Shown: positions 1 through 64,000 of the stretch, piece by piece
Layout: each line of letters begins with the position of its first letter
How positions within the stretch are numbered: the first letter of the stretch is position 1
Source: Bacteroidota bacterium
Lineage (GTDB): Bacteria > Bacteroidota > Bacteroidia > Chitinophagales > JADIYW01
NCBI GenBank assembly: GCA_016705125.1
Contig: JADIYW010000028.1
Location: 192,041 to 256,040 of the forward strand
DNA length: 64,000 bases
Reading direction: 5' to 3'
The notes under the pieces: model-generated
The model's database searches: none
The model's input: the letters and a program-made list of their open reading frames with translations, nothing else
What the model was told of the DNA's origin: nothing
Made by a program: the position numbers and the translations under genes

Positions 1-777
1 GGTGCATTTCATGGCAGAACTGCCGCAGCGGTAGCGGTTACAGATAATCCAAAAATAAAACCGCCTATTAACCCTGATGATCATGTTATCTTTTTACCAC
101 TAAATGATAAAATAGCACTAGAAAAAGCATTTAGCGAGCACGAGATTTGTGCCGTTATTATTGAACCATTTCAAGGAGTGAATGGAATTTACGAGGCAAA
201 ACATACTTTTCTCAAAGCGATTTCTGCGCTTTGCAAAAAAAATATGTCCTTATTTATTATTGACGAAATTCAATCAGGATACGGTCGTACTGGCCATTTT
301 TTCGCACATCAGTGGGCGTTTGTAAAACCAGATATTATTACAATGGCAAAAGGCATGGGCAACGGTTTCCCAATTGCCGGGATTTTAGTAAATCCTGAAA
401 TTAAAGTTTGGCATGGCATGCTCGGCACCACTTTTGGTGGCGCTCCCATGGCTTGTGCTGCCGGATTGAGTGTCTTAAAAACCATTGAATCAGAAAAATT
501 AATTGAAAGAAACGTCGGTTTAGGTGAATATTTTATAGAAAAATTGCGCGCACTTCCTTTTATTAAAGAAATTAGAGGTCGTGGTTTGATTTTAGGTGTT
601 GAATTTGATTTTCCTATTAAAGGTTTAAGGGAAAGGCTCGTTTATGAAAAACATATTTTTACCGGTAATGCCAGCAATCCTAACACTTTGCGCTTTCTTC
701 CGCCTATGAATATTCGTAAAAAAGACATAGACAAAACGATTAAAGCATTACAAGACCTTTTAAGCACCAACCCATAA
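1..777 (+). CDS. argD: acetyl/succinyl-ornithine aminotransferase, class III PLP enzyme (5' end outside window)
   Basis: Frame 1 is open from nt 1 (GAFHGRTAAAVAVTDNP...). It contains IIDEIQSGYGRTG and MAKGMGNGFP, typical of ArgD. It heads an arg operon, and its stop overlaps the next start (TAATG, 775-779). Confidence 0.85.
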   Translation, partial: GAFHGRTAAAVAVTDNPKIKPPINPDDHVIFLPLNDKIALEKAFSEHEICAVIIEPFQGVNGIYEAKHTFLKAISALCKKNMSLFIIDEIQSGYGRTGHFFAHQWAFVKPDIITMAKGMGNGFPIAGILVNPEIKVWHGMLGTTFGGAPMACAAGLSVLKTIESEKLIERNVGLGEYFIEKLRALPFIKEIRGRGLILGVEFDFPIKGLRERLVYEKHIFTGNASNPNTLRFLPPMNIRKKDIDKTIKALQDLLSTNP

Positions 778-1724
778 TGAGAAATTTTTTATCTGTCCAT
801 TCCATTGGTGATGTCGAGAAATTGGCGCAAGAAGCTATTGAAATAAAGTCAAACCCTTTTCAATGGGAAAATTTAGGCAAAAGAAAAACCATGGTGCTTG
901 TTTTTCTAAATTCTAGTCTTAGAACAAGAATAAGCACTCAAAAAGCGGCTCAAAATTTGGGCATGAATACAATTGTACTCAATTTGGGTACCGATTCATG
1001 GAATATGGAATTTGAAGATGGTGCAATCATGAATGGATCTACCGCCGAACACATCAAGGAAGGTGCCGCTGTTATTAGCCAGTATGCCGATATTATTGGT
1101 TTACGAAGTTTCCCAACGCTTACTGATAAAGACAGAGATTATTCCGAATTTGTACTGAACCAGTTTCTTAAAAACATAAAAGTTCCATTGGTCAATATGG
1201 AATCAGCCACAGTGCATCCTTTACAATCGCTCACAGACCTAATGACAATAAGAGAATTTGCAACAAAACCTAGGCCAAAGGTCGTTTTGACTTGGGCGCC
1301 ACACATCAAAGCATTGCCGCAGTGTGTTCCAAATTCATTTGCCGAATGGATGAACAAAGCGGAAGTAGAATTCGTAATCACGAACCCAAAAGGATACGAA
1401 TTACATGAAAAATTTGCTGGAGCAGCTACCTTTTGTAAAAACCAAACTGAAGCTTTTAAAAATGCCGATTTTATTTATGCCAAAAATTGGTCGAGCTATA
1501 CCGATTATGGTCAAATACTAAATACCGACCCCAATTGGATGGTAAATGCAGAAAAAATGGCGCTCACTAATAATGCCAAATTTATGCATTGCCTGCCAGT
1601 AAGGCGCAATATTGTAGTTGCGGATGAAGTAATTGATAGCGAAAACTCAATCGTAATCCAGCAAGCTGGCAACAGGGAATGGGCAGCACAAGCCGTGCTT
1701 AAAAGAATATTGGAAAAACTTTGA
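777..1724 (+). CDS. argF: N-acetyl/N-succinyl-ornithine carbamoyltransferase (short Bacteroidota-type OTCase homologue)
   Basis: 315 aa with the carbamoyltransferase motifs SLRTR, HPLQSLTDL and HCLPVRRN. Sits in arg operon context. Confidence 0.8.
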   Translation: MRNFLSVHSIGDVEKLAQEAIEIKSNPFQWENLGKRKTMVLVFLNSSLRTRISTQKAAQNLGMNTIVLNLGTDSWNMEFEDGAIMNGSTAEHIKEGAAVISQYADIIGLRSFPTLTDKDRDYSEFVLNQFLKNIKVPLVNMESATVHPLQSLTDLMTIREFATKPRPKVVLTWAPHIKALPQCVPNSFAEWMNKAEVEFVITNPKGYELHEKFAGAATFCKNQTEAFKNADFIYAKNWSSYTDYGQILNTDPNWMVNAEKMALTNNAKFMHCLPVRRNIVVADEVIDSENSIVIQQAGNREWAAQAVLKRILEKL

Positions 1725-2509
1725 AACAGACACTTAAAATATTTAAAATTGGCGGCAATGTAATTGACGATAGCCATGCTTTACAAAATTTCTTAGCTGA
1801 TTTTTCTAGCTTACCTTTGCCAAAAATCCTAATTCATGGCGGTGGTAAATTGGCCTCCGATTTGAGTAAGAAAATGGGAATAATGCCCAACTTAGTCAAT
1901 GGAAGACGGATAACCGACGAGCCAACTCTCGACATTGTTACGATGGTTTATGCAGGCCTTATAAACAAAAAAATAGTAGCGCAACTCCAACAAAACGGTA
2001 CCAATGCCATCGGATTAAGTGGCGCCGATGGCAACGTCATTCAATCTCGAAAAAGAGACGCGAACCCAATAGATTATGGATTTGTAGGTGATATTGAAAA
2101 AATAAACAATGCACTTATTACCAACTTATTACAACATAACCTTTGCCCCGTTTTTTGTGCCATTACACACAATATGAACGGCATATTATTAAATACAAAT
2201 GCAGATACCATTACGGCTGAATTGGCTATTTCACTCGAAAATGAATATGAAATTGAGGTGATTTATGTTTTCGAAAAATTAGGATTATTGAGCAATATCG
2301 ATGATGAAAATTCGCTTATTCCTTTCATCAAAACAAGTGATATTTTTGCCTTAAAAAAGGACAATACTATTTCAGGTGGTATGCTTCCAAAGGTAGATAA
2401 TATCGAAAACCTGCTTAATAATGGGATAAAAAAAGTATATTTATGCCATCCAAATCAAGTTAAAAACTTGGATACTAGTCATTTTAGAGGTACTATTTTC
2501 GAAAAATAA
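1721..2509 (+). CDS. argB: acetylglutamate kinase
   Basis: 262 aa; LKIFKIGGNVID N-terminus and amino-acid-kinase fold motifs. TTG start overlaps the argF stop (TTGA). Confidence 0.85.
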   Translation: MKQTLKIFKIGGNVIDDSHALQNFLADFSSLPLPKILIHGGGKLASDLSKKMGIMPNLVNGRRITDEPTLDIVTMVYAGLINKKIVAQLQQNGTNAIGLSGADGNVIQSRKRDANPIDYGFVGDIEKINNALITNLLQHNLCPVFCAITHNMNGILLNTNADTITAELAISLENEYEIEVIYVFEKLGLLSNIDDENSLIPFIKTSDIFALKKDNTISGGMLPKVDNIENLLNNGIKKVYLCHPNQVKNLDTSHFRGTIFEK

Positions 2510-3591
2510 TGGAAAAGGAAACCAATATTGCCACTCAATTATTGAAGCAACTCATTGCACAAACTTCTTTTTCAAAAACAGAAGAAAATGCTGCAGCCGT
2601 TTTTAGAAATTTTTTAACTAAAAATGCAATTCCTTTTCAAACCCAATTAAACAATACTTGGGCTACCAACAAATTCTACGACAAATCAAAACCCACTATT
2701 TTACTCAACTCGCATATAGATACCGTAAAACCTAACCCAAACTGGACTTTAAATCCTTTTGAACCCCAAGAAATAGATGGTAAAATATACGGATTAGGAA
2801 GCAATGATGCTGGAGGTTCTTTAGTGGCTTTATCTTCTACATTTCTGCATTTTTATGCTTTAGAAAACCTTTCTTTCAATATAATTTTACTCGCATCTGC
2901 TGAAGAAGAAATATCAGGAAAAAACGGCATTGAATCTTTATCGTCAATAACCGATAATTGTGAATTTGCTATTATTGGCGAGCCTACCGAAATGGCAGCA
3001 GCCGTTTCTGAACGAGGATTGATGGTATTAGATGGCAAAATAATTGGAAAGGCTGGTCATGCTGCTCGTGAGGAAGGCATTAATGCAATATATTTAGCAC
3101 AAAAAGACATCCACTTTTTTGAAACATTTGAATTTGAAAAAACAAATCCATTTTTAGGCAAAATAAAAATGAGTTTAACACAAATCAACAGCGGCACACA
3201 TCACAATGTTGTGCCAAGTCTTTGTGAATATGTGGTAGATATTAGAATGATTCCTGAATACAATTTTGAAGAAATAATCGATTTAATTCAGCCACAAATA
3301 AATGGGAAAATTGTCGCACGGTCTATGCGTTTAAAACCGTCCATTTTGCCCACAGACCACTATTTTCATTCCATTTTGAGCCAGTTAAATATAAAATCTT
3401 TTGGTTCTTCTACCCTCTCCGACCAAGCCTTGCTGAACATTGCAAGTGTAAAAATTGGCCCAGGGAAATCTGAGCGGAGCCATTCAGCGGATGAGTTTAT
3501 TTACAAAAATGAAATCGGAGAAGGCATAGAAATTTACACAAAAATACTCCACCAACTAAACCAATATTTCGAACAAAAGGCGACAATATGA
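2509..3591 (+). CDS. argE: acetylornithine deacetylase / M20 family deacylase
   Basis: 360 aa; M20 motifs (LNSHIDTV, GLGSNDAGG, EEE). Operon position between argB and argH. Confidence 0.75.
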   Translation: MEKETNIATQLLKQLIAQTSFSKTEENAAAVFRNFLTKNAIPFQTQLNNTWATNKFYDKSKPTILLNSHIDTVKPNPNWTLNPFEPQEIDGKIYGLGSNDAGGSLVALSSTFLHFYALENLSFNIILLASAEEEISGKNGIESLSSITDNCEFAIIGEPTEMAAAVSERGLMVLDGKIIGKAGHAAREEGINAIYLAQKDIHFFETFEFEKTNPFLGKIKMSLTQINSGTHHNVVPSLCEYVVDIRMIPEYNFEEIIDLIQPQINGKIVARSMRLKPSILPTDHYFHSILSQLNIKSFGSSTLSDQALLNIASVKIGPGKSERSHSADEFIYKNEIGEGIEIYTKILHQLNQYFEQKATI

Positions 3592-4940
3592 AAACTAAAT
3601 TATGGCAAAAAACTAGCCAAACTGCTTCCGAAAATTTGCAAAAAGTAGAGCAATTTACCATTGGAAATGACAACGAATTGGACATGTTTATGGCTGCTTA
3701 TGATGTATTGGGCACACTCGCACATATCGAAATGTTAGAATCTGTAGGCTTGCTTCAAAAAGAAGAATTATCCGTTTTACAAACCGAGTTAAAAAGACTA
3801 TTTAACCAAATCCAGAATGGACAATTCAAAATAAGTGAAGGTGTTGAAGACATACACTCAGAAGTCGAATTCCAGCTTACAGAAAAATTAGGCGATTTAG
3901 GCAAAAAAGTCCACAGCGGACGTTCTCGAAATGACCAAGTTCTGGTAGATATTAAAATGTACAGCAGGGCCAGATTAGAATCTATTGTAAAATTAACGAA
4001 TCAACTTTTCGAAATCTTACTTGTAAAAAGTGAAGAAAATAAAGCCATTTTATTGCCAGGTTATACTCATTTTCAAATAGCCATGCTATCGTCCGCTGGA
4101 CTTTGGTTGAGTGCTTATGCCGAAAGTCTAACCGACGATATGGAACTTTTGTATAGCGCATTTAAAGTAGTAAACAAAAACCCACTTGGCTCTGGCGCCG
4201 GTTATGGCGGTTCATTACCGATAAACCGAACAAAAACGACCAATTTACTTGGTTTCGAAACACTAAATTACAATTCTGTATATGCCCAAATGACACGTGG
4301 TAAAACCGAAAAAACAGTAGCCTCTGCCCTTTCTTCTTTAGCCGCTACCCTTTCACGTCTTTCGATGGATTGTACGCTTTACCTTTCACAAAATTTCGAT
4401 TTCATCGCATTTCCAAACGAACTCACTACAGGTTCGAGTATAATGCCACACAAAAAAAACCCAGATGTTTTCGAGTTAATAAGGGCAAAATGCAACAAAA
4501 TACAAAGCTACCAAACACAGTTTTTCAATATCACCAACAATCTCCCATCAGGCTACCATCGCGACATGCAGATACTAAAAGACGATTATTTTGCCATGTT
4601 TGACGAAATATCCAGTTGTTTAGAAATGATGATAATGATGATACAAAATATCAGTTTCAAAGAAAACATTTTGAACGATCCACGATACCTACCTCTTTTT
4701 AGTGTAGAAGCAGTAAATCAACTCGTTAGCACAGGAATTCCCTTTCGTATTGCCTATCAGCAAGTAGGATTATCCATAGAAAATGGCACTTTCGAAATGC
4801 CAAAACTAAGTCAACATACACATGAGGGTTCCAAAGACAATCTTTGTTTAGACGAAATCAGATCGGCATACAACCAAACTATACAACAATTCCCCTTCGA
4901 CAAAATCAATCAAGCTTTGGCAAAATTATCCCAAGAGTAA
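3588..4940 (+). CDS. argH: argininosuccinate lyase
   Basis: 450 aa; fumarate-lyase signature GSSIMPHKKNP and HSGRSRNDQV. Confidence 0.9.
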   Translation: MKTKLWQKTSQTASENLQKVEQFTIGNDNELDMFMAAYDVLGTLAHIEMLESVGLLQKEELSVLQTELKRLFNQIQNGQFKISEGVEDIHSEVEFQLTEKLGDLGKKVHSGRSRNDQVLVDIKMYSRARLESIVKLTNQLFEILLVKSEENKAILLPGYTHFQIAMLSSAGLWLSAYAESLTDDMELLYSAFKVVNKNPLGSGAGYGGSLPINRTKTTNLLGFETLNYNSVYAQMTRGKTEKTVASALSSLAATLSRLSMDCTLYLSQNFDFIAFPNELTTGSSIMPHKKNPDVFELIRAKCNKIQSYQTQFFNITNNLPSGYHRDMQILKDDYFAMFDEISSCLEMMIMMIQNISFKENILNDPRYLPLFSVEAVNQLVSTGIPFRIAYQQVGLSIENGTFEMPKLSQHTHEGSKDNLCLDEIRSAYNQTIQQFPFDKINQALAKLSQE

Positions 4941-5129
4941 AAGCAGGGTTATATTTCAGATTTGAGAAATATAGGGTTGAAAATTTTGGGTAAATAAAAG
5001 GAAAAAAGAAATAGTTCAAATTTTTACCTTGTGAAAAATAATATTACTTTTTGCATTATCAACCATAATATTTAGGTTTTATAGCTTAACTTAGCCGACA
5101 GAAATAATATAAACTACTGACATCATAAA

Positions 5130-6698
5130 ATGGCAAAACTGAAGAAAGAAATAAAAGAAAAAGCAATTGAAGTTACCCTTTGGGAAGCAGCTAATAAATT
5201 GAGAGGTAGTGTAGAGCCTGCCGAATATAAACACGTTGTATTAGGACTTGTATTCTTAAAGTTTGCCAGCGACAAGTTTGAAGAACACCGAGCCAAACTC
5301 ATTGCAGAAGGCAAAGAAAAGTATATTGAGAAACCTGAGTTTTATAATATGAGCAATGTGTTTTTCTTGGAAGAAATTTCACGTTGGAGCTACATTGTAA
5401 AAAAGGCAAGACAAAATGATATTGCTTTAATCATTGACACAGCCCTGCACACTATTGAAAAGGACAACAAAGCGTTGAAAGGTGCTTTGCCCGACAATTA
5501 CTTTTCTCGTTTGGGTTTAGATATTACCAAACTGGCTTCTTTGATTAGCGAAATTGACAACATCAATACACTTAAAGACAAAGAACAGGATTTGGTTGGG
5601 CGTGTTTATGAATACTTCCTAAAAAAGTTTGCAATTGCAGAAGGAAAAGGCAAAGGAGAATTCTATACACCAAAAACAATTGTAAGTCTTATTTCAGAAA
5701 TGATTGAACCTTACAAAGGAATTATCTATGACCCTGCTTGTGGTTCGGGTGGTATGTTTGTGCAGTCTATCAAGTTTATTCAAGCACACCACGGAAACCA
5801 AAAAGAAGTTTCCATTTACGGTCAAGAATACACCAAAACTACTTACAAACTGGCAAAGATGAACCTCGCCATCAGAGGGATTTCTGCCAACCTGGGCGAA
5901 AAAGCTGCCGACACTTTTGCAGACGACCAACACAAAGACCTGAAAGCCGATTACATAATGGCAAACCCACCTTTTAACCAAAAAGACTGGCGAGGCGAAA
6001 ATGAATTGATTGACGACCCACGTTGGAGAGGCTATGATGTGCCACCCAAAAGCAACGCCAACTATGGTTGGATTTTGAATATGGTTTCCAAACTTTCAGA
6101 AAACGGAATTGCAGGTTTTATATTGGCAAACGGTGCTTTGAGTGGCGGTGGCGAAGAATACAAAATACGCAGAAAGCTCATTGAAAATAAACTGGTGGAA
6201 GCCATAGTAATTATTCCGAGAGATACTTTTTACACCACCGACATTAGCGTTACGCTTTGGATTTTGAACAAAAACAAAAAAGCAAGAACCGTTGAAATAA
6301 ACGGAAAACAGAAAAACTACCGTGACCGTGAAAGGGAAATTTTGTTTTTGGATTTAAGGCGTTGGGGACAGGATTTTGAAAAGCAGTTTATAGAACTTAC
6401 AGAAGTAGAAATTGCCAAAGTTTCCGAGAACTACCACAACTGGCAACAAACCGACTACAAGAAAACCTACAAAAATGTGCCTGAGTATTGCTACTCTGCA
6501 AGTTTTGAAGAATTAAAGGCCAATGATTTTTCTTTGGTGCCAAGCAAATACATTGAGTTTATTGACCGTGATAGCGAAATAGATTTTGATACCGAAATGA
6601 AACGCATACAAAAGGATTTTAAAACCCTTTTGAAAGAAGAAAAGCAATCGCAAGACCAATTGATTAACGCTTTTAAAATATTGGGCTATGAGTTATAA
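5130..6698 (+). CDS. hsdM: Type I restriction-modification DNA methyltransferase subunit M
   Basis: 522 aa; AdoMet motif I YDPACGSGGMF, catalytic motif IV NPPFNQKDW, N-terminal HsdM helical domain (LWEAANKLRG). Confidence 0.9.
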   Translation: MAKLKKEIKEKAIEVTLWEAANKLRGSVEPAEYKHVVLGLVFLKFASDKFEEHRAKLIAEGKEKYIEKPEFYNMSNVFFLEEISRWSYIVKKARQNDIALIIDTALHTIEKDNKALKGALPDNYFSRLGLDITKLASLISEIDNINTLKDKEQDLVGRVYEYFLKKFAIAEGKGKGEFYTPKTIVSLISEMIEPYKGIIYDPACGSGGMFVQSIKFIQAHHGNQKEVSIYGQEYTKTTYKLAKMNLAIRGISANLGEKAADTFADDQHKDLKADYIMANPPFNQKDWRGENELIDDPRWRGYDVPPKSNANYGWILNMVSKLSENGIAGFILANGALSGGGEEYKIRRKLIENKLVEAIVIIPRDTFYTTDISVTLWILNKNKKARTVEINGKQKNYRDREREILFLDLRRWGQDFEKQFIELTEVEIAKVSENYHNWQQTDYKKTYKNVPEYCYSASFEELKANDFSLVPSKYIEFIDRDSEIDFDTEMKRIQKDFKTLLKEEKQSQDQLINAFKILGYEL

Positions 6699-7818
6699 GC
6701 GTATTGGCGATTATATTCATTTGGTTGATAATCGCAATAAAGATTTAGCGGTTACAAACTTATTGGGTATAAACATTACCAAGAATTTTATGCCTTCGGT
6801 TGCCAATACATCTGAATCGGATTTATCTAAGTACAAAATCATTCAGAAAGGTCAATTCGCATATAGTGCTATGCAAGTGGGCAGAGATGAAACTATCCGT
6901 TTGGCTTTGTATGCAGAAGAAAATCCTGCAATCATTTCTCCCGCATATTTGGTAATTGAAGTAAATGACGAAAATGAATTTTTGCCCGAGTATATGATGA
7001 TGTGGTTTCAAAGACCCGAATCAGATAGATACGGTTGGTTTATTAGCGATAGTAGCGTAAGAGCAAGTTTAGACTGGGAAAGATTTTGTGAAATACAAAT
7101 ACCAATTCCAGAGATTGATGAGCAACGAAAATTTGTTGCACTCTACAATGGCTTACTCACCAACCAAAAAACCTACGCAAATAGTTTGGCTGATTTGCAA
7201 TTGATTTGCGATACATACATTGAAAACCTAATTAAAACCGAAAAGCCTAAAGTGCTTGGAGAATATATTGAGAGAATAATAGATAAAAACACGGATGATA
7301 AATTTAATTCTGTAATAGGAATCAGTGAAAGAAAAGAGTTCAGAGAACCTGCTGGAAAGGTAAATAAGGAGAATTTGTCCAATCATTTAATAGTTCGGAA
7401 AAACGAATTCGGATACATTCCAAGAATGAATCCATTTAAACCATTGGCTGTTGCATTGTCGCATTATGATTATCCCGTTTTGGTTTCACCCTCATATGTT
7501 GCATTTAGAGTAATTGATACTAAAGTGCTCTTACCAGAATTTTTGATGCTCTATTTCAAAAGACCAGCCTTTGACAGATACGCAGCTTTTAATGCTTGGA
7601 GTAGCACACGAGATACTTTTGATTGGCCTGATATGATTATTGTAAAAGTTCCGATTCCCGACATAAAAATTCAAGAAGCCATTGTAACCATTTACCACAC
7701 TTTGGAAACTCGTAAGCGAATCAACGAACAATTGAAAAACACCATTAAACCACTTTGCCCTGTGTTGATGAAAGGTGTGGTGTTGAGTTTTAAAACTGAA
7801 AAGCAATTGTCTCTATGA
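6688..7818 (+). CDS. hsdS: Type I restriction-modification specificity subunit S
   Basis: 376 aa; two target-recognition halves, each followed by a related conserved block (LPEYMMMWFQRPESDRY... / LPEFLMLYFKRPAFDRY...). Overlaps hsdM by 11 nt. Confidence 0.85.
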   Translation: MSYKRIGDYIHLVDNRNKDLAVTNLLGINITKNFMPSVANTSESDLSKYKIIQKGQFAYSAMQVGRDETIRLALYAEENPAIISPAYLVIEVNDENEFLPEYMMMWFQRPESDRYGWFISDSSVRASLDWERFCEIQIPIPEIDEQRKFVALYNGLLTNQKTYANSLADLQLICDTYIENLIKTEKPKVLGEYIERIIDKNTDDKFNSVIGISERKEFREPAGKVNKENLSNHLIVRKNEFGYIPRMNPFKPLAVALSHYDYPVLVSPSYVAFRVIDTKVLLPEFLMLYFKRPAFDRYAAFNAWSSTRDTFDWPDMIIVKVPIPDIKIQEAIVTIYHTLETRKRINEQLKNTIKPLCPVLMKGVVLSFKTEKQLSL

Positions 7819-8938
7819 GTTTAAGTAATCATAAACCCACTCAAGAGGAAATTGTAAATACCTCAATCCCAAATCGACTTTATTGGCACGAGTTTGAAAA
7901 TAATCGTTTTTTTCAAGTAGTACATCAAGACGAAACAGGATTTGAAATAAAACTTGCTCCTAAAACAATGTTTAAGGTTAAATACCTTATAGACAAAGAA
8001 GATATTGAAGGTTTTGAACTGATAAAAGTTAGCAATATTGCAACACAAAAGGTTTCGCTTAGCAAATTCAATTTTGCTCAATTAAAAGCATTCCTTTCTT
8101 TCATAAGCGAAATTGATTTAAAAGGAATTACAGAAAAGCGGCTTAAAATTTTAGATGACCAAGAATTAGATACAGATTCTATTCGTTCTGTTAAAACATT
8201 ATTATCGAAAAAGGGTGGTGCTGAATTAGTAGAAACTTTGATAAACGAAGGCATCATTTCATCAAAGGATATTGTAAACACAGCATTTAGAAAACGAGGG
8301 CTTCAAATATTTTCAGACTTAAAAAACAACTCGGAATGACCTATGCGAAGCAACAGCTTGAAGAAGCACAGTGAGAAGGTTGTAATACTTTTGATCAGTG
8401 GATTTTTGGCTATGGTTTAGATTATCGCTATCAAGAAATTCTGCAAAGAGAAGTTCATCTTTCTGATGCAGGGTGGATGGTTCAAATACTGTAATTGGCG
8501 ATTATCTGTTGGGTGATAACTTCTTTACAACCTTTGTTGAGTTAAAGAAACCTTCAACGCCATTATTTGGAAAAAAAGGGAATCGTTCAAACTCTTGGAA
8601 ACTATCTAATGACTTAATTGAATCCGTTTCTCAAATTCTTGAACATAAAGCTACTGGTTTAATTCGCTTAGATAAACAACAATTCATAAAAGGTGAACCA
8701 GTCAACCAAAAGGCTTACGATTCAAGGGTAATTTTAATCATTGGCAAAGATTTGGAAGGAACTTGAAAATTCAAGCAATACATTAGAAAAAGAGATTAAA
8801 AAGAAAACTTTGGAGTTGTTTAGAATGGATAGCAGAAATGTTGAAATTCTAACTTTTGATGAATTGTATGAAAGAGCTTGTTTTATTGCAGAAGGCGAAA
8901 ATGAGTTAGCAACAAATAATATCAACTATTGTAGATGA
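7815..8938 (+). pseudogene. decayed Shedu-type (DUF4263-like, PD-(D/E)xK) nuclease gene, in at least 4 frame pieces
   Basis: An intact 174-aa N-terminal piece (7815-8339) is followed by WIFGYGLDY... in another frame with an in-frame TGA. Next comes DYLL...FVELKKP...SQILEHK (D..ExK core) at 8473-8766, then a C-terminal ...VEILTFDELYERA piece at 8741-8938. The start overlaps the hsdS stop (ATGA). Confidence 0.5.
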
Positions 8939-9057
8939 TGATGACTTCCCTTTTTAAATATTGGTAAGAAATTCAAAGAAGAAAAATTAGAAAATAGAAT
9001 ACTAAAGTTAACAGAACTGAAAGATTTGCTACTTTACAAATAAGCGACAGTAGAAAA

Positions 9058-9345
9058 TTGAGAGATATGGGAAAAGACCTATTTCAGGATATCAAAAAAA
9101 CCATTGAAGCATTTCAAGAATCATTGAAAGGGCATTTGCCAGCATTAGAGGCAGAGATCAATGATTTGATACATTCGGGAAATAAGGACAAAAACACTAT
9201 TGAAAATACATTAGATACTTTGCTGTCATTGACATATATGGGTGTAGGGAAGGAATTATTTATACGATTATTAGAATATTACAAAACCATAGATGCAGAT
9301 GGTGCATCTTTTTATTGGAACGAATACGATAAAGACAATGAATAA
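9058..9345 (+). CDS. hypothetical small protein (95 aa)
   Basis: Open frame only, with no recognisable motif. TTG start in the track; an ATG lies at 9067. The stop overlaps the RAYT start. Confidence 0.3.
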   Translation: MRDMGKDLFQDIKKTIEAFQESLKGHLPALEAEINDLIHSGNKDKNTIENTLDTLLSLTYMGVGKELFIRLLEYYKTIDADGASFYWNEYDKDNE

Positions 9346-9949
9346 ATACAACCCCAATATCCACCACCGCCAATCCATCCGCCTGAAAGGATATGATTAT
9401 GCGCAAGCGGGTTTATATTTCATTACCATTTGTTGTCAACGTAGGGGCAATCCCTCGTGGTTGCCCTTTGGGGAAATTGAAAATGGGGAAATGAAATTAA
9501 ATGATGCGGGTATGATGGTTGAAAATGAATGGTTGAAATTGCCTAATCGATTTCAAAATATACAATTACACGAATATGTTGTGATGCCAAACCATTTCCA
9601 CGCCATTTTGGAAATCGTAGGGGCGACCCTTGTGGTCGCCCCTGTAAGGGTATCCCTTGTGGATACCCAAAATGATGATACCCAAAATGATGGTGATTTA
9701 CAAAAAGGGCAACCACAAGGGATTGCCCCTACAAAAACCATTGGTGATATGATGGATGCATTTAAATCAATAACAACCGTTGAATATATTCGTGGTATAA
9801 AAACATTGGGTTGGCAACCATTTGATGGTAAATTATGGCAACGCAATTATTGGGAACATATCATACGTGATGAACAATCCTATCAACGCATTTCAGAATA
9901 TATCATCAACAATCCTGCAAAATGGCCAGACGATAAATTTTATACATAA
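9338..9949 (+). CDS. REP-associated tyrosine transposase-like (RAYT, IS200/Y1 HUH family) protein
   Basis: MNKYNPNIHHRQSIRLKGYDY...YFITICC...MPNHFHAILEI (HUH motif)...WQRNYWEHIIRD...YIINNPAKW. I prefer the ATG at 9338 over the track start at 9293. The stop overlaps the hsdR start (TAATG). Confidence 0.7.
   Translation: MNKYNPNIHHRQSIRLKGYDYAQAGLYFITICCQRRGNPSWLPFGEIENGEMKLNDAGMMVENEWLKLPNRFQNIQLHEYVVMPNHFHAILEIVGATLVVAPVRVSLVDTQNDDTQNDGDLQKGQPQGIAPTKTIGDMMDAFKSITTVEYIRGIKTLGWQPFDGKLWQRNYWEHIIRDEQSYQRISEYIINNPAKWPDDKFYT
9441..9732. repeat. four GC-rich hairpins with a GTAG/GTAA 5' prefix and a shared CCCT(T/C)GTGG centre, all inside the RAYT ORF
   Basis: 9441-9466 is gtaggggcaatccctcgtggttgccc. 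9617-9646 is gtag+ggggcgacc/cttgt/ggtcgcccc (9-bp stem). 9648-9668 is gggtatcc/cttgt/ggataccc (8-bp stem). 9707-9732 is the reverse complement of the first copy with one mismatch. Confidence 0.65.
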
Positions 9950-12900
9950 TGAAATTCACCGAAGAAAAATTAGAACGAGCATTTACTGAGTTGTTGGGGC
10001 ACGAAGGCTTCCCTCACTATTTGGGCATTACGATAACTCGTAAGCCAGAAGAAGTATTGATAGAAGAAGATTTACAAAACTTTTTGTTATCTCAATACGC
10101 TGCACAAAGCATTACGGTAAACGAAATCAAATCTATTATTCTTCAACTCAAATCACTTTCTACTTCTGACCTTTACGAAAGCAATAAAACCTTTTTAAAA
10201 ATGCTTTCTGATGGTTTTATTCTCAAAAGAGAAGACCGCAACCAAAAAGACATTTACATTCAACTCATCAATTACGCTGGCTTAAACAAACACCGCCAAC
10301 CCGAAGCAGACCAACTCATTTCTATTTCAAGCGAATATGAATTACAATATTTAAATGACAATAACATTTACAAATTTGTAAACCAATTAGAAATAATTGG
10401 GTCAGAAAAACGCATTCCTGATGGGATTATTTATATTAATGGTTTGCCTTTAGTAGTGTTTGAATTCAAATCTGCCATTCGTGAAGAAGCTACTATTTAT
10501 GATGCTTTCAAGCAACTAACAATTCGTTATCGTAGAGATATTCCCGAGCTGTTTAAATACAATGCTTTTTGTGTTATTAGCGATGGCGTAAACAACAAAT
10601 CAGGTTCATTCTTTGCTCCGTATGAGTTTTTCTATGGTTGGCGAAGAGTAGCAGGTTTGGCAAAAGATGTGGACGGCATCGACAGTATGTTCACACTCAT
10701 TCAGGGAATGTTTCATAAAAACCGTTTGTGTGATATTATCCGCAACTTCATTTACATTCCTGATAGCTCAAAGAAAAACGAAAAAATTGTTTGTCGCTAT
10801 CCGCAATACTATGCTGCAAGAGCATTGTATGACAATATCAAGATAGCCCAAAAGCCCGAAGGAAACGGAAAAGGCGGAACTTACTTTGGTGCTACTGGTT
10901 GCGGAAAGAGTTTCACAATGCTTTATCTCACAAGGTTGTTGATGAAAAGCGAATACTTTGAAAGTCCAACCATTGTTTTAATTACAGATAGAACCGATTT
11001 GGACGACCAACTTTCTGGGCAATTTACCAATGCCAAAAATTTCATTGGCGACAATACGGTGGTTAGTGTAGAGAGCAGAGCCAACCTAAGAGAATTAATT
11101 CAAGGAAGACAAAGCGGTGGCGTTTTCTTAACCACCATTCACAAGTTTACAGAGGACACCCAATTGCTTACCGATAGACCCAATGTGATTTGCATTTCAG
11201 ATGAAGCACACAGAAGCCAAGTAAACCTTGACCAAAAAGTAAAAGTTACCGAGAAAGGCGTTACCAAAACGTATGGCTTCGCCAAATACTTACACGATTC
11301 ATTACCAAATGCCACTTTTGTTGGCTTTACAGGAACGCCAATTGATGCAACGCTTGATGTGTTTGGAAAAGTGGTAGATGCATACACAATGACGGAATCG
11401 GTGAAAGATGAAATCACGGTAAGAATTGTGTATGAAGGCAGAGCAGCAAAAGTGTTGTTGAATAATTCAAAACTCAAAGAGATTGAAGATTATTATGCTA
11501 AGTGTGCTGAGATAGGAAGCAACGAAAATCAGATTGAACAAAGCAAAAAAGAAATGGCACAGATGTATGCCATTATTGGCGACCCTGACCGTTTAAAAGC
11601 AGTTGCCGAAGATTTTGTAAACCATTATGAAAAAAGAGTTTCAGAAGGTTCAACCGTAAAAGGCAAAGCAATGTTTGTGTGCAGCACTCGTGAAATTGCT
11701 TATGAGTTGTATAAAAACATCATTGAAATAAAACCCGAATGGAACGAAATACGAGCAGCCGAAGAAGGTGCAGAACTTACCGACAAAGATAAACGAGAAC
11801 TGAAACCAATTGAACGAATTAAACTCATTGCTACCAGAGGACAAGATGATCCTAAGGAAATGTATGATTTGTTGGGAACAAAAGACCAACGCAAAGAATT
11901 AGACCGACAATTCAAAAACGAAAAATCGAATTTCAAAATCGCTATTGTAGTTGATATGTGGCTCACAGGATTTGATGTTCCTTTCTTAGATAGCATTTAC
12001 ATTGACAAACCGATTCAGCGACACAATTTAATTCAAACCATTTCAAGAGTAAACCGCAAGTTTGAAGGAAAGAATAAAGGTTTGGTAGTAGATTATATCG
12101 GCATCAAAACACAAATGAATTTGGCGTTGAAGCAATACAGCGAAGGCGACAAAGACAATTTCGAAGATATTGCTGAATCCATCATCATTGTAAGAAATCA
12201 TTTAGACCTTTTAGCTAAACTGTTTCACACGTTTGACAATTCAAAATATTTCAAAGGCACAACCATTCAGCAGTTAAACACTTTGAATTTAGCAGCCGAA
12301 TATGTGCAACAATCCAAAGAGTTTGAAACCCGATTTATGGGCTTGGTAAAGCGACTAAAAGCCGCTTATGATATTTGTGCAGGAAGCGAACAATTAACGC
12401 AGTTAGAAAGAGATTACACACATTTCTATTTGGCAGTTCGTTCCATAGTTTTCAAATTGACCAAAGGCAATGCACCCGACACAGCACAGATGAACGCCAA
12501 AGTTCGGGAAATGATAAAAGAAGCTTTGCAAAGTGAAGGAGTAGAAGAAATTTTCAAACTCGGTGACGAAGCAGAAACCGAACAAGACATTTTTGATGAA
12601 GATTATTTGGCGAAGATTGATAAAATCAAATTGCCGAATACCAAAATCAAATTGCTTCAACAGTTATTGGCTAAAGTGATTGCAGAAATCAAAAAAGTTA
12701 ATCGTGTAAAAGGAATTGACTTTACCAAAAAAATGCAAGCCTTGGTTGAACGCTACAACAACGAACGAAAAGAGGATGTTTTAGTAGGTCAGGTATTAGA
12801 AGATTTTGCAGACGAAATCACGAAGTTAATTTTAGAAGTTCACAAAGAATTTTCAGCTGGCGATATCTTAGGAATTGATTTTGAGGAAAAAGCATTCTAC

Positions 12901-13161
12901 GACATTCTGAAAGAATTATGTATAAAATACGACTTTAAATATCCAGACGACAAAATGATTGAACTGGCAAAAGCTGTGAAAGATTTAGTTGATGGACAAG
13001 CAAAATTCCCTGATTGGAACAAACGTGATGATATAAAATCAGCTTTAAAAGTTGGACTAATACTCTTACTTGACGAGTTTGGTTATCCACCAGTAGAAAG
13101 AGACGAAGTGTATGTAGAGATTTTTGAGCAGGCAGAAAACTTTAAAAAAAACCAGAGCTAA
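9949..13161 (+). CDS. hsdR: Type I restriction enzyme R subunit (helicase-nuclease)
   Basis: 1070 aa; N-terminal PD-(D/E)xK (DGIIYINGLPLVVFEFKS), Walker A GATGCGKSFTM, DEAH box ISDEAHRSQ, and motif VI-like QTISRVNR. Confidence 0.92.
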   Translation: MKFTEEKLERAFTELLGHEGFPHYLGITITRKPEEVLIEEDLQNFLLSQYAAQSITVNEIKSIILQLKSLSTSDLYESNKTFLKMLSDGFILKREDRNQKDIYIQLINYAGLNKHRQPEADQLISISSEYELQYLNDNNIYKFVNQLEIIGSEKRIPDGIIYINGLPLVVFEFKSAIREEATIYDAFKQLTIRYRRDIPELFKYNAFCVISDGVNNKSGSFFAPYEFFYGWRRVAGLAKDVDGIDSMFTLIQGMFHKNRLCDIIRNFIYIPDSSKKNEKIVCRYPQYYAARALYDNIKIAQKPEGNGKGGTYFGATGCGKSFTMLYLTRLLMKSEYFESPTIVLITDRTDLDDQLSGQFTNAKNFIGDNTVVSVESRANLRELIQGRQSGGVFLTTIHKFTEDTQLLTDRPNVICISDEAHRSQVNLDQKVKVTEKGVTKTYGFAKYLHDSLPNATFVGFTGTPIDATLDVFGKVVDAYTMTESVKDEITVRIVYEGRAAKVLLNNSKLKEIEDYYAKCAEIGSNENQIEQSKKEMAQMYAIIGDPDRLKAVAEDFVNHYEKRVSEGSTVKGKAMFVCSTREIAYELYKNIIEIKPEWNEIRAAEEGAELTDKDKRELKPIERIKLIATRGQDDPKEMYDLLGTKDQRKELDRQFKNEKSNFKIAIVVDMWLTGFDVPFLDSIYIDKPIQRHNLIQTISRVNRKFEGKNKGLVVDYIGIKTQMNLALKQYSEGDKDNFEDIAESIIIVRNHLDLLAKLFHTFDNSKYFKGTTIQQLNTLNLAAEYVQQSKEFETRFMGLVKRLKAAYDICAGSEQLTQLERDYTHFYLAVRSIVFKLTKGNAPDTAQMNAKVREMIKEALQSEGVEEIFKLGDEAETEQDIFDEDYLAKIDKIKLPNTKIKLLQQLLAKVIAEIKKVNRVKGIDFTKKMQALVERYNNERKEDVLVGQVLEDFADEITKLILEVHKEFSAGDILGIDFEEKAFYDILKELCIKYDFKYPDDKMIELAKAVKDLVDGQAKFPDWNKRDDIKSALKVGLILLLDEFGYPPVERDEVYVEIFEQAENFKKNQS

Positions 13162-13281
13162 TGAACCCACAAAGCTTTTACAAGCATTGTCAAACATTTA
13201 AAACATAGGCTTTTTTCCAAAATTGAAATATATTGTTTCTTTTCCATTTAATAAACAACAAAAAAACTAATCAACCTTAAA

Positions 13282-13824
13282 ATGAACCAAGACAAAGATT
13301 ACTTATTTACATCTCAACGGCTAGGTTTTAGAAATTGGGAATCGGCTGACATTGACGAATTACACAAAATTAATTCGGACAAAAAAGTTATGGAATTTTT
13401 TCCAAGTGTTTCTACAAGAAAACAAACGATTGAATTTATAGAAAAAATGAAAAGTCAATTTTCTGAGAAAGGATTTTGCTACTATGCAGTTGACAAATTA
13501 GATGACAAAAATTTTATTGGTTTTATTGGACTTTCTGAACAAACCTTTATTGCTGATTTTACGCCTTGTGTCGATATAGGTTGGAGAATAAAATATAGTG
13601 AGTGGAATAAGGGATTTGCAACAGAAGGTGCAATAAAATGCCTTCAATATGCTTTTGAGGTACTAAAAATAGAAGAAATATTTTCAATAGCACCAAAAAT
13701 CAACCTAAAATCGACACATATAATGGCAAAAATTGGACTTAAAAAGCAAAATGAATTTGAACATCCCTTGTTAAAAAACGATGCACGACTTAAAACTTGT
13801 GTATTATTTAAAATAGAAAAGTAG
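13282..13824 (+). CDS. GNAT family N-acetyltransferase (RimJ/RimL-like)
   Basis: 180 aa; RLGFRNWESADIDEL N-terminus and WNKGFATEG acetyl-CoA region typical of RimJ-like GNATs. Confidence 0.75.
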   Translation: MNQDKDYLFTSQRLGFRNWESADIDELHKINSDKKVMEFFPSVSTRKQTIEFIEKMKSQFSEKGFCYYAVDKLDDKNFIGFIGLSEQTFIADFTPCVDIGWRIKYSEWNKGFATEGAIKCLQYAFEVLKIEEIFSIAPKINLKSTHIMAKIGLKKQNEFEHPLLKNDARLKTCVLFKIEK

Positions 13825-13924
13825 AATTTCATTTTTTAAAAAAAATAAAAAAACGCTACTTTTACAATAGAAAGTAAAAATATAATTACATACTATCATT
13901 TTTTCCAAAATTAAAAAAGACATT

Positions 13925-14650
13925 TTGAAACCAATTTCATTTATTTTCCTTTCCTTTTTTATGCTTTTTGCTGGGTCGGCACAAGGGCAGGTTGCTAAGC
14001 TAATTATCGAACATTTAACTGGCGATTTTTACATATACACTACCTACAATACGTATAAAGAAAGTACGGTTCAAGCAAATGGAATGTACCTTGTTACCAA
14101 GGAGGGTGTTATAATGTTCGACACTCCGTGGGATTCCACACAATTTCAACCCTTGTTGGATAGCATAAAAATAAAACACAACAAGAATGTGATTATGGCA
14201 TTTGCTACACATTGGCATAACGACAAAACTGCCGGTTTGGAATATTACAAACAACAAGGCATAAAAACATTCACAACAACACTTACGGACGAATTAAGTA
14301 AAAAAAATGATGAAAAAAGAGCAGAATTTTTGATGACCAACGACACTATTTTTAATATTGGAGGATACTCATTTGAAACTTTTTTTCCAGGTGAAGGACA
14401 TACAATTGACAATATAATTATATGGTTTGAAAAAGAAAAAATCCTTTATGGTGGATGCCTAATAAAAGGAGCAAAAGCAAAGAATTTGGGCTATTTAGAT
14501 GATGGAAATAAATTAGCCTATGAGTCAACTTTAAAAAAAGTGGAAGAAAAATGCAAAAACCCTCAATATATTATTGTTGCACATAGTGATTGGAAAAATA
14601 TAAATTCATTAAAACACTCCATTAAATTAGCAAAAAAACTAAAAAAATAA
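13925..14650 (+). CDS. subclass B1 metallo-beta-lactamase (BlaB/IND-like), secreted
   Basis: 241 aa with a signal peptide. HWHND (H116-x-H118-x-D120), GEGHT (H196), GGCLIK (C221) and AHSDW (H263). Collinear with my recollection of Elizabethkingia BlaB. TTG start. Confidence 0.8.
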   Translation: MKPISFIFLSFFMLFAGSAQGQVAKLIIEHLTGDFYIYTTYNTYKESTVQANGMYLVTKEGVIMFDTPWDSTQFQPLLDSIKIKHNKNVIMAFATHWHNDKTAGLEYYKQQGIKTFTTTLTDELSKKNDEKRAEFLMTNDTIFNIGGYSFETFFPGEGHTIDNIIIWFEKEKILYGGCLIKGAKAKNLGYLDDGNKLAYESTLKKVEEKCKNPQYIIVAHSDWKNINSLKHSIKLAKKLKK

Positions 14651-14793
14651 AATACACCGCTCTCCTATTTTTTCAGTAATTTCAATACTGTTTTAAACCA
14701 ATTGCTCATATTAAGGTTTTTTATCTAAAAAAATTGGCAAGTTATTTGCATACAATCAAATGTTATCTTAATTTTAAGCAAAAATTTTAAACC

Positions 14794-15615
14794 ATGAAAA
14801 AAACATTTTTACTATTAGGGCTAGGTGCAATTGGTCTTTTTGCATTTAAAAAACCCGAATCAGAGTTGCAGGGAGTTGATATTATGTCGAAATCACTAGC
14901 CGCGATGGGTGCAGTGAAAACGATGAGCTACCATTTTTATGCTTCTGAAAGATTTAAAGACAATAAAATTGAAAAAGCAGACGTGGAATTTAGGGTTATC
15001 GCAAGTCCTTTGAAAGTATATGCAAATGCTCTAAAACCTGACGCAGCACAACTTAGATATGAACCAGCAGTTTCATCTGATGTAAATGTAAAAAAAGGCA
15101 TAAAAATAAACCTTAAACCTACTGCAGGTTTATTGTTAAAGCAACAACACAATCCAATTTATAAGGCTGGTTTTGCTTATATGAAAAAAGTATTAGATAA
15201 AAACCTTGCCTTACACAAAGGAGACGATTTATCAAAATTTGTAAAATTGGCTGGTTCTGTTACTTATGAAGGAAAAGATTGCCACAAAATAATTTTAACA
15301 GACCCTAACTATGGATTTGTGAATTATACAATTAAAGCGGGAGAAACAATTTGGAAAATAGCAGAGGCAAAAGCAATTCCTGAGTACAAAGTAAAAGAAT
15401 TGAACAATTGGATGGATTATGATGATATGGTTGCTGGAAAAACAATTAAAATCCCAACTGCTTATGCAAAGGTAACTACTTTATATATTGACAAGTCTAA
15501 TAATTTGCCAATTTATCAAAAAATGGAAGACGATAAAGGCATGTACGAAACGTATGAATTTAAAGAGTTGAAAGTAAACCCAACTTTTACTGCTACTGCG
15601 TTTGATTTCAAATAA
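14794..15615 (+). CDS. secreted protein with a LysM peptidoglycan-binding domain
   Basis: Signal peptide, plus a LysM-like IKAGETIWKIAEAKAIPEYKVKELNNW...AGKTIKIP segment. Confidence 0.55.
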   Translation: MKKTFLLLGLGAIGLFAFKKPESELQGVDIMSKSLAAMGAVKTMSYHFYASERFKDNKIEKADVEFRVIASPLKVYANALKPDAAQLRYEPAVSSDVNVKKGIKINLKPTAGLLLKQQHNPIYKAGFAYMKKVLDKNLALHKGDDLSKFVKLAGSVTYEGKDCHKIILTDPNYGFVNYTIKAGETIWKIAEAKAIPEYKVKELNNWMDYDDMVAGKTIKIPTAYAKVTTLYIDKSNNLPIYQKMEDDKGMYETYEFKELKVNPTFTATAFDFK

Positions 15616-15629
15616 TATATACGCTTAAA

Positions 15630-15663
15630 AAAAAGTCGTCAATTGTATTGGCGACTTTTTTTA
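15630..15663 (+). terminator. rho-independent terminator
   Basis: agtcgtcaat (15634-15643) pairs with attggcgact (15647-15656), with one G-T wobble. It is followed by T7 and preceded by an A-run. Confidence 0.6.
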
Positions 15664-15686
15664 TTTCAATCAACTAAAAACTAAAA

Positions 15687-16280
15687 GTGGCAAATCACAA
15701 ATATTATATTGTTTACAAACCATTTGGAATGCTTTCGCAGTTTACAACTGAAGCGCCAGGGCAAATCACCTTACGAAACCTAAAACACGTTTTTGAAACC
15801 GATATTTATCCAGTTGGAAGATTAGACAAAGATTCTGAAGGAATTTTATTGCTTACCAACGATAAAACAATAAACGATAGACTCTTAAACCCAAAAAACA
15901 AGCACAAAAGGACCTATTTAGTGCAAGTAGATGGAGCCGTTGAGCAAAATAAGTTAGCCTTATTTGAAAAAGAAATGGAAATTAGTATAGATGGAAAAAT
16001 GTATAAAACATTGCCGGCAAAAGCCAAAATTATAGCAGAACCAAATTTGCCACCGCGCCAACCTCCAATTAGAGTAAGATTAAATATCCCAACCACTTGG
16101 ATATCAATTGAATTAATAGAAGGCAAAAATCATCAGGTGAGAAAAATGACTGCAAAAATTGGTTATCCTACGCTCCGACTTGTAAGGAAAAGTATTGAAA
16201 AATTAGACCTCGGCGAATTGATGCCCGGAGAAACACAAGAAATTCCTAAAGAATTGTTATTAAATCTCTTAAAATTATAA
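15687..16280 (+). CDS. pseudouridine synthase, RsuA/RluE family
   Basis: 197 aa; catalytic GRLDKDSEGILLLTND motif and KNHQVRKM. Confidence 0.8.
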   Translation: MANHKYYIVYKPFGMLSQFTTEAPGQITLRNLKHVFETDIYPVGRLDKDSEGILLLTNDKTINDRLLNPKNKHKRTYLVQVDGAVEQNKLALFEKEMEISIDGKMYKTLPAKAKIIAEPNLPPRQPPIRVRLNIPTTWISIELIEGKNHQVRKMTAKIGYPTLRLVRKSIEKLDLGELMPGETQEIPKELLLNLLKL

Positions 16281-16330
16281 TGTTTTCTATTTTTGGGAAC
16301 ACTTTTTGAATTAAAATTATAAAAGAATTT

Positions 16331-17764
16331 ATGAAGCATTTGTACATTTTTTTATTTGCGTTTTTAACTTTTTCAGTTGCAAAAGGTCAACAGGATAAAG
16401 TCTTCGACATCACGTTCAAAATAAAAGGAGTAAAAAACGAAACTGCTATTTTGGGGTTTTATTATGGCGACAAAAAATTGATAGCCGACTCCATTAAATT
16501 TGACGAAAATGGTATTGGAAAAATCCAAGGCATAAAAGAAAATCTAACTGATGGTATTTATTTAGTCGTTTTTCCGAGTATGAAATATAGGTACTTTGAT
16601 TTTGTAATGAAAGAAAAAGTATATTCAATTAGCGGCGATACAGCTAATTTTGACAAATTAGAATCAAAAGGCTCAATTGAAAATGAAGTATTTTTTAAGG
16701 ATACCAAAGCGCTCGGACTTTTTCAATTTCAACTAATGGCAGCAAAAAAAAGTATGGATTCTGTTGCAAAAATTGATTCCTCAAAAGTTGCATTTTGGAA
16801 AGATAAAATTGAAGATATTCAAACGCAGCAAGAAAAACATAGAGCTGCAACTATTGCAAAATATCCTAATTTGTTTTATACAAAGGTGATAAAGATGCTT
16901 CACGAACCTGACATTGAAAAACCACTGAAAAGAGCTGATGGCACCTACGATTCTTTATATCCATTATTAAAAGCACGAAAAGATTTTCTAGCTGATATTG
17001 ATTTCAAGGATTCATGCATCATCAAAACACCAGTATTGTATAATAAGCTATTTACCTATATCAATAATTACTATTCGCCTGAGCCCGATTCGGTAATTGT
17101 GGCCTGTGATGAATTAATAGCTCAATCCAAAAACAGTAATCTCTATCAATTTCTTTGTGTCGAATTATTGAATAAATACGCCACAAGTGGCATAATGGGA
17201 CATGATGCTATTTATGTACATTTAGCTGAAAAATATTATTTACCTCGAAAAGCGACTTGGTCTGATTCAGCAACACTTGCCAAAATACAAGAAAGTGTTT
17301 TTTACCTCAAACCCACACTGATTGGTAGCTATGCGCCACGTATTACAGGGTTGAATAAAGACAGCACTAAAGCGGTGGTCATTGATTCAATTATTTTCAA
17401 ACACGACTTTACTATAATTGCATTTTGGGATCCTGAATGCAGTCATTGCAAAACAGAAATGCCTGTTCTTACCCGCCTTTGGAGAGATACACTACAATAT
17501 GATAAAATTGGTTTGGTAGGAGTATGTGTGGATAGAAACAAAGACAAAATGAATGATTTCATTGTTAAAAATGGAATTTCAGATCTTAAATATCAAATTT
17601 ATGACCCAACTGGTAAGGCAATTTGGAGGTCATACTACGACCTAAGAAGTACGCCACTAGTATTAATAGTAGATAAAAAAGGTAAAATTGTAGCAAAACG
17701 AATTGATGCTAAAGATATTTATTGGTATCTTGAAAATTGGAAAAAAGGACACCCTAATCCTTAA
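16331..17764 (+). CDS. secreted thioredoxin-fold (TlpA/AhpC-like) thiol-disulfide oxidoreductase with a long N-terminal domain
   Basis: Signal peptide; C-terminal FWDPECSHCK CxxC motif in a thioredoxin-like context. Confidence 0.6.
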   Translation: MKHLYIFLFAFLTFSVAKGQQDKVFDITFKIKGVKNETAILGFYYGDKKLIADSIKFDENGIGKIQGIKENLTDGIYLVVFPSMKYRYFDFVMKEKVYSISGDTANFDKLESKGSIENEVFFKDTKALGLFQFQLMAAKKSMDSVAKIDSSKVAFWKDKIEDIQTQQEKHRAATIAKYPNLFYTKVIKMLHEPDIEKPLKRADGTYDSLYPLLKARKDFLADIDFKDSCIIKTPVLYNKLFTYINNYYSPEPDSVIVACDELIAQSKNSNLYQFLCVELLNKYATSGIMGHDAIYVHLAEKYYLPRKATWSDSATLAKIQESVFYLKPTLIGSYAPRITGLNKDSTKAVVIDSIIFKHDFTIIAFWDPECSHCKTEMPVLTRLWRDTLQYDKIGLVGVCVDRNKDKMNDFIVKNGISDLKYQIYDPTGKAIWRSYYDLRSTPLVLIVDKKGKIVAKRIDAKDIYWYLENWKKGHPNP

Positions 17765-17771
17765 TAAATTA

Positions 17772-18545
17772 TTACGCTAATACATTCCAAATCAATAGAT
17801 AAAAAAGTAAAGCACCACCAAACTGGGTTGTAAAGTTGTCCCATCCATGCGGTGAAATGGCCTCCACAAAAGTAAGCACTAATGCTATAAAAACAATTTT
17901 TAGGATTACAAAATCAATTCCCATTTTATCAGCAAATAATGTACTAAGGAAAATACAAGAAATGCTTGCCATAAAAACAGCTAATGAACCTTCAAATGAC
18001 CTATAAGAAACAACAGCACTAAGTGAGGGAACTTTGTATTTATGTTTCCCCCATTTAGTGCCTATTGGTTCGGCAATGGCATCAGCCAAGCCAGTTACTA
18101 AATAACCTGCCATTGCACATATTGGAGGAAAGAAATAATTGGAAGCCAAACCTCCAAATAATGTCGCAAAATAGGGAATTATTATAAAGTATGTTTGTTT
18201 GGGTTCGTCTTTTTCTCTTGCAATGGCTTCGTATAAAATATTGTTTTTACCTCTTAATATGGCATAAATCAAGACCGCAGAAACACCCCAACCAAATACG
18301 AATAATCCGCCCAAAGCATATTTTAATTGAATAGCAGAAGCCGAAAAAAAGATGATAAAATGAAATAACTTCCTCGAATAGCCTGTCCTCCAATGATTAT
18401 TTTTTTTGAGCCATCCAGCAATAAAAAGTGCAAAAAAAGCGAAACAAAAACTTAGCGGTAAAAACCAAGCTATAAACGAAAAAGGTGGAATATTTGTATA
18501 AAAAAAATCAAAAATAGCAATAAGGATATCATTTAACTTATGCAT
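17772..18545 (-). CDS. polytopic membrane protein, possibly polyprenol/phytol-kinase-like
   Basis: 257 aa, multiple hydrophobic helices. The family assignment is weak. Confidence 0.35.
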   Translation of the reverse strand: MHKLNDILIAIFDFFYTNIPPFSFIAWFLPLSFCFAFFALFIAGWLKKNNHWRTGYSRKLFHFIIFFSASAIQLKYALGGLFVFGWGVSAVLIYAILRGKNNILYEAIAREKDEPKQTYFIIIPYFATLFGGLASNYFFPPICAMAGYLVTGLADAIAEPIGTKWGKHKYKVPSLSAVVSYRSFEGSLAVFMASISCIFLSTLFADKMGIDFVILKIVFIALVLTFVEAISPHGWDNFTTQFGGALLFYLLIWNVLA

Positions 18546-18551
18546 TCTAAT

Positions 18552-19415
18552 TTAAATTATACCATATTCTTTTATTCCAGTGAGTTCCATACTTTTTATC
18601 CATAGGTCTGAAGCATTTTTTTCGCTACGTGCAGCCATAGATGGAATTACCTTTTTACAATCTGAAAAATGTTCTCCTGTAATCCCTTCTACTGCATCTG
18701 AACTTGCCAAAAATATCGAAGTTGCTGCACCTTGGGCTGTTGTTTTCAATACATATTTACTTACCTTGGCAGTAAAAAAACTATAAAAAAAAGAACCTGA
18801 AATGCCAAAATTAGAAGCAATTGTACCTGGATGAAGGCTATTAACTGTAATATTAGTTTTCTCCAATTCTTTAGCTAAATATCTAGTAAACAATATATTA
18901 CACAACTTAGACAAGCCATAAGTGCCAAACTGAGAAAAATTCTTTTCCGCATTCAGATTATTAATATCAAAACCAGTAAACCGATGCGCCATAGATGCTA
19001 CGTTTACAATTCGCGCCTTTTTAGCCTTTTTTAAAGCTGGTAAAAGGTAATGGGTTGTCAAAAAATAACCCAAATGGTTAACACCAAACATCCATTCAAA
19101 TCCATCAGGAGTAATTTGTTTCTCACTAAGCACCAATCCAGCATTATTTACCAAAACATCGAGATGGTCGTATTTCTTGTAAAAATCTTCGCTAAATGCC
19201 TTTATAGATTGATGCCTTGAAAAATCGCATAGCATCAAGTCAATATTCTGATTTCCCGTAATGGCAATCAAATCTTGCTGAGCTGCGTAACCTTTAGCTT
19301 CATCTCTGCACACCAAAATAATGGTAGCCCTTTTCAAAGCCAATGCCTTTGCCGTTTCCTTACCAATGCCAGAATTAGCACCAGTAACCACTATTATTTT
19401 ATTTTCAAAAGACAT
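18552..19415 (-). CDS. short-chain dehydrogenase/reductase (SDR)
   Basis: VTGANSGIGKETA (TGxxxGxG), NNAG, and YxxxK (YGLSKLC). Confidence 0.8.
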   Translation of the reverse strand: MSFENKIIVVTGANSGIGKETAKALALKRATIILVCRDEAKGYAAQQDLIAITGNQNIDLMLCDFSRHQSIKAFSEDFYKKYDHLDVLVNNAGLVLSEKQITPDGFEWMFGVNHLGYFLTTHYLLPALKKAKKARIVNVASMAHRFTGFDINNLNAEKNFSQFGTYGLSKLCNILFTRYLAKELEKTNITVNSLHPGTIASNFGISGSFFYSFFTAKVSKYVLKTTAQGAATSIFLASSDAVEGITGEHFSDCKKVIPSMAARSEKNASDLWIKSMELTGIKEYGII

Positions 19416-19494
19416 TGCAACTAATTTTTACAAATATACAAAAAAACACTCCAAACTCATTTTCGATGTATTTAAATTATCTTAAAAAGCAAAA

Positions 19495-19515
19495 GCCACA
19501 CTAAAATAGTGTGGC
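19495..19515 (-). terminator. rho-independent terminator hairpin downstream of the SCP2 gene
   Basis: gccacact / aaaat / agtgtggc is a perfect 8-bp stem, and T-rich tracts follow on both strands. Confidence 0.5.
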
Positions 19516-19542
19516 CATTTTATTTTTATCGTTAAATGACGA

Positions 19543-19878
19543 TTAAACTTCTAAATCGTTAAACATGGTAAGAAATTTAAGCATAGCACCTAAATTGCTA
19601 ATTTTAATTTTACCCATCATTACTGCCATTTGCTTATTGGTACGACCCAATTCTGCGTCTTCAAAATCGGTGGCCAATGACCGAATTACACAATCTGCTT
19701 CGCCTTCCAATCCTTCTACTGAAGTACAAACACCGTTTGCAACTGTAATTGTAAAATTACCTCCTGTTTCGCCTTCCAATTCGAAGTGAAAACGACCAGT
19801 TTCGTCGGCTGCTGAATCGGCTTTAAAGCGACTAGGCATGCCCAATATCATTTCTTTTGCTGTAGTAGGTAAACTCAT
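19543..19878 (-). CDS. SCP2 sterol/lipid-carrier domain protein
   Basis: 111 aa; MPSRFKADSA...GKIKISNLGAMLKF resembles the C-terminal domains of the two ACAD genes in this window. Confidence 0.7.
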   Translation of the reverse strand: MSLPTTAKEMILGMPSRFKADSAADETGRFHFELEGETGGNFTITVANGVCTSVEGLEGEADCVIRSLATDFEDAELGRTNKQMAVMMGKIKISNLGAMLKFLTMFNDLEV

Positions 19879-19941
19879 AATTTTTATTTAATTTTTATTT
19901 CACCAAAGATAAATAAACAATTTTTAATTATCCAAATTTTT

Positions 19942-19960
19942 CCAAACGTTTGTTTGGTAA
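19942..19960. promoter_or_regulatory. CCAAACGTTTG-TTTGGTAA element related to the liu-cluster palindrome
   Basis: Shares CCAAACGTTTG with 25664-25677. Lies upstream of the SCP2-SDR genes on the minus strand. Confidence 0.3.
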
Positions 19961-19970
19961 AATTTTTTGC

Positions 19971-20175
19971 CAATGAAATAATAAATCAATGAAATAATGA
20001 AATAATTAGCGAATTAAAATGAAGTAATTAAATGTTGAATAGAACCAAGATATTTAGAATCAAGAAAGAAGCAATGAAATAATGAAATAATTAGCGAATT
20101 AGCAAATGGATGGGGAATCAAGAGCCTAGATAGAGCCCAGAATCAAAATAACCAATAACTTTATAACTTATCACT
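19971..20175. repeat. composite word-mosaic repeat (copy A)
   Basis: 30-bp perfect direct repeat caatgaaataatgaaataattagcgaatta at 19987-20016 and 20072-20101. Module aatgttgaatagaaccaagatatttagaatcaagaaag at 20031-20068. Collinear with the inverted copy at 53740-53940. Confidence 0.65.
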
Positions 20176-20236
20176 TTTTCCCAAAAAAAACAACCATTTT
20201 CTCCAACCAAATTACTATTTTTACAAAAAAAACTAA

Positions 20237-22763
20237 ATGTCCACCTCTACTCCTATTTTAAACCAAAAATACATTGAAAAAGCTATAAAAGTTTTTAAAA
20301 AAACGGGGCAGTTTTTTATTGAACGACGCACACTTTTAAGTTCCCTTGTAGCTTCTATATTTGCTGATAAAGCAATAGCACAAAGTGGATTTCCTGTGTA
20401 TGCACCTGCGGTTTTAAAACCTTTTAATTTAGATTTTTATAAATTTAACTCCGATTCTTTAGGCAATAAAATTAAATCATTTAACCTTTTAGACACTGAT
20501 TTAGATGGAGATTTAGATATTTTTGGTATATTAGATTCAAGTGGCTTAAATTTTCCTTTTTTAGTTATTAATGAAGGAAACAAGCAATTTCCTAAATTTT
20601 CTAGAAACATAAATTTATCTCCTTTCGGTTTAGAAAATAATACATTATCCTTTGATTATATTACTTTTAATAACATAATCGATTTTGATAACGATGGTGA
20701 TTGGGATATAATTTTTAGTGAGGCGGATGATTATTTTTCCCGAATTTTAGGCTTGGCAAATATGGGTTCAAATCAAACTCCTTTTTTCAATCCATTACCA
20801 GTAAACATAGGTTTTGGTAATTATGGTGTAAGATGTGTAATTGATTATGACAATGATGGAGATTTAGATATTGGATTGTTTCCAGGTATATCACATGATA
20901 ATTTTGAAGACACAGCCTATTTTGAACATAAGAAAATATTCTTCCTAATAAATTCAGGAATAGCCAATAATATAGACTTTAATCAAGTTTGTATAAATCC
21001 AAATAGTATAATTTCTGCCAAAAACCACGACAAATTTTATGGCGCAGTGGGAGATTTGATTCCTGTTGATTTTGATTCAGATGGAGATAAAGATTTAGTT
21101 GGGATTGGAGGGTATTATACAATAAAATACACTTATGGCTATATAAATCTAAAGTCCTTAGGATTTTTATTTGAAAACAATAATAATACTGAAAAATTTA
21201 CTAAAATAGAGAGTATTGAAACTTTTAATGAAATTGGATTTTTTAATGAGTTTGCTTATGGTGGTTCAGTACCAACAGGCAACCTTTCTCTTTCTTTTGG
21301 AGATTTAGATAGTGATGGAGACCAAGATATAATTTATTATAATGATTATAAAGAAGTTGATTATATTAATCAGTCTAATTTTTTCTTTTTAGAAAACCTC
21401 GGTCATATTAATAATAGAATTATAGGCACTTGTTTTAATGATTTAAATAATGATGGTATGCAACAAGAGGCCATTGAAGACGGCATGGTTAATGTGGTAC
21501 TCAGCTTCGATAAGCAAGGAGGCACACCCCATAAAGGCATTACTATTACTGATACTGCTGGCAAATTCATGTTTCCAGCACTGGATGGTTCGTATATTCT
21601 AAAACCTATTGCACCCAATTATTATACCCCTGCTCCTTTGGAAGTTACCATCAATACTGCCGATGCAGAGTTTGTGTATGAGCGTAACTTTGCCCTCAAA
21701 CCTAATGCCAATATCGCCGATTTGTCGTGTGTAATCACTTCTCCAACCCTGCCCAGGTTTTAAAGTGCCCTACTGGCTTACTTACAAAAACGTGGGTACA
21801 AAGAACCTGACAGGTTCGCTCGTATATACTAAAGACAGCCGATTGACATACCAAACCGCCTCGCAAGCACCTAATTCTCAGGCGGGCAATACCCTTACTT
21901 GGAATTTTGCCAATATAAAACCAAATGAATCCTTTACCATTTATGCCGAAATGCTGCTTTCTGCAAGTGCTAATTTGGGCGATTCACTCACCAATATTTT
22001 GGCGATTTTGCCTTCCATCGGCGACCAAACACCCATCGACAACCAAGACACACTTAAAAGCAATATCGTAGGTTCATTCGACCCCAACGACAAATTGGTA
22101 TCGCCAATTGGGGCAGGCATTAATGGCAATATTCCCATTGGTAATCAGCCGTTGGAATATACAGTGCGATTCCAAAATACAGGAACCGATACCGCATTTA
22201 ATGTAATTGTACAAGACAGTTTGGATCTGGATTTCGACTGGTCTTCACTCAAAATAATGGCATCGAGCCACGAGGTAACGGCTGCTATTAGAAGCAATAA
22301 TAAAATAAAATTCACTTTCGACAATATTTTATTGCCACACAAAGCTGCCAGTGAACCCAAAAGCCATGGTTTTGTAAAATACAGCATACAGCCCAAAGTG
22401 GGATTGGTGGCAGGAACTAAATTCCATAATACTGCTAATATCTATTTCGATTTCAATGCGCCAATCGTAACAAATACAACGATTAACACCTTTTTTGTTT
22501 CTACAGGCGTTTATGATAATATCAACCAATCGTACAGGCTATTTCCCAACCCAATGCACCAAAAAGCGGTATTGCAATTCGACAATTTGCATGGCGAAAC
22601 ATTTGTATTGAAACTAATGGATGCCACAGGCAAAGTAGTAAAAACATACACCGTGGAGGGCAACCAAGCCACCATCGAACGACAAGACTTATCACCTGGC
22701 ATTTATATTTTTAGCCTCGAAGGACAAAAAACACAAAGCGCAGGGAAATTGGTGGTGGAATAG
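20237..22763 (+). pseudogene. FG-GAP/VCBS-repeat surface protein with a T9SS C-terminal sorting domain, split by a +1 frameshift in a T-run
   Basis: Multiple DxDxDGDxD FG-GAP-like repeats, and a C-terminal LFPNP...GIYIFSL...KLVVE sorting domain. Removing one T from T4 at 21758-21761 fuses ...TLPRF to KVPYWLTYKNVGT.... Confidence 0.65.
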
Positions 22764-22778
22764 ATAGAGGAGGATAAT

Positions 22779-22804
22779 CAGTCCGCTGACCGCTGACCGC
22801 CGAC
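22779..22804. repeat. CAGTCC/GCTGACCG word array
   Basis: cagtccgctgaccgctgaccgccgac, in the intergenic spacer. Confidence 0.5.
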
Positions 22805-22846
22805 TAACAACCTTGAACCTAAAATTATAAACTAAACTTAGCACCA

Positions 22847-23965
22847 ATGGAAAATCAAAATAATAAAATAGGACAACCTTCCGCACCATTTAGCTGCACT
22901 TATACCCCTAGCTTTGCTGAGTTATTATTGCAACTAAACTGTTCCTTAGCAGTCAGCACCTATCAGGCAGGCAAATTGATTATTTTAAGTCCGAAAAATA
23001 GCGACCAACTCATACAATTGCCACGTACATTTCCTCGTGTAATGGGCATCGCATTAGAAGGCGACGAAATGGCGGTGGCCACCAAAGATGAAGTAATTTA
23101 TTTGCGCAATTCCGAGCCTTTAGCATGGCATTACCCAAAATCACCAGGAGTATATGATGCTATGTTTGTTCCTCGTGCCACCTACTATACCAGCCACCTC
23201 GACATCCATGATTTGGAATTTGGAAATGGCGAAATTTATGGCGTCAATACCTCCTTTTCTACCATCGTAAAAATTGACAAAAACTATAATTTTACACCTA
23301 TTTGGAAACCTCCATTTATAACTGAATTGGCTTCTGAAGACCGTTGTCATTTGAATGGCATGGCGATGAAGGATGGAAAGCCAAAATATGCTACCGCTTT
23401 CAACAAAGGCAATACGCCACATAGTTGGAAAGAAACTTTAGGCGAAAAAGGTGTTTTAATAGATATTGACACCAACGAAATAATAGTTGAAGGGCTTGAA
23501 ATGCCACACTCACCAAGGCTTTTTGGAGACGATTTATTGGTTTTACAATCCCGAAATGGTGCCATTAGCAAGGTAGATACAAAAACTGGCCAACTAACAG
23601 AAATTAGGCGATTAAATTATTTTGTAAGAGGAATGGATAAAGTGGGCGATTATTTGTTTGTTGGTTTTTCGCGCATACGCAAAAATTCGTCGATATTTGG
23701 AAAACTCGATATTGGCGACCACTCTCCAAATGCAGGCGTGGCTATTATTCACCTTCCTACTGGTGCACAAGTGGCCGAATTGAAATATCTATCTTCGGTA
23801 GAAGAAATATACGATTTGAAAATTATAAAAGGATTCAAACGACCAAATGTATTGAATACCATTAGGCCTGATTTCAAATTAGGTTTATCCATACCTGAAA
23901 CAACCTTTTGGGCACCAATAGAGGCATTCAATGCATTGGATAAAGATCAAAAGAAAGAGGAATAG
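22847..23965 (+). CDS. conserved hypothetical protein, TIGR03032-like
   Basis: 372 aa; N-terminal FSCTYTPSFAELLLQLNCSLAVSTYQAGKLIILS resembles that uncharacterised family as I recall it. Confidence 0.5.
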   Translation: MENQNNKIGQPSAPFSCTYTPSFAELLLQLNCSLAVSTYQAGKLIILSPKNSDQLIQLPRTFPRVMGIALEGDEMAVATKDEVIYLRNSEPLAWHYPKSPGVYDAMFVPRATYYTSHLDIHDLEFGNGEIYGVNTSFSTIVKIDKNYNFTPIWKPPFITELASEDRCHLNGMAMKDGKPKYATAFNKGNTPHSWKETLGEKGVLIDIDTNEIIVEGLEMPHSPRLFGDDLLVLQSRNGAISKVDTKTGQLTEIRRLNYFVRGMDKVGDYLFVGFSRIRKNSSIFGKLDIGDHSPNAGVAIIHLPTGAQVAELKYLSSVEEIYDLKIIKGFKRPNVLNTIRPDFKLGLSIPETTFWAPIEAFNALDKDQKKEE

Positions 23966-24012
23966 AAATTTATATTATGACTTTTTTAGCACTATTTCAT
24001 TTTTCCATTTGC

Positions 24013-25410
24013 CTAAAAAAGATTTTTCATCGTCACTACATTATCTATAACTGATAGGCTGTGTTCATTTATTTCCATACCATAAGTGGTTACAAGTGTT
24101 GTGATTAGCTGTTTACGCGTTTTGCTTATTGCTCTAAATTGCTCTCTTCGATTCCATAATTGTTGAGCATACTTTTTTTCACAAATATTAATGGCATTGT
24201 CCTTTCTATCAATTAATAAATCAATTTGAAAACCCTCTTGAATTTCGTTTCCCTTAATATAAAAACTCGCTGATTCTGAATAAACGCCAGCAATACCAAG
24301 GGCATTTTTTATCCTATCTAGGTGTTTAATACATAAACATTCAAATGCATAGCCAGCCCAAACCTTATATTTTTGTGATTGACTTAAATTTGCCCAAGTA
24401 CCTGATAGAGCAGACCTTGATTTTGCAATAAAACTCAAATAAAAAAGGGAATATTCATCGATTAATCTATAGATAGTGTTACGCTCAATTTTACCAAATG
24501 GCTGGTACGACATTATAAATGAAGCTTCCTCTAAGTCATTTAAAATTCGGGTAAGTCCTCCACCATTTGTATAACCCGATATTTCAATAATTTCTTGCCT
24601 AGTAAGGCCTTTCCACTTTGTGGCCAGCACTTTTACAATTATTTCATAGCCTTCATAATTATCAAATAATGCCTTATATAAATTATTAAACTCGTGCTTG
24701 AGTAAGCCTTGTTCTCCAAAACAAATTCTATCAATTGCAATTATAGCAGTATCACCTCTTATAATTTCATTTAAATAAAATGGAATTCCGCCCATAACCA
24801 TATACAATTGAATAATATCGTATTTTGGAAGCTGAATTTTCTTTCTCTTTAAAAAAGATTCTGTTTCTCCTAAAGTAAATGGTTTAAGTTTTATGTGGTG
24901 CGTAATTCTATTGTGTAATCCACCTCGGTTATTTATAATATTTTTGGTAATCCACGATGCAGCCGACCCGCAAACGACTAATACAATATTTCTATCCACC
25001 GCCCATGCATTCCAAAAGTGGTCTAATGCCGATAGAAATCCTGATTTTGCTGTCGCAATCCATGGTACTTCGTCTAAAAAAATTACTTGCTTTTTTTTTG
25101 TCTTTTTATGTAAAAGAAAGGCTTTTAGTTGGTCAAATGCAATGTCCCAATTTTTTGGCGTTTCTGCCAAAAATGGTACAATATAATGGTTTTCTAAAGT
25201 GCGACTAAAACGTTCTAATTGTTCCTGATTGGATGCCTCTTTTTTTCCTGTAAAATAAAAAAACATATTCGAAGCAAATCCGTGCTTAATTAAAAATGTT
25301 TTCCCGACTCTTCTTCTGCCCGTTACAGCTATAAAATTAGCCCCATTCGTTTTTAAAATTCTATCAAATATTTCTAATTCTGTCTGTCTTCCGCATATCT
25401 CATCTTTCAT
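24013..25410 (-). CDS. AAA ATPase (ATPase_2/DUF234-type) with a C-terminal PD-(D/E)xK-like module
   Basis: Walker A TGRRRVGKTF, Walker B VIFLDEV, C-terminal QIDLLIDR...ICEKKY. I prefer the start MKDEICGRQ (ATG 25410), because the track start at 25452 lies inside an upstream repeat copy. Confidence 0.7.
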   Translation of the reverse strand: MKDEICGRQTELEIFDRILKTNGANFIAVTGRRRVGKTFLIKHGFASNMFFYFTGKKEASNQEQLERFSRTLENHYIVPFLAETPKNWDIAFDQLKAFLLHKKTKKKQVIFLDEVPWIATAKSGFLSALDHFWNAWAVDRNIVLVVCGSAASWITKNIINNRGGLHNRITHHIKLKPFTLGETESFLKRKKIQLPKYDIIQLYMVMGGIPFYLNEIIRGDTAIIAIDRICFGEQGLLKHEFNNLYKALFDNYEGYEIIVKVLATKWKGLTRQEIIEISGYTNGGGLTRILNDLEEASFIMSYQPFGKIERNTIYRLIDEYSLFYLSFIAKSRSALSGTWANLSQSQKYKVWAGYAFECLCIKHLDRIKNALGIAGVYSESASFYIKGNEIQEGFQIDLLIDRKDNAINICEKKYAQQLWNRREQFRAISKTRKQLITTLVTTYGMEINEHSLSVIDNVVTMKNLF

Positions 25411-25417
25411 TATATTT

Positions 25418-25610
25418 GGCTTTAATGTGCAAAAATATGTAATTAGAGCCAAATATAAAAATAGAACCCCAATTTATTTAAAGAAATAATTAGCCTTAAG
25501 TGCCATAAAAAATACAGTTAAAGCCAAATATAGAATCAAATTATTGATTCTTATAGAAAAATATACTTGGCTCTAAGTGCTATAAAAAATATAATTAGAG
25601 CCAAGTATAA
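25418..25610. repeat. three copies of a ~42-bp degenerate repeat, each carrying an internal inverted repeat
   Basis: Copies at 25418-25458, 25492-25533 and 25569-25610. Copy 3 has ggctctaa-N18-ttagagcc. Spacing is 74 and 77 bp. Confidence 0.55.
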
Positions 25611-25663
25611 TATAAAAAATCCATTAAAAAATGATCTATTTTATAAATTAAAAAATATTTTTT

Positions 25664-25677
25664 ACCAAACGTTTGGT
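25664..25677. promoter_or_regulatory. 14-bp perfect palindrome ACCAAACGTTTGGT, candidate operator
   Basis: Read directly. Lies 48 nt upstream of the MCC-beta ATG and overlaps a TTTG -33-like element. Confidence 0.4.
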
Positions 25678-25703
25678 CAAATAAATATTTAATTGCAAAT
25701 TTG
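25672..25703 (+). promoter_or_regulatory. candidate Bacteroidota-type promoter (TTTG -33, CAAATTTG -7-like, 20-nt spacer)
   Basis: TTTG at 25672-25675 and CAAATTTG at 25696-25703, 22 nt before the ATG at 25725. One mismatch to TAnnTTTG. Confidence 0.35.
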
Positions 25704-25724
25704 TAAAAAGAACTATTTTAGCTT

Positions 25725-27332
25725 ATGTCGATAATTAAATCAAAAATCAATACAAATTCGGCTGCATATAAAGATAATTATGCTAAAATGTTGCTTAAAA
25801 TTGAAGAGCTAAACAAGCATTTAAAGCAATCATTGTTTCAAGGGGAAGAAAAACATTTAGCAAAAGCCAAAGCACAAGGCAAATTTTTGGCTCGAGAACG
25901 CATAGAATTATTATTGGATCAAGATTCTCCATTTCTGGAATTAATGCCATTAGCTGGTTTGGGTGTAAAAGGTGGCTTTGGAACGGGTGGAACAATGGTA
26001 TCGGGTATTGGTTATGTATCTGGAAAAATGTGTTTAATTACAGCAAATGTGGGCACCAATAAAGGTGGGGCAATTGATATTGCAACATTAAAGAAAGCAC
26101 TACGCATAAATGAAATTGGGCAAGAGAATAATTTACCAGCTATCAATTTGGTAGAAAGTGCAGGAGCAAATCTGCCCGACCAGGCACAGGTTTTTAATTT
26201 AGGAGGCAATAATTTTAAAGAAATTACAAGACGTTCGAAAAAAGGAATTCCAACTATTTCCATCGTATTTGGTAACTCCACAGCTGGCGGCGCATATATT
26301 CCTGGCATGAGCGATTATACCATTATGATTAAAAACAAAGCTAAAGTGTTTTTGGCTGGCCCGCCATTAGTAAAAATGGCTACAAATGAGATTGTGGACG
26401 ACGAAACACTAGGTGGTGCTGAAATGCATTCCAAAATATCGGGTGTTTCAGATTATTTGGCTCAAGATGAATTGGATGGAATTAGAATAGCTAGGGAGTT
26501 GATAGCAAATTTGACGAGTCCACAGTCGACAGACCACAGTCAACAGTCGACCATTTACAAAGAACCCAATTATCCAATTGATGAATTACTTGGTATTGTT
26601 TCCGTAGACACAAAAGTGCCTTTTGATTGCAGAGAGGTAATTGCTAGGATTGTAGATGGCTCCGAATTTCATGAATTTAAAAAAGAATATGGAACGACCT
26701 TAATCTGTGGTTATGCCAAAATACACGGTTATCCTATTGCAATCATTAGCAATAATGGTGTTTTATTTAATGACTCATCCAATAAAGGAGCACATTTTAT
26801 TCAGTTGTGCAATATGAACAACACGCCAATTATATTTTTACAAAACATAACTGGTTTTATGGTAGGCAAGGAATATGAACAAAATGGAATGATTAAAGAT
26901 GGTGCAAAAATGATAAATGCCGTTTCTAACTCTGAAGTACCTATGTTTACATTAATGATGGGCGCGAGCTATGGAGCGGGAAATTATGCCATGTGTGGGC
27001 GTGCCTATAATCCAAGGTTTTTGTTTTCTTACCCAAATAGTATGATTGCTGTAATGGGAAGTGAACAGTTGGCTGGTGTAATGCAAATGGTAAGTAGAGA
27101 ATCGGCAATAAAAAGTGGACAAACTTTTGATGAAGCCCAAGCTGCACAAATGAAAGAATTTATGAAAGCCGAAATTGAAAAACAAAGCAACGCATTTTTC
27201 GCCTCTGGACAATTGTGGGACGATGGAATAATTGATCCACGTGATACCAGAAATGTTTTCGGTTTGGTATTGGCGCTGACTTATATGAATGAAGTAAAAG
27301 GAACAAACGCATGGGGCGTGTTTAGAATGTAG
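25725..27332 (+). CDS. methylcrotonyl-CoA carboxylase beta subunit (carboxyltransferase)
   Basis: 535 aa; two crotonase-like carboxyltransferase domains (VESAGANLPDQ, GNSTAGGAYIPGMSDY, GPPLVKMATNE, LGGAEMH, NITGFMVGKEYE). Confidence 0.88.
   Translation: MSIIKSKINTNSAAYKDNYAKMLLKIEELNKHLKQSLFQGEEKHLAKAKAQGKFLARERIELLLDQDSPFLELMPLAGLGVKGGFGTGGTMVSGIGYVSGKMCLITANVGTNKGGAIDIATLKKALRINEIGQENNLPAINLVESAGANLPDQAQVFNLGGNNFKEITRRSKKGIPTISIVFGNSTAGGAYIPGMSDYTIMIKNKAKVFLAGPPLVKMATNEIVDDETLGGAEMHSKISGVSDYLAQDELDGIRIARELIANLTSPQSTDHSQQSTIYKEPNYPIDELLGIVSVDTKVPFDCREVIARIVDGSEFHEFKKEYGTTLICGYAKIHGYPIAIISNNGVLFNDSSNKGAHFIQLCNMNNTPIIFLQNITGFMVGKEYEQNGMIKDGAKMINAVSNSEVPMFTLMMGASYGAGNYAMCGRAYNPRFLFSYPNSMIAVMGSEQLAGVMQMVSRESAIKSGQTFDEAQAAQMKEFMKAEIEKQSNAFFASGQLWDDGIIDPRDTRNVFGLVLALTYMNEVKGTNAWGVFRM
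26520..26552 (+). repeat. GTCGAC-word stretch read in frame (PQSTDHSQQST) in the inter-domain linker
   Basis: ccacagtcgacagaccacagtcaacagtcgacc. Confidence 0.6.
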
Positions 27333-27430
27333 GGGAATTTATGATTTATGATTTGGGATTTATGATTTGGGGATAGGAATGAAGAATTTAAGAATTAGGA
27401 TAAGGAATTTAAGATTTGAAAATTTAAAAA
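27333..27430. repeat. ATTTATG/ATTTGGG/AATTTAAG word array with no cargo ORF
   Basis: Starts right after the MCC-beta stop: gggaatttatgatttatgatttgggatttatgatttgggg...aggaatttaagatttgaaaattt. Confidence 0.6.
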
Positions 27431-27731
27431 AAATGGATTTTTACTTTATAGAATAGAAAATATATTATTTACACAATAATAGGGCTACCCTTTTGCAATT
27501 ATTTTACAAAAAGTTAATTGAATCACTGGCTAATTATCATGTGAAGAAATCACTTGGATTAAATAAATTTAGTCCATACAAGAGGCTTGAATCTATTTAC
27601 TTGGATTGAATTTTATAAATTTTATAAATGAATTTAAAAAAGGAGCAAATAGTTGACCAATATTTAAAGAATTCTAAAAACATAATAAATAATAAACATT
27701 AATTAATTTAAAAAACCTAAATCAAAAATAA

Positions 27732-28211
27732 ATGAATAAATTAACAAAAACGCTAAAACAATTAGATTTTCTTCCAGAAGGAATCAGGATGAAAACCATT
27801 TCCTTTATACTAGGAAATACAGTTAAATATGTGGGAACTTCTGGGGTAGATTTTGAAAAAATAACGCCAAATGAATTGATTGTTTCCTTGCCAAATAAAA
27901 GCAAAGTACGCAATCATATCGGTCAAATACATGCTGCAGCCACTACCCTTTTGGCCGAAACTGCTACAGGAATAATTGTAGGTGTAAATATTCCTGACAA
28001 TAAAATTCCACTAATGAAAACATTGAAAGTGGATTTTATAAGAAGAAGTAAAGGCAAACAAACAGCTGTTTCTACTCTTTCTGAAGAACAAATAAATTTA
28101 ATACAAACAACAGATAAAGGCGAAACACTTGTGCCCGTAAAAGTAACAGATGAAACAGGACAAGAGGTGGTAAAAGCAGAAATGCTATGGGCTTGGATAT
28201 TGAAAAAATAA
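27732..28211 (+). CDS. hotdog-fold protein (DUF4442/PaaI-like thioesterase)
   Basis: 159 aa; NHIGQIHAAATTLLAETATG core typical of hotdog thioesterases. Confidence 0.6.
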   Translation: MNKLTKTLKQLDFLPEGIRMKTISFILGNTVKYVGTSGVDFEKITPNELIVSLPNKSKVRNHIGQIHAAATTLLAETATGIIVGVNIPDNKIPLMKTLKVDFIRRSKGKQTAVSTLSEEQINLIQTTDKGETLVPVKVTDETGQEVVKAEMLWAWILKK

Positions 28212-28244
28212 AAAATTTGAAATTAAAAAACAATTATAAATCAC

Positions 28245-30257
28245 ATGTCTCAAATCTCAAATCCAAAGAAAATAACAAAACTTTTAGTAGCCAATCGGGG
28301 TGAAATAGCCATCCGGATTTTCAAAACTTGTCGCGAAATGGGCATTGCAACCGTTGCTGTTTTCTCTGATGCCGATGAAAATAGTTTATTTGTTAAAATG
28401 GCCGATGAAGCAGTTCGTATTGGTGGTAAGCAACCAAATGAATCGTATTTGGTAATGGATAAAATTATAGATGCAGCGAAACAAACAGGTGCAAATGCCA
28501 TTCATCCAGGTTATGGTTTTTTAAGTGAGAAAGTCGAATTTGCACAACGTGTAATCGATGAAAATATAATTTGGGTAGGTCCACATCCAAAAGCCATTGA
28601 AGTAATGGGATCTAAAATTGGTGCAAAAAAAATAATGCAATCGCATAATGTACCCACCATTCCTGGCTATCAAGGCGACGACCAAAGCGAATCAACCATT
28701 AAATCAAAAGCTATTGAAATTGGATTTCCCGTTTTGCTAAAAGCAAGTGCTGGCGGTGGCGGGAAAGGTATGCGTATCGTTCGGCAGGAAAGTGAATTGG
28801 ATAAAGCCATCAACGAAGCAAAATCCGAAGCTTTAAATGGCTTTGGTGATGATACTTTATTAATAGAAAAATATTTTGACACATCAAGACATGTAGAGTT
28901 TCAAATTTTTGGCGATAAACATGGAAACGCACTTCATTTATTTGAAAGAGAATGTAGCATCCAACGCCGTTATCAAAAAGTAGTAGAAGAAAGTCCTTCG
29001 CCATTTATTACCCAAGAAACACGCCAAAAAATGGGCGATGCTGCAGTTGCTGCGTGTAAAGCAATTGCTTATGATAATGCTGGAACGGTAGAATTTATTG
29101 TGGCACCTGATCAATCTTTTTATTTTTTGGAAGTAAATACTCGTTTGCAAGTAGAGCATCCAATTACTGAAGAAGTAACAGGTTTGGATTTAGTTCGATT
29201 GCAAATAGAAGTTGCCGAAGGTCGCCCAATTCCTTTCAACCAAGAAGCAATTTCGCAATGCGGACATGCAATTGAAGTACGAGTATATGCAGAAGATGCA
29301 GCCAATAATTTTATGCCTGTGAGTGGTAAAATAATAGATTGGATTCCTGCAAAAATTGATGGTTTGCGTTATGATACTGGAATAGAAAGTGGTTCAGAGA
29401 TTTCTACTTTTTACGATCCAATGATTGCAAAAATAATTGCAAAAGGGAAAAACAGACAAGAAGCTATTTCAAAACTTACATTGGCCTTACAAGAATTAGT
29501 TTTAACAGGTTTTACCACAAACAAAAACTTCCTTACTGCAATTTTACAAAATGAAGATTTTCAAAAGGGAGATTTTGATACCCATTTTTTAGATAAAATA
29601 TTCAAATATGAAGGCGAAAAATACAATCAAGAATCTATTGATATTTTAACTTGTGCTTTACAACATTATCGCTTTTTAGAACGGCAGAAAAATCAACCCA
29701 TTTCCAACCTGTCAGGTTGGAGAAATAATTTTTATCAACCACAACAAGAAAAATATAGCTTTGGTGGTTTTGAGTTTTTAGTAGAATATAAAAATGAAAA
29801 TGGTGTTTTGAATATTTCATTTGCGGAAAAAACATTTAAAAGTAAAAATTGTCCACAGACCACTGTCGACTGTCGACCGTTGACCGCTGACATCTTTTAC
29901 GTTTTCGAAATAAACAATATCCGTCGTAAATTTTTCTTCTCACAAAATGGCAATCAATATTTTGTTCATTCACCACAACTTGGGCAAATTGTTTTACTAA
30001 GTATAGATAAATTCCCGAATCCAATAGAAGAAACGGTAAAAGGTGGTTATGCTGCACCGATGCCTGGAGAGGTTACAATTGTTTTGGTAAAAGCTGGTGA
30101 TACGGTGAAAAGTGGTGATGCATTATTAAAAATGATTTCGATGAAAATGGAAAGCACCATTGAAGCACAAGCCGATGGCGAGGTGGAAGAAATTTATGTA
30201 AGCGACAAACAATTTGTAGAAGCAGGAACTTTGTTGTTAAAGATGAAGGAGGAATGA
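28245..30257 (+). CDS. methylcrotonyl-CoA carboxylase alpha subunit (biotin carboxylase + biotinyl domain)
   Basis: 670 aa; KLLVANRGEIAIRI, GGGGKGMR, EVNTRLQVEHP, and C-terminal biotinylation SMKME. Confidence 0.9.
   Translation: MSQISNPKKITKLLVANRGEIAIRIFKTCREMGIATVAVFSDADENSLFVKMADEAVRIGGKQPNESYLVMDKIIDAAKQTGANAIHPGYGFLSEKVEFAQRVIDENIIWVGPHPKAIEVMGSKIGAKKIMQSHNVPTIPGYQGDDQSESTIKSKAIEIGFPVLLKASAGGGGKGMRIVRQESELDKAINEAKSEALNGFGDDTLLIEKYFDTSRHVEFQIFGDKHGNALHLFERECSIQRRYQKVVEESPSPFITQETRQKMGDAAVAACKAIAYDNAGTVEFIVAPDQSFYFLEVNTRLQVEHPITEEVTGLDLVRLQIEVAEGRPIPFNQEAISQCGHAIEVRVYAEDAANNFMPVSGKIIDWIPAKIDGLRYDTGIESGSEISTFYDPMIAKIIAKGKNRQEAISKLTLALQELVLTGFTTNKNFLTAILQNEDFQKGDFDTHFLDKIFKYEGEKYNQESIDILTCALQHYRFLERQKNQPISNLSGWRNNFYQPQQEKYSFGGFEFLVEYKNENGVLNISFAEKTFKSKNCPQTTVDCRPLTADIFYVFEINNIRRKFFFSQNGNQYFVHSPQLGQIVLLSIDKFPNPIEETVKGGYAAPMPGEVTIVLVKAGDTVKSGDALLKMISMKMESTIEAQADGEVEEIYVSDKQFVEAGTLLLKMKEE
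29851..29891 (+). repeat. GTCGAC-word stretch read in frame (PQTTVDCRPLTAD) between the BC and biotinyl domains
   Basis: gtccacagaccactgtcgactgtcgaccgttgaccgctgac. Confidence 0.6.
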
Positions 30258-30306
30258 TTTGAGGATTTGAGGATTTGGAAATTTGAAAATTTGAAAATGA
30301 AATATT

Positions 30307-30831
30307 ATGAAAGAAATTATACCCATACAACAAAAAATATTTGAAATCAGGGGGCAAAAAGTTATGCTTGCCCCGATAGCTATCGGGGTTGATTTGGCTG
30401 TTTTGTATGAAGTTGAGACTAGGGTTTTAAATCAGGCAATTAAAAGGAATATAGAAAGTTTTCCAGATGATTTTATGTTTCAACTTTCTAAATCGGAATG
30501 GCAAAACATGTCATCACAATTTGTGATGACATATCCAATCAAAAGACCAAAATCTGCCATTCCTTATGCATTTACTGAGCATGGCGTAACCATGTTAGCA
30601 AGTGTTTTGAAAAGTCCCAAAGCAAGACAAATGAATATACAAATAGTTAGGGCATTTATTGCACTCAGAAATTGGGCACTTAATTATAAAGAATTAGCAG
30701 ATAAAATTGCGCAATTGGAAAATGACAACGATAAAAAATTTGCAGATATTTATGAGGCTTTAAATTATTTAGTAAGCGAAAAAGAAATAGAAACAAATCA
30801 AAAGGAACGAAATAAAATTGGATTTAAATAA
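30307..30831 (+). CDS. ORF6N (KilA-N-like DNA-binding) domain protein, copy 1
   Basis: IFEIRGQKVML...LAVLYEVETRVLNQAIKRN...FPDDFMFQL, and a coiled C-terminus. Confidence 0.7.
   Translation: MKEIIPIQQKIFEIRGQKVMLAPIAIGVDLAVLYEVETRVLNQAIKRNIESFPDDFMFQLSKSEWQNMSSQFVMTYPIKRPKSAIPYAFTEHGVTMLASVLKSPKARQMNIQIVRAFIALRNWALNYKELADKIAQLENDNDKKFADIYEALNYLVSEKEIETNQKERNKIGFK
30371..30388. repeat. 18-bp perfect GC-rich palindrome CCCCGATAGCTATCGGGG inside ORF6N copy 1
   Basis: Read directly. Encodes the extra residues APIAIGV where the paralogue has DF, inside the conserved VMLD-DLA-LY motif. Confidence 0.7.
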
Positions 30832-30868
30832 AAAATATAAATAATATACAAATCAAAAAGTAATAAAA

Positions 30869-31372
30869 ATGATCGAAACAATTTCCATACAACACAAAAT
30901 ATTTGAAATCAGAGGGCAGAAAGTTATGCTCGATTTTGATTTAGCTCAATTGTATGAAATAGAAACAAAGGTACTTAAGCAAAGTATCAGAAGGAATTTA
31001 AATAGATTCCCTTCTGATTTTATGTTTGAACTTACACCCGATGAATTTACCAGCTTGAGGTCACAAATTGTGACCTCAAGCTGGGGCGGAACAAGATATT
31101 TGCCTTTTGCGTTTACCGAACATGGTGTAACGATGTTAGCAAGTATCCTAAATTCTGACAAAGCAATTAATATAAACATTCAAATAGTTAGGGCATTTAT
31201 TACACTAAGAAATTGGGCACTTAATTATAAAGAATTAGCAGATAAAATTGCGCAATTGGAAAATGACAACGATAAAAAATTTGCAGACATTTATGAAGCA
31301 CTTAATTATTTAGTATCTGAAAAAGAAATGGAAACAAATCAAAAAGAACGTAAAAAAATAGGATTTAAATAA
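30869..31372 (+). CDS. ORF6N (KilA-N-like DNA-binding) domain protein, copy 2
   Basis: IFEIRGQKVMLDFDLAQLYEIETKVLKQSIRRN...FPSDFMFEL. The last 192 nt are nearly identical to copy 1. Confidence 0.75.
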   Translation: MIETISIQHKIFEIRGQKVMLDFDLAQLYEIETKVLKQSIRRNLNRFPSDFMFELTPDEFTSLRSQIVTSSWGGTRYLPFAFTEHGVTMLASILNSDKAININIQIVRAFITLRNWALNYKELADKIAQLENDNDKKFADIYEALNYLVSEKEMETNQKERKKIGFK

Positions 31373-31418
31373 CTCGAATTCCTAAATCATAAATCTAAAA
31401 TCATAAATCATAAATAAT

Positions 31419-32243
31419 ATGCTATACACACAAGAACAAACAGCCAATTTCGCAGAACAAAGTTTTGCTTATTTAATTGTAGAAGAAAAAGAAAATGTAT
31501 TAAGCATTACGCTCAATCGGCCTGATAAACGCAATGCCTTTCACATGCCTTTGGCAAATGAATTAGCGTATGCTTTAGCGTATGCGCATTATAACAATTC
31601 AATTTGGTGCGTAGTTCTCAAAGCAAATGGTCCAACTTTTTGTGCTGGTGCCGATTTAAAAGCATTTGCAGGTGCCGATACTACCGAAAAACCTTCAACC
31701 ATTCCTATGCCGAAAGACATGGTAAAACTCGGCGATGAATTCAATGGTTTACACAAACCTTGCATTGCACAAGTACATGCAGATGTTTACGCGGGTGGCT
31801 TCCTTATGATCGGCGGTGCCACACATGTAGTGGCAGTTGAGTCTGCAAAATTTGGTTTACCTGAAGTAAAACGCGGCATCTTTCCATTCCAAGTAATGGC
31901 AACATTAGAACCATTAATGTCGGCAAGGCAATTACTAGATTTATGTTTGAGGGCCAAAACATTAACCGCTCAAGAAGCAAAAGAAGTTGGATTAGTATCA
32001 GTTGTAGTACATCCTGACAGGTTGGAAGAAACGGTTCAAAATTTAGTTTCTGATATAAAAGAACAATCGCCAACTGCCATACGTTTGGGCCTAAAAGCAT
32101 TTCAAGAAATGAAAACAAAAAATGCCGACGACAAACACAAATACTTACATGCTATGTTGATGCAATGTTTACAGAGTAAAGATGCGGCAGAAGGTTTATT
32201 AGCATTCAAAGAAAAACGAAAAGCAAACTGGACAGGCAATTAA
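31419..32243 (+). CDS. enoyl-CoA hydratase family (methylglutaconyl-CoA hydratase-like)
   Basis: 274 aa; crotonase motifs NRPDKRNAF, FCAGADLK, GLPEVKRGIFP. Confidence 0.8.
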   Translation: MLYTQEQTANFAEQSFAYLIVEEKENVLSITLNRPDKRNAFHMPLANELAYALAYAHYNNSIWCVVLKANGPTFCAGADLKAFAGADTTEKPSTIPMPKDMVKLGDEFNGLHKPCIAQVHADVYAGGFLMIGGATHVVAVESAKFGLPEVKRGIFPFQVMATLEPLMSARQLLDLCLRAKTLTAQEAKEVGLVSVVVHPDRLEETVQNLVSDIKEQSPTAIRLGLKAFQEMKTKNADDKHKYLHAMLMQCLQSKDAAEGLLAFKEKRKANWTGN

Positions 32244-32248
32244 AAACT

Positions 32249-32329
32249 AACCGCAAAGGTCTCAAAGATATTACGCAAAGTTCTCTAAGAAAAACTATTC
32301 AATTCAAAAATTGCGCTCTTTGAAGTGTT
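32249..32329. repeat. cargo-less pair of inverted CGCAAAG-type word arrays
   Basis: Left: aaccgcaaaggtctcaaagatattacgcaaagttctctaag (32249-32289). Right: ttgcgctctttgaagtgtt (32311-32329). The left end matches 17/19 with the left flank of the GxxExxY-2 cassette. Confidence 0.45.
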
Positions 32330-32346
32330 AAAAAATAAAAAAGAAT

Positions 32347-33741
32347 ATGAGCAAAACAATAAGAATAGCAGGAGCACAAGGATTTTATGGTGATTCACCT
32401 TTGGGTGCAATGCAAATTGCCATGCAAGGCGCAGCCGATTATTTGATGCACGATGCATTAGCAGAACTAACTTTATCTATCTTACAAAAAGATAAGATAA
32501 AAGACCCAACGATGGGTTATGCCCGAGATATTGAGGTACATGCACGCACTTTATACCCAATGGCATTTGCAAAAGGCATTAAAATTGTAACCAATAGTGG
32601 CGGATTAAACCCTGAAAGTGCCGCCGAAAAGGTAAAAGCCATTTTAGAAAAACAGGGCATTAAAGGCGTCAAAATAGCAACCATTACTGGTGATGATGTG
32701 CTGGCACGTTTACCAGAATTTAAAGAAAATAATATAGAGTTAAATAACTTAGATGACAACTCCTCTTATTACGATTCCAAGTTTCCACCTACTCATGCCA
32801 ATGTATATATAGGTGCACAAAAAGTAAAAGAAGCATTGGACAATGGTGCCAATTTAATTTTAGCTGGTAGAGTTGCAGATCCTTGTTTGGCTTTGGGTAT
32901 TATGGCACACGAATACAATTGGAAAATAGACGATGCAACTTCACAGGAAGATTGGGACAGAATGGCATTTGCAATTACAATTGGTCATATTTTGGAATGT
33001 GGCGGACAAGCAAGTGGTGGCAATGCCTACTCCGAATGGCCTATGAATTATAGTGTGTCAGATTTGGGTTATCCCATTGCTCATGTGAATGAAGACTGCA
33101 CAGCCATTTTAACAAAAGCAGACAATACCGGAGGTAAAGTATCGAGAAATACAATTAGGGAGCAGCTGGTTTATGAAATTCACGATCCTACAAATTATAT
33201 AACGCCCGATGTAGTTGTTGACTTATCTAATATCATTTTGAAAGATGAGTCAGAAAATAGAGTATCCATTTCAGGTATAAAAGGCAAACCAAGACCAGAA
33301 AAATTAAAATTGTGTATCGGACAACATGAAGGATTTGTAACAGAGCAATTTTTCTTCTTCTCCTACCCTTTTGCTTATGATAAATTACAAATGTTCATAA
33401 AAGCCACCAAAGAAACATGGGCAAAATTACCCGTTCAAATTCTCGAATCTCGATTCAACATAATAGGAGTTAATGGTTTACATGAAGATGCGGTAGAAAT
33501 ACCAGATGTTGCAGAATTAAATCAGAGAAGTGAACTAGGATTACGAATTGCTATCAAACATAAAGACGACAGAACAGGAAAAACAGCCATTGCTGGTATT
33601 GTTTGTTTGGGTTTAAATGGCCCTCCAGGTGTAATTTCAGTGCCAGGTTGGGGAAATATGAATAGGGCAATGTTGAGTTTGTTTCCTTGTTTGATACCAA
33701 GAGAATTGATTGAACCTGAATTAAAATATATTGAAGTATAA
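32347..33741 (+). CDS. AtuA-like acyclic terpene utilisation protein (DUF1446), N-terminal body
   Basis: 464 aa; IRIAGAQGFYGDSP...DYLMHDALAELTL N-terminus typical of DUF1446. Confidence 0.7.
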   Translation: MSKTIRIAGAQGFYGDSPLGAMQIAMQGAADYLMHDALAELTLSILQKDKIKDPTMGYARDIEVHARTLYPMAFAKGIKIVTNSGGLNPESAAEKVKAILEKQGIKGVKIATITGDDVLARLPEFKENNIELNNLDDNSSYYDSKFPPTHANVYIGAQKVKEALDNGANLILAGRVADPCLALGIMAHEYNWKIDDATSQEDWDRMAFAITIGHILECGGQASGGNAYSEWPMNYSVSDLGYPIAHVNEDCTAILTKADNTGGKVSRNTIREQLVYEIHDPTNYITPDVVVDLSNIILKDESENRVSISGIKGKPRPEKLKLCIGQHEGFVTEQFFFFSYPFAYDKLQMFIKATKETWAKLPVQILESRFNIIGVNGLHEDAVEIPDVAELNQRSELGLRIAIKHKDDRTGKTAIAGIVCLGLNGPPGVISVPGWGNMNRAMLSLFPCLIPRELIEPELKYIEV

Positions 33742-33744
33742 ATT

Positions 33745-34184
33745 GTCCATAGTCGACGGTCGACAGTCGACCGTGGACTGTTAAACTAAATAATTATGGC
33801 ATTTAAATTTGAGGAATTAAGAATTTGGCAAAAAAGTGTTCAACTTACTACCATTATAGATGAAGTTGCTGACGGATTTCCCAAAAAAGAAATTTATAGC
33901 TTATCAAACCAAATTCGAAGAGCTGCTGATTCTGTATCGTTAAATATTGCAGAAGGTTCAACTGGTCAAACAAATCCTGAATTTAGAAGATTTTTTGGGT
34001 ATGGCTTTAAGATCTGGCATTGAAGTAATCGGTTGTATTTATTTAGCCAAAGAAAGAAAAATAATTAAAGAAGAAGATTTCAAAAGGGTATATGAAGGAT
34101 ATGAAGCATTAATTGTTTCAATTCAATCCCTTAGAAAAACATTATAAACTTTTCGCGGTGGACTGTAGACCGTGGACTGTGGAC
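33745..34184 (+). mobile_element. 440-bp cassette: four-helix-bundle gene bracketed by 29-bp imperfect terminal inverted repeats of GTCGAC words
   Basis: 33745-33773 gtccatagtcgacggtcgacagtcgaccg matches the reverse complement of 34156-34184 (gtccacagtccacggtctacagtccaccg) at 25/29 positions. Confidence 0.55.
33796..34147 (+). pseudogene. four-helix-bundle protein (23S rRNA intervening-sequence protein family), frameshifted
   Basis: FEELRIWQKS...LSNQIRRAADSVSLNIAEG...EFRRF, then LGMALRSGIEV...L in the +1 frame. The break is at T6, 33991-33996. Confidence 0.7.
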
Positions 34185-34200
34185 TTTAAAAAAAAACAAT

Positions 34201-34674
34201 ATGGAAAAAAAAATAGAATTTATGTTACGAGCCATTGAGCTATCAAAAAATGGGCTTGAAAGCGGAAAAGGTGGACCTTTCGGATGTGTAATTGTAAAAG
34301 ATGGAAAAATAATTGGTGAAGGCAACAATCAGGTTACATCCACCAATGATCCCACTGCTCATGCCGAAATGGTTGCAATAAGAAATGCATGCAAAAACAT
34401 AAACAGCTTTCAACTCGAAGGCTGCGAAGTATACACTTCATGCGAACCATGTCCTATGTGTTTAGGAGCTATTTATTGGGCACGTCCCGATAAAATTTAT
34501 TTTGCAAATAATCGATCAGATGCTGCTGAAATAGGCTTCGACGATGCTTTTATTTATGATGAAATAGAAGAAAAAATAGAAAATAGGCAGATACAAATGG
34601 AGCCTTTGGGTAGAATGGAGGCTTTGGAAATTTTTAAACAATGGAAATTAAAAACAGATAAAATTGAATACTAA
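34201..34674 (+). CDS. CDA-fold nucleoside/guanine deaminase
   Basis: GGPFGCVIVKDGKIIGEGNNQVTSTNDPTAHAEMVAIR and PCPMCLGA zinc motifs. Resembles B. subtilis GuaD. Confidence 0.75.
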   Translation: MEKKIEFMLRAIELSKNGLESGKGGPFGCVIVKDGKIIGEGNNQVTSTNDPTAHAEMVAIRNACKNINSFQLEGCEVYTSCEPCPMCLGAIYWARPDKIYFANNRSDAAEIGFDDAFIYDEIEEKIENRQIQMEPLGRMEALEIFKQWKLKTDKIEY

Positions 34675-34685
34675 AATTTAAAATT

Positions 34686-35003
34686 ATGGCAATGATAAAA
34701 TTAATAGATATTGCATCGGCTCGAAGTGGCGATAAAAACAATGTGTGCAATATTGGTGTAATGGCGAAATCCGTAAATGATTATGACACTTTAAAAAAGT
34801 ACCTAACCCCTGAACTTGTAAAAGCACATTTCAAGGGATTGATAAAAGGCAAAGTGGAACGCTTTGAATGGGATAGTTTAGAATCTCTAAATTTTGTATG
34901 CCATGAAGCCTTAGATGGTGGTGCATCTCGAAGTATGCGTATGGATAGTTTGGGTAAAAATTTTAGCTCCCATTTATTGAGACTTGAGATAGAAATAAAT
35001 TAA
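34686..35003 (+). CDS. small protein resembling the C-terminal domain of full-length AtuA
   Basis: 105 aa; IASARSGDKNNVCNIGVMAK resembles the RSGDKG..N.GV motif I recall from AtuA C-termini. Confidence 0.45.
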   Translation: MAMIKLIDIASARSGDKNNVCNIGVMAKSVNDYDTLKKYLTPELVKAHFKGLIKGKVERFEWDSLESLNFVCHEALDGGASRSMRMDSLGKNFSSHLLRLEIEIN

Positions 35004-35537
35004 CCGCAAAGTAAACAAAGTTTTTTCGCAAAGTTCAAAAAGAAAAATGAAAGAAAATGAGTTATCACATATTGTAATTGGATTAGCAATTGATATACAT
35101 AGTTCACTTGGTCCTGGATTATTAGAAAGTGCATATCAAGAATGTTTATTTTACAAATTAAATAAAGAAGGATTCAAAGTTGAAAAAGAAAAAACAATGC
35201 CATTAATTTTTGAGGGCTTAAAATTAGATTGTGGTTATAGAATAGATTTATTAGTTGAAAATAAATTAGTAATCGAAATAAAAAGTGTAACGGAATTAAA
35301 TGATGTTCATTTAGCACAAACCCTTACATACTTAAAATTAGGAGATTATAAACTTGGATTATTAATAAACTTTAATGTAACTCTTTTAAAATTTGGAATA
35401 AAAAGAGTAGTAAATGGATTATAAACTTTTAAATTCTTACTTTAAAAACTTGAAAGACTTATATATTATTTAAAAAACTAATTACATATAAAAACCTTTG
35501 CAAACTTTGCTTAAAAACTTTAAATTCTTTGCGGTAA
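35001..35537 (+). mobile_element. cassette: GxxExxY gene bracketed by ~42-bp imperfect inverted CGCAAAG-word arms
   Basis: Left arm 35001-35042 and the reverse complement of right arm 35495-35537 match at 32/42 positions ungapped. The left arm begins with the host stop codon (aatTAAccgcaaag). Confidence 0.45.
35047..35424 (+). CDS. GxxExxY protein (PD-(D/E)xK nuclease-fold mini-protein), copy 1
   Basis: 125 aa; GPGLLESAYQECL (GxxExxY) and YRIDLLVENKLVIEIKS (D..ExK). Confidence 0.8.
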   Translation: MKENELSHIVIGLAIDIHSSLGPGLLESAYQECLFYKLNKEGFKVEKEKTMPLIFEGLKLDCGYRIDLLVENKLVIEIKSVTELNDVHLAQTLTYLKLGDYKLGLLINFNVTLLKFGIKRVVNGL

Positions 35538-35551
35538 AAAAAAATTAAAAA

Positions 35552-37057
35552 ATGACAAACTTAGAACAATATTACTTAACAGAAGAGCACCATTTATTTC
35601 GTAATTCATTGCGTGATTTTTTGGATAAAGAAGTGGTGCCGTTTGTAGATCAATGGGAAATTGACCATCAGGTGCCAAAAGAAATTTTTAGAAAATTTGG
35701 CGAAATGGGTTATTTTGGATTAACTCAAGAAGAGAAATATGGCGGCTCTAATTTAGATTTTTGGTACGACGTAATCTTTATCGAAGAAGTTTCAAAATCC
35801 AATTCCGGTGGTTTTGGCGCTAGTATTTCGGCTCATCCTTATTTGTCTATGTCACACTTGAAACATGAAGGAAGTGATTTTTTGAAAGATAAATATTTGC
35901 CAAAAGCCATTTCTGGAGATTGGCATGGCGCACTAGCAATCACCGAGCCTCACGCTGGATCAGATGTTGCGAACATAAAAACAACAGCAAAAAAAGACGG
36001 CGACTTTTATATAATAAATGGATCAAAATGTTTTATTACCAATGGTGTATCCGCCGATTATATAATTGTAGCTTGCAAAACTGCTAACGGAATTTCCATG
36101 ATTTTAGTGGAAGGAAATGCTATAGGTTTATCAAAAAACAATTTGAATAAATTAGGATGGAAAGCAAGTGATACAGCTGAGTTAGCATTTGATAATGTCA
36201 AAGTACCAATTACCAATTTATTGGGCGAAGAAGGTAAAGGATTTTACTATATCATGCAACGATTTGAATTAGAAAGACTTACACTAGCACTTGGGGCATT
36301 GGCTTCTTCAGAATGGGCATTGCAATATGCATTACAATACATGAACGAACGAAAGGCTTTTGGAAAAACAATAAATAAATTCCAAGTTTTAAGACATAGA
36401 ATAGCACAAATGGCTGCTGAAATAGAAAATGTAAAAACATTTACTTACCACGTTTGCAAAATGTATAATGACAAAAATTATTGTGTAAAAGAAGCATCAA
36501 TGTCAAAATTATTGGCCACCGAATTGTCAGATAAAGTGGCCTACCAATGCTTGCAAATGTTTGGTGGATACGGCTACATGGAAGAATACAAGATTGCACG
36601 CTTTTTCAGAGATTCGCGATTAGGAACTATTGGTGGTGGCAGTTCTGAAATTATGTGTGAGATTATTGCAAAGATGGTTATTGATGATGTGAGTTATGGT
36701 CGACAGACGACGGTCGACAGTCCAAAGCAAAAGGAATTAAACATTGAAGACATAATTAGTAGCTTACCAAATCGATTTAAAAAAGAAAAAGCAAATGGTA
36801 TTGAAATGACCATTCTATTTGAGTTTGAAAATGATTTATACTATCAAATCGAAATAAAAAACCAAAATATTGTTTTGTCCACGGTCGACAGTCGACAGTC
36901 GACAGTGGACTTAACCATTACAACCACAACCGAAACATACATCGCAGTAGAAACGGGCAAACTAAATCCCCAAGAAGCATTTATGAGTGGGAAAATAAAA
37001 GTAAGCGATTTGGGTAAAATGATGCAGTTTGGTTCTCTTTTTAAAAAATATAATTAA
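35552..37057 (+). CDS. acyl-CoA dehydrogenase fused to a C-terminal SCP2 domain (candidate isovaleryl-CoA dehydrogenase of the cluster)
   Basis: 501 aa; ACAD motifs (ALAITEPHAGSD, FGGYGYMEEY, GTIGGGSSEI). The C-terminal ~110 aa resembles the stand-alone SCP2 ORF at 19543-19878. Confidence 0.85.
   Translation: MTNLEQYYLTEEHHLFRNSLRDFLDKEVVPFVDQWEIDHQVPKEIFRKFGEMGYFGLTQEEKYGGSNLDFWYDVIFIEEVSKSNSGGFGASISAHPYLSMSHLKHEGSDFLKDKYLPKAISGDWHGALAITEPHAGSDVANIKTTAKKDGDFYIINGSKCFITNGVSADYIIVACKTANGISMILVEGNAIGLSKNNLNKLGWKASDTAELAFDNVKVPITNLLGEEGKGFYYIMQRFELERLTLALGALASSEWALQYALQYMNERKAFGKTINKFQVLRHRIAQMAAEIENVKTFTYHVCKMYNDKNYCVKEASMSKLLATELSDKVAYQCLQMFGGYGYMEEYKIARFFRDSRLGTIGGGSSEIMCEIIAKMVIDDVSYGRQTTVDSPKQKELNIEDIISSLPNRFKKEKANGIEMTILFEFENDLYYQIEIKNQNIVLSTVDSRQSTVDLTITTTTETYIAVETGKLNPQEAFMSGKIKVSDLGKMMQFGSLFKKYN
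36698..36723 (+). repeat. GTCGAC-word stretch read in frame (GRQTTVDSP) at the ACAD/SCP2 junction
   Basis: ggtcgacagacgacggtcgacagtcc. Confidence 0.6.
36877..36910 (+). repeat. GTCGAC-word stretch read in frame (STVDSRQSTVD) inside the SCP2 domain
   Basis: gtccacggtcgacagtcgacagtcgacagtggac; its ends are self-complementary (gtccac/gtggac). Confidence 0.6.
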
Positions 37058-37074
37058 CCACAAAGTTCTCAAAG

Positions 37075-37523
37075 TTCCGAAACTTCGGAATTACACAAAG
37101 CACACAAAGATGAAAGAAAATGATTTAGCATATAAAGTAATAGGTTTAGCAATTGAAGTACACAATGTATTAGGACCTGGATTATTAGAAAGTGCATATC
37201 AGGAATGCTTATTTTATAAAATAGAAAAAGAAGGATTACAAGTAGTAAAAGAAAAAGCAATGCCATTGATTTATGAAGAAGTAAAATTGGATTGTGGTTA
37301 TAGAATAGATTTATTAGTAGAAAATAAATTAGTTATAGAAATAAAAAGTGTAGATGCTTTAAATGAAATACATCTTGCACAAACTTTAACTTATCTTAAA
37401 TTAGGAAAATATAAACTTGGATTATTAATAAATTTCAACACCATACTTTTAAAAAGTGGCATAAAACGAATTATAAACGGAAATCCCACTTAGTGAACTT
37501 TGTGTAATTCCGAAGTTTCGGAA
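37075..37523 (+). mobile_element. 449-bp cassette: GxxExxY gene bracketed by perfect 26-bp terminal inverted repeats
   Basis: 37075-37100 ttccgaaacttcggaattacacaaag is the exact reverse complement of 37498-37523 ctttgtgtaattccgaagtttcggaa. Each repeat also contains a ttccgaa/ttcggaa hairpin. Confidence 0.6.
37110..37493 (+). CDS. GxxExxY protein (PD-(D/E)xK nuclease-fold mini-protein), copy 2
   Basis: MKENDLAYKVIGLAIEVHNVLGPGLLESAYQECL...YRIDLLVENKLVIEIKS. I prefer the ATG at 37110 over the track start at 37029, which runs through the upstream gene end and the inverted repeat. Confidence 0.8.
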   Translation: MKENDLAYKVIGLAIEVHNVLGPGLLESAYQECLFYKIEKEGLQVVKEKAMPLIYEEVKLDCGYRIDLLVENKLVIEIKSVDALNEIHLAQTLTYLKLGKYKLGLLINFNTILLKSGIKRIINGNPT

Positions 37524-38673
37524 TTACCCAGTTTGTGTTAAAAAAACAAACAAAATAAATTTAATTTTTTAAAAAAATACACCCCCAAAATGAGTGCAAC
37601 ACAATCTTATCTTAGAAAAGAACACGAATCTTTCAGACAAACGATTCGACAATTTTTAGAAAAAGAAGCCATTCCAAATATTGACCAATGGGAATTGGAT
37701 GGCAAAATACCACGTGTGAAGAAATATCAAAAGTTTTCTCTGGTGGATTTACCATTACTGCCGCCGTGCAAGCATTTATGAGCACTCCATACATTATGAA
37801 ACACGGTAGTGAATATTTGAAAGAAAACTATCTAAAGCCTGCCATAACAGGAGAAAAAATTGGCTGTATCGGAATTACCGAACCAGGTGCTGGCAGTGAT
37901 GCAGCAAATATTCAAACTCGTGCTATTAAAGAAGGCGATTATTATATCGTAAATGGCTCAAAAACATTTATTACAAATGGTATTTATGGACAATTTGTAA
38001 TATTGGTTTGTAAAACAAACCCCGAAGCCGGCGCTGCAGGTGTAAGCCTATTGGTATTGGATTTGGATGCAGAAGGGGTGTCAAAAAACAAACTTAAAAA
38101 ATTAGGATGGCACGCATCCGACACAGCGGAATTGCATTTTGACAATGTTAAAGTACCCGTCAAAAATTTATTGGGTGAAGAAGGAAAAGGATTTTATTAC
38201 CTCATGGGAGGCCTACAATTAGAACGTTTATCTGCTGGAATAATGGGCTATGCATCCTGTGAGGCCATGTTGGAATACTCCTTAAAATACATGAATGAGC
38301 GAAGTGCTTTTGGAAGAACAATCAATAAATTTCAAGTATTGCGACACAGAGTAGCACAATTAGCAGCAGAAATAGAAAGCATTAAAATATTTACACTACA
38401 AACTTGCAAAATGCATGAAGAGGGTAAATATGTTGTAAAAGAATGCTCGATGGTGAAATTATTAGCCACCGAATTAGCAGACAAATGTATGTATCAATGT
38501 CTACAGTTTTTTGGAGGTTATGGCTATATGGAAGAATACAAAGTGGCACGTGCTTTCAGGGATTCTCGAATAGGAACAATTGGAGGTGGTTCGTCAGAAA
38601 TTATGCGCGAAATAATCGCTAAAATGGTCATAGATGATATTGGTTATGAAAGAGCCGAATCTAATGTAGATGG

Positions 38674-38713
38674 CCAACCGTCGACGGTCGACAGTCAACC
38701 GTTGACTGTGGAC
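38674..38713 (+). repeat. GTCGAC-word stretch read in frame (QPSTVDSQPLTVD) at the ACAD/SCP2 junction of copy 2
   Basis: ccaaccgtcgacggtcgacagtcaaccgttgactgtggac. Confidence 0.6.
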
Positions 38714-38839
38714 AAAATATTTGCCACTTTACCCGCACGTTTTAAAACCGAAAAAGCAGTTGGAAAGAACTTAAATTTAGAATTCAGGTTTGACTCCTCT
38801 ACTTATTATGTACTTATAAAAGATGGGAATTTAGAAATT

Positions 38840-38875
38840 CAGTCGACCGACGACCGTCGACCGTCGACCGTGGAT
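38840..38875 (+). repeat. GTCGAC-word stretch read in frame (QSTDDRRPSTVD) inside the SCP2 domain of copy 2
   Basis: cagtcgaccgacgaccgtcgaccgtcgaccgtggat. Confidence 0.6.
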
Positions 38876-39028
38876 TGTTTAGTAGAAACAGATGATGCGA
38901 CTTATATCGCTGTTGAAACTGGGAAATTAAACCCTCAAGAAGCCTTTATGACAGGAAAAATAAAGGTATCCGATTTGATGCAAATGATGGCTTTTGGAGC
39001 ACTTTTCAAAAAACTATAGGTAAATAAA

Positions 39029-39069
39029 CTTAAAACAATCCTTGATTATATTTCAAGGATTGTTTTAAG
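39029..39069. terminator. bidirectional rho-independent terminator between convergent genes
   Basis: Perfect 17-bp stem cttaaaacaatccttga / tcaaggattgttttaag with a 7-nt loop. Confidence 0.7.
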
Positions 39070-39104
39070 TTATATACTTTTTAAAAATCGATTTATATAT
39101 AGAA

Positions 39105-39803
39105 TTATAATAATCCTAAGGCCAATTCTACCATTTGAGAAAATGAATTTTGACGTTCTTCTGAGGTAGTAGAATCACCCGTAATCAAACTGTCGCTTAT
39201 CGTAAAAACACCCAAAGCATCTACTTTATATTTATGAGCCAAAGTAAATAAAATGGAAGATTCCATTTCAACAGCCAAAACGCCATGTTCGGCCCACACT
39301 TTAAACCAATTTGGGTCGCTATTATAAAATTCATCAGCGCTTAATACATTTCCAGCTTTTACATTTATTCCTTTTGTTTTAGCAATATCCATTGCTTTTA
39401 AAAACAAAGGTATGCTTGCCGTTGCAGCATAATCGGCACCATTAAAATATTTCGTATTTATATATGAGGTAGTACTTGCTGAAACTGCTACAACAATATC
39501 ACGTAAATTAATAAATGGTTGCATTGAACCTGCCGTACCCACTCTAATTAATTGTTTACAACCATATTCACGTATCAATTCATTGACATAAATAGAAATT
39601 GAGGGAATACCCATTCCGGTACCTTGTACCGAAACCCTTTTACCTCTATAAAATCCAGTAAATCCAAGCATATTTCTTACGTCATTGTAACAAAAGACAT
39701 CATCCAAAAAAGTATCTGCAATATACTTAGCCCTTAGCGGGTCACCTGGCAATAGGATTGTTTCAGCAATTTCACCCTTTTTTGCATTTATATGGATACT
39801 CAT
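39105..39803 (-). CDS. deoD: purine nucleoside phosphorylase, DeoD type
   Basis: [33 protein letters not shown]... is collinear with E. coli DeoD. I prefer the start at MSIHI over the track start at 39821. Confidence 0.88.
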
Positions 39804-39922
39804 ATTATTTTTTAATCCCAAAAATAAGAAATGTATTTTAAAGCAGATGAGTTAATTTTAAAAACCTTGTATGGGCTTTTATAAATTCAAAAAAAAACAT
39901 ACTTTTAGAAAAAAAATACAAA

Positions 39923-40396
39923 ATGGAGTTAGATGATTTAATAAATAAGGTAACTGACATCACAACAACAATTACTGATAAAATTGATGATTGGAAAACT
40001 GATTTTTTTGATGATGAAAAACAAAATATCATTCAAGAATTTAGAGATAATACCAAGGAAAAAATAAGTGCAATTTTAAATGACTTACAGAATTCAACAA
40101 AACTAATAGAAAATATAGGATACGATTTTGTTGCGTTTAATATCGATTTAGGCATTCCACCGAGTGTTCAACTAATATTTGAAGTATTGCCATTAAAAGC
40201 TGAAAAGATAGAAGCACAATTGCCAGAGGACATCAATTTGGTAATAAAAATAGTTTTAAAAGCACTACTTCGGACAAATGCATTAGCACAGTCCATCAAA
40301 TTAAATGATTTTGAATGCAAACAAGTTACACTTACAATGGGTTTAAATCCTGATATTGTATTGAATTATAAAAAAAAACTTAAAAATGGGAAATAA
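39923..40396 (+). CDS. hypothetical protein (157 aa)
   Basis: Open frame only. Confidence 0.3.
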   Translation: MELDDLINKVTDITTTITDKIDDWKTDFFDDEKQNIIQEFRDNTKEKISAILNDLQNSTKLIENIGYDFVAFNIDLGIPPSVQLIFEVLPLKAEKIEAQLPEDINLVIKIVLKALLRTNALAQSIKLNDFECKQVTLTMGLNPDIVLNYKKKLKNGK

Positions 40397-41246
40397 AATA
40401 TACTACCTAGCTTTTTTAATATTATTAATTTCCTGTAATAAAACGGATGAATTAGGATATAAAATTACAAAATCTGCTATCTATTTTGTAAAAGGCAATC
40501 CACCGAGACCTGTTGAAATAATTGATGCTGATGTGCTATCCTTTAAAATTCTGGATACTACAAAAATGTATGCTAAAGACAAAAACAGTGTTTATTTCTT
40601 AGGAGATATTATTAAAGATGCAGATCCAAATTCATTTGAATTACTTGAAAAACCTTATTATACAAAAGACAAAAATTATGTGTATCTGAGCTCTACCAAA
40701 TTTTGCAGTTATCCCGAAACTTTTTCATTTATAGGCAATTATTATTGTAAAAACAAAAAATACGTTTATCGACCAATTGGCAGAGGAGATAAGGTAACTG
40801 AGGATATAAATAATTTCAAATTAATAAAAGAAGAAGGATTATATGATTATGCCATCGATAGCAAATTTGCTTATGTAAATGGTATGCGTATTGAAAAAGT
40901 CAACATTAATGCCTATAAACCAATCAAACAAGGTTTTTCAAAAGATGACAAACAAATTTTTTACTTAGATAAAAAAATGCCCATTAGCGATTATCCAAGT
41001 TTTGAAATAGTGCAACTACCCTATTCTAAGGATAATTATAGGGCTTATTTTAGGGATTTTATTATAGAAAAATCAGACCCAAAAACCTTTAAAATTTTAA
41101 ATTTAGATGCTTCCTGCAGTTGTGATACAACACATGCATATTTTAAAAATGAAATAATAAAAAAAGCCGATATGGAAAGCATAAAAAAAGGATTGCCTGT
41201 AATTGGTTGCAATGAAAATGAAGTATTTTTTGGCCAGTTTGATTAG
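40386..41246 (+). CDS. DKNYY-repeat lipoprotein
   Basis: Lipobox-like LLISC, and repeated DKNSVYF / DKNYVY / KKYVY motifs. Confidence 0.6.
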   Translation: MGNKIYYLAFLILLISCNKTDELGYKITKSAIYFVKGNPPRPVEIIDADVLSFKILDTTKMYAKDKNSVYFLGDIIKDADPNSFELLEKPYYTKDKNYVYLSSTKFCSYPETFSFIGNYYCKNKKYVYRPIGRGDKVTEDINNFKLIKEEGLYDYAIDSKFAYVNGMRIEKVNINAYKPIKQGFSKDDKQIFYLDKKMPISDYPSFEIVQLPYSKDNYRAYFRDFIIEKSDPKTFKILNLDASCSCDTTHAYFKNEIIKKADMESIKKGLPVIGCNENEVFFGQFD

Positions 41247-41415
41247 ATGGGAAGTTGGCAGTCCACTTATAAGTTATTGGTTATTGAGTGATTGGTAATT
41301 AGTGATTGGTAATTAGTTATTAGATGTCGAAAGTGGAGAAGTTGACAGTTCACTGCAATTAGGTTTTTAATTCAACATTTCTTGATTCTATTCAACATTT
41401 AAAATTAAACATTCA
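41247..41415. repeat. word-mosaic array (CAGTCCAC words, then TTATTGG/TGATTGG words, then ATTCAACATT words)
   Basis: Fills the whole spacer between convergent genes. gaagttg(g/a)cagt(c/t)cact occurs twice. Confidence 0.6.
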
Positions 41416-42570
41416 TCATTTATTTAAAATTTCCCTCGTATTAGGATCAACTTTGTCATAATTCCATGCCTTAAAAGCAAAGTCCCATTCCTTATTTATC
41501 CGTTCAATTATATTAGGTGTTAAATCAGGAAAAACATTTTTTTCGTAGTCTTTCACGCTTTCAAGATACTTATTTATGTTAGGACGTGCATCTTCCAATC
41601 CTCCCAAATTAAGTTCTTCATAAATGCGCTCAATTGTTGGCCAGGTATTTTTGTCCAATTCATCAAATCCAATTTCAAGTAAATTTTCCTTGGGTACTAA
41701 TTCTCTATATTGTAAATATCTACTTAAAGTAGATTCAAAATTATAAAAAACCCTGTCTTCAATTTCCGCTTCGCTAAAATCTTGCAAAAACTGGGTGCTT
41801 ATCGCCTTTTGGTATAAATGTCTTGAAGAATGGAATACTTGATATGGATTTCTATGAATAAACAAAAACTTAGATTGCGGAAAAATACTCACCAATTCCT
41901 TAATTCTACTTGTATTATGCGGATTTTTCAACAAAAGTTTTCCATTGCCATTTATGTAAGCTATCAATTTTAACAAATAAATATAATCTCTCTTCCAAAG
42001 GCGTTTGCCTCTTGGTTTTATTCCTTTAAATAAATTAAATCGATTGTGGTAAGAGATATTTTTTGGAAAATAAAAAGAATGAAAACCACTTCTAATTGAA
42101 ATATTAGAGAAGGGCTGTTCCTCTTCAGCAGGGTAATTTACATGCATAGGAATATTGTCTTGGGGTCGTTTGTGTGGCATTAGTGGACTCAACAACCATT
42201 TCAACCAAGTGCGCCCAATCAGACTGACATTAATCAGAAAAGCCTGATAATTAGATAGATAAGCAAATTGCTTGTCGTGTGCAAATATATAATGTAAATG
42301 TGTAGTGCCGCTACGCCAATGTCCTAATATAAAAAATGGAGGTTTTGAGAAAATATCCATTTTTTTGATACGCCAATTAAAAATAATTCGCTGTAACCAT
42401 TGAAATATCAAAGTACCAATTAAAAACAACCATATACGTGTGGCCATTTTCTTTTTGTCAATTTTATTTTGGCGGATAAGTTTTATCCAAACTGACAAAT
42501 AGGAAATTGAAAGTTGGTGATCTTGAATTTTTATTTCCTTATTCTGCTTTTTCATAATTAAAGATACCAA
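41416..42570 (-). CDS. sulfotransferase family protein with an N-terminal membrane anchor
   Basis: PAPS-binding loop GHWRSGTTHLH and the downstream RNPYQV region. Confidence 0.65.
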   Translation of the reverse strand: MVSLIMKKQNKEIKIQDHQLSISYLSVWIKLIRQNKIDKKKMATRIWLFLIGTLIFQWLQRIIFNWRIKKMDIFSKPPFFILGHWRSGTTHLHYIFAHDKQFAYLSNYQAFLINVSLIGRTWLKWLLSPLMPHKRPQDNIPMHVNYPAEEEQPFSNISIRSGFHSFYFPKNISYHNRFNLFKGIKPRGKRLWKRDYIYLLKLIAYINGNGKLLLKNPHNTSRIKELVSIFPQSKFLFIHRNPYQVFHSSRHLYQKAISTQFLQDFSEAEIEDRVFYNFESTLSRYLQYRELVPKENLLEIGFDELDKNTWPTIERIYEELNLGGLEDARPNINKYLESVKDYEKNVFPDLTPNIIERINKEWDFAFKAWNYDKVDPNTREILNK

Positions 42571-42586
42571 CCAGGAATTTAAAAAA

Positions 42587-44533
42587 TTACACTTCCTTTC
42601 TTTCTAACCGAATATTTTTTGGTGGTGCCACATTTATCGGTACCGTTTCAACCTCCACATTCGACATTTCAAGTCCGAAATCAACATGATTCGGAAGACT
42701 TAATGACTTTAAGAAGCCAAAAATTTTCAACACTAACTGATTTCCATAACTTATTTCATCATCAGCCGAAACTTTTGAATTTACCATTATAAATTTAAAA
42801 TCAGCTGCCATATTATGGTTTCTTAGACTTGGATACCTGCTTATCTGATCCACCTCTCCATTTTTAACCATATCTTCTACAATTCTACTAAACATCAAAT
42901 TCACCTTATGTTCTACCTTAAATCCGAAAGTAAGATTTACAAAAAACATCTTTTTAGGAACAATCGTTTTTACAGTATAATTTTTTTCATAAGGTTCATC
43001 AGAAATATCAACATGTACAAACCAATATACATCTGCTCGTTTGGGTGTTTTTTTGAAAATAGAATACATAATATTTGAATCTATTTTTTTTATATTAGGA
43101 CTTACGGCCATATAAACCAAATTTGTGGCTTCTCTAGGTACTGTTTCATCCTCCGATAAATCCATCAAAATTGGCACATATTCATCTAATTTCACCATTT
43201 GAATATGCCTATCTCTAATTTTTCTTGCCCTATACAAACAATATATGCCAATAAATAAAATCAAACCAATCAATGTAGTAAACCATCCACCGTGGGTGAA
43301 TTTTTTCAGATTAGATATAAAAAATGCCCCTTCAATAAATACAAATAATGCTGCCATGGAATAAATGGCAATAGGCGGTTTTTTTCGTAAAATTAATAAT
43401 AAACTAAGTAGAGAAGTTGTAATTAACATGTCAATTGTAATTGCCAAGCCATACGCAGCTTCCATATTTGCTGATTTTTGAAATATTAAAACCACAGCTA
43501 AACACCCTGAAAAAAGAAACCAATTTATAGCAGGAATATAAATTTGTCCTTTTGAAACAGTAGGATAGTTTACTTTGAGATTTATCCAAAGTCTTAGTTT
43601 CATTGCTTCATTCACCAATGTAAAACAACCTGTTATCAATGCCTGGCTAGCAATAACAGCTGATACGGTTGCAATTGCAATGCCGTAAATTAAAAACCAC
43701 TCAGGCATTAATCCATAAAATGGACGAATTGCCTCTGGTACTACTGCACCTTCATACGTCATTACAAATGCACTTTGACCAAAATAATTAAGCAATAAAC
43801 AAATGATAACATATCCCCAACTCACCCTAATATTTTGTTTGCCACAATGTCCTAAGTCTGAATACATTGCTTCCCCCCCAGTGGTACACAAAAAAACAGC
43901 TCCCAAGAGCCAAAATCCACTAGGATAATTTGCCAATAAATTAAATGCATAAATTGGATTCAAAGCATGCAAAATTGCAGGATGATTTAATATTTCGATT
44001 AAACCCAGAGTCCCAATCATGGTAAACCATATAAACATAATTGGGCCAAATGCCTTTCCTACTATATTGGTGCCAAACTGTTGAATCAGAAATAGAAATG
44101 TTAAAATTGCTATTACAATAGGAACAGTTTGCAAATTTGGAAATATTATCGTTAATCCTTCAATTGCCGAAGAAATGGATATAGGAGGAGTAATAAAACC
44201 ATCAGCAATCAGTGCCGCACATCCAATCATTGCAGCTATTAGTGTCCATTGAATTTTGTACCTCCGCAAAAGGGCGTAAAGGGCAAATATTCCACCTTCA
44301 CCTTTATTATCTGCATTTAGTGCCAAATAAACGTATTTGAAAGTTGTGGTAATCATTAATGTCCAAAATACACATGACATACCCCCATATACTAACTCCT
44401 TTGAAATGACATGTTCGCCAATAATCGCCTTTATTACATATAAGGGAGAAGTACCAATATCGCCAAAAATAATTCCAAGGGTTATTAATACACCTGCAGC
44501 TGAAAACTTACTATGGTTATGATTACCTGACAT
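42587..44533 (-). CDS. kup: potassium uptake transporter Kup/HAK/KT
   Basis: 648 aa; LGIIFGDIGTSPLYV signature, ~12 TM segments, and the cytoplasmic C-terminal domain. Confidence 0.9.
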   Translation of the reverse strand: MSGNHNHSKFSAAGVLITLGIIFGDIGTSPLYVIKAIIGEHVISKELVYGGMSCVFWTLMITTTFKYVYLALNADNKGEGGIFALYALLRRYKIQWTLIAAMIGCAALIADGFITPPISISSAIEGLTIIFPNLQTVPIVIAILTFLFLIQQFGTNIVGKAFGPIMFIWFTMIGTLGLIEILNHPAILHALNPIYAFNLLANYPSGFWLLGAVFLCTTGGEAMYSDLGHCGKQNIRVSWGYVIICLLLNYFGQSAFVMTYEGAVVPEAIRPFYGLMPEWFLIYGIAIATVSAVIASQALITGCFTLVNEAMKLRLWINLKVNYPTVSKGQIYIPAINWFLFSGCLAVVLIFQKSANMEAAYGLAITIDMLITTSLLSLLLILRKKPPIAIYSMAALFVFIEGAFFISNLKKFTHGGWFTTLIGLILFIGIYCLYRARKIRDRHIQMVKLDEYVPILMDLSEDETVPREATNLVYMAVSPNIKKIDSNIMYSIFKKTPKRADVYWFVHVDISDEPYEKNYTVKTIVPKKMFFVNLTFGFKVEHKVNLMFSRIVEDMVKNGEVDQISRYPSLRNHNMAADFKFIMVNSKVSADDEISYGNQLVLKIFGFLKSLSLPNHVDFGLEMSNVEVETVPINVAPPKNIRLERKEV

Positions 44534-44661
44534 TTGTTTGATTTATACATCAAAAATAGTTTATTAGATGATATTTAGTCTTTTTTTATAAATAAAATTA
44601 ATGTGAAGAAAAACACATATAAAATAATTTAAATACATGATTGAAATTATACATTCAAAAC

Positions 44662-45312
44662 TTATTTCTTTTGAATTGCCAATTTAAGGCCTTCAGTTTG
44701 TTGGACAAGCATCTCCTTTCTATAAATTATGGCACTTTCAAAATCCTTTTCTCTTACCATTTTTATGAACGTCCAATGGGGATCTTTTTCCTTATGTGCA
44801 ATATAAATATCTGTAAGTAATAAATTAACAAGCATTAAATTTTTTCTGAAAATACATATCGCCATTTCCATAACGATTTCCTTTTTGGCTGCACGATATA
44901 AAATGGCAAAATAATCAATTGCCATTAAGCCAAAAGCTTTTGAATCTGTGCAAATTTCCATTTTTCTAATCATTTCATCTGCCTCATTCAAATCACTTTC
45001 ACTCATTTGTGGAAGACTTGAACGGAGCAATATATCCATAAGAGCCAAACTCAACTCCAAATATTCATCAAGTGCTTTTAAGTCTACTTTTCTGACGAGG
45101 GCACCTGCATATGGAACGATATCAATATATCCCTCGCTTTCAATTTTCTTCAACGCCTCTCTTACAGGTATGCTGCTCACATTAAATTTTTGAGTCAAGC
45201 CACTTTCCTTAATCCTTTCTCCAGATTTTATATTACCCGAAATTATCTCATCTCTAAGATAATCAGCCACTTGGTTAGAAATTGTACTTGTTTTTCCCGA
45301 AAAAGTATTCAT
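44662..45312 (-). CDS. GntR family transcriptional regulator (FadR/FCD-like C-terminus)
   Basis: N-terminal winged helix: ISNQVADYLRDEIISGNIKSGERIKESGLTQKFNVSSIPVREALKKLE-like. Confidence 0.75.
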   Translation of the reverse strand: MNTFSGKTSTISNQVADYLRDEIISGNIKSGERIKESGLTQKFNVSSIPVREALKKIESEGYIDIVPYAGALVRKVDLKALDEYLELSLALMDILLRSSLPQMSESDLNEADEMIRKMEICTDSKAFGLMAIDYFAILYRAAKKEIVMEMAICIFRKNLMLVNLLLTDIYIAHKEKDPHWTFIKMVREKDFESAIIYRKEMLVQQTEGLKLAIQKK

Positions 45313-45392
45313 TACAAATACAAAAATACAAAAAATATATATTTTTATTGGTAATACTAAAACTTTAATTAAAAATTATTGTTAGAATAAAC

Positions 45393-46160
45393 TTAAAATT
45401 CCATTTCAAATCCATTCTGGAATGCATATGTTAATTTTGGAATGCCAACAGGAGGTAATGCATCATAGCCTAGGTGAAAAAGGATATTTAATTTAAAATT
45501 CGAGGTTATTCCAATACCCAGCTTATTATCGGTCGAAATTCTAAAATCAGAAAAATCATTTATTTTTGGTTGAAAATAAGTAGTAGTTGAAATTGAAACA
45601 TTATCTCGTGGAAACATAGATAATGAAACATAAGAACTCAGGCGATGGTTTTTTTCAATGGTGATATTGTCCACCAATTCTTCGTATTCAAACATATATA
45701 AAGTACCAACATAACAGCGCAAATCATCGAATTTTGATAATTTAAATCGAGGGCCAAAACCAAATAATTCGCGATGTTTTAGCTTTATTATTCTATTATA
45801 TTGAGTTTGAAAAAATGCTTCCATTCTTAGCCATTTATTTACCTTATAATTATACCTAAGGTGAGCAAATCCGCCATTTAAAAACTTTTCGTCCTTTGCC
45901 CTCAAAAAATTAAAGTCTGTAAGAAATAGGTATAGATTTTTTGTATTCTTAGATTTATATTGTAAATGGGCACCTAAACCAATTGAAAAAATTCTTTGAA
46001 TATTTTTCTCAAGGTTAAATCTAGTATTAAGACTACCCTCCCATCCAGTGGTATCTGTTTTAAATCTTTTACTTTCAATGTTCACAATTTGGGCATTAAT
46101 TGAATAATTAAAACCAAAAAAGCAAACGATTAAAAACAATATACATTTAATTTTAATCAT
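45393..46160 (-). CDS. putative outer-membrane beta-barrel protein
   Basis: Signal peptide, alternating beta-strand pattern, and a C-terminal aromatic residue (MEF). Confidence 0.4.
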   Translation of the reverse strand: MIKIKCILFLIVCFFGFNYSINAQIVNIESKRFKTDTTGWEGSLNTRFNLEKNIQRIFSIGLGAHLQYKSKNTKNLYLFLTDFNFLRAKDEKFLNGGFAHLRYNYKVNKWLRMEAFFQTQYNRIIKLKHRELFGFGPRFKLSKFDDLRCYVGTLYMFEYEELVDNITIEKNHRLSSYVSLSMFPRDNVSISTTTYFQPKINDFSDFRISTDNKLGIGITSNFKLNILFHLGYDALPPVGIPKLTYAFQNGFEMEF

Positions 46161-46287
46161 CTATTACTTTATTTAAACCATTCTATACAATTGAAATACA
46201 ACAAACAAAGATAAATATTAATTTTTAATAATATAAAATCTAAATAAAAAATTGAAGTAAAAACTTATTTTTACAAAAAATAATAAA

Positions 46288-47262
46288 ATGCAAAGACCAA
46301 GACGCAATAGAAAAAGTGAAAGCATAAGAGGTTTGGTTAGTGAAACCCATATTATTCCTCAACAACTCATTCAGCCTTTGTTTTTATTGGATGGTTTGAA
46401 TAAAAATATACCTATCAAATCATTGCCAGGCATTGCTCAATTAAGCATCGATAATGCCCTCAAAACCATTGAAAACTGTATGAAACTCCAAGTAAACAGC
46501 TTTATACTTTTTCCAGTTGTAGAAGATCGTTTAAAAGACAAAGAAGCTACTTATAGTTATAATCCAAATAATTTTTATCTAAAAGCAATTAATACCATTA
46601 AAAAAGAATTTCCAGGTTCTTGTTTGGTTAGCGATGTAGCCCTCGACCCCTATTCTTCTGATGGGCACGACGGATTAGTAGAAAATGGAAAAATAATAAA
46701 TGACAAAACTTTGCCTATTTTGGCCAAAATGTCATTAGCACAGGCTGAAGCAGGTATTGATATTGTTGGCCCATCAGATATGATGGATGGCAGAGTTGGA
46801 TATATTAGACAAGAATTAGACAAAAATGGATTCCACGAAACTAGTATAATGTCGTATACCGCCAAATATGCAAGTGCATTTTATGGGCCATTTAGAGATG
46901 CGTTGGCATCAGCACCCAAATCTGGTGATAAAAAAACCTACCAAATGAACCCTGCCAATAAGCTAGAAGCATTGCGTGAAGCCAAATTGGACATGGAAGA
47001 AGGTGCCGATTTTTTGATGGTGAAACCAGCTTTGGCATATTTAGACATCATACATATTTTGAAAGAAATTAGCCATTTGCCAATTGTAGCTTATAATGTA
47101 AGTGGTGAATATGCTATGCTAAAAGCCGCAGCAAATAATGGCTGGTTGGATTATGAAAAAGCCCTCAATGAAGTGTTAATTAGCATAAAAAGAGCCGGTG
47201 CAGATATTATAATAACCTATGCTGCCGAGGAATATGCTAAATTTTTGAGAACTTCTTTATAA
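46288..47262 (+). CDS. hemB: porphobilinogen synthase (delta-aminolevulinate dehydratase)
   Basis: 324 aa; RPRRNR N-terminus, SDVALDPY, and the active-site lysine region MVKPA. Confidence 0.92.
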   Translation: MQRPRRNRKSESIRGLVSETHIIPQQLIQPLFLLDGLNKNIPIKSLPGIAQLSIDNALKTIENCMKLQVNSFILFPVVEDRLKDKEATYSYNPNNFYLKAINTIKKEFPGSCLVSDVALDPYSSDGHDGLVENGKIINDKTLPILAKMSLAQAEAGIDIVGPSDMMDGRVGYIRQELDKNGFHETSIMSYTAKYASAFYGPFRDALASAPKSGDKKTYQMNPANKLEALREAKLDMEEGADFLMVKPALAYLDIIHILKEISHLPIVAYNVSGEYAMLKAAANNGWLDYEKALNEVLISIKRAGADIIITYAAEEYAKFLRTSL

Positions 47263-48023
47263 TGAAAATAGATAATCCAGCATTCAATTACGACCAATTT
47301 GGACATCAATATTCAGGACAAAGAATGACCGATCCGCGGATTGCCTTTTTTGTAAATGAAGCATTGGCAGATGCCAAAACCATACTAAATGTTGGAGCCG
47401 GGGCAGGTTCCTATGAACCCGCCGACAAATATGTGATTGCAGTTGAGCCTTCAGAAGTGATGCGTTCACAAAGAATGGCTAAACAAAAAGTCCCTGCAAT
47501 TATTGCCAAAGCCGACCATCTACCATTCGACGATAATGCATTTGATGCCTCAATGGCGATGGTTACCATTCACCATTGGCCAAATATAGAAAAAGGACTT
47601 AAGGAATTAAGAAGAGTTACCCGAAATCAGGTCGTCATCATGACATTTGATCCAGATGCTTTAGATAATTTTTGGAATGCCCACTATTTTCCGGAACTAA
47701 TCGAAGTGGAAAAAGCCCGTTATCCGAGCATTGATTTTATCCAAAAATCATTGAGTACAAAATGTGATATCATTCCAATTCCCATTCCCTTAGATTGTGT
47801 AGATGGTTTTCAAGAGGCATTTTATGGTCGTCCCGAAGCATTTTTGGAAAAAAACATCCGTCAATCACAATCTGCCTGGGGATTTTTATCTGATGAAATA
47901 GCAGAAAAACTCGTAAACCATCTTGCCGAAGACCTAAAATCGGGTGAATGGGATAAAAAATATGGTCATTTTCGCACCCAAGGCACCTTTACTTGCGCAT
48001 TGAGATTGATTGTTTCAAGATAA
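47262..48023 (+). CDS. class I SAM-dependent methyltransferase
   Basis: ILNVGAGAGSYEP motif I. The start overlaps the hemB stop. Confidence 0.7.
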   Translation: MKIDNPAFNYDQFGHQYSGQRMTDPRIAFFVNEALADAKTILNVGAGAGSYEPADKYVIAVEPSEVMRSQRMAKQKVPAIIAKADHLPFDDNAFDASMAMVTIHHWPNIEKGLKELRRVTRNQVVIMTFDPDALDNFWNAHYFPELIEVEKARYPSIDFIQKSLSTKCDIIPIPIPLDCVDGFQEAFYGRPEAFLEKNIRQSQSAWGFLSDEIAEKLVNHLAEDLKSGEWDKKYGHFRTQGTFTCALRLIVSR

Positions 48024-48052
48024 ATTTAATATTAAAAATTACTATAAAAAAA

Positions 48053-48090
48053 ATCAACCTCACCACTTTATTCGGGGAAGTTGATTTTTA
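48053..48090. terminator. possible terminator hairpin
   Basis: atcaacctcacc / ggggaagttgat pair at 10/12 positions, followed by T5. Lies between convergent genes. Confidence 0.4.
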
Positions 48091-48145
48091 TATAATTAAT
48101 TAAAATAGAAATGAATGAATCATTCACTAATTAAATAATTCTTTG

Positions 48146-48574
48146 CTATTTCTTCGTCCAATATTGCGTTCTTCCAAGCATCGAAATACCCACATATCCC
48201 CTTACTTTAAGTCGACCGTCTGGTAAAAGCTCAATTTTACAATCATATATTTTTCCATTTTTAGGATCCATTATCTTTCCTCCTTCCCAATGAGTGGCAT
48301 CTTTCTTTTTAATACCCCACATCACCTCTAAACCCAAGACTGGTTTGTTCAATTTATCTCCAGTACATTTATCACAAACCTTGCCTTGATCTTCAGCCAA
48401 AAGCAATTTGTTTATTTTTGCATAAAAAACGCCATTCTTCTCATAAATTTCCAAATAGGATTTTTCCTTTCCTGTTTCATCATCTACTGTTTTCCAAATT
48501 CCAGTAATTCCCTCGCCAGCAAATGTGCTTAAGCTAACAAAAAATGAAACCGCGATAAAGAATAATTTTTTCAT
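48146..48574 (-). CDS. DUF2147 family secreted protein
   Basis: 142 aa; GIWKTVDDETGKEKS...GKIMDPKNGKIYDCKI...LKVRGY. Confidence 0.7.
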   Translation of the reverse strand: MKKLFFIAVSFFVSLSTFAGEGITGIWKTVDDETGKEKSYLEIYEKNGVFYAKINKLLLAEDQGKVCDKCTGDKLNKPVLGLEVMWGIKKKDATHWEGGKIMDPKNGKIYDCKIELLPDGRLKVRGYVGISMLGRTQYWTKK

Positions 48575-48697
48575 AGTCTAATATTTTTTTACGAATTTAA
48601 AAAAGGAATTAATTAAATAAAAATTTTTTTTCATTTTTATATATTATGATTTTAAACTACTAACTTCGTGCCAACTTTTACTAAATCTATTTATAGC

Positions 48698-49729
48698 ATG
48701 CAACTATACAATAAGGTGGACAAAAAGATCTTAGAACAACAATTGGAATTAAGCAATATTCCACGTACAACTATTTCTTTTTACAAATACCACCACTTAC
48801 AAGAACCACAAATTTTTAGAGATGAGCTTTTTGCCAATTTATCACAAATGGATGTTTTGGGCAGAATATATGTGGCTTATGAAGGAATTAATGGACAAAT
48901 TTCTGTGCCAACCGCATTAATTGAACAATTCAAACAGCGATTATACAGTTACAACTTCTTAAACGGCATTCGTTTAAATTATGCCATTGAAGATGATGGA
49001 AAGTCATTTATTAAATTAAAAATCCTTGTAAGAAAAAAAATAGTAGCTGATGGGTTAGATGATGATAGTTTTAATGTAAGCAATTCGGGCATACACTTAA
49101 ATGCAATTGAATTCAACGAAATTATTTCAAAAGAAAATACTATTTTGGTTGATATGCGCAATCACTATGAATCAGAAGTAGGTCATTTTGAAAATGCGAT
49201 TACACCGGATGTAGATACTTTTAGAGATTCTTTGCCTATCATCGTCGATCAACTAAAAGAGAATAAAGAAAAAGATTTGGTTATGTATTGCACAGGAGGC
49301 ATCCGATGTGAGAAAGCAAGTGCTTGGATGAAACACAATGGTTTTCAGAATGTGTATCAACTTAATGGCGGAATAATCGAATATGCAAGACAGGTAAATG
49401 AACTTGGATTAGAAAATAAATTTTTAGGCAAGAATTTTGTTTTCGATAAACGTTTGGGCGAAAAAATAGGTCATGAAATAATCAGCAAGTGTCATCAGTG
49501 TGGAGAGCCCTCTGATACGCATACCAATTGTGCCAATTTAGCTTGTCATCTTTTATTTATTCAATGTGCTAAATGTGCAGATAAATTTAAAGGTTGTTGT
49601 TGTGATTCTTGCACAGAAATTTCCCTTTTACCAGAGGAAAAACAAAAAGAACTCAGAAAAGGATTTGACCCTGGACGCAAGGTATTTAAAAAGGGAAAAG
49701 GACCTCAATTACTTTTTAAGCAGCAATAA
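48698..49729 (+). CDS. trhO: rhodanese-domain tRNA U34 hydroxylase (YceA/TrhO)
   Basis: Collinear with E. coli YceA: TISFYKY, VDMRNHYESEVGHFENA, MYCTGGIRCEKASAWMKHNGF, and the C-terminal Cys cluster. The track start at 48668 is a GTG. Confidence 0.88.
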   Translation: MQLYNKVDKKILEQQLELSNIPRTTISFYKYHHLQEPQIFRDELFANLSQMDVLGRIYVAYEGINGQISVPTALIEQFKQRLYSYNFLNGIRLNYAIEDDGKSFIKLKILVRKKIVADGLDDDSFNVSNSGIHLNAIEFNEIISKENTILVDMRNHYESEVGHFENAITPDVDTFRDSLPIIVDQLKENKEKDLVMYCTGGIRCEKASAWMKHNGFQNVYQLNGGIIEYARQVNELGLENKFLGKNFVFDKRLGEKIGHEIISKCHQCGEPSDTHTNCANLACHLLFIQCAKCADKFKGCCCDSCTEISLLPEEKQKELRKGFDPGRKVFKKGKGPQLLFKQQ

Positions 49730-49732
49730 AAA

Positions 49733-50875
49733 ATGAACATTAAAACAATTTATCTTTTCCTTATTTTAGTAATATTCTTCAAAGCCCCTACTCTATTTGG
49801 ACAATCCATTGCGACTACAGAATGGCAAAAAGTAATTCCTTCGCCTAATTTACCAAGTGAAATAAATTGTAAAAGGTCGAATAACAATTTAGACATTGCT
49901 TTTTTTAAAAACAAATATTATCTAGCATTTAGAACGGCTCCCACACATTTTGCATCAAAAAAGACTATCATCTACATAGTATCTTCTATTGATTTGAAAA
50001 ATTGGACTTTTGAAAAAGAAATAAAATTGGGAACTGATGCAAGAGAGCCTAGATTTTGTGTTTATAAAGACACACTCCGGTTTCTTTTCTTTGAATCAGG
50101 CAGCTCGCTCACAAAATTTGAACCCCATAATATTTGGAATGCTGAAACGATCGGTGACGGAAAATGGAGCGCTTTAGTTGATGTCAATCTTCCAGGATTT
50201 GTTCCATGGAGAATGCGAATTAATAATGACACCTTGCTTTTATCAGCTTATTATGGTATTGATTTATACAAGTCTGGCCATAAAGGAAATTTGCGACTTT
50301 TCAAAAGTACTGATGCAAAAAATTGGACACCAATAAGCGAAAAACCCCAAATAGACATTTCGGGCGCAGAAGAAGGAGAATTTATTTTTGATTCAATTGG
50401 TAATTTATTTGCCACTGTAAGACTAGAAAGCGAAGGCGCTTTGATTTGCTCTGCTCCAAAAGACAATTTACAAATTTGGGATTTTGTAAAAACGAAGTAC
50501 AAATATGACAGTGCTTTACTTTTCCTCCACGGAAATGACGTTTATTTAGTTTCGAGAAGAAATATGGACGGTGAAATGGATAAGGCAAATCCTAAAAGAA
50601 AACCTGCATTTAGAAAAAAATACAACTTAATTAGATATTCCTTCACAAAGAAAAAAACAGCACTTTTTAAATTTAATAAAGAAAAGAAATCTTTAGAATG
50701 GATAATGGATTTTCCAAGTACTGGCGACAATGCATTCCCAGGAATTGTACAAATAGAACCTAACAAATACGTACTATTCAATTATACTAATGACCCAAGC
50801 AAACAAGAAAAAACTTGGATAAGAGGTCAATTTGGCAAAACAAACATTTATTATACTACCCTTATTTTTAATTAA
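49733..50875 (+). CDS. secreted hypothetical protein (380 aa)
   Basis: Signal peptide; a beta-rich sequence with no confident family call. Confidence 0.35.
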   Translation: MNIKTIYLFLILVIFFKAPTLFGQSIATTEWQKVIPSPNLPSEINCKRSNNNLDIAFFKNKYYLAFRTAPTHFASKKTIIYIVSSIDLKNWTFEKEIKLGTDAREPRFCVYKDTLRFLFFESGSSLTKFEPHNIWNAETIGDGKWSALVDVNLPGFVPWRMRINNDTLLLSAYYGIDLYKSGHKGNLRLFKSTDAKNWTPISEKPQIDISGAEEGEFIFDSIGNLFATVRLESEGALICSAPKDNLQIWDFVKTKYKYDSALLFLHGNDVYLVSRRNMDGEMDKANPKRKPAFRKKYNLIRYSFTKKKTALFKFNKEKKSLEWIMDFPSTGDNAFPGIVQIEPNKYVLFNYTNDPSKQEKTWIRGQFGKTNIYYTTLIFN

Positions 50876-50905
50876 AATTTAAAAGGAGTCCTATTAACTC
50901 TATCG

Positions 50906-52150
50906 TTATTTCTTTTTTCGCTTATTTAGCAAACAACTGTACACACATTTTCTTAGTGCCTCTTCTCTCGGATCGTTAGCAATGCTTGTTCCCATTTTAT
51001 TCATTACATAAGACATAGTTAATTTAGCTTCTGGGTCATTAAAAACGGCTGACCCACCTGCACCAAAACTACCATAAGCATTATGATTTAATCCAAAATT
51101 TAGAAAAATACCAGGCTTTGCCATACCTAAATGAAAAGGTATCTCTACTTGCATTACCACATCCTTTGGACTTGTAGTAGGATAACATGGAAAGTCTTGA
51201 AATTCATCAATGGTATGTTTGGTAATACCCAAATTTTTTCCACCCATTGCAAATTCATGATAAAGTGTAGTCAAATCGCGGGCAGATGTAAATCCACATC
51301 CACTACCTATAGGCAAACGTCTTATTTCGTCTTTATTAAAATTATTTGGATCTATTGAAAAAGGCAAATTCAAAAGTGAGCGGGCAAAAAACAATTTAGC
51401 TTTTGGATTTAAAGCATCTTTAAGCAATTCCATGTTTTTATCCATATTCCCACTTAAAAAAATATCATATAAATTAAATGGAACAAGATCGGCTATTCTG
51501 TTTTTATTAAATGAATTAGGCAAACCTATATGAATATCCAATCCCAATTTTTCACCTAATTCTTCCCTAAAAAAAACAGACAAAGACCTACCCTTTGGAT
51601 CAATCCGTTTTAAAATTTCATTTTGATAAAGTGCAATTGTCCAAGCATGGTAACCTTGAAATTTGCCAGGTTCCCAAAATGGTTTTTGGTCTGCTAATAT
51701 TTTTGAAAGTAGTTTTTCATCCCTTAAAATCATAGGAGTAAGCGCCATATCGGTGCACAAAAGACCTGCTTGATGAGCTAATAATTGCCGTATTGTAATT
51801 TCTTTTTTTCCATTTTTTGCAAATTCTGGCCAATAGGTGGCGACCTTTTCGTCATAGTCTAATAATCCCCACGAATGTAACAGCGAAAATGCCAAAGACG
51901 AAATGCCTTTTGTGGTAGAAAATACAATAACCATAGTATCTTTCTCCCAAATTTTTGTCCTATTTTTATCTCTAAAACCACCCCAAAGATCGACTACCGT
52001 TTTTCCATTATATTTAACGTTAAAAGCAGCACCAATTTCCCCTCTCCTTTCAAAGTTTTCTCTAAAAACATCTTCAACTTCCTCAAACCCTAATTCGCAA
52101 TGGCCATTGATACTAAAATCTTGAGGTATATTACTTGTTAAACTTATCAT
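50906..52150 (-). CDS. serine hydrolase, beta-lactamase/esterase (class C-like) family, copy 1
   Basis: SxxK motif FSTTKG. Paralogue of the next gene. Confidence 0.75.
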   Translation of the reverse strand: MISLTSNIPQDFSINGHCELGFEEVEDVFRENFERRGEIGAAFNVKYNGKTVVDLWGGFRDKNRTKIWEKDTMVIVFSTTKGISSLAFSLLHSWGLLDYDEKVATYWPEFAKNGKKEITIRQLLAHQAGLLCTDMALTPMILRDEKLLSKILADQKPFWEPGKFQGYHAWTIALYQNEILKRIDPKGRSLSVFFREELGEKLGLDIHIGLPNSFNKNRIADLVPFNLYDIFLSGNMDKNMELLKDALNPKAKLFFARSLLNLPFSIDPNNFNKDEIRRLPIGSGCGFTSARDLTTLYHEFAMGGKNLGITKHTIDEFQDFPCYPTTSPKDVVMQVEIPFHLGMAKPGIFLNFGLNHNAYGSFGAGGSAVFNDPEAKLTMSYVMNKMGTSIANDPREEALRKCVYSCLLNKRKKK

Positions 52151-52266
52151 TTTTGGTTGTTCGGTTATTGGTTATTTAGTTATTGGTGATTTAGTTATTT
52201 AGTTATTGGTTATTTGTTATTGGGGTATTCAAAATTAACCATTCAACATTAACCATTCAACATTAT
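52151..52266. repeat. word-mosaic array (TTATTGG/TTATTTAG words, then AACCATTCAACATT words)
   Basis: Fills the entire spacer between the two hydrolase paralogues. Confidence 0.6.
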
Positions 52267-53493
52267 TCATTCCACTTCTAAATTCTCAAGGCATTGCCAA
52301 ACTGCTTTTCTCAAAACGACTTCTCGGGGATCATTTGAAATCTGGGTGCCCATCTTATTCATCACATAAGCGTATGCGACTTTTCTTTCTGGGTCACAAA
52401 AACCACCAGAACCACCAGCACCAAAATTTCCAAATGCTCTACTATTGGAACCAAAATCTATATGTTTAGATGGTTTTCCCATACCTAATGAAAAGTAAAC
52501 AGGCAAATCCAATACCAAATCTTTTTCCCATTTTAATGGCATAGTAGGAGCTCTTTCAAATTCTAGTAAAGTTTTTTCGCTTAAGCCTATTTTTTTTCCA
52601 CCCATTACAACCTCATTATAAATTGTAGCTACAGACCGTGCATTTCCAAATCCACAAGCCGAACCGATTGGTAAAGATTGAAATTTATATTTATTGAAGT
52701 TATTTAGGTTCATTGTAAATCTTGGATTAAGCAAAGCCTTAAATTTAAGTGTCCAAGGTTTAATTAAATCGAGTGATGCCTTTTTTCTTTCTGGATCACT
52801 CTCCCTAAAGAAATCCAAATTTGAAAATGGAACTAATTTCGCTATCTTATCGGTATCTATATCCTTTGGCAAACCAATATAGAATGGTTGATTAAGCGGT
52901 TCTGCAATATCTTGGTGAAAGAATTGAGCCAATCCTCTTTTTTGTGTATCTATTCTTCTAATCAATTGATCCATATAAAATGCAATAGTCCAAGCATGGT
53001 ACCCTTGATGATCACCTGGTATCCAAGCCGGTGTTTGGGAACTTAAAATATCTCCCATCTTTTGAGGATCCATTAGTGTTTTTACACGTAAAATTCTATC
53101 AACTCCACAAAGTCCTGCTTGGTGAGATAATAAGGTCCTGATAGTGATATCTTCCTTACCATTTTTTGAAAATTCAGGCCAATAACTCGAGACTTTATCA
53201 TCATAATCAAAAAGGCCTCGAGAATGCAATAAACCCATAGCCAAGCTAGACATTCCTTTTGTAGTAGAGAAAACAATTATCATTGTATCGTCCTTCCAAG
53301 GCAATTTCCTATTTTTATCCTTAAAACCACCCCATAAATCGACAACTTTTTCTCCTTTGTGGTAAACGCAAACCGAAGCACCAAGTTCATTTTTGGTTTC
53401 AAAATTTTCGATAAATTTCTCTTTTACTAATTCAAAACCAGGAGCCGTAAATCCATGAATATTGTAAGGATGAACTTTAGAAATGACAGTCAT
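52267..53493 (-). CDS. serine hydrolase, beta-lactamase/esterase (class C-like) family, copy 2
   Basis: SxxK motif FSTTKG; collinear with copy 1 throughout. Confidence 0.75.
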   Translation of the reverse strand: MTVISKVHPYNIHGFTAPGFELVKEKFIENFETKNELGASVCVYHKGEKVVDLWGGFKDKNRKLPWKDDTMIIVFSTTKGMSSLAMGLLHSRGLFDYDDKVSSYWPEFSKNGKEDITIRTLLSHQAGLCGVDRILRVKTLMDPQKMGDILSSQTPAWIPGDHQGYHAWTIAFYMDQLIRRIDTQKRGLAQFFHQDIAEPLNQPFYIGLPKDIDTDKIAKLVPFSNLDFFRESDPERKKASLDLIKPWTLKFKALLNPRFTMNLNNFNKYKFQSLPIGSACGFGNARSVATIYNEVVMGGKKIGLSEKTLLEFERAPTMPLKWEKDLVLDLPVYFSLGMGKPSKHIDFGSNSRAFGNFGAGGSGGFCDPERKVAYAYVMNKMGTQISNDPREVVLRKAVWQCLENLEVE

Positions 53494-53569
53494 AATAATT
53501 TAAATACTTGAAAATTTGTTAAACCATAAAAATAGAAATAAATAACAATAAAAACCAAGATTCACAAAT

Positions 53570-53940
53570 TTTTAACTAATTGAGGAGGTCAGCAGTCGAA
53601 AGTCAGCAGTCCGCTGAAAAGTTATTTGTTATTAAGTTATTGGTTATTAGAAGAGTTTAATTTGAGGATGTTTACTGTTGACGGTTCACTGAAAGGAAGT
53701 CCACGGTCCGCGGTCGACAGTCCACTGTAAGGTTATTGGTTATTTGGTTACTTGTATTCATTAAACATTTAAAATTTAACAATTTTGTCCTTCATTAGCT
53801 AATTCGCTAATTATTTCATTATTTAATTCGCCCTTTCTTGATTCTTGTTTCTAAAAATCTTGGGTCCATTAAACATTTAACATTAAGAATTCAACATTTA
53901 AATTTCATTACTTAATTATTTCATTCATTCCCTTTCTTTT
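53570..53940. repeat. long word-mosaic array, including the inverted copy (B) of the 19971-20175 composite repeat
   Basis: taattcgctaattatttcatt (53800-53820) is the exact reverse complement of the 21-bp core at 19996/20081. 53833-53877 matches the reverse complement of 20031-20068 (34/38 plus a 7-nt indel). CAGTC and TTATTGG modules lie at 53588-53755. Confidence 0.65.
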
Positions 53941-54016
53941 CAACAATAAAATTAAAAAAGCATAAAATAAATACCACCAAAAAAAATAAAACATACCTTT
54001 ATAAAAAAATAGTAAT

Positions 54017-56053
54017 ATGAATATTTTAAAACGTATTAGCTCAGCTCTTTTAATTTTGATTATTTTATTCTCTTGTAAAAACTTTGGGAATCGACCACCC
54101 AAAAAAGATGTTGTTGCTTCATTAATGGATACCACTGTAAATCCTGGTATAGATTTTTCAAAATATGCATTTGGCACATGGTTAAAAAATAATCCTATTC
54201 CGGCTGCATACAGCTCCTGGGGAATTGGCAACTTAGTAAATGAAGATGTATTAGAAAAGCTAAAAGTAATTAACGAGAAATCCATGAAATCTGATGCAAA
54301 AATGGGTTCAAATGACCAAAAAATAGGTGATTTTTATGCCTCTGGAATGGATTCAGCAGGTATTGAAAAAGCGGGTATTTCTGTTTTAAAAACAGAATTA
54401 CAAGCCATTAGCAATATTAAAAATACTACTGATTTAATAAATGTTGTTGCACATTTACATACCATAGGTATTCGTCCGTTATTTGATATGGATGTTTATC
54501 AAGACCAAATAAATAGTGAGGTATATGCATTATATTTAACGCAGGGCGGCATAGGAATGCCAAACAGAGATTACTATTTTAATATAGATGAAAGAACCAC
54601 TAAAATAAGAAATGATTATCGAAATACCCACCTTAGCAAAATGCTATCCTTGGCAAATTTTGATGGAACAAAAGGGGCAAAAGCGATCTATTCAATAGAA
54701 GAAAAATTGGCACAAAAATCCAGAAAATTAGAAGAATTAGATGACCCTTATGCAAATTATAATAAATATAGTTTGGCTAAATTAAATACACTCACACCTT
54801 CTATCAATTGGTCAGATTTCTTCTCAAAAACAGGTGTTAAAAACATTGATACTTTTATAGTTGGACAGCCTGAATTTTTTACTCAATTAGAAAGTTTAAT
54901 GAAAACAACTCCAATTGAAGATTGGAAAGCTTATCTTAATTACCGCTTATTAATAGACAATGCGCCATATTTAAATAGTGTATTTGTTGACGAACAATTC
55001 CGATTTTTTGGGAAAACGATAAGTGGAAAAACAGAAAAACTTCCAAGATGGAAACGCGTTTTAAATAATGAAGAAGATGTAATGGGTGAATTGCTCGGAC
55101 AGCAATTTGTAAAAGAATTTTTTCCGCCAAAAACGAAAAAAAGATATGAAGACATGGTAGATTCCATTATCTCCGTTTTTCATGATAGAATAATTGCCCT
55201 CGATTGGATGACACCAATAACGAAGGAAAAAGCACTTAAAAAACTTTCTACTATCTCAAAAAAAGTAGGCTATCCTGACACATGGAAAGATTTTAGTGAT
55301 TTAAAAATTGTTAAAGGAAACTATGTTCAAAATATGCTTAATGGACAACAATGGTGGTATAATTATAATATTAGCAAATTAGGAAAAAAAGTAGACAGAA
55401 ACGAATGGGAAATGACTCCACAAACCTATAATGCCTATTATAATCCTTCAAATAATGAAATTGTTTTGCCAGCAGGTATATTTGTAATTCCTAATTATAA
55501 AGATGAAGATATTGATGATGCTGTAGCCTTAGGTTATGCAGGTGCTTCTACAATAGGACACGAAATCACCCATGGATTTGATGATTATGGACGGCAATAC
55601 GATGAAAAAGGAAATTTATTTAATTGGTGGACACCAGAAGATGAAAAACAATTCCTTCAAAGAACGCATCTAATGGTTGAACAATTTAGTAGTTATGTGG
55701 TTTTGGACAGTTTACATATAAATGGAGAATCCACTTTAGGCGAAAATTTAGCCGATTATGGAGGCATCTTACTTGGATTAGACGCCTTAAAACGTACCAA
55801 ACAATACAAAGAAAATAAATCAATTGCTGGATTAACTCCTACTCAACGGTACTTTTTGGGATATGCTTTAGGTTGGCTTGGCCATTCAAAACGGGAAAGA
55901 ATTGCCAACCAAGTTTTAACTGATGTACATTCACCTTCTTACCTTCGAGTTAATGGACCATTTTCCAATATTCCTGAATTTTATGCTGCTTTTGGCATTC
56001 AAAAAGGACAGCCGATGTGGCGCCCTGATAGTTTGCAAGTAAAAGTTTGGTAA
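54017..56053 (+). CDS. M13 family zinc metallopeptidase (PepO/neprilysin-like)
   Basis: 678 aa; HEITHGFD zinc motif, downstream GENLADYGG, N-terminal lipoprotein-like signal. Confidence 0.88.
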   Translation: MNILKRISSALLILIILFSCKNFGNRPPKKDVVASLMDTTVNPGIDFSKYAFGTWLKNNPIPAAYSSWGIGNLVNEDVLEKLKVINEKSMKSDAKMGSNDQKIGDFYASGMDSAGIEKAGISVLKTELQAISNIKNTTDLINVVAHLHTIGIRPLFDMDVYQDQINSEVYALYLTQGGIGMPNRDYYFNIDERTTKIRNDYRNTHLSKMLSLANFDGTKGAKAIYSIEEKLAQKSRKLEELDDPYANYNKYSLAKLNTLTPSINWSDFFSKTGVKNIDTFIVGQPEFFTQLESLMKTTPIEDWKAYLNYRLLIDNAPYLNSVFVDEQFRFFGKTISGKTEKLPRWKRVLNNEEDVMGELLGQQFVKEFFPPKTKKRYEDMVDSIISVFHDRIIALDWMTPITKEKALKKLSTISKKVGYPDTWKDFSDLKIVKGNYVQNMLNGQQWWYNYNISKLGKKVDRNEWEMTPQTYNAYYNPSNNEIVLPAGIFVIPNYKDEDIDDAVALGYAGASTIGHEITHGFDDYGRQYDEKGNLFNWWTPEDEKQFLQRTHLMVEQFSSYVVLDSLHINGESTLGENLADYGGILLGLDALKRTKQYKENKSIAGLTPTQRYFLGYALGWLGHSKRERIANQVLTDVHSPSYLRVNGPFSNIPEFYAAFGIQKGQPMWRPDSLQVKVW

Positions 56054-56062
56054 AAAATTAGA

Positions 56063-57061
56063 ATGAAAAAAATACATTACTTATTTTATTTTTGTTTACT
56101 TTTTTCATGCAAACATGATGTTTTAAATAAAAAAGAAACACCTTTTGTTGATCTAGAAAAATTAGAAGAATCGGGAAATATTGCTAGCTTAAGCAATGTA
56201 AAAATTTCAAATGATTTTGAAAATTGGCTAATTACGAATGGGTATAGCAACTACAATTTTACGCGCAATGACATTTCAGGTGGCTCTTTTGGTGGTAAAA
56301 AGAATGCTTCACAACTGATAAAAAAACAGCCCGTAATTTTTATTCATGGCAATGGAGACAAGGCAACAGGAACTATTTTTGGCCAAAATGGATGGACTAA
56401 AAGCATAAATTATTTTAAAGCGAAAGGATATACAAACGCTGAATTGTATGCCACCACTTGGGGCGATGCAAACATGTCGAATGCTGCTCAAAAATACCAT
56501 TCCAAGGCCTATTTATTGTATGTCAGAAAATTTATTGAAGCTGTTTTAGATTATACAGATGCCGAAAAAGTAGACATAATTACACACTCAATGGGCGTTA
56601 CTTTAACACGAAAAGCCATAAAAGGCGGCGCTGCCTTTGATGATGTAGAAAATGTCTTTTTTGATCTAGGAATGCCATTAACAAATAAAATAGATGCCTT
56701 TGTAGGAATTGCAGGGGCAAACAAAGGACTTACATCTTGTTATGTAACTAACGGAAATACTCCAACTTGTAATAGAATAAATGGCTTTTATCCGGGCAAT
56801 ACTTCAAATAATGGACTTTCCGAATTTCTTTTAGATCTTAATCAAACGAGCCATTTTGAAGGAAATTATGTATATTCAATTTGGAGCTTAGTAGATGAGG
56901 TTGTTTGTTGTGGATGCTTAGTTTATGGTCAAAATACTTGCAAAATTAATGGTCAAAATGGAGAAAAATCATTTATTTCTTATCCTTATGGTCATTTTGG
57001 ATTAAAAGATTATACCACAGCTATACAATATAAAATGGTTGTAAACCATAAAACAAATTAG
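56063..57061 (+). CDS. secreted alpha/beta hydrolase, lipase-like
   Basis: PVIFIHGNGD oxyanion region and nucleophile elbow THSMG. Confidence 0.55.
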   Translation: MKKIHYLFYFCLLFSCKHDVLNKKETPFVDLEKLEESGNIASLSNVKISNDFENWLITNGYSNYNFTRNDISGGSFGGKKNASQLIKKQPVIFIHGNGDKATGTIFGQNGWTKSINYFKAKGYTNAELYATTWGDANMSNAAQKYHSKAYLLYVRKFIEAVLDYTDAEKVDIITHSMGVTLTRKAIKGGAAFDDVENVFFDLGMPLTNKIDAFVGIAGANKGLTSCYVTNGNTPTCNRINGFYPGNTSNNGLSEFLLDLNQTSHFEGNYVYSIWSLVDEVVCCGCLVYGQNTCKINGQNGEKSFISYPYGHFGLKDYTTAIQYKMVVNHKTN

Positions 57062-57102
57062 TATATCCATTTTATAGTACATTTATTTTTCTAATTATTT
57101 CG

Positions 57103-58128
57103 CTAATATTTATACCTGTTTTGAAGCCACCTTTTCTTTAGAATGATAGTCAATTTGTAGATTCCAAATAATACAATTGAAATGAAAATACCTACTATTT
57201 CAAGGAAAGGAGCAAAGAAAGAATATTCTGTTGTTTCCATTCCTGCAACATCAAAAAAATACTTTTGCTTTTTGATGATTTTGTTATCCTTTATCAATAA
57301 TTCTATAAACGGATAATGGTCATTACTTACTTCTCCGCCTTCGATAGAAACTAAAAAAAATCTATTGTCAAATTCTAATATAGGTTTCCTATGGCGAATA
57401 CTATCATCAGTAGTTGATACATAAGTGGAATAACGCTCTTTACTTGTTACAAATTCTATAACTTGAATATCATATCCATTACTTACCATCTTTTTACCCT
57501 CCATTGTATTTTTCACAAAAGATGAGTTTATAACCAGCTTTTGTAATTGAGAAATTTCTTTTGGACTAAGCTTTAAATTTTTATCATTTGCTATTTCTTT
57601 ATAATCCGATAAATTTCCCCTATTTGGCAAATTTTCAAAAACCATAAATGCTCTTTTAAAATTCAATTCATACAAGTCAGAAATATTATAATAATTGTTA
57701 CTTGAAATGCTATTGCTTAATATTTTGAATTGTTCTTCATCATATTTCTTTTCTAGCATTGTGATAGATATAATTTCATTGGCATCTTTCACCTCAGCGA
57801 ATAAAGAAGGTCTTTTGAAATAATAACCCCAATAGTATTTATTCAATCCACAACCAACTATAGTCAATACTAATAAAATTGGGAGAAAAAGTTTTCCTAA
57901 ATTAGTTAAAAGTATAGATTTAATATTTTGTCCAATTGAAATCGCAATTACCAAAGGCAATATTAGGGTTGAAAAAATCCAAGAAAAATCATTTGAAATA
58001 TAATAATACAAGAAATAATATAAGTCGTCATGCTGAAATACGAATTGGATTATAATCCTTATTATGGAATAAATAATGGAAGCCTTTAGAAGGGTTTGAA
58101 TTATTTTTGACTTATTCAAAATGAACAT
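57103..58128 (-). CDS. hypothetical membrane protein (341 aa)
   Basis: Open frame with N- and C-terminal hydrophobic helices. Confidence 0.3.
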   Translation of the reverse strand: MFILNKSKIIQTLLKASIIYSIIRIIIQFVFQHDDLYYFLYYYISNDFSWIFSTLILPLVIAISIGQNIKSILLTNLGKLFLPILLVLTIVGCGLNKYYWGYYFKRPSLFAEVKDANEIISITMLEKKYDEEQFKILSNSISSNNYYNISDLYELNFKRAFMVFENLPNRGNLSDYKEIANDKNLKLSPKEISQLQKLVINSSFVKNTMEGKKMVSNGYDIQVIEFVTSKERYSTYVSTTDDSIRHRKPILEFDNRFFLVSIEGGEVSNDHYPFIELLIKDNKIIKKQKYFFDVAGMETTEYSFFAPFLEIVGIFISIVLFGIYKLTIILKKRWLQNRYKY

Positions 58129-58242
58129 GTTTAAATCGGGTTAAATTAGTCATATAAATATACAACTAATAAATTTAATAAGATTGAAATGATTTTTTAA
58201 AATTTATCAATCTGATTATTTTGAAGTCTTAAAGAGAGCTAA

Positions 58243-59587
58243 TCACAAAACAAATTGATTTAAATCACTAAGCAAACTTAGCTTTTCAACTGCTTCATTT
58301 TTAAGCCATTTTACTATTTTGGGAAATTTTAAAATCACACCGCTTTTATGCCTTTTTGAAGGTAGCACGGCAGTATAGGATACTTTAAAAAGCTGAGTTG
58401 GAACTACACTTCTAATAGGTCCAAATTTTTCTTTTGTATTATTTGCTATAAATTGCTCCAATTCTTTTTGTGTTTGTTCGTCCAAATTATTTAGTGCTTT
58501 AGTGATGGGCACCAATTCCACCTCTCCCATTATGCCAAAGGTAAAATCTATGTATTCATTTGCATTTTTTAAATTCCCTTTGGTAGCATATAACAATACG
58601 AGGATTATTTCTTTTGGTGGAATTTGCCATAATGACATTTGATTTTCATAACCCGAACCGTCTAAAATCTGTTTGCGAATAAAAAAACCTTCCAAGAAAT
58701 CATTTTTTGATTTTTCAAAAAAATTCAGCCATTCTTTTTCTGTTCCTATTTCATAGCTTGGATTTATATTTATTAAATGACTATCCAAGCTGTCAACTAT
58801 TTTTTGTAAAATAGCCATTCTTTCATCCATTGATTGAAAACGAATATCTGTTCCCTCAAACTCTAATACATCGGTTGCCATAAAAATAATAGACAATTCA
58901 TTTGGAATGGGATTTATTTTGCTTTTACCAATCCTCTCCTTTATGATGTCGATTTGACAAACTTTTTCAGCTTTCAAAACAACTATATAACCTTCTAAAA
59001 CAGTTTCAGATGGCAATTCATTTTTCAATCCCTTGAATTCTAGAAACAAATTGGTAATTAATTCATTGGATTCTGTCCACAAAATAATCGAATGATCTCT
59101 AATGATTACTTGTACCCTTTCCTTTTGCCACGCTTTTTCAATTCTATACTTTTTACATTCTTCCCAATTAATATTTATCTTTTCCAGCAAAGAATAATGA
59201 CTAAATGGTTTTTTGAAAATAAAAATTCAACGCTATTTTGTCTTTTGTATCAATAGTTTCAATTAATTTACCCATTTCTAACAATGATAAATTTTCCCTT
59301 TCTTCATTTTCCGGATTTGCCAATAATGTAATGGTCTCCGCCAAATCACCCGAAACTTCCAAGCATTTCTCAAGTAACCAATCAGGTAAATTAGCGACTT
59401 CAAAAAGCCATTCTTTTATTTCACCATTCGTCACAAATCGTTTTTGTCTTTTTCCAATGACCAATTCCAAAGCAAATAATTTATCTTTAGAATTGGCCAT
59501 TTTCAAATATTGTAACAATATCATTCCCTTTTCTTCAACAGATAATGCTTTTTTTGTATTGAGAATTAGGTTATAAAATAGTTTCAT
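58243..59587 (-). pseudogene. ATP-dependent DNA ligase (ligase-associated damage-response type), frameshifted and with degenerate catalytic motifs
   Basis: The N-terminal DNA-binding-domain piece (59201-59587) and the body (58243-59190) are separated by a frameshift at an A6 run (T6 on +, 59209-59214). The expected E-x-KWDGIR reads EKAWQKER. The C-terminal SKRHKSGVILKFPKI replaces RFPRI. Confidence 0.6.
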
Positions 59588-60605
59588 TTATTCGGGATTT
59601 GTTTCGACACTTGATTTCTTTTTTGCTTGTTCAAAATGGGTATCAATCGTTTTAGCATTATATCCATTTTCGTTTAAATACTTGGCAAATGCATCGGTAT
59701 AACCGTGTGTAACCAAAATCTGCTCTGCTTCCGATTGTTTCACTGCCCACAAAAGTCCTTTCCAATCCGCATGGTCCGACAATACAAATCCCTTATCCAC
59801 TCCCCCGCCAAAATTGCGCTTTTGCAGCATCATCCAACCCGATGAGGAAGCAGTGGCAAAAGGTCGTAGTTTGCGAATGGCTGCTGTGCCCATTGAGTTT
59901 GGCGTTATCATCACCAGTTGTCCTTCCAATTCTCCACGACTTATATCTGCTTTTAATGCTATGGTAGGTTTCAAGTCAACTCCTTGATTTCGAATGACTT
60001 GATTGGTATTTTCGATTGCCTGATTGCAATATATTTTCCCAATCTTATGATCCAAATTTTGAATAATACGCTGCGCTTTACCCAATGAATAGGCACAAAC
60101 GACTGAGGTAATACCGTTTTTTTGGTTCTCCTTCCACCAATTATTCATTTCGTCAAATATCAAATGTTGCGGCTGCCAATCAAAAATGGGTAATGCAAAA
60201 GTACTTTCTGTAATAAATGTATGGCATTTTACGGGTTCAAATGGCTCACTAAATCCATCATCTTCTGTTTTATAATCTCCCGAAACAACCCAAATTTCGC
60301 CTTTATAGGCTATCCTTACTTGCGCAGAACCAAGAATGTGTCCGGCAGGATGAAAGGAAAAATCGACACCATTTATATTTAAAGGCTGTCCATATTCTAA
60401 TGTTTGAATTTGGGCTCTACTTGTCAATCGAAATTGGATAACGGGACGAGCCGTAGCGGCGCATAAATATGCGCCATGGTTGGAGGCGAGCATGATCTGC
60501 ATGTCCATGTGTGATGATTGCCTTATCTACTTTGCCATACGGATCTATATACACTTGAGCCAAGGGGCAATAGAGTCCATTTTTAGTGCTTATAATTAAA
60601 TCCAT
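59588..60605 (-). pseudogene. ligase-associated DNA damage response exonuclease (MBL-fold/beta-CASP), frameshifted
   Basis: MDLIISTKNGLYCPLAQVYIDP...ITHGHADHAR continues in another frame as ...SNHGAYLCAATARPVIQFRL. The break is near 60490-60500. Confidence 0.6.
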
Positions 60606-60756
60606 AGAACACAAATAACGCTATTTTTAATGTAAAAGAAGAAAATCATTTATTGGCCTTTAACAATCTTTATCATTTTTATTTGAAAATTATATTGCAA
60701 TTTTTTACTTCTTAAATAATTAATATTTAGTTTTATATCATAAAATTTTTACACAA

Positions 60757-61548
60757 ATGAATCGATTTATTTTTATTTTTATATTTACTATTTCGATAGG
60801 TCAGGTTTTTGCTCAAAAAAAAATAGAAGATATTGAATTAAAACCAAAAAAAGATATTGAACTAAAAATTCAAGGTAAGGATGGCACAAATGGGTCTGGT
60901 GTTGCTTATGACCCAATTTTAAAGCGTTATTACACAGCTATAGCTGGAAATGCTGGATATCCATTAGATGTTTTTGATAGAAGCGGTCGATTTATCGCTA
61001 CCAATACTTGTAATGCAGATATTAGAGGTTTATTTTATAATCCAGAATATAAAACCATCGAATGTAATACTTATGAAAATCATGACATTATGAGTTTTGG
61101 CTTTGAAAGCAATGGTAAATTTAAAATTAATTATCCTAAAATTGAATTGACAAAACTAGAAGCTACTGTACCAAATGCTTGCCTAAATTTCGATATTTTA
61201 AATAAGAAATATATCGCATTTGATCAAGCTAAAATGGCTGTTTCTAGGTTTAGTTATACCGATGGAAAAAAAGAAAGAGATTTAAGAGTTAGATTTCAAA
61301 ATAATGCAGAAAATATAAATTACACTTCAGTTGTTTATATTGATATCCAAGATGGGGCTTATGGATTTTTAGATTTTGTAAAAAAACAGGTTATATTAAT
61401 TAGTCCAAAAACTGGCAGTCCCTTGGCGACAATCCAATTACCTAGTGATGCTTTAACAAATAATGCTTTTAGATTTGCTTATGCAAATGGACAAATTTTT
61501 CTATATGATGTAGATAAAAGATCTTGGACTGGCTACAAAATTTTATAA
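60757..61548 (+). CDS. secreted hypothetical protein (263 aa)
   Basis: Signal peptide and an open frame only. Confidence 0.3.
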   Translation: MNRFIFIFIFTISIGQVFAQKKIEDIELKPKKDIELKIQGKDGTNGSGVAYDPILKRYYTAIAGNAGYPLDVFDRSGRFIATNTCNADIRGLFYNPEYKTIECNTYENHDIMSFGFESNGKFKINYPKIELTKLEATVPNACLNFDILNKKYIAFDQAKMAVSRFSYTDGKKERDLRVRFQNNAENINYTSVVYIDIQDGAYGFLDFVKKQVILISPKTGSPLATIQLPSDALTNNAFRFAYANGQIFLYDVDKRSWTGYKIL

Positions 61549-61559
61549 AAAAAACTAAC

Positions 61560-63358
61560 ATGAAATTTCCATCTTTTTATGAAGTTTCCCAAGAAACCCA
61601 AAAAGCTCTTTTTAGGTTTCCTATCGCTAGTTTGTGTGCAACAATTGGCACCGTTTTATCTATTTTATTAGTAAATTATGAACCATCAGAAACAGAAATT
61701 TTTCCTTGGATAAAATCCATTGGAATATGCCTTATTGGATTACCTTTATTTTTCTCTATTCATTTATATGTTGAAAAAAATGGAATTGTCAGTAATAAAA
61801 AAGTGGCTTTTTTACTTGGTGGAGCTTTAATCCTTTTATTCGCATTCTTAACTTTTCAATTGCATCCTCGGTTTGAAACGTCAACATCTTTATTTCGATT
61901 TTTTATTTGGCTGATTGCAGCGCATTTATTGGTTTCTATGAGTACATTCCAAAACAAAAGTGAAAAAATTGGATTTTGGCAAATAAACAAACTAATGTTC
62001 CTTAGGTTTGCAGGAAGTGCCTTTTTCTCGCTTGTTTTGTTTTTAGGATTGGCAGGTGCTTTATTATCTATAAAGGCATTATTTGAAATAGAAATTGACG
62101 AAAAATGGTATGCCTATTTATGGATATTTCTAGCAGGAATTTTCAATACCTTTTATTTCATGGCAGGCATTCCTGATGATATAAATTCTTTGCAAACCGA
62201 AACTCCATACCCTAAAGGATTACGAATTTTTGCTCAATTTATACTAATGCCACTTGTCATTATTTACTTAGTTATCCTTTACCTTTATGGTGGCAAAATT
62301 ATTTTCAAGGTCATTTACCAATTGGGTGGGTAAGTAACTTAATCCTCACCTTTTCTGTATTTGGTATTCTTGCGTTATTATTGATTTATCCATTGCGAAA
62401 TGACGAAAAACATCTTTGGATTAAATCCTATTTTAGGGCTTATTTCATAGCCATTTTGCCACTAATTGCATTGCTATTTGTTTCTATAATGAAACGAATA
62501 AATGACTATGGCATTACTGAATGGCGTTATATCGGATTCGTTTTGGGTTGTTGGTTATTGATTCTGTCTATATACTTTATTTTCTCTAAAAGTAAAAACA
62601 TTTTCTATATCCCATTTTCCTTATTTATAATATGTATTTTAGGAACAACAGGTTTTGGAATATGTTTCAAACCACTAAATTTAGCCAAGTAAAAAGATTG
62701 GAGCATCTATTAAGTGTAAATAAAATCTTGCAAAATGAAAAAATTGATTGCAATTTACCTCAAAAAAAGCTAAAAGCAGAGGAAGCCGAAAGCATCAAGT
62801 ATTGTAAATTATTTAGTTGATCAAAACATTATTCGGCCTTATTTCCGTATTTCGACAAAAATTGTTTGCCCTTGATTCTACAGCCTATGAAATAATTAAT
62901 AAAATACCTTATGTTGCGAGCGATAATTACAAACCATATACTTATAATACTATAGAAATTAATTTCAATAATCAAGTTCAAAAGCAAATAAATATAGAGG
63001 TTTTAAATACATTTATCCGCAATTAGAACTTTACAAAGGCTATGAAGAAAACATACCTGATATTCCAATTTCGATAATATTTAAAGACCATGAAATTTTA
63101 TTTTACAAAAACAAAAAACTCCAATTCAATTATAATATTTTGCCATTTACCCAAGAAATAATCAAAAAAAATAAAGAAAATGGTTTAATAAATATTGATA
63201 AAGAAACTTTTGTAGACATTAAAAACAAAGATAACCAGTCTTTTAGAATCATTTTTAATAATATTTTTATCGAAAAAGACCTTATGGATGAAACATTTTT
63301 AGACATTCAACATATAAATATTTCGGTACTGGAAAAAGGGGAAGTTATACTCAAATAA
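61560..63358 (+). pseudogene. polytopic membrane protein gene (DUF4153-like), fragmented into at least 5 frame pieces
   Basis: Successive ORFs at 61560-62333, ~62300-62692, 62632-62820, 62817-63026 and 63140-63358 read through each other in shifted frames. For example, KIIF then GHLPIGWVSNLIL after the T4 run near 62303. Confidence 0.45.
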
Positions 63359-63692
63359 AGCTCTATCGCTCCCAAATACTAACTAAATAAGCCAAATACT
63401 AATTGGATTTCATATTACCAAAAATCTTTATTTTATTTACGAAAAAATAAAAAAAAATAAAAAAGTAAAATTTATATACTTACTCATAGCTCTTTGTAAC
63501 CACCAATGCTAAAAAGAAAAATGATATTTCAATACAAGCCTAAAAATTAACTTGAAATATAACATATCGATCCAGTGTGGACTGACTGACCGTATTTTCT
63601 AATTAGACAAATCACAGATATAAAAAATGTTGATCATTTAATCTTTTTGTGAAAAATTTCTTTCTACCAATGAATTTTGACGTAATATAGAT

Positions 63693-64000
63693 TCATTCAT
63701 ATTGATTCAAAGCCTCTTTCAATCTAATTTTCACCTTCTCGGCTAAGTTAAATGGCTGAATTACAGAAACACTATCTGCATAGGAAAGAATTAATCTTTC
63801 CAACTCATAGTTAATTATAATATTCAGTGAGATTTCGATAGTGTTATCATCAATCTTTATCGGTTTTTTTTGTGAATTATGAAGTGGTTTGGTTACAATG
63901 TAGTTTCCTGTCCTTCCTTTAAAGTGCAAAACCACTTTTCTGGCTCGGCATCAAAAGGTTTGGTAACTCCGATAATATCTTCAAATATTCCTGCCAATTT
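63693..64000 (-). pseudogene. WYL-domain regulator, 3' part (5' end outside window), probable 1-nt frameshift near 63936
   Basis: ...KLAGIFEDIIGVTKPFDAEPEK in one frame joins VVLHFKGRTGNYIVTKPLHNSQ...VSVIQPFNLAEKVKIRLKEALNQY in another, at an A4 run. Confidence 0.45.

Follow-up and report, generated by a model that had tools for sequence, protein, structure and literature searches.

The open reading frame at positions 9338 to 9949 (+ strand) of the 64-kb stretch of DNA under study (hereafter, the window) appears to be an intact TnpA_REP/RAYT gene of subclass 2.4 that carries in-frame copies of its own cognate REPs. Judged from the sequence and its homologues, we give this interpretation a probability of roughly 0.85. 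A REP is a short hairpin that bears a GTAG foot, and HUH/Y1 enzymes of this kind bind and cut such hairpins on single-stranded DNA. The hairpins found inside the gene, designated a to d, are elements of the DNA and not of the protein: the frame and orientation in which they are read differ, synonymous positions within them hardly vary, some homologues are devoid of them, and copies lie outside genes in at least 11 phyla.

The 203-aa product is predicted to be a domesticated transposase-like DNA nuclease of the RAYT type, an HUH/Y1 protein of TnpA_Y1 subclass 2.4. The RAYT-type assignment had been made in an earlier note on this DNA, and it is correct. It is supported by a Pfam Y1_Tnp match of 26.6 bits, above the cut-off of 23, by REP_Tyr_transpos as the best NCBIfam match, by E. 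coli TnpA_REP (4ER8) as the sole relative in the PDB, and by the signatures of subclass 2.4. The NCBIfam score (58.9 bits) is under the 80-bit cut-off, likely because the insert splits the match. Similarity to 4ER8 is detectable only over some 30 residues plus the HUH strand, and the N-terminal part aligns weakly.

The HUH motif, H86-F87-H88 (9593..9601, + strand), lies within N85-H86-F87-H88, which fits the NH[IFV]H motif of subclass 2.4; its positions are invariant in alignment A1, and it aligns with HMH of 4ER8. The sequence WQRNYWEHIIR (9836..9868, + strand) contains the WQ motif of the subclass with the downstream E, H and R. In the 4ER8 alignment, its residues W167, Q168, E173, H174 and R177 correspond to W94, Q95, E100, H101 and R104 of E. 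coli TnpA_REP, the GTAG-recognition residues (role as cited in PMC6006769). The sequence YIINNP, residues 188-193 (9899..9916, + strand), fits the Y motif YIxNNP; Y188 corresponds to the catalytic Y115 of E. coli and N192 to N119, the third metal ligand. The protein ends 10 residues past YIINNP, without a conserved C-terminal tail domain. The earlier note had placed hairpins b, c and d between the HUH motif and a tyrosine region identified as RNYWEH. Their location past the HUH motif is correct; RNYWEH, however, aligns with the GTAG-recognition residues, and the catalytic tyrosine is Y188 of YIINNP. An AlphaFold2 model built on alignment A1 (mean pLDDT 45, pTM 0.36) was too poor to place inserts or helices, among them helix alphaB, at whose end subclass 2.4 has an insertion of 8 aa.

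The gene is tightly packed among its neighbors. Its start overlaps by 8 nt the stop of an upstream ORF of 95 aa (9058..9345, + strand), which gave no family match, and its stop overlaps by 1 nt the ATG of hsdR (9949..13161, + strand), which encodes a type I restriction subunit and lies directly downstream. The hsdM, hsdS and SduA (Shedu) genes are upstream of the RAYT gene. A homologue of the 95-aa ORF is also found upstream of the RAYT gene at another locus (L123). Neither the RAYT nor a 92-aa ORF matched any PADLOC defense model. A side observation is that members of this clade recur within type I restriction-modification operons, where they are placed between hsdS and hsdR, an arrangement that appears unreported in the literature searched.

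The existence of four insertions within a gene of 612 nt, together with an NCBIfam score under the cut-off, could be taken to mean that the locus is a pseudogene, a decaying RAYT broken up by REP insertions. We consider this very unlikely: the ORF is intact, and all the catalytic and GTAG-recognition residues are conserved. Moreover, an identical protein is encoded in two NCBI assemblies, whose DNA is ~98% identical to that of the window; the start and stop codons overlap neighboring genes; and around 8000 homologues exist, with a core identity of 63-84% in those fetched and of up to 94-99% in the closest database matches.

The four palindromes reported in the earlier note were all recovered inside the ORF. 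They are GC-rich, ~22-26 nt in length, and have stems of 8-10 bp; the foot is GTAG in a, b and d, and GTAA in c. Except for the foot of c, they have the form of GTAG-type REPs, GC-rich stem-loops of 20-40 nt with GT[AG]G at the 5' foot. Hairpin a (9441..9466, + strand; GTAG-GGGCAATCCCTCGTGGTTGCCC) is imperfect, is read as RRGNPSWLP, and represents a derived insertion within the loop that follows strand beta1. Hairpin b (9617..9642, + strand; GTAG-GGGCGACC-CTTGT-GGTCGCCCC) has a perfect stem of 9-10 bp, lies directly after the HUH strand and is read as VGATLVVA. In tandem with it is hairpin c (9644..9668, + strand; GTAA-GGGTATCC-CTTGT-GGATACCC), which has an 8-bp stem and is read as VRVSLVD. 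Hairpin d (9707..9732, - strand) belongs to the class of a in inverted orientation, is read as GQPQGIAPT, and closes the loop just before helix alphaC. The core CCCT(T/C)GTGG is indeed common to the four hairpins, as previously claimed. A tandem duplication of 15 nt (GATACCCAAAATGAT, 2.1 copies; 9662..9692, + strand) begins within the 3' arm of c and is translated as DTQND repeats; additional copies of this repeat are present in one homologue (P0001). The region 9617..9732 can be described as a REPIN-like composite, in which b and d form an inverted doublet and c plus the tandem repeat lie between them. It encodes residues 94-132, a hypervariable loop.

The clustering of hairpins is not due to chance. 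The motif CCCTYGTGG occurs four times in the 64 kb, always within the ORF, while 0.32 occurrences are expected, and four or more were found in 0 of 100 shuffles. A search for the complete palindrome, in which as many as 3 mismatches were allowed, yielded nothing beyond the four hairpins in the window. There, a generic detector of GC-rich hairpins with a GT[AG]G foot recovered a, b and d and no others; in shuffled windows it found 0-1. The earlier note had also remarked that all four hairpins are free of stop codons. We discarded this observation as evidence: each element is open in five of its six frames, with a stop in the xxG-TAG frame only.

When folded as single-stranded DNA, the hairpins gave the following energies: -6.7 kcal/mol for a (z -2.3), -13.3 for b (z -7.6), -7.8 for c (z -4.2) and -6.8 for d (z -2.9). 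The energy of the composite from b to d was -29.8 kcal/mol (z -6.3), and in this fold b pairs with d in the manner of a REP doublet. A role as intrinsic terminators was rejected, as a T-run follows none of the four hairpins. The only Rfam match, NsiR9 for b plus c, was also rejected: it is sub-threshold (32.8 bits, with a gathering score of 90) and reflects the presence of two tandem GC-rich hairpins.

Apart from a single mismatch, hairpin d is the reverse complement of a (25/26 identical). The inverted repeat claimed in the earlier note, 28/30 over 30 nt, was confirmed, and with their flanks the arms extend to 37 nt, 89% complementary, with 218 nt between them. Because the segment enclosed includes the HUH motif, one might envisage that a and d permit its inversion, thus switching the gene on and off. 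Such a switch is, however, extremely improbable: hairpin a exists in only four of 50 sequences (the window and three homologues), the orientation is the same in the window and in two related assemblies, and no recombinase gene was noticed adjoining the locus.

Homologous loci were fetched with a C-terminal query devoid of hairpins, and counts of intragenic REPs are therefore not circular. Among 67 homologues, the loop that separates the HUH strand from helix alphaC varies in length from 15 to 558 nt, and 41 harbor REPs of the family in it. Loops without REPs are found in homologues that look functional (L173, L159 and L078). At the site of hairpin a, 33 of 50 sequences have a REP-free segment of 29 aa, and the hairpin is present only in the four mentioned above, the window included. 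The alignment proposed in the earlier note shows, in sum, that the segments encoded by the hairpins are insertions relative to REP-free homologues. The number, class and position of REPs vary widely among homologues.

A simple alternative would be that the peptides VGATLVVA and GQPQGIAPT are selected as protein and that the palindromes are a by-product. Both peptides are in fact nearly invariant in the 36 closest homologues. The DNA behaves otherwise: the 23 copies of VGATLVVA are encoded by only five distinct DNA sequences, and the synonymous sites of GQPQGIAPT are also fixed. The residues of VGATLVVA are all four- or six-fold degenerate, yet their third codon positions are 94% fixed on GC-rich codons (major-allele frequency 0.94, compared with 0.52-0.82 in catalytic-motif controls), in host genomes with 31-49% GC and in genes whose core GC3 is 0.39. 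When the codons change, GCG/GTC become GCA/GTT jointly, and the stem is preserved. Furthermore, one and the same element family yields VGATLVVA, RGNPSWLP, GQPQGIAPT or ATTRVAPT, according to the frame and orientation in which it is read; the same DNA is also found outside genes, and loops without these peptides exist. On the codon evidence, we rejected conservation at the protein level, an explanation that we regard as highly improbable. The earlier note had stated that its proposal would fail if homologues conserved the peptides with divergent, non-palindromic DNA. This is not the case, because homologues keep palindromic DNA and not divergent codons. A Chloroflexia homologue with only 41% protein identity has an identical 26-mer b at the same place. 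Conservation of synonymous sites exceeds what simple neutral tolerance predicts, and points either to selection at the DNA or RNA level or to copies that are continually renewed.

The kinship of the hairpins with REPs is also seen outside the gene. At least 120 stretches, representing at least 11 phyla, contain the exact 26-mer of b. This 26-mer and the 21-mer of c are extragenic in many genomes, often as inverted doublets just past stop codons. With a proper GTAG foot, the 21-mer is extragenic in Methylobacter/Crenothrix and is also present within other RAYT genes; the same REP sequences occur in frame in an unrelated kinase as well. Homologues with flanking REPs have intragenic and flanking copies of the same sequence classes, and in one of them (L175) the doublet within the gene recurs 37 nt downstream of it. 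These observations bear out the description of the hairpins as REP-like. In the window, scans for the core, the palindrome and generic hairpins detected no extragenic copy of the family, and a flanking REPtron is absent; hence, the proposal that the gene may carry its own substrate draws its support from other genomes and not from this one. That an identical 26-mer is common to several phyla appears unreported in the literature searched. A literature search for the REP sequence gave unrelated primer matches only, and the sequence is absent from the paper of Di Nocera et al. (PMC3733652).

Among low-GC relatives, REPs are found in the loop in 41 of 67 homologues, in the 1-kb flanks in 11 of 67, and farther out in 3 of 67. 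REP density is 6.0 per kb for the loop and 0.19 per kb for the 1-kb flanks; farther than 1 kb from the gene it is 0.0066 per kb. The loop of the gene itself thus holds most local REP copies in low-GC genomes, another observation that appears unreported in the literature searched.

A tentative explanation for the accumulation of REPs in and around the gene is that the enzyme acts preferentially close to its own gene. Copies that entered a permissive loop in an open frame, of which there are five, would survive and would presumably be tolerated by the protein. Under this interpretation, b, c and d would fill a surface loop that runs from the HUH strand to helix alphaC, with b and d as an inverted doublet of the REPIN type, and a would occupy the loop after strand beta1. 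Slippage promoted by the hairpins might then lengthen or shorten the loop, and the 15-nt tandem repeat may be an example.

One speculation is that the hairpins are kept for a role in cis, be it self-regulation of the RAYT through its own gene or mRNA, structuring of the hsd operon transcript, or service as a portable seed that keeps gene and substrate together upon horizontal transfer. The near fixation of synonymous sites, the compensatory changes in stems, the identical 26-mer of the distant Chloroflexia homologue, the concentration of REPs in the loop and the distribution of the 26-mer across phyla are all consistent with such a role; in addition, the patchy distribution of the subclass suggests horizontal transfer (PMC6006769). 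However, functional-looking homologues have REP-free loops, the repertoire of REPs is widely variable, no hairpin is followed by a terminator-like T-run, and repeated re-insertion or gene conversion could equally yield conservation. On balance, we view a role in cis as possible but rather unlikely, and favor the interpretation of in-frame copies of cognate REPs in an intact RAYT gene.

A broader and more doubtful conjecture is that in low-GC Bacteroidota and relatives the RAYT gene is the main REP reservoir, whose intragenic doublet would be kept by DNA-level selection, and that it may constitute a portable gene-substrate unit repeatedly recruited into type I restriction-modification operons. 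If so, the existence of identical 26-nt REPs in at least 11 phyla would be explained, and recruitment between hsdS and hsdR would hint at a role of the HUH nuclease in defense or alongside it.

Comparison with known systems helps to place the gene. Identity as an IS200/IS605 element was ruled out: the motifs differ, and NCBIfam transpos_IS200 scores 17 bits, with a cut-off of 55 bits. The HUH/Y1 catalytic core is shared with TnpA_IS200, as is the use, putative in our case, of hairpin substrates on single-stranded DNA. In contrast, none of the following features of IS200/IS605 applies here: DH[VI]H and Y---Q motifs, a size of ~150 aa, flanking subterminal hairpins, several identical copies per genome and, often, tnpB. 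Neither flanking hairpins nor a second copy were found in the 64-kb window.

Ton-Hoang et al. reportedly studied TnpA_REP of E. coli, together with its REPtron, in 2012. The structure of the E. coli system is PDB 4ER8 (Messing et al. 2012, PMC3479197). The protein described here shares with it the HUH/Y1 fold signature and counterparts of W94, Q95, E100, H101, R104, Y115 and N119, and its putative substrate would be of the same type, a hairpin with a GTAG foot. However, the E. coli enzyme belongs to subclass 2.2 (DHLH, WE, YIHYNP), and its REPs, which abound outside genes, flank the gene itself, with none inside it.

Rickettsia palindromic elements are said to be short palindromic repeats located in frame in protein-coding genes (attributed to Ogata et al. 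2000). The intragenic GTAG/CGTC REPs of Di Nocera et al. (2013, PMC3733652) are likewise short palindromic repeats in frame, mostly dimers that encode 20-30 residues in loops presumed tolerant. In both cases the hosts are unrelated genes (for example, uvrA, uvrB and dnaE), while the host here is the gene of the presumed mobilizing enzyme. REPINs (Bertels and Rainey 2011, PMC3116915) resemble the b/d and a/d pairs, which are also inverted REPs able to pair into a long hairpin. Classic REPINs are, however, extragenic, number in the hundreds and are associated with RAYTs of groups 2 and 3, whereas the doublet described here is translated, is the sole copy in the window, and has arms from different stem classes.

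The closest likeness is to subclass 2.4 itself. Quentin, Siguier, Chandler and Fichant (2018, BMC Genomics 19:475; PMC6006769) presented REPs inserted in frame within tnpA_REP as the "unique feature" of this subclass. Because in-frame REPs in subclass 2.4 had already been described, the gene is a further member of a phenomenon known since 2018 in this subclass (Bertels RAYT group 4), and not a new phenomenon. The motifs NH[IFV]H, WQ and YIxNNP are all present; the size is similar (203 aa compared with ~194 aa), and the C-terminal tail domain is missing; the hypervariable insert between HUH and alphaC is built from in-frame REPs, which are canonical long REPs with three G-C pairs at the stem base; and the subclass is common in Bacteroidetes. 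There are also differences: flanking REPs, a REPtron and extragenic copies are lacking in the 64 kb (the REP counts in PMC6006769 cover +/-1000 nt, a span that includes the gene itself); an extra N-terminal REP is present, while PMC6006769 places insertions "generally between HuH and Y"; and the gene lies within a type I restriction-modification operon, a location not mentioned in that paper. Hence, our analysis rediscovers a published peculiarity of a RAYT subclass and, alone, changes little. It nevertheless provides a clean example of selfish or cognate DNA lying in frame within the gene of the enzyme thought to mobilize it, and sharpens three questions: whether intragenic copies are neutral passengers or are selected, given their 94% fixed synonymous sites and compensatory stems; why a 26-mer is common to several phyla when REPs are usually described as lineage-specific; and why this clade often resides inside type I restriction-modification operons.

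Four REP-like hairpins, proposed in the earlier note, are indeed present inside the RAYT open reading frame. A repeat search of the ORF grouped four 22-nt palindromes into one family: three lie on the plus strand, at 9445-9466, 9620-9641 and 9647-9668, and one, at 9707-9728, is inverted. The corresponding elements are a (9441-9466, +), GTAG-GGGCAATCCCTCGTGGTTGCCC; b (9617-9642, +), GTAG-GGGCGACC-CTTGT-GGTCGCCCC; c (9644-9668, +), GTAA-GGGTATCC-CTTGT-GGATACCC; and d (9707-9732, −), which equals a save for one mismatch. An inversion switch made of a and d is considered unlikely. All four occurrences of the core CCCTYGTGG in the 64 kb fall within the RAYT ORF; 0.32 would be expected, and none of 100 shuffles contained as many as four. 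No match to the full hairpin pattern, with up to 3 mismatches, was found in the 64-kb window beyond a-d, and a generic detector of hairpins that are rich in GC and have GT[AG]G at the foot retrieved a, b and d only from the whole window (0-1 in shuffled windows). Hence, the hairpins are not chance occurrences. As single-stranded DNA, a, b, c and d fold at −6.7, −13.3, −7.8 and −6.8 kcal/mol, respectively; for the whole b-d segment the value is −29.8 kcal/mol (z −6.3), and b pairs with d in the fashion of a REP doublet. All four are free of stop codons, as previously claimed, an observation that is uninformative by itself because each element is open in five of the six frames.

The ORF (9338-9949, +) encodes 203 amino acids. 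Extension of the reading frame to the ATG at 9293 finds no support, because homologues begin at MNKYNP. The protein matches Pfam Y1_Tnp above the cut-off (26.6 bits versus 23); the top NCBIfam model, REP_Tyr_transpos, scores 58.9 bits, under its 80-bit cut-off and with the match broken in two by the insert, while transpos_IS200 scores only 17 bits. There are around 8000 homologues, the top matches being 178-307 aa long, and E. coli TnpA_REP (4ER8) is the sole relative in the PDB. Alignment with 4ER8 places W167, Q168, E173, H174 and R177 at E. coli W94, Q95, E100, H101 and R104, residues that, according to the citation in Quentin, Siguier, Chandler and Fichant (BMC Genomics 2018, PMC6006769), recognise GTAG; Y188 corresponds to the catalytic tyrosine Y115 and N192 to the metal ligand N119. 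RNYWEH, formerly taken for the tyrosine region, is therefore the GTAG-recognition motif, and the catalytic tyrosine lies in YIINNP. The family of the protein is thus established, and its catalytic and GTAG-reading residues are conserved. The gene is unlikely to be a pseudogene, given its intact ORF, its conserved core, and the presence of an identical protein in two further assemblies that match the window at ~98% DNA identity.

To avoid circularity in REP counts, 80 homologous loci were fetched using the hairpin-free C-terminal core alone as query. In the alignment of RAYT homologues the core is highly conserved, and the segment past the HUH strand is hypervariable and made of repeated modules (VGATLVVA, VRVSLVD, GQPQGIAPT and RATTRVAPT), which result from reading the same DNA in varying frames and orientations. 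The loop between the HUH strand and alphaC ranges from 15 to 558 nt across 67 genes, and REP-free loops exist (L173, with VSQNQ; L159; and a Gemmatimonadales homologue, L078). Two N-terminal insertion hot spots were detected by homologue comparison, and at the site of REP (a) a REP-free 29-aa segment is found in 33 of 50 homologues; by this comparison, (a) is clearly a derived copy.

Codon usage permits a distinction between selection on the peptide and constraint on the DNA. The 23 copies of VGATLVVA, a peptide whose codons are all four- or six-fold degenerate, use only five distinct DNA sequences. Their third-position major-allele frequency is 0.94, compared with 0.52 (YIxNNP), 0.70 (IRLKGYDY), 0.71 (GLYF[IV]T), 0.75 (MPNHFH) and 0.82 (LWQRNY) in catalytic-motif controls. 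In addition, a GCG-to-GCA change is paired with GTC-to-GTT in the opposite stem arm. Protein-level selection on the loop peptides is rejected because of this codon evidence. In a Chloroflexia homologue of 41% protein identity, the same loop contains an identical copy of the (b) 26-mer, farther from the HUH strand. The peptides are thus not conserved over divergent, non-palindromic DNA, an outcome that would have spoken against the earlier note; as judged from homologue sequences, the hairpins are DNA-level elements, and the segments they encode are insertions, as had been suggested.

The same sequences are bona fide extragenic REPs in other genomes, in agreement with the idea of a REP-like family. 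The exact 26-mer of (b), GTAGGGGCGACCCTTGTGGTCGCCCC, was found in at least 120 genome-contig stretches from hosts with 32-71% GC and at least 11 phyla, judged from record titles. Among the matches listed, only 7 of 130 copies lie in or adjoin a detectable homologue of the RAYT protein, and the remainder are mostly extragenic, often following a stop codon directly, in inverted doublets spaced by ~150 nt, with sister classes mixed in. The 21-mer of (c), accompanied by a proper GTAG foot and by an inverted partner, lies outside genes in Methylobacter/Crenothrix and within other RAYTs. Conservation of an identical 26-nt REP across phyla contrasts with the usual description of REPs as lineage-specific. 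Some copies are in-frame in other genes: in an Acidobacteria MAG (L004, ~2083-2160), a doublet of this family is read as VGATLVVAPAQETRAGTRPAPT within a Ser/Thr protein kinase, so the family also colonises unrelated coding genes.

Flanking REPs, in those homologues that possess them, fall into the same classes as the copies within the gene; L175 repeats its intragenic doublet 37 nt downstream of the gene. Around the 67 homologous genes, family-specific REP density was 6.0 copies per kb in the loop (at least one copy in 41/67 loci), 0.30 in the rest of the gene (9/67), 0.19 in flanks within 1 kb (11/67) and 0.0066 beyond 1 kb (3/67).

The best-supported reading is that the window harbors an intact RAYT of TnpA_Y1 subclass 2.4 (discussed below) whose own gene was struck by cognate REPs at positions tolerated by the protein. 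The enzyme itself may have placed the REPs in its gene through a preference for acting in cis, and REP-bearing loops would be functionally neutral, which is also the model-based view of Quentin et al. (PMC6006769). Near-fixed synonymous sites exceed simple tolerance, so the intragenic doublet may have a function or act as a "portable seed", an alternative that we regard as rather improbable.

A 15-nt tandem repeat, GATACCCAAAATGAT ×2.1, is found at 9662-9692 (+), and similar units made of a half-REP and a spacer are found in loci L046, L122, L001 and L203. In these REP-adjoining repeats, and in L204 and L208, the unit joins a spacer to whichever hairpin arm is downstream on the coding strand; DTQND, TVAPND, IAPT and LWLP are examples, as are extragenic CCTTGTGGTCGCCC duplications. 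Because intragenic cases follow this rule independently of REP orientation, strand-asymmetric slippage at hairpins is suggested, and hairpin-driven slippage would give rise to the tandem repeats. In Rfam, 9560-9668 (+) matches the cyanobacterial sRNA NsiR9 below threshold, over the full model length (32.8 bits versus a gathering threshold of 90; E 2e-5), and the two 3' hairpins of NsiR9 align with b and c. As subclass 2.4 and its REPs are common in cyanobacteria, NsiR9 may itself carry REP-like hairpins at its end.

The gene lies in an operon ordered hsdM, hsdS, SduA (Shedu), a 92/95-aa ORF, RAYT and hsdR (5100-13161), and its start and stop codons overlap codons of the neighbouring genes. The 95-aa ORF (9058-9345, +) matches no family and shares 8 nt with the start of RAYT; its homologue in L123, 62% identical, is directly upstream of RAYT, and the ORF may be a conserved partner gene. 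The defence gene SduA (DUF4263; ~7799-8956, +), between hsdS and RAYT, is a single 385-aa gene (PADLOC, 402 bits) in the two closely related assemblies (L201, L202) and three ORFs in the window (7815-8339, 8473-8766 and 8741-8938). Divergence between the window and those assemblies is ~2% and includes many small gaps. The split reflects either assembly indel errors or a genuine pseudogene with frameshifts. HsdR and/or HsdM matches on the same strand surround RAYT in 26 of the 80 homologous loci, a sample biased towards relatives of an R-M-embedded gene, and in 10 of 31 with enough flank. HsdR is the immediate downstream neighbour in 13/64 loci and HsdS the upstream one in 13/58; the embedded state is scattered over the RAYT clustering (19/61, window counted). 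Associated HsdR proteins are mostly only ~25-30% identical to that of the window; RAYT cores are 63-84% identical. About one third of the nearest homologues thus share the location between hsdS and hsdR, and the HsdR families involved are very divergent. No mention of a RAYT association with type I R-M was found in PMC6006769 or in the literature searched. This association, the cross-phylum REP identity and the DNA-level constraint are worth following up.

The earlier interpretation is supported. In-frame REPs inside RAYT genes have already been published, and the window gene is therefore of modest interest in this regard. Subclass 2.4 (Bertels group 4), defined by Quentin et al. (PMC6006769), is plentiful among Cyanobacteria and Bacteroidetes. 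It has HuH, W and Y motifs NH[IFV]H, WQ and YIxNNP, a median length of 194 aa, and, between beta3 and alphaC, an insert whose length and sequence vary; its REPs are of the canonical long type, with three G-C pairs at the base of the stem, and in-frame REP insertions within tnpA_REP are described as its "unique feature". The window protein has NHFH, WQ, YIINNP, a length of 203 aa and a beta3-alphaC-type insert, and its REPs begin with GTAG-GGG, comparable to the canonical long REPs of the subclass. On these features, the window RAYT is, by sequence, a member of subclass 2.4 that displays the hallmark described for it.

Follow-up and report, generated by a model that had tools for sequence, protein, structure and literature searches.

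Small genes in the spacers of a Bacteroidota liu/atu-type operon as probable cargo of foldback cassettes

The "intervening sequences" (IVSs) of rRNA genes were long mysterious. The 23S rRNA IVS of Coxiella contains an ORF for the four-helix-bundle (4HB) protein S23p, preceded by GACAGAT heptamers in variable number, and RNase III cuts the 28-bp stem formed by its terminal inverted repeats (PMC4990558). A 4HB ORF, heptamer repeats, and a stem also make up the anatomy of the cassettes described here, RNase III cutting being known for Coxiella; the IVS lies in rRNA genes, whereas the present cassettes lie between protein-coding genes. We found no earlier description of such cassettes in the literature. 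The window, as we call the whole stretch of 64,000 nucleotides analysed, holds a 13-kb co-directional operon of the liu/atu type (25725-39019) with small genes in its spacers; the operon and all features of it given below are on the + strand. We consider it probable that the small genes are the cargo of IVS-like "foldback" cassettes, an intercistronic counterpart of the ORF-containing 23S rRNA IVS, which is their nearest known relative and was overlooked in the original prediction.

The operon has seven core genes. The first (25725-27332), which encodes an acyl-CoA carboxylase carboxyltransferase of the MCC-beta type (NCBIfam), is kept in all syntenic loci, and its stop codon directly adjoins the first word array. 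It is followed by genes for a biotin carboxylase with BCCP of the MCC-alpha type (28245-30257; NCBIfam and synteny), an enoyl-CoA hydratase (ECH; 31419-32243; NCBIfam), AtuA (32347-33741; PF07287, 2.8e-115), an AtuA_ferredoxin-like C-terminal protein (AtuA-C; 34686-35003; PF23544), and two fusions of acyl-CoA dehydrogenase with SCP2 (ACAD-SCP2), one at 35552-37057 (NCBIfam ACAD; Pfam ACAD and SCP2) and the other at 37590/37688-39019. A deletion of 100 nt at approximately 37713 disrupts the latter gene in the window. Tandem Repeats Finder (TRF) detected (GTCGACA)n arrays in frame within the sixth gene (36699-36722 and 36884-36910), and the seventh contains heptamer arrays as an in-frame inverted pair (38675-38718 and 38837-38879). 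The transcription unit ends at a terminator-like hairpin with a 19-pair stem and a T-rich tail (39027-39071), which is the sole strong site of this kind within 25400-39200. Additional tandem word arrays of several families occupy intergenic regions at 41247-41415, 52151-52266, and 53494-54016, with a one-sided array at 22764-22846 (all recorded as tandem arrays).

The original prediction had counted a hotdog-fold gene (DUF4442; 27732-28211; PF14539) and a cytidine/deoxycytidylate-type deaminase gene (34201-34674; PF00383) as host genes of the cluster, but both proved to be variable accessory genes. By presence and absence among syntenic genomes, the former is confined to the window lineage and L003; the latter, which has no arms of its own, was seen only in the window species (in conspecific contigs; absent from L001-L016). 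The predicted lack of an obvious promoter-sized gap also needs correction, as 399 nt lie ahead of the hotdog gene.

Five small co-oriented genes were confirmed in the spacers, as predicted, and TRF placed arrays of period 7 or 8 exactly at small-gene flanks. In the general plan, words of 7-8 nt, arrayed in opposite orientations, build the two arms of a long, imperfect hairpin, and its loop contains a single small ORF or two in tandem; the left arm begins at the stop codon of the preceding host gene or within it, and the right arm closes with an A-rich leader immediately before the next host ATG. The joined arms were folded and compared with 200 shuffles, which gave -56.6 kcal/mol (z = -10.7) for the 4HB cassette, -36.4 kcal/mol (z = -7.8) for GxxExxY cassette 1 (Gxx1), and -47.8 kcal/mol (z = -11.0) for GxxExxY cassette 2 (Gxx2). 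The arms of the ORF6N cassette are visible, yet their energy was no better than chance (z = -1.3, 200 shuffles). By folding energy, the expectation of inverted arrays at every cassette was thus borne out for three cassettes (z from -7.8 to -11) and not for ORF6N.

The left arm of the ORF6N cassette begins at the host stop codon and consists of approximately five GGATTTGA-type words (30256-30303; TRF period 8, 5.2 copies). The right arm, made of approximately five TAAATCA words reverse-complementary to those on the left (31379-31415; TRF period 7, 5.3 copies), stops 3 nt short of the hydratase ATG. Between them are an ORF6N gene of the KilA-N-like DNA-binding type (30307-30831; PF10543, 1.6e-28) and a second ORF6N gene (30869-31372; PF10543, 8.9e-36), which are 72% identical with near-identical C-termini and show a dN/dS of 0.30 between them. 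Arms were absent from four of four ORF6N genes in other contexts, so the proposed family-wide association with flanking arrays extends to GxxExxY (80 loci) and 4HB genes but not to this family.

The 4HB left arm is composed of the heptamers AGTCGAC, GGTCGAC, AGTCGAC, and CGTGGAC (33747-33781), and the right arm of four GTGGACT-type heptamers and an A-run that finishes ahead of the deaminase ATG (34154-34196; TRF and folding for both arms). The gene in the loop (33796-34147) belongs to the family of the 23S rRNA IVS protein and Avd-like proteins (TIGR02436/PF05635 on both halves; PDB relatives 2GSC and 2RLD), in agreement with its prediction as a 4HB gene. It is not, however, a single ORF in the window, where an extra T (+1) at 33991 causes a frameshift, while it is intact with 116 aa in most conspecific contigs; L018 and L097 have this intact version. 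Inverted arrays also accompany 4HB genes elsewhere, with other words from many families, and the Cytophagales 4HB genes located between aguB and aguA again have inverted octamer arrays. GATTTGR words flank ORF6N in the window and 4HB genes in L011-L014. The suggestion that each cargo type has its own word family therefore holds for GxxExxY only.

Gxx1 opens with TTAA-CCGCAAAG and three further CAAAG words at spacings of 9/13/9 (35000-35042), and the TAA stop codon of the AtuA-C gene is inside this TTAA. The inverted repeat here (I2) is 43 nt long and 77% complementary. The gene (35047-35424; TIGR04256, 3.7e-42; PF13366) encodes a GxxExxY PD-(D/E)xK nuclease, for which an AF2 model (pLDDT 96) shows a minimal PD-(D/E)xK nuclease fold. 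Asp67, Glu77, and Lys79 are intact, invariant among near relatives, and conserved at 90% or more in a more diverse set (A4); dN/dS against L001 is 0.14. After an AT-rich spacer of approximately 70 nt, the right arm presents four CTTTG words and ends in CTTTGCGG-TAAAAAAAAA (35495-35544; inverted repeat and fold). Gxx2 begins with TTAA-CCACAAAG and includes a nested small palindrome, TTCCGAAACTTCGGAA (37054-37109; inverted repeat I3, 35 nt, 91% complementary), which is mirrored in the right arm (37495-37546; fold). Conspecifics have intact outer words (CTTTGTGGTTAAAA) in this right arm; those of the window are degenerate. Its nuclease gene (37110-37493; TIGR04256, 1.6e-42) shares 78% aa and 81.6% nt identity with the first and is missing at its junction in L001, L016, and L100.

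The same arms recur in a census of 80 metagenomic GxxExxY loci, as CAAAG/CTTTG words with TTAACCRC...GYGGTTAA ends. Forward words are approximately 12-fold enriched upstream and reverse words approximately 10-fold downstream, and the conserved termini are present in 32-33 of the 80 loci. The two arms covary: 94.4% of cells are paired, and double-change cells number 33 against 11.4 ± 3.1 in shuffles, a value reached in none of 500 shuffles; column 4/97, for example, contains 14 AU and 6 GC pairs without a break. The GxxExxY family is very large (approximately 19,000 representatives at 50% identity), and a search of IMG/VR viral contigs found no relatives.

Two spacers predicted to hold word arrays but no cargo do so, although neither has the expected intact inverted pair in the window. 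Directly after the MCC-beta stop codon, a one-sided tandem array of GATTTATG and GAATTTAAG words (27332-27433; TRF period 7/14/28) is of the left-arm type; L011-L014 carry 4HB cassettes at this junction, and the array is homologous to their left arms. It forms no hairpin (z = -0.9 against shuffles), and no decayed cargo was found in the following 300 nt. The second is a foldback element of the GxxExxY type (32248-32335) with a four-word CAAAG left arm (32248-32289) and a right arm (32311-32335) that is degenerate in the window (z = -1.0) and intact in the conspecific L097 and L105 (-29.9 kcal/mol, z = -6.2). In L100, L102-L104, and L127, a 4HB element replaces it. The arms of cargo-less elements match those of Gxx1, and the existence of such arm pairs makes the earlier likening to a MITE with cargo an apt one.

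Across 16 syntenic genomes (L001-L016) and 14 contigs of the window species, the seven core genes and their order are constant, and the junction contents vary: empty, cargo-less hairpin, 4HB (three subfamilies), GxxExxY, PIN with antitoxin, HNH/Mrr_N, DUF2971, and others, with all junction genes of the syntenic loci co-oriented. Every junction is empty or differently filled in some relative, even within one population, as the original prediction required. 4HB genes occupy ECH|AtuA in L003, L005, and L007-L009, AtuA|next in the window and L008, and AtuA|AtuA-C in L006; GxxExxY was found at three different junctions. Between L127 and L128, the flanks show 98.6-99.8% identity, but the junction is fully replaced. 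This one reconstructable exchange is a homologous allelic replacement through the flanking host genes, with no insertion.

Some of these observations would also suit intercistronic hairpins that primarily serve the host by processing or stabilizing the operon mRNA, much as REP/BIME or RNase III sites do, and in whose loops small accessory or addiction genes gather by recombination with no mobile element as such. Word-array hairpins are present in almost all operon spacers of every genome, with or without cargo, and their words differ even between the closest genomes; conservation of structure without sequence is typical of functional RNA. Homologous recombination is the sole exchange mechanism actually observed, and no recent transposition was seen among 84 GxxExxY elements (median pairwise identity 70.6%), in which pairs at least 85% identical in nucleotides all share flanks. 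The cargo is under purifying selection (dN/dS 0.07-0.22), and its strong protein conservation is also compatible with a host-useful function. We nevertheless judge this explanation rather unlikely. Hairpin-free junctions exist (ACAD1|ACAD2 in L001/L016, 24-25 nt; MCCa|ECH in L011, 1 nt; an overlap in L009), and in other operons of the window the genes overlap and hairpins are absent. Word arrays also occur within coding loops and in divergent and convergent intergenic regions. GxxExxY words and TTAACC termini are unchanged across genomes of 27-56% GC, which a purely structural role would not need. The arms show no sense-strand G.U excess, and for the GxxExxY arms the antisense strand folds slightly better (p = 0.007), so that selection purely on an mRNA stem is unsupported.

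A still less probable alternative is that the cassettes are non-autonomous TIR transposons, i.e. MITEs with an acquired ORF, moved in trans by an unlinked transposase (e.g. a TTAA-specific IS1380/piggyBac-like or an IS5/IS630-like enzyme) with the cargo uninvolved. The conserved inverted termini of the GxxExxY elements, the cargo-less copies, and the mixed cargo (PIN, HNH, 4HB, and ORF6N) agree with it, as does TTAA, the most frequent flank on either side (14-15 of 30). Because TTAA is palindromic, it is possibly part of the inverted repeat and not a target duplication; one filled-versus-empty comparison, between species, bears on this point. Against such transposons, the GxxExxY gene is tied to CAAAG arms throughout its very large family, which argues that gene and arms belong together. 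Moreover, dispersed near-identical copies are absent, and the 4HB arms, when compared, share no conserved terminal sequence or motif. We identified no candidate transposase, and the cassettes have no linked transposase or recombinase; the one transposase-like gene of the window encodes a RAYT, and its GTAG-type REPs are unrelated to the arm words.

The predicted likeness to integron cassettes, in which a site-specific recombinase captures promoterless ORFs at folded palindromic sites, is largely refuted. The ORFs are indeed co-oriented without obvious promoters, the palindromic sites keep structure rather than sequence, and L127 and L009 contain a 4HB ORF between two direct right-arm copies beside a complete hairpin (L-loop-R-ORF-R), as expected from a circle integrating at an arm. 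However, arms usually lie on both sides of the ORF instead of at a single 3' attC-type site, a consistent RYYYAAC/GTTRRRY core is absent, and the supposed "array" is a conserved metabolic operon with its core genes in an unchanging order. No integrase, attI, or Pc was recognized among the inspected ORFs adjoining the operon, which were judged by reading their sequences and in some cases also run against protein-family libraries. The synteny comparison refutes the view that the small genes are normal members of the operon, passed on vertically and flanked by repeats only by chance. Although Gxx1 is orthologous and vertically inherited in the window, L001, L005, L006, and L017 and under purifying selection, presence, absence, and replacement at all junctions, the folding statistics, the family-wide tie of GxxExxY genes to arms, and frequent cargo pseudogenes (L005, L006, L007, L049, L052, L067, and L072) contradict this view.

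For the foldback cassettes that we favor, the ends TTAA-CCRCAAAG...CTTTGYGG-TTAA suggest that new junctions would be colonized, rarely, by insertion at TTAA/TA beside stop codons. The GxxExxY nuclease may recognize its own very conserved CAAAG/CTTTG arrays, and the cargo-less hairpins could be its targets or relics; the relationship would be one of homing or resemble that of RAYT and REP. Pairing of the arms in the polycistronic RNA would loop out the cassette. By analogy with rRNA IVSs, RNase III may cut this stem, which would make insertion of a cassette nearly harmless to the operon. The earlier reading of selfish or accessory cassettes at gene boundaries is partly supported, and the cassettes probably add to a conserved operon a selfish or accessory layer that turns over slowly.

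The liu/atu-type operon at 25725-39019 is a single co-directional string of genes closed by a terminator-like hairpin (39027-39071), the only strong hairpin of this kind in the region. Family searches identified the host genes as a carboxyltransferase of the MCC-beta type (25725-27332), a biotin carboxylase/BCCP (28245-30257), an enoyl-CoA hydratase (31419-32243), AtuA (32347-33741), an AtuA ferredoxin-like protein (34686-35003), and two ACAD-SCP2 fusions (35552-37057 and 37590/37688-39019). The same searches bore out the families and coordinates that the original prediction had given for five small genes in the operon spacers: two ORF6N genes (30307-30831 and 30869-31372), a four-helix-bundle ('23S rRNA IVS protein') gene (4HB; TIGR02436/PF05635; 33796-34147), which is split by a frameshift in the window, and two GxxExxY PD-(D/E)xK genes (TIGR04256/PF13366; ~1e-42), designated Gxx1 (35047-35424) and Gxx2 (37110-37493). 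A sigma-70 promoter scan gave matches at chance level, and the sigma-70 consensus does not apply to Bacteroidota. An Rfam search (E-value mode) of 25000-40000 returned two chance miRNA matches only and no rRNA match.

Tandem Repeats Finder located period-7/8 arrays exactly in the flanks of the small genes. These inverted arrays of 7-8-nt words are hereafter called arms. For a folding test, the left arm was joined to the right arm and compared with 200 dinucleotide shuffles. The arms of the 4HB gene (-56.6 kcal/mol, z = -10.7), Gxx1 (-36.4 kcal/mol, z = -7.8), and Gxx2 (-47.8 kcal/mol, z = -11.0) paired strongly, whereas those of the ORF6N genes, which are visibly inverted, folded no better than chance (-15.8 kcal/mol, z = -1.3). 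Thus, the proposal that inverted word arrays bracket each cargo gene is borne out by folding for the 4HB and GxxExxY genes, and the arms of the ORF6N pair are weak. The spacers at 27333-27430 and 32249-32329 had been described as arrays without cargo, and both are indeed cargo-less; however, the array at 27332-27433 is one-sided (-9.9 kcal/mol, z = -0.9), and the right arm of 32248-32335 has decayed in the window (-11.5 kcal/mol, z = -1.0). The latter is a cargo-less GxxExxY-type element, and in the conspecific contigs L097 and L105 it folds at -29.9 kcal/mol (z = -6.2). A search of the 399-nt gap 3′ of the 27332-27433 array found no decayed cargo.

The window differs from conspecific contigs by ~3%, chiefly at third codon positions. 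Compared with these contigs, it has an extra T within a T-run at 33991, which frameshifts the 4HB gene, lacks 100 nt of the second ACAD-SCP2 gene at ~37713, and has unusually diverged or degenerate right arms at 32297-32326 and 37524-37539. The extra T, the gap, and the degenerate arms may be real mutations or assembly errors.

An AtuA genome scan yielded 16 syntenic loci (L001-L016) in MAGs of Chitinophagales, Saprospirales, and Sphingobacteriales; the AtuA identity of these loci is 86-96%. The order of the seven core genes is kept in 16/16 loci, and the contents of the junctions, which we name by their neighboring core genes, vary. L010 and L016 are nearly without cargo, and Gxx1 is the only cassette that L001 has in common with the window. 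L003 carries the hotdog gene, a truncated ORF6N gene, a 4HB gene at ECH|AtuA, and Gxx2. L007 and L008 also have a 4HB gene at ECH|AtuA, and L008 additionally has a second 4HB gene after AtuA, two antitoxin and PIN pairs, and an HNH/Mrr_N gene. A different 4HB subfamily is found at MCCb|MCCa in L011-L014 and a further one at ACAD1|ACAD2 in L011-L013. Other inserts among the syntenic loci are larger unknown ORFs, a GMC oxidoreductase, and an alpha/beta hydrolase. All inserts in these loci are co-oriented, and the relatives also vary in whether they have the hotdog and deaminase genes found in the window. Within the species, contigs with an identical Gxx1 protein are polymorphic at ECH|AtuA, where some have a cargo-less hairpin and others a 4HB element; Gxx2 is missing from the conspecific contig L100. 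The original prediction would have failed if relatives carried the same small genes at the same positions with no empty sites; junction contents were found to differ both among the 16 syntenic loci and within the species.

Across all genomes, almost all operon spacers are filled by an inverted word-array hairpin, and the words at one junction differ even between the closest genomes. GxxExxY-type elements without an ORF occur at ACAD1|ACAD2 in L009, at MCCb|MCCa in L010, at AtuA|AtuA-C in L001, L010, L012, and L015, and at ECH|AtuA in the window and L097. Hairpin-free junctions are few: the spacer measures 24-25 nt in L001/L016 and 1 nt in L011, and the genes overlap in L009. The other operons of the window include overlapping genes and have no arrays. 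The arms themselves are variable. A nested 16-19-nt palindrome is mirror-symmetric in both Gxx2 arms and partly deleted in one strain, which argues for arm-to-arm homogenization at the DNA level. The right arm is tandemly duplicated in L003 and L008, and in L009 and the conspecific contig L127 the 4HB ORF lies between two direct right-arm copies, downstream of a complete hairpin. In the MCCb|MCCa spacer of L008 (5437-5673), a right arm of the 4HB type comes after ~18 tandem heptamers (AGTCAAG/AATCAGG), an extreme expansion of one arm.

Array mosaics without cargo were also observed in other intergenic regions of the window (41247-41415, 52151-52266, 53494-54016, 19879-20236, and 22764-22846), with the word families GTTATTG, ATTCAACATTAACC, GTCCACG, AATGAAAT, and CCGCTGA. 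The array at 22764-22846 is one-sided, and the 523-nt divergent region at 53494-54016 is made almost wholly of word arrays. In both ACAD-SCP2 genes, (GTCGACN)n heptamer arrays lie in frame (36699-36722 and 36884-36910; 38675-38718 and 38837-38879). They form an inverted pair of 43 nt with 72% complementarity, and their translation yields (S/P)TVD repeats located in the ACAD-SCP2 linker and in a loop of SCP2. Neither of the closest orthologues (L001 and L016) has these in-frame arrays, which suggests that word arrays colonize coding loops too, in a manner reminiscent of Rickettsia palindromic elements. Palindromes of other kinds were noted as well. The palindrome ACCAAACGTTTGGT / CCAAACGTTTGTTTGG occurs at 25664-25677 and 19942-19957, within AT-rich DNA that precedes the operon and a divergent SCP2/508-aa gene pair, and the motif also precedes two ACAD genes (ACAD1 and ACAD2) in L007; it is probably an operator of a shared regulator. 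The ACAD1|ACAD2 spacer of L010 (13381-13480) is a different palindrome, CGTCATTGCGAACGAAGTGAAGCA...TGCTTCGCACCTCACAATGACG, which we take to belong to a repeat type that often turns up, in translation, as spurious peptides of Bacteroidota and cyanobacteria.

In the window and L001-L016, each 4HB or GxxExxY cassette has an upstream word array running from the host stop codon and a reverse-complement array before the next ATG. The census of GxxExxY was extended to 80 further loci from a metagenome scan (63-90% amino acid identity, GC 27-56%). Across these 80 loci, forward words of the form [AC]NCNRAG occur 2.2 times per 90 nt upstream of the genes and reverse words 2.9 times per 150 nt downstream, compared with a background of 0.20 per 100 nt. 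The arm design is fixed, with four words at a spacing of ~9 / 11-13 / 9 nt, and the outer ends of the elements are TTAACCRCAAAG...CTTTGYGGTTAA, followed by an A-run. This conserved terminal inverted sequence is present in GxxExxY-type elements and absent in 4HB elements, which have variable words. TTAA is the commonest 4-mer at both flanks of the GxxExxY elements (14/30 and 15/30). The variable letters of the words covary between the arms, as in CACAAAG/CTTTGTG, CGCAAAG/CTTTGCG, CACGGAG/CTCCGTG, and CACAGAG/CTCTGTG. In 20 elements picked by hand, and thus subject to selection bias, 94.4% of the cells are paired; double-change cells number 33 in this hand-picked set, compared with 11.4 +/- 3.1 in shuffles (0/500 as high).

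Relatives of the 4HB gene in Cytophagales (L107-L116) lie between N-carbamoylputrescine amidase and agmatine deiminase genes and also have inverted arrays, with up to ten GGAAGTCN words facing eight NGACTTCC words. At this aguB|aguA (CN_hydrolase|PAD_porph) junction, a 4HB gene was found in three different genomes with arrays of differing lengths. The database start of PAD_porph in L107 is called inside the right-arm array, indicating that word arrays distort gene-start annotation. The 4HB words vary by subfamily and locus (GTTCAC, GTCGAC, GTCCGC, GACCAC, GATTTGG, AATGAAAT, and ATGTG), and the four other contexts in which ORF6N relatives were inspected lack word-array arms. The earlier statement that each cargo type is served by one word family therefore applies to GxxExxY but not to 4HB or ORF6N, and the broader association of the cargo families with inverted flanking repeats is retained for 4HB and GxxExxY and lost for ORF6N. 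Read-through expression in operons is not a constant rule for GxxExxY, because 30/55 of the genes are co-oriented with both neighbors according to crude, ORF-based neighbor calls. We judge this proportion to be probably close to that of ordinary gene co-orientation.

Wobble asymmetry (G.U vs A.C) was analyzed by comparing the folding of the sense arms with that of their reverse complements. The sense strand of the arms showed no excess of G.U pairs, and the antisense strand of the GxxExxY arms folds better by 2.8 kcal/mol (p = 0.007). Therefore, the pairing constraint is not specifically a property of the mRNA. As judged from the sequences, a strand-symmetric role at the DNA level, such as protein sites, a cruciform, or a single-stranded DNA hairpin, would explain the constraint no less well than an RNase III stem. 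The main rival explanation for the cassettes holds that the hairpins serve the host in mRNA processing and do no more than trap genes. It has on its side the hairpins that occupy operon spacers without any cargo and against it a pairing constraint that is shared by the two strands, and we consider it improbable.

The conspecific contigs L127 and L128, which come from one population, share 98.6% identity over the upstream 3.8 kb and 99.8% over AtuA. Between a point ~30 nt inside the 3′ end of the hydratase gene and AtuA codon 2 they are unrelated, with a 4HB element in one and a cargo-less hairpin in the other. This difference shows allelic replacement by homologous recombination through conserved host genes. 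De novo insertion or recent transposition was not found among 84 GxxExxY elements (one locus per genome), in which no pair of at least 85% nucleotide identity has different flanks; the median nucleotide identity of these elements is 70.6%. Gxx1 and Gxx2 are 81.6% identical, which hints at a local origin. In the one between-species comparison of an empty and a filled site, L001/L016 have AATTAAAA and the window has AATTAA[element]TTAAAA. These sequences would be compatible with a duplication of TTAA, although TTAA is palindromic and may belong to the repeat. About half of the GxxExxY elements have TTAA on both sides. In a dS comparison aimed at horizontal transfer of the cassettes, Gxx1 has a value of 0.58 and its neighbors have values of 0.9-2.1, but a similar dS was observed between paralogues in one genome. 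No GxxExxY relatives were found in a scan of IMG/VR viral contigs, and a phage vector is thus unsupported.

The GxxExxY family comprises at least 8000 clusters at 90% identity and 18,989 representatives at 50% identity (E <= 1e-3). The window proteins match TIGR04256 over the full length at 143-145 bits (cut-off 35). Residues G24/E27/Y30 and D67/E77/K79 are invariant among near relatives; in a diverse alignment (A4), Y30 is invariant, and G24, E27, D67, E77, and K79 are each conserved in at least 90%. A PDB sequence search found no solved relative. The AlphaFold model built with a diverse alignment has a pLDDT of 96.3, and Foldseek searches with it returned PD-(D/E)xK nucleases only, suggesting that GxxExxY is a minimal nuclease core. 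These neighbors (Cas4 SSO0001, the lambda-exonuclease family, Bax1, tRNA-splicing endonuclease, the R2 endonuclease domain, and I-Bth0305I) are generic, with TM of ~0.5, and do not allow a specific enzyme class to be assigned. Many relatives (P0361-P0365 and others) are 270-295 aa long with two tandem GxxExxY domains, which indicates that fused nuclease dimers exist. PF13366 is listed as 'function unknown' in a survey of PD-(D/E)xK proteins (PMC3424549).

The 4HB protein matches the uncharacterized pentameric proteins 2GSC and 2RLD, and an intact conspecific copy matches the TIGR02436/PF05635 family at 6.8e-28. To our knowledge, no explanation has been found for this '23S IVS protein' family since about 1990. 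It shares homology with Avd, the accessory protein of DGRs. PF05635 has been described as functionally uncharacterized and Avd-like (PMC11270868, PMC10053308). The dN/dS values of the cargo genes (0.07-0.22, compared with 0.03-0.09 for host genes) indicate purifying selection. Copies disrupted by stop codons or frameshifts are common (L005, L006, L007, L049, L052, L067, L072, and the window 4HB gene).

The 4HB cassette at 33747-34196 has the anatomy of a 23S IVS placed between a stop and a start codon of an mRNA. The 23S IVS of Coxiella burnetii is a 428-nt element with a decaying S23p (4HB) ORF in the loop, a stem of 28-bp terminal inverted repeats that is cut by RNase III, and two or three tandem GACAGAT heptamers before the ORF, the number of which varies between strains (PMC4990558). 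That IVSs are transposition relics or mobile elements is an old, unresolved proposal (PMC4990558). Like the ORF-containing 23S IVSs of the Leptospira, Coxiella, Brucella, and Xanthomonas type, the window elements have an ORF in the loop of a long terminal-inverted-repeat stem, an ORF that often decays, and a sporadic distribution; the cargo family PF05635 is common to the 4HB cassette only. Heptamers lie directly upstream of the ORF in both the Coxiella IVS (GACAGAT x2-3) and the window 4HB cassette (AGTCGAC-type x4). In contrast, 23S IVSs occupy helix 25/45 of rRNA, whereas the window elements occupy an mRNA intercistronic spacer from a stop to the next start. RNase III excision has been shown for 23S IVSs and would extend to the mRNA cassettes by reasonable analogy. 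Beyond the 23S IVSs, the window architecture also carries the GxxExxY nuclease and also exists without cargo. We found no literature account of 4HB or GxxExxY genes as hairpin-wrapped intercistronic cassettes.

REP/REPIN sequences with their RAYT genes resemble the cassettes in having one small gene flanked by inverted hairpin repeats on which it putatively acts, many cargo-less hairpins in intergenic or intercistronic spacers, and long, mostly vertical persistence with slow turnover. However, the cargo here is PF13366, PF05635, or PF10543 instead of an HUH/Y1 enzyme, the arms are made of 7-8-nt word arrays without the GTAG/CGTC tetranucleotide, and GxxExxY genes are multi-copy per genome. The cassettes thus lack the Y1 transposase with inverted GTAG/CGTC REPs that defines REP/RAYT systems, and the architecture is analogous only. 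The window contains a full-length RAYT gene (9293-9949), which has the orientation of the type I restriction-modification operon around it and immediately precedes a 1070-aa hsdR-like ORF. Its frame reads through three GTAG-type REP-like palindromes (9441-9477, ~9617-9645, and 9696-9732), which translate as RRGNPSWLPF, VGATLVVAPV, and GQPQGIAPT. This gene and its palindromes look unrelated to the cassettes.

The genes for free-standing homing endonucleases (T4 seg/mob) and for PD-(D/E)xK homing enzymes (I-Ssp6803I and I-Bth0305I) are likewise small nuclease genes wedged between conserved genes, with presence/absence polymorphism and pseudogenes that suggest a cycle of invasion, decay, and loss. 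I-Bth0305I is among the weak fold matches of the GxxExxY model. However, the flanking inverted word arrays have no counterpart in homing genes, recent spread was not found, the 4HB and ORF6N products are not nucleases, and cleavage by GxxExxY is predicted here from fold and motif. MITEs (Neisseria Correia, ERIC/IRU) have terminal inverted repeats, possible TA/TTAA duplication, and locations in co-transcribed spacers, and Correia hairpins are cut by RNase III. Whereas MITEs lack coding sequence and are found as near-identical copies, the present copies are old, diverged (median 70.6% nucleotide identity), and mostly provided with a conserved ORF. Drosophila foldback (FB) transposons have long inverted arms of short tandem subrepeats and sometimes a coding middle, but they are eukaryotic and much larger. 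Integron cassettes, to which the elements had been likened, are also promoterless, co-oriented single ORFs with palindromes conserved in structure and variable in sequence; this likeness was abandoned because an arm flanks the ORF at either end, in place of a single 3′ attC, and because the metabolic operon that holds the cassettes is fixed. The arms have no consistent attC core sites, no attI or Pc was found, and no integrase was recognized among the ORFs read around the array.

We think it fairly likely that the cassettes are IVS-like foldback units that are persistent, turn over slowly, and are selfish or accessory. The words and termini of GxxExxY elements are conserved across very different genomes, whereas 4HB words are free, which argues for sequence-specific recognition in the case of GxxExxY. 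The most economical candidate for the recognizer of these arms would be the cis-linked nuclease, in a RAYT/REP-like or homing-like relation, and cargo-less hairpins may be its targets or relics. The operon would tolerate the insertions through their co-orientation, the absence of terminators, the A-rich leader that the right arm would supply to the next gene, and a hairpin that would bring the host stop codon beside the host start codon. A bolder and rather doubtful proposal is that one widespread, undescribed class of prokaryotic 'foldback cassettes' joins rRNA IVSs with thousands of intergenic 4HB and GxxExxY genes. Each would be an ORF in a word-array hairpin, the words being recognized by its own protein (a minimal PD-(D/E)xK nuclease or a pentameric 4HB/Avd-like protein), which would drive copying into cargo-less hairpins or maintenance. 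Insertion would be silent in RNA through RNase III excision or stop/start apposition, and the arrays would also colonize coding loops in frame.

If the genes and word arrays are one functional unit, GxxExxY (~19,000 representatives at 50% identity) and 4HB, two large families without known function, would gain testable substrates, namely CAAAG/CTTTG arrays with TTAACC ends and heptamer arrays, respectively. If true, this would make the origin and mobility of rRNA IVSs addressable in a much larger non-rRNA sample and explain many spurious 'hypothetical proteins' and N-terminal extensions produced by gene callers reading through arrays. Such cassettes would be a bacterial analogue of foldback elements and would reveal the way in which foreign genes at stop/start boundaries are tolerated by the compact operons of Bacteroidota.

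Follow-up and report, generated by a model that had tools for sequence, protein, structure and literature searches.

GTCGACN heptanucleotide arrays lie in frame in enzyme loops and linkers of a Chitinophagales-like genome

Introduction

How does GC-rich, repetitive DNA come to be translated within conserved enzymes of a genome of 33% GC? The question is raised by a stretch of 64,000 nt, hereafter the window (JADIYW010000028.1, assembly GCA_016705125.1, contig positions 192,041-256,040, forward strand), in which GTCGACN arrays occur in 4 of 58 ORFs: a carboxyltransferase (MCC-beta, PF01039), a biotin carboxylase with a biotinyl domain (MCC-alpha) and two paralogous ACAD+SCP2 fusions. A first-pass annotation had described a mobile or expandable element, tolerated as extra peptide, rather than ancestral protein sequence. 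Our preferred explanation, to which we give a probability of roughly 0.55, is that the coding stretches are heptanucleotide repeats which colonised unconstrained DNA and were then filtered by protein-level selection.

Materials and methods

Arrays were defined as at least three consecutive period-7 units, each identical to GTCGAC at no fewer than 4 of 6 positions. Orthologous loci were compared among about 40 related Chitinophagales-like genomes.

Results

The window contains 12 period-7 GTCGAC-like arrays, whereas 200 dinucleotide-preserving shuffles yield 0.25 on average and never more than 2. GTCGAC words number 19, where 2.2 were expected (shuffle maximum 7). Six arrays are coding, with the coordinates and reading frames given by the first-pass annotation confirmed, and all are confined to one 13-kb gene cluster (Table 1). 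They comprise 3-7 units, mostly 5, and measure 27-48 bp. Of five intergenic arrays listed earlier, those at 22779, 53588 and 53700 are real, whereas 41255 and 63577 are lone GTCCAC/GTGGAC words adjoining other repeats.

The unit is GC-rich and self-complementary. As had been noticed of its core, (GTCGACN)n can be read through without a stop in all six frames, whichever base N is; this is a weak filter, the property being shared by 50% of all heptamers, or 28.5% when weighted by genome base composition. GTCGACN is the sole repeat type in the window that is open in six frames, the AT-rich types having stops on at least one strand. Only GTCGAC-type arrays are found in the coding DNA of the window and all AT-rich arrays are intergenic; GTCGACN may be the only repeat inside this genome's genes because no other type in the window is six-frame-open. 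Where AAATCTG-type arrays are coding in relatives, a mutated unit (AAATCAC/AAATCAA) always occupies the place at which an in-frame TGA would fall, a sign of selection following an origin at the DNA level.

Table 1. Repeat arrays and cassettes of the window, in window coordinates.
Feature	Position	Strand	Description
Intergenic (GCTGACC)3 array	22785..22804		GTCAGC variant on opposite strand
MCC-beta array	26518..26551	+	5 units, GTCCACA GTCGACA GACCACA GTCAACA GTCGAC; encodes PQSTDHSQQST
AT-rich period-7 array	27337..27374		GATTTAT/GATTTGG; immediately 3' of MCC-beta stop codon
(TCTCAAA)3 array	28248..28267	+	Leader into first MCC-alpha codons (MSQISNPK)
MCC-alpha array	29851..29891	+	6 units; encodes PQTTVDCRPLTAD
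AT-rich period-7 array	31374..31419		AAATCAT; inverted relative to array at 30254-30298
Four-helix-bundle cassette, left inverted arm	33745..33778		GTCCATA GTCGACG GTCGACA GTCGACC GTGGAC
Four-helix-bundle "23S rRNA IVS protein" gene	33796..34147	+	PF05635/TIGR02436
Four-helix-bundle cassette, right inverted arm	34158..34184		GTGGACT GTAGACC GTGGACT GTGGAC
GxxExxY cassette	35000..35538	+	PF13366/TIGR04256; inverted arms of CGCAAAG/CTTTGCG words
ACAD copy 1, site a (ACAD1a)	36699..36725	+	3-4 units; encodes GRQTTVDSP, ACAD-SCP2 linker
ACAD copy 1, site b (ACAD1b)	36877..36910	+	5 units, GTCCACG (GTCGACA)x3 GTGGAC; encodes STVDSRQSTVD
Second GxxExxY cassette	37059..37523	+	35-nt arms, 91% complementary
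ACAD copy 2, site a (ACAD2a)	38666..38713	+	5-7 units; encodes (VDG)QPSTVDSQPLTVD, ACAD-SCP2 linker
ACAD copy 2, site b (ACAD2b)	38842..38875	+	5 units, GTCGACC type; encodes QSTDDRRPSTVD, SCP2 loop
Intergenic block	53588..53725		GC-rich arrays 53588-53614, 53670-53689 and 53699-53725 alternate with AT-rich GTTATTN arrays

Structure models and alignment to a solved structure place all six sites in linkers or loops, as had been proposed. The MCC-beta array sits in the linker joining the N- and C-carboxyltransferase domains, which is of about equal length in Pseudomonas MCC-beta (3U9R). That of MCC-alpha lies in a beta-barrel loop of the BT domain, between strands 144-150 and 166-171 (pLDDT 60-75 in the AF2 model). 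In AF2 models the ACAD1a linker is disordered (residues 379-397, pLDDT about 30) and the ACAD1b peptide forms the tip of an SCP2 beta-hairpin, the loop homologous to that at 38842 in copy 2. Copy 2 is disrupted in the assembly, with about 33 codons absent and a frame shift near 37712. Among 62 ACAD-SCP2 homologues, sites a and b alike are nearly always occupied by peptides that differ in type but recur every 7 aa; this fits period-7 DNA, which was verified at the DNA level for the fetched loci only.

The description as extra peptide is only partly borne out. It suits MCC-alpha (about +6 to +9 aa), ACAD2a (+4 to +7 aa) and ACAD2b (+3 aa). At MCC-beta, ACAD1a and ACAD1b the net change is only +1 to +2 aa, the array replacing a linker or loop of near-equal length that pre-exists in outgroups. 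Judged from the alignments, the array seems to have overwritten a similar-length linker at three or four sites, clear net insertion being apparent only in MCC-alpha. Linkers of similar length in all homologues (MCC-beta and the SCP2 loop), together with hydrophilic, loop-compatible residues, are what would be expected if the S/T/V/D/R/Q/P-rich peptides were ancestral or adaptively selected and their DNA repetitive by chance. However, outgroup linkers are unrelated in sequence to the arrays and lack their 7-base periodicity (lag-7 identity 0.11-0.29 vs 0.56-0.74 in window arrays), the words themselves recur in spacers and in non-coding arms, and sister species carry several unrelated peptides at one site. 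Contradicted by these observations, and by the fixation of synonymous core positions described below, an ancestral linker is very improbable.

Comparison among relatives reveals extensive turnover. Orthologous loops hold GTCGACN, other 7-mers (ATCGACC, AAATCTG/AAATCTC, GTCAGCG), unrelated small hairpins or nothing. The MCC-alpha loop, for example, is short (SKFISENNKWF-like) in L008, L009, L028, L016, L019 and L020. It carries GTCGACN arrays in the window, L005, L012, L017, L029 and L074, ATCGACC in L018 and GTTCACC in L070, and one of three unrelated small hairpins in L002/L011, L001/L023/L081 and L010/L013/L014/L015/L004. Occupants differ even between sister taxa (L012 vs L013, L029 vs L011, L005 vs L018, L082 vs L002/L078), while the sister pairs L004/L006 and L005/L029 have arrays in common. 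On this comparative evidence the segments derive from repetitive DNA and not from ancestral protein, in agreement with the first-pass annotation, and are inherited vertically and stable within species. The "expandable" part of that description is borne out in a single lineage, at greater divergence, and fails within species: no strain-to-strain length polymorphism was found among 12 same-species sequences at least 98.8% identical. No array was thus observed in the course of changing, which counts against the repeat reading; slippage must be slow or strongly counter-selected, given that gain or loss of a single unit alters the frame.

The architecture of the arrays could suggest a different origin, in which the coding arrays are individual, self-contained mini-hairpins of about 35 nt, mobile but non-autonomous, of the form GTCCAC-N-(GTCGAC-N)3-GTGGAC. 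This would be a gene-less "solo stem" from the arms of the four-helix-bundle cassette, comparable to REP, MITE or RPE, inserting repeatedly and surviving only in permissive protein loops. Five units is the modal length (13/24 arrays) and the ends are complementary, the first unit being GTCCAC or GTCAAC and the last GTGGAC or GTTGAC. These two features suit a discrete element better than a free-running microsatellite and count against the repeat reading; the end-unit asymmetry partly matches synonymous codon positions, which weakens it as evidence for an element. Three arrays fold strongly (z -5.1, -4.9 and -3.4), the strongest being ACAD1b (-12.6 kcal/mol, z -5.1), yet 4/10 fold no better than shuffled sequence.

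The cassettes also bear on this point. The arms at 33745-33774 and 34155-34184 share the array words and are complementary at 25/30 positions, unit by unit and including the variable seventh base, against a random maximum of 19/30 in 5000 trials, which bears out the earlier statement that the inverted repeats are built of GTCGAC words. A 1-nt insertion breaks the frame of the enclosed gene, whose counterpart in a same-species contig (L087) is intact. Four-helix-bundle cassettes are flanked by period-7 arrays in 15/30 cases, vs 1.2% of random 100-nt windows. At one spacer, strain L088 carries a four-helix-bundle cassette whose period-7 arms are GC-rich, where the window has none, and the AtuA|AtuA-C spacer holds differing cassettes or gene-less hairpins between species; both observations are in line with mobility. 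In relatives, the place of the array at 27337..27374 is taken by one of the same kind that serves as left arm to a four-helix-bundle cassette, and the arrays at 31374..31419 and 30254-30298 flank two ORF6N genes. Moreover, several small hairpins of unrelated sequence have independently come to occupy the MCC-alpha loop, and L002 and L078 have a 16-nt mini-hairpin nested within a 7-mer array. Slippage cannot create such non-tandem hairpins, and their presence in the same loops counts against the repeat reading. Nevertheless, neither a target-site duplication nor a sharp common boundary was found between filled and short sites, no transposase or RAYT was identified in the part of the window ORFs screened, and mobility, as claimed earlier, is thus unproven. 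At three or four sites the net change in length falls well short of the size of the element, and seventh-base patterns differ between window loci, which indicates no recent copies. We consider a mobile mini-hairpin possible, though doubtful.

Evidence for maintenance at the DNA level comes from synonymous positions. In the interior cores of ACAD1b, six third-codon positions are invariant across six species; among flanking columns with identical amino acids, the third base is kept in all six species in only 60/295. Drift is seen in the end units and at the seventh base, where changes alter the amino acid, while the synonymous GTCGAC core positions are fixed. When third positions are compared pairwise along the complete array, identity (0.64) is no different from that of the flanks (0.59), and this comparison counts against the repeat reading. 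The first base of xTCGAC (A or G) is uniform within genomes (exact p about 8e-4): A in L001 (three loci) and L018 (two), G in all five multi-array genomes of the G type (the window, 5 loci; L005, 3; L074, L029 and L004, 2 each). As far as these alignments go, arrays are shown to arise and persist at the DNA level with a genome-specific 7-mer variant. Such specificity could alternatively reflect convergent selection, e.g. avoidance of a restriction system cutting GTCGAC, and not conversion.

The invariant cores would also be expected of selected nucleic-acid motifs, whether protein-binding sites or RNA/DNA hairpins modulating transcription, translation or mRNA stability, whose presence in ORFs is tolerated owing to their function. 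AT-rich arrays lie directly 5' of start codons in many relatives, as do TAACTGA arrays, and the six coding arrays share one catabolic gene cluster, a clustering within 13 kb that likewise counts against the repeat reading. However, patchy occupancy among close relatives, with unrelated alternative occupants, is unexpected for a conserved regulatory site, the hairpin potential is inconsistent as noted above, and no Rfam family was matched. We regard functional motifs as unlikely.

Discussion

Under the preferred explanation, the coding arrays belong to a population of period-7 repeats that spans this Chitinophagales-like group and fills most weakly constrained DNA: spacers, cassette arms, leaders and first codons, surface loops and inter-domain linkers. 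Slipped or hairpin-assisted replication would duplicate units into arrays, and homogenisation or conversion, inside an array or from one array to another, would tend to overwrite unconstrained sequence rather than add an insert of fixed length. Protein-level selection then retains only open-reading, mostly hydrophilic, loop-located versions. The peptide, with its STVD-x-R/Q-x periodicity, would be a passenger.

The GTCGACN arrays are best read as resembling known bacterial heptanucleotide repeats: STRR of heterocystous cyanobacteria, "long simple sequence repeats" (LSSR; Mrazek et al. 2007), TAACTGA and GGGAATC. TAACTGA arrays of Beggiatoaceae, Cyanobacteria and Bacteroidetes have been proposed as translational regulators, the few intragenic cases on record lying for the most part in hypothetical ORFs or at the ends of proteins (MacGregor 2015, PMC4679880). 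GGGAATC arrays of Xanthomonas and Nostoc prefer four units (Rehm 2015, PMC4692102), where five are preferred here. The shared features are numerous short arrays per genome, made of 7-nt units arranged head to tail, unit preferences that are specific to the genome, and a chiefly intergenic location, often abutting start codons upstream and sometimes as inverted pairs. Unlike these repeats, GC-rich GTCGACN lies in frame at internal loops of conserved enzymes, orthologous loops are filled anew by differing units from one species to the next, and arrays form the arms of four-helix-bundle cassettes. No report of any of these three features was found in the literature searched.

Rickettsia palindromic elements (RPE) are reported to be selfish DNA lying in frame within protein-coding genes (Ogata et al. 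2000, a work cited for example in PMC1779305 and PMC10969869). Like RPE, the arrays are a dispersed family, both intergenic and in frame inside conserved genes, which adds a surface peptide absent from orthologues and is tolerated rather than functional. RPE are 100-150 bp palindromes of unique sequence, whereas the arrays are 27-48 bp with a tandem 7-nt unit, replace several sites without net insertion and have inconsistent hairpin potential.

REP/REPIN elements, which owe their mobility to RAYT transposases (Bertels & Rainey 2011, PMC3116915), are likewise short, GC-rich, imperfect palindromes with many copies, often in inverted pairs, and evolve as families within genomes. REPs, however, are extragenic and lack the tandem 7-nt substructure, and the ORFs screened here yielded no RAYT. 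The window cassette, a PF05635/TIGR02436 ORF within complementary arms, resembles 23S rRNA IVS with an S23p/four-helix-bundle ORF in a stem-loop, e.g. in Coxiella, which are regarded as selfish (PMC4990558). It differs in that the cassettes lie between protein-coding genes, their arms are arrays of period-7 words, and gene-less versions of the arm words occur inside ORFs. GC-rich palindromic clusters and coding palindromes of organelles (Volvox mtDNA, PMC2670323; Nematomorpha, PMC6649704) similarly spread in AT-rich genomes and are sometimes translated in genes; these are organellar and have no 7-nt tandem unit, and the likeness seen is one of pattern.

A minor observation concerns the two GxxExxY cassettes. 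The arms of that at 35000..35538 are not period-7, and those of the cassette at 37059..37523 harbour a nested TTCCGAAACTTCGGAA mini-hairpin.

Period-7 arrays in the window

TRF and a separate scan of the window returned arrays of period 7, with 3-7 units each and a lag-7 identity of 0.56-0.74, built from the unit GTCGACN and its variants GTCCAC, GTGGAC, GTCAAC, GTTGAC and GACCAC. The GC content of the window is 33%. Under a single fixed array rule, 12 GTCGAC-like arrays were found in the 64 kb, where 200 dinucleotide-preserving shuffles yielded 0.25 on average and never more than 2, and the word GTCGAC occurs 19 times where 2.2 occurrences are expected. Half of the arrays (6/12) lie within ORFs and half (6/12) are non-coding (see table). 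AT-rich period-7 arrays are also present, all of them intergenic; those inside ORFs are of the GTCGAC type only and are confined to 4 of 58 ORFs, in one gene cluster. The six coding stretches proposed in the first-pass annotation were correctly placed and their in-frame reading was confirmed; two further positions that it had counted as arrays, 41255 and 63577, each hold only a single word. It had also pointed to the lack of stop codons in the repeat. (GTCGACN)n is indeed open in six frames for any N, but half of all heptamers share this property (28.5% when weighted by genome composition), and stop-freeness is therefore a filter that is unremarkable by itself. The seventh base of the coding arrays is C 29 times, G 17, A 15 and T 12, which is no more than suggestive of an avoidance of T, the intergenic units being too few for comparison. 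Neither Rfam nor tRNA scanning gave any match in the window. For family annotation, 13 distinct window ORFs were scanned against Pfam or NCBIfam.

Positions of arrays, cassettes and associated features. Net length is given in amino acids relative to array-free orthologues. L numbers denote loci or contigs fetched from relatives.
Feature	Sequence	Position	Net length or remark
MCC-beta array	window	26518-26551	+1 to +2
MCC-alpha array	window	29851-29891	+6 to +9
ACAD1 array a	window	36699-36725	+1 to +2
ACAD1 array b	window	36877-36910	+1 to +2
ACAD2 array a	window	38666-38713	+4 to +7
ACAD2 array b	window	38842-38875	+3
Non-coding array	window	22785-22804	
Three non-coding arrays	window	53588-53725	
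Four-helix-bundle cassette	window	33745-34184	two non-coding arrays as arms
Four-helix-bundle gene	window	33796-34147	frameshifted
Four-helix-bundle gene	L087	766-1116	intact
Four-helix-bundle cassette	L088	744-1262	intact
Gene-less hairpin	window	32244-32346	site of the L088 cassette
Deaminase-fold gene	window	34201-34674	with cassette, 33743-34667
GxxExxY cassettes	window	35000-35538; 37059-37523	
Mini-hairpin TTCCGAAACTTCGGAA	window	37075-37090; 37508-37523	both arms of second GxxExxY cassette
Mini-hairpin TTCCGAAACTTCGGAA	L002; L078	9091-9106; 5392-5407	in translated MCC-beta array
ORF6N-domain gene pair	window	30307-30831; 30869-31372	with arrays, 30254-31420
Array-derived MCC-alpha start	window	28248-28267	MSQISNPK
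Spacer past MCC-beta	window	27375-27731	
Disruption of ACAD-SCP2 copy 2	window	37591-37760	ATG at 37591; second ORF at 37688
Frameshifted MCC-beta arrays	L091; L092	3800-3835; 3800-3830	
(CAGTCGA)9	L094 (IMGVR_UViG_2531839532_000012)	3703-3766	perfect

Array sites in the host proteins

The host genes belong to a leucine/terpene-type catabolic cluster (25.7-39.0 kb) comprising MCC-beta carboxyltransferase, a DUF4442 protein, MCC-alpha biotin carboxylase with BT and biotinyl domains, a putative enoyl-CoA hydratase-like ORF (named from its sequence only), AtuA, the gene for its ferredoxin-like domain and two ACAD-SCP2 fusion genes. In MCC-alpha, amino-acid identity to the nearest genomes, which are uncultured Chitinophagales/Saprospirales-like MAGs, is 74-91%. 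The MCC-beta array lies in the linker joining the two carboxyltransferase domains, and in the alignment the equivalent linker of Pseudomonas MCC-beta (3U9R) is just 2 residues shorter. In MCC-alpha the array forms a loop between two BT-domain barrel strands, modelled by AlphaFold with a local pLDDT of 60-75 (mean pLDDT 84); the corresponding loop is far shorter in distant homologues. AF2 modelling of ACAD1 puts site a in the disordered ACAD-SCP2 linker (pLDDT about 30) and site b at the tip of an SCP2 beta-hairpin, and the two ACAD2 sites are at homologous positions. The suggestion that all six sites are linkers or loops therefore holds, and both the AF2 models and the 3U9R alignment predict surface positions for the arrays, away from the catalytic core.

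Two irregularities were seen in the same proteins. ACAD-SCP2 copy 2 is disrupted in the window: a different frame encodes its N-terminal part (...DQWELDGKIPR), after which some 33 codons of the orthologues are absent (EFWKKFGEMGYFGL...NVVM in L002), and the frame then shifts into the second ORF, so that this is either a pseudogene or an assembly error. The MCC-alpha fragment P0151 (94% identity) carries LSTLTFFILSKSI, about 13 residues directly past the array, before normal sequence resumes; this looks like a compensated frameshift starting in the array, or a sequencing error.

Occupancy of the orthologous loops

Each protein was aligned with orthologues from 30-40 related genomes and the DNA beneath the variable segment was read. 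In the outgroups (L016, L019, L020, L025 and L027) the linkers are non-periodic, with a lag-7 identity of 0.11-0.29. Within the clade the same loop positions are nearly always filled with repeat DNA, and the repeat type differs. Both observations uphold the earlier view that the segments are not ancestral, and an ancestral or adaptive peptide is accordingly a very improbable reading. The MCC-beta linker holds GTCGACN in the window, L005 and L074, ATCGAC in L001 and L023, GTCAGC in L024, AAATCTG in L003, L008, L009 and L015, and AAATCTC in L006 and L018. In seven genomes the MCC-alpha loop is of the short, SKFISENNKWF-like type, the ancestral one; GTCGACN arrays fill it in six, ATCGACC in L018 and GTTCACC in L070, and L006 and L007 have larger inserts. 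It is also occupied by three small, unrelated hairpin-like sequences (TGTCATCCTGAACTTGTTTCAGGAT, AACTTTTCCAAAGTTTTAAACTTTGGAAAAGTT and GAGCACCGTCATTCCGAGCGCAGCGAGGAATCTC), each common to non-sister genomes; among the fetched loci, the non-tandem occupants of this loop (the TCATCCTGAACTTGTTTCAGGAT type and others) were found nowhere else as dispersed repeats. Sister species, as judged from neighbour-joining trees of the flanking protein, are frequently unlike (L012/L013, L029/L011, L005/L018, L082 versus L002/L078, L001/L015). Similar repeat turnover was found at both ACAD sites among 62 ACAD-SCP2 homologues, where the sole clear in-frame expansion is that of the P0129/P0135 lineage (two proteins of ~75% identity), in which the SCP2-loop array is enlarged by ~11 residues, about 3.5 peptide periods (TVNRQPSTTNAQPSTVNRQPSTVN).

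The arrays had been described as extra peptide. This is clear at MCC-alpha and ACAD2a, but hardly applies at MCC-beta, ACAD1a and ACAD1b (see table); the net length changes are small, and several arrays therefore overwrote existing linker rather than extending it.

Gene cassettes and spacers

The cassette between AtuA and the deaminase gene encodes a four-helix-bundle 'IVS protein' (PF05635, E = 4.5e-20). As the first-pass annotation had it, its inverted repeats are made of array words: the arms are complementary, unit by unit, at 25/30 positions (random maximum 19/30). The gene has a 1-nt insertion and hence a frameshift (TTTGGGTATGGC versus TTTGGAATGGC in L087), whereas the metagenome contig L087, 99.2% identical and from the same species, encodes an intact 116-aa TIGR02436 protein (E = 4e-26). 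No rRNA was found in the window. Nine relatives have a repeat-filled spacer of 40-150 bp from AtuA to AtuA-C, and L080 and L089 have a cassette without the deaminase gene. That of L080 is orthologous and intact, with GTCCAC/GTGGAC arms (22/30 complementary); L089 carries another four-helix-bundle gene with other arms. A gene-less hairpin of CACAGAG words occupies this spacer in six relatives, and another hairpin in L084. The combination of cassette and deaminase-fold (cytidine/adenosine) gene between AtuA and AtuA-C is seen in this species only.

The spacer between the hydratase and AtuA genes also differs. In L088, a same-species contig whose flanks are 98-99% identical, it houses one more four-helix-bundle cassette, intact and bounded by inverted GC-rich arms of period 7 (GTCCGC/GCGGAC words); in the window, CGCAAAG-type words form a hairpin there that encloses no gene. 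Whole spacers therefore turn over within the species. The final residues of the upstream protein also differ between the two.

Among the fetched loci, period-7 arrays stand beside 15/30 four-helix-bundle cassettes and 0/12 GxxExxY cassettes, the rate in random 100-nt windows being 1.2%. The arms of GxxExxY cassettes are built from CGCAAAG or CACAAAG words. Cassettes between MCC-beta and MCC-alpha have arms of the AAATCTG type, which in several species is also found translated in the MCC-beta linker; the arms reach up to or into the start codon of MCC-alpha. AAATCTG/AAATCAT arrays end a few bases from this start in many relatives (e.g. L004, L005, L015, L031), and the first codons of MCC-alpha are array-derived in the window and in L007 (MSPISNLN). 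A tentative and rather doubtful proposal is that the stem-enclosed cassettes (four-helix-bundle and GxxExxY) and the gene-less stems are, in this lineage, one mobile or self-homogenising system that repeatedly overwrites unconstrained spacers and loops as reusable 'slots', with a trans-acting factor or the avoidance of restriction sites fixing its 7-mer variant for the whole genome. If so, repeat DNA would rewrite core-enzyme loops on the time scale of speciation.

Several smaller features were noted. A perfect mini-hairpin of 16 nt, TTCCGAAACTTCGGAA, sits within each arm of the second GxxExxY cassette; it recurs within the AAATCTG array that is translated as part of the MCC-beta linker of L002 and L078 (peptide SEITSETSELKSEI). 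Elhai and co-workers reportedly described small dispersed repeats nested in heptamer arrays in 2008. Word-built stems also enclose a third type of small gene: two ORF6N-domain genes in tandem stand between AT-rich arrays in inverted orientation (GATTTGAG.../...AAATCAT). The spacer past MCC-beta contains a four-helix-bundle gene in relatives; in the window it has a GATTTAT array at its start, AAATCAA words at its end and ~270 bp without a recognisable ORF, and may be a decayed cassette.

Maintenance and stability of the arrays

As repeat DNA, the arrays have a non-protein origin; they are kept uniform at the DNA level, and protein-level selection filters them. An AAATCTG array is expected to bring an in-frame TGA at each third unit, and in every coding array of this type the unit at the TGA position is altered to AAATCAC or AAATCAA. 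In the ACAD1b array of six species, the six third-codon positions in the interior GTCGAC cores are invariant, compared with a third base kept in all six species at 60/295 amino-acid-identical columns of the flank; variation is limited to the end units and to the seventh base, the latter being amino-acid-changing. Pairwise third-codon-position identity shows no difference between the whole array and the flank (0.64 vs 0.59), and the interior-core positions alone stand out. That the arrays are a functional motif is another reading of such sequences, and an unlikely one. Each genome uses a single first base in its xTCGAC arrays: A in L001 (3 loci) and L018 (2), G in the window (5), L005 (3), L074 (2), L029 (2) and L004 (2). 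No genome is mixed (exact probability ~8e-4), L001 and L018 are non-sisters, and these two have zero GTCGAC sites in 9-22 kb.

Over short distances the arrays are inherited vertically, as in those common to L004/L006 and L005/L029, and over longer ones they are replaced. The strain-to-strain length polymorphism anticipated for an expandable element did not appear: array lengths are identical in 12 ACAD1 sequences that are at least 98.8% identical, and MCC-beta relatives of 97-98% identity show point changes only. Two truncated MCC-beta proteins, P0010 and P0014, terminate within the array and were considered as slippage alleles. A closer inspection of their contigs, L091 and L092, from closely related strains, revealed frameshifted MCC-beta arrays with irregular GTCTCAC units at 8-nt spacing, together with split genes (many in L092, MCC-beta alone in L091). 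This candidate was rejected, and the frameshifts are probably assembly or read errors at repeats.

Origin of the arrays

We favour, with a probability of roughly 0.55, an origin in which units would duplicate by slippage and homogenisation or conversion would act within and between arrays, because the tandem structure, the length-neutral overwriting and the genome-specific 7-mer variant are best accounted for in this way. The chief alternative would make each array a discrete mini-hairpin element descended from the cassette stems. It accords with the modal length of five units, with the loosely complementary end units and with the use of the same loops by non-tandem hairpin sequences. Folding is consistent with it at three of ten arrays, where hairpins are strong (z <= -3.4), but not throughout: z-scores range from -5.1 to +0.8, 4/10 arrays fold no better than shuffles, and this range rules out hairpin folding as a universal array property. 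Moreover, no target-site duplications were seen when filled and short MCC-alpha sites were compared, and the net length changes are small for an insertion. We regard such an element as the less probable of the two origins.

The findings show that a repeat-generating DNA process, rather than protein evolution, can write part of the sequence of conserved bacterial enzymes, and that among related species such rewriting recurs in the same loops. For alignment and annotation, array segments in these proteins are best handled as repeat-derived. They show where MCC and SCP2 domains tolerate insertions, and they affect metagenome assembly and frameshift calling.

Relation to known repeats

Heptanucleotide tandem repeats are known from some bacteria and are poorly understood; among them are arrays just upstream of start codons and a small number inside genes, at the ends of the proteins (MacGregor 2015, PMC4679880; Rehm 2015, PMC4692102). 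The start-proximal TAACTGA arrays of Beggiatoaceae are resembled by the AAATCTG/AAATCAT arrays at the MCC-alpha start. With the STRR/LSSR heptamer repeats, the present arrays share head-to-tail 7-nt units and dispersed occurrence beyond chance (in the 64 kb and the relatives' loci), but there is no strain copy-number variation here (12 ACAD1 sequences). In-frame selfish palindromes are reported in passages of the literature on Rickettsia (RPE; e.g. PMC1779305, PMC10969869) and on MITEs. As with RPE, members of one repeat family lie both between genes and, in frame, within conserved genes; they are at the protein surface and missing from orthologues. Unlike MITEs, the arrays show no target-site duplication at the filled and short orthologous sites compared, and their end units are loosely complementary where MITEs have terminal inverted repeats. 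REP/REPIN-RAYT elements are extragenic, whereas six of twelve arrays here are ORF-internal. Four-helix-bundle ORFs enclosed in a stem have been described in 23S rRNA, as its intervening sequences (PMC4990558); the window cassette likewise has a PF05635/TIGR02436 ORF inside complementary arms, but it is located between protein genes and not in a 23S rRNA helix.

In the heptamer-repeat literature searched, in-frame arrays at recurrent loops are not described. Nor did the literature searched contain heptamer-array arms of four-helix-bundle cassettes outside rRNA, 7-nt arrays translated within internal loops of conserved enzymes, or repeated re-occupation of loops by different repeats across related species. 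The present system ties together the heptanucleotide repeats of bacteria, the 'IVS protein' genes and selfish DNA inserted in frame as in Rickettsia. The 'IVS protein' genes, of the four-helix-bundle and GxxExxY kinds, are very abundant in Bacteroidota and Cyanobacteria and poorly understood; with so many related genomes, the system can be studied comparatively.

Arrays of at least four GTCGACN units were found in 2 of 2.9 million viral contigs, which has no bearing on mechanism. A perfect (CAGTCGA)9 lies in a locally AT-rich stretch of L094, a viral or proviral contig.
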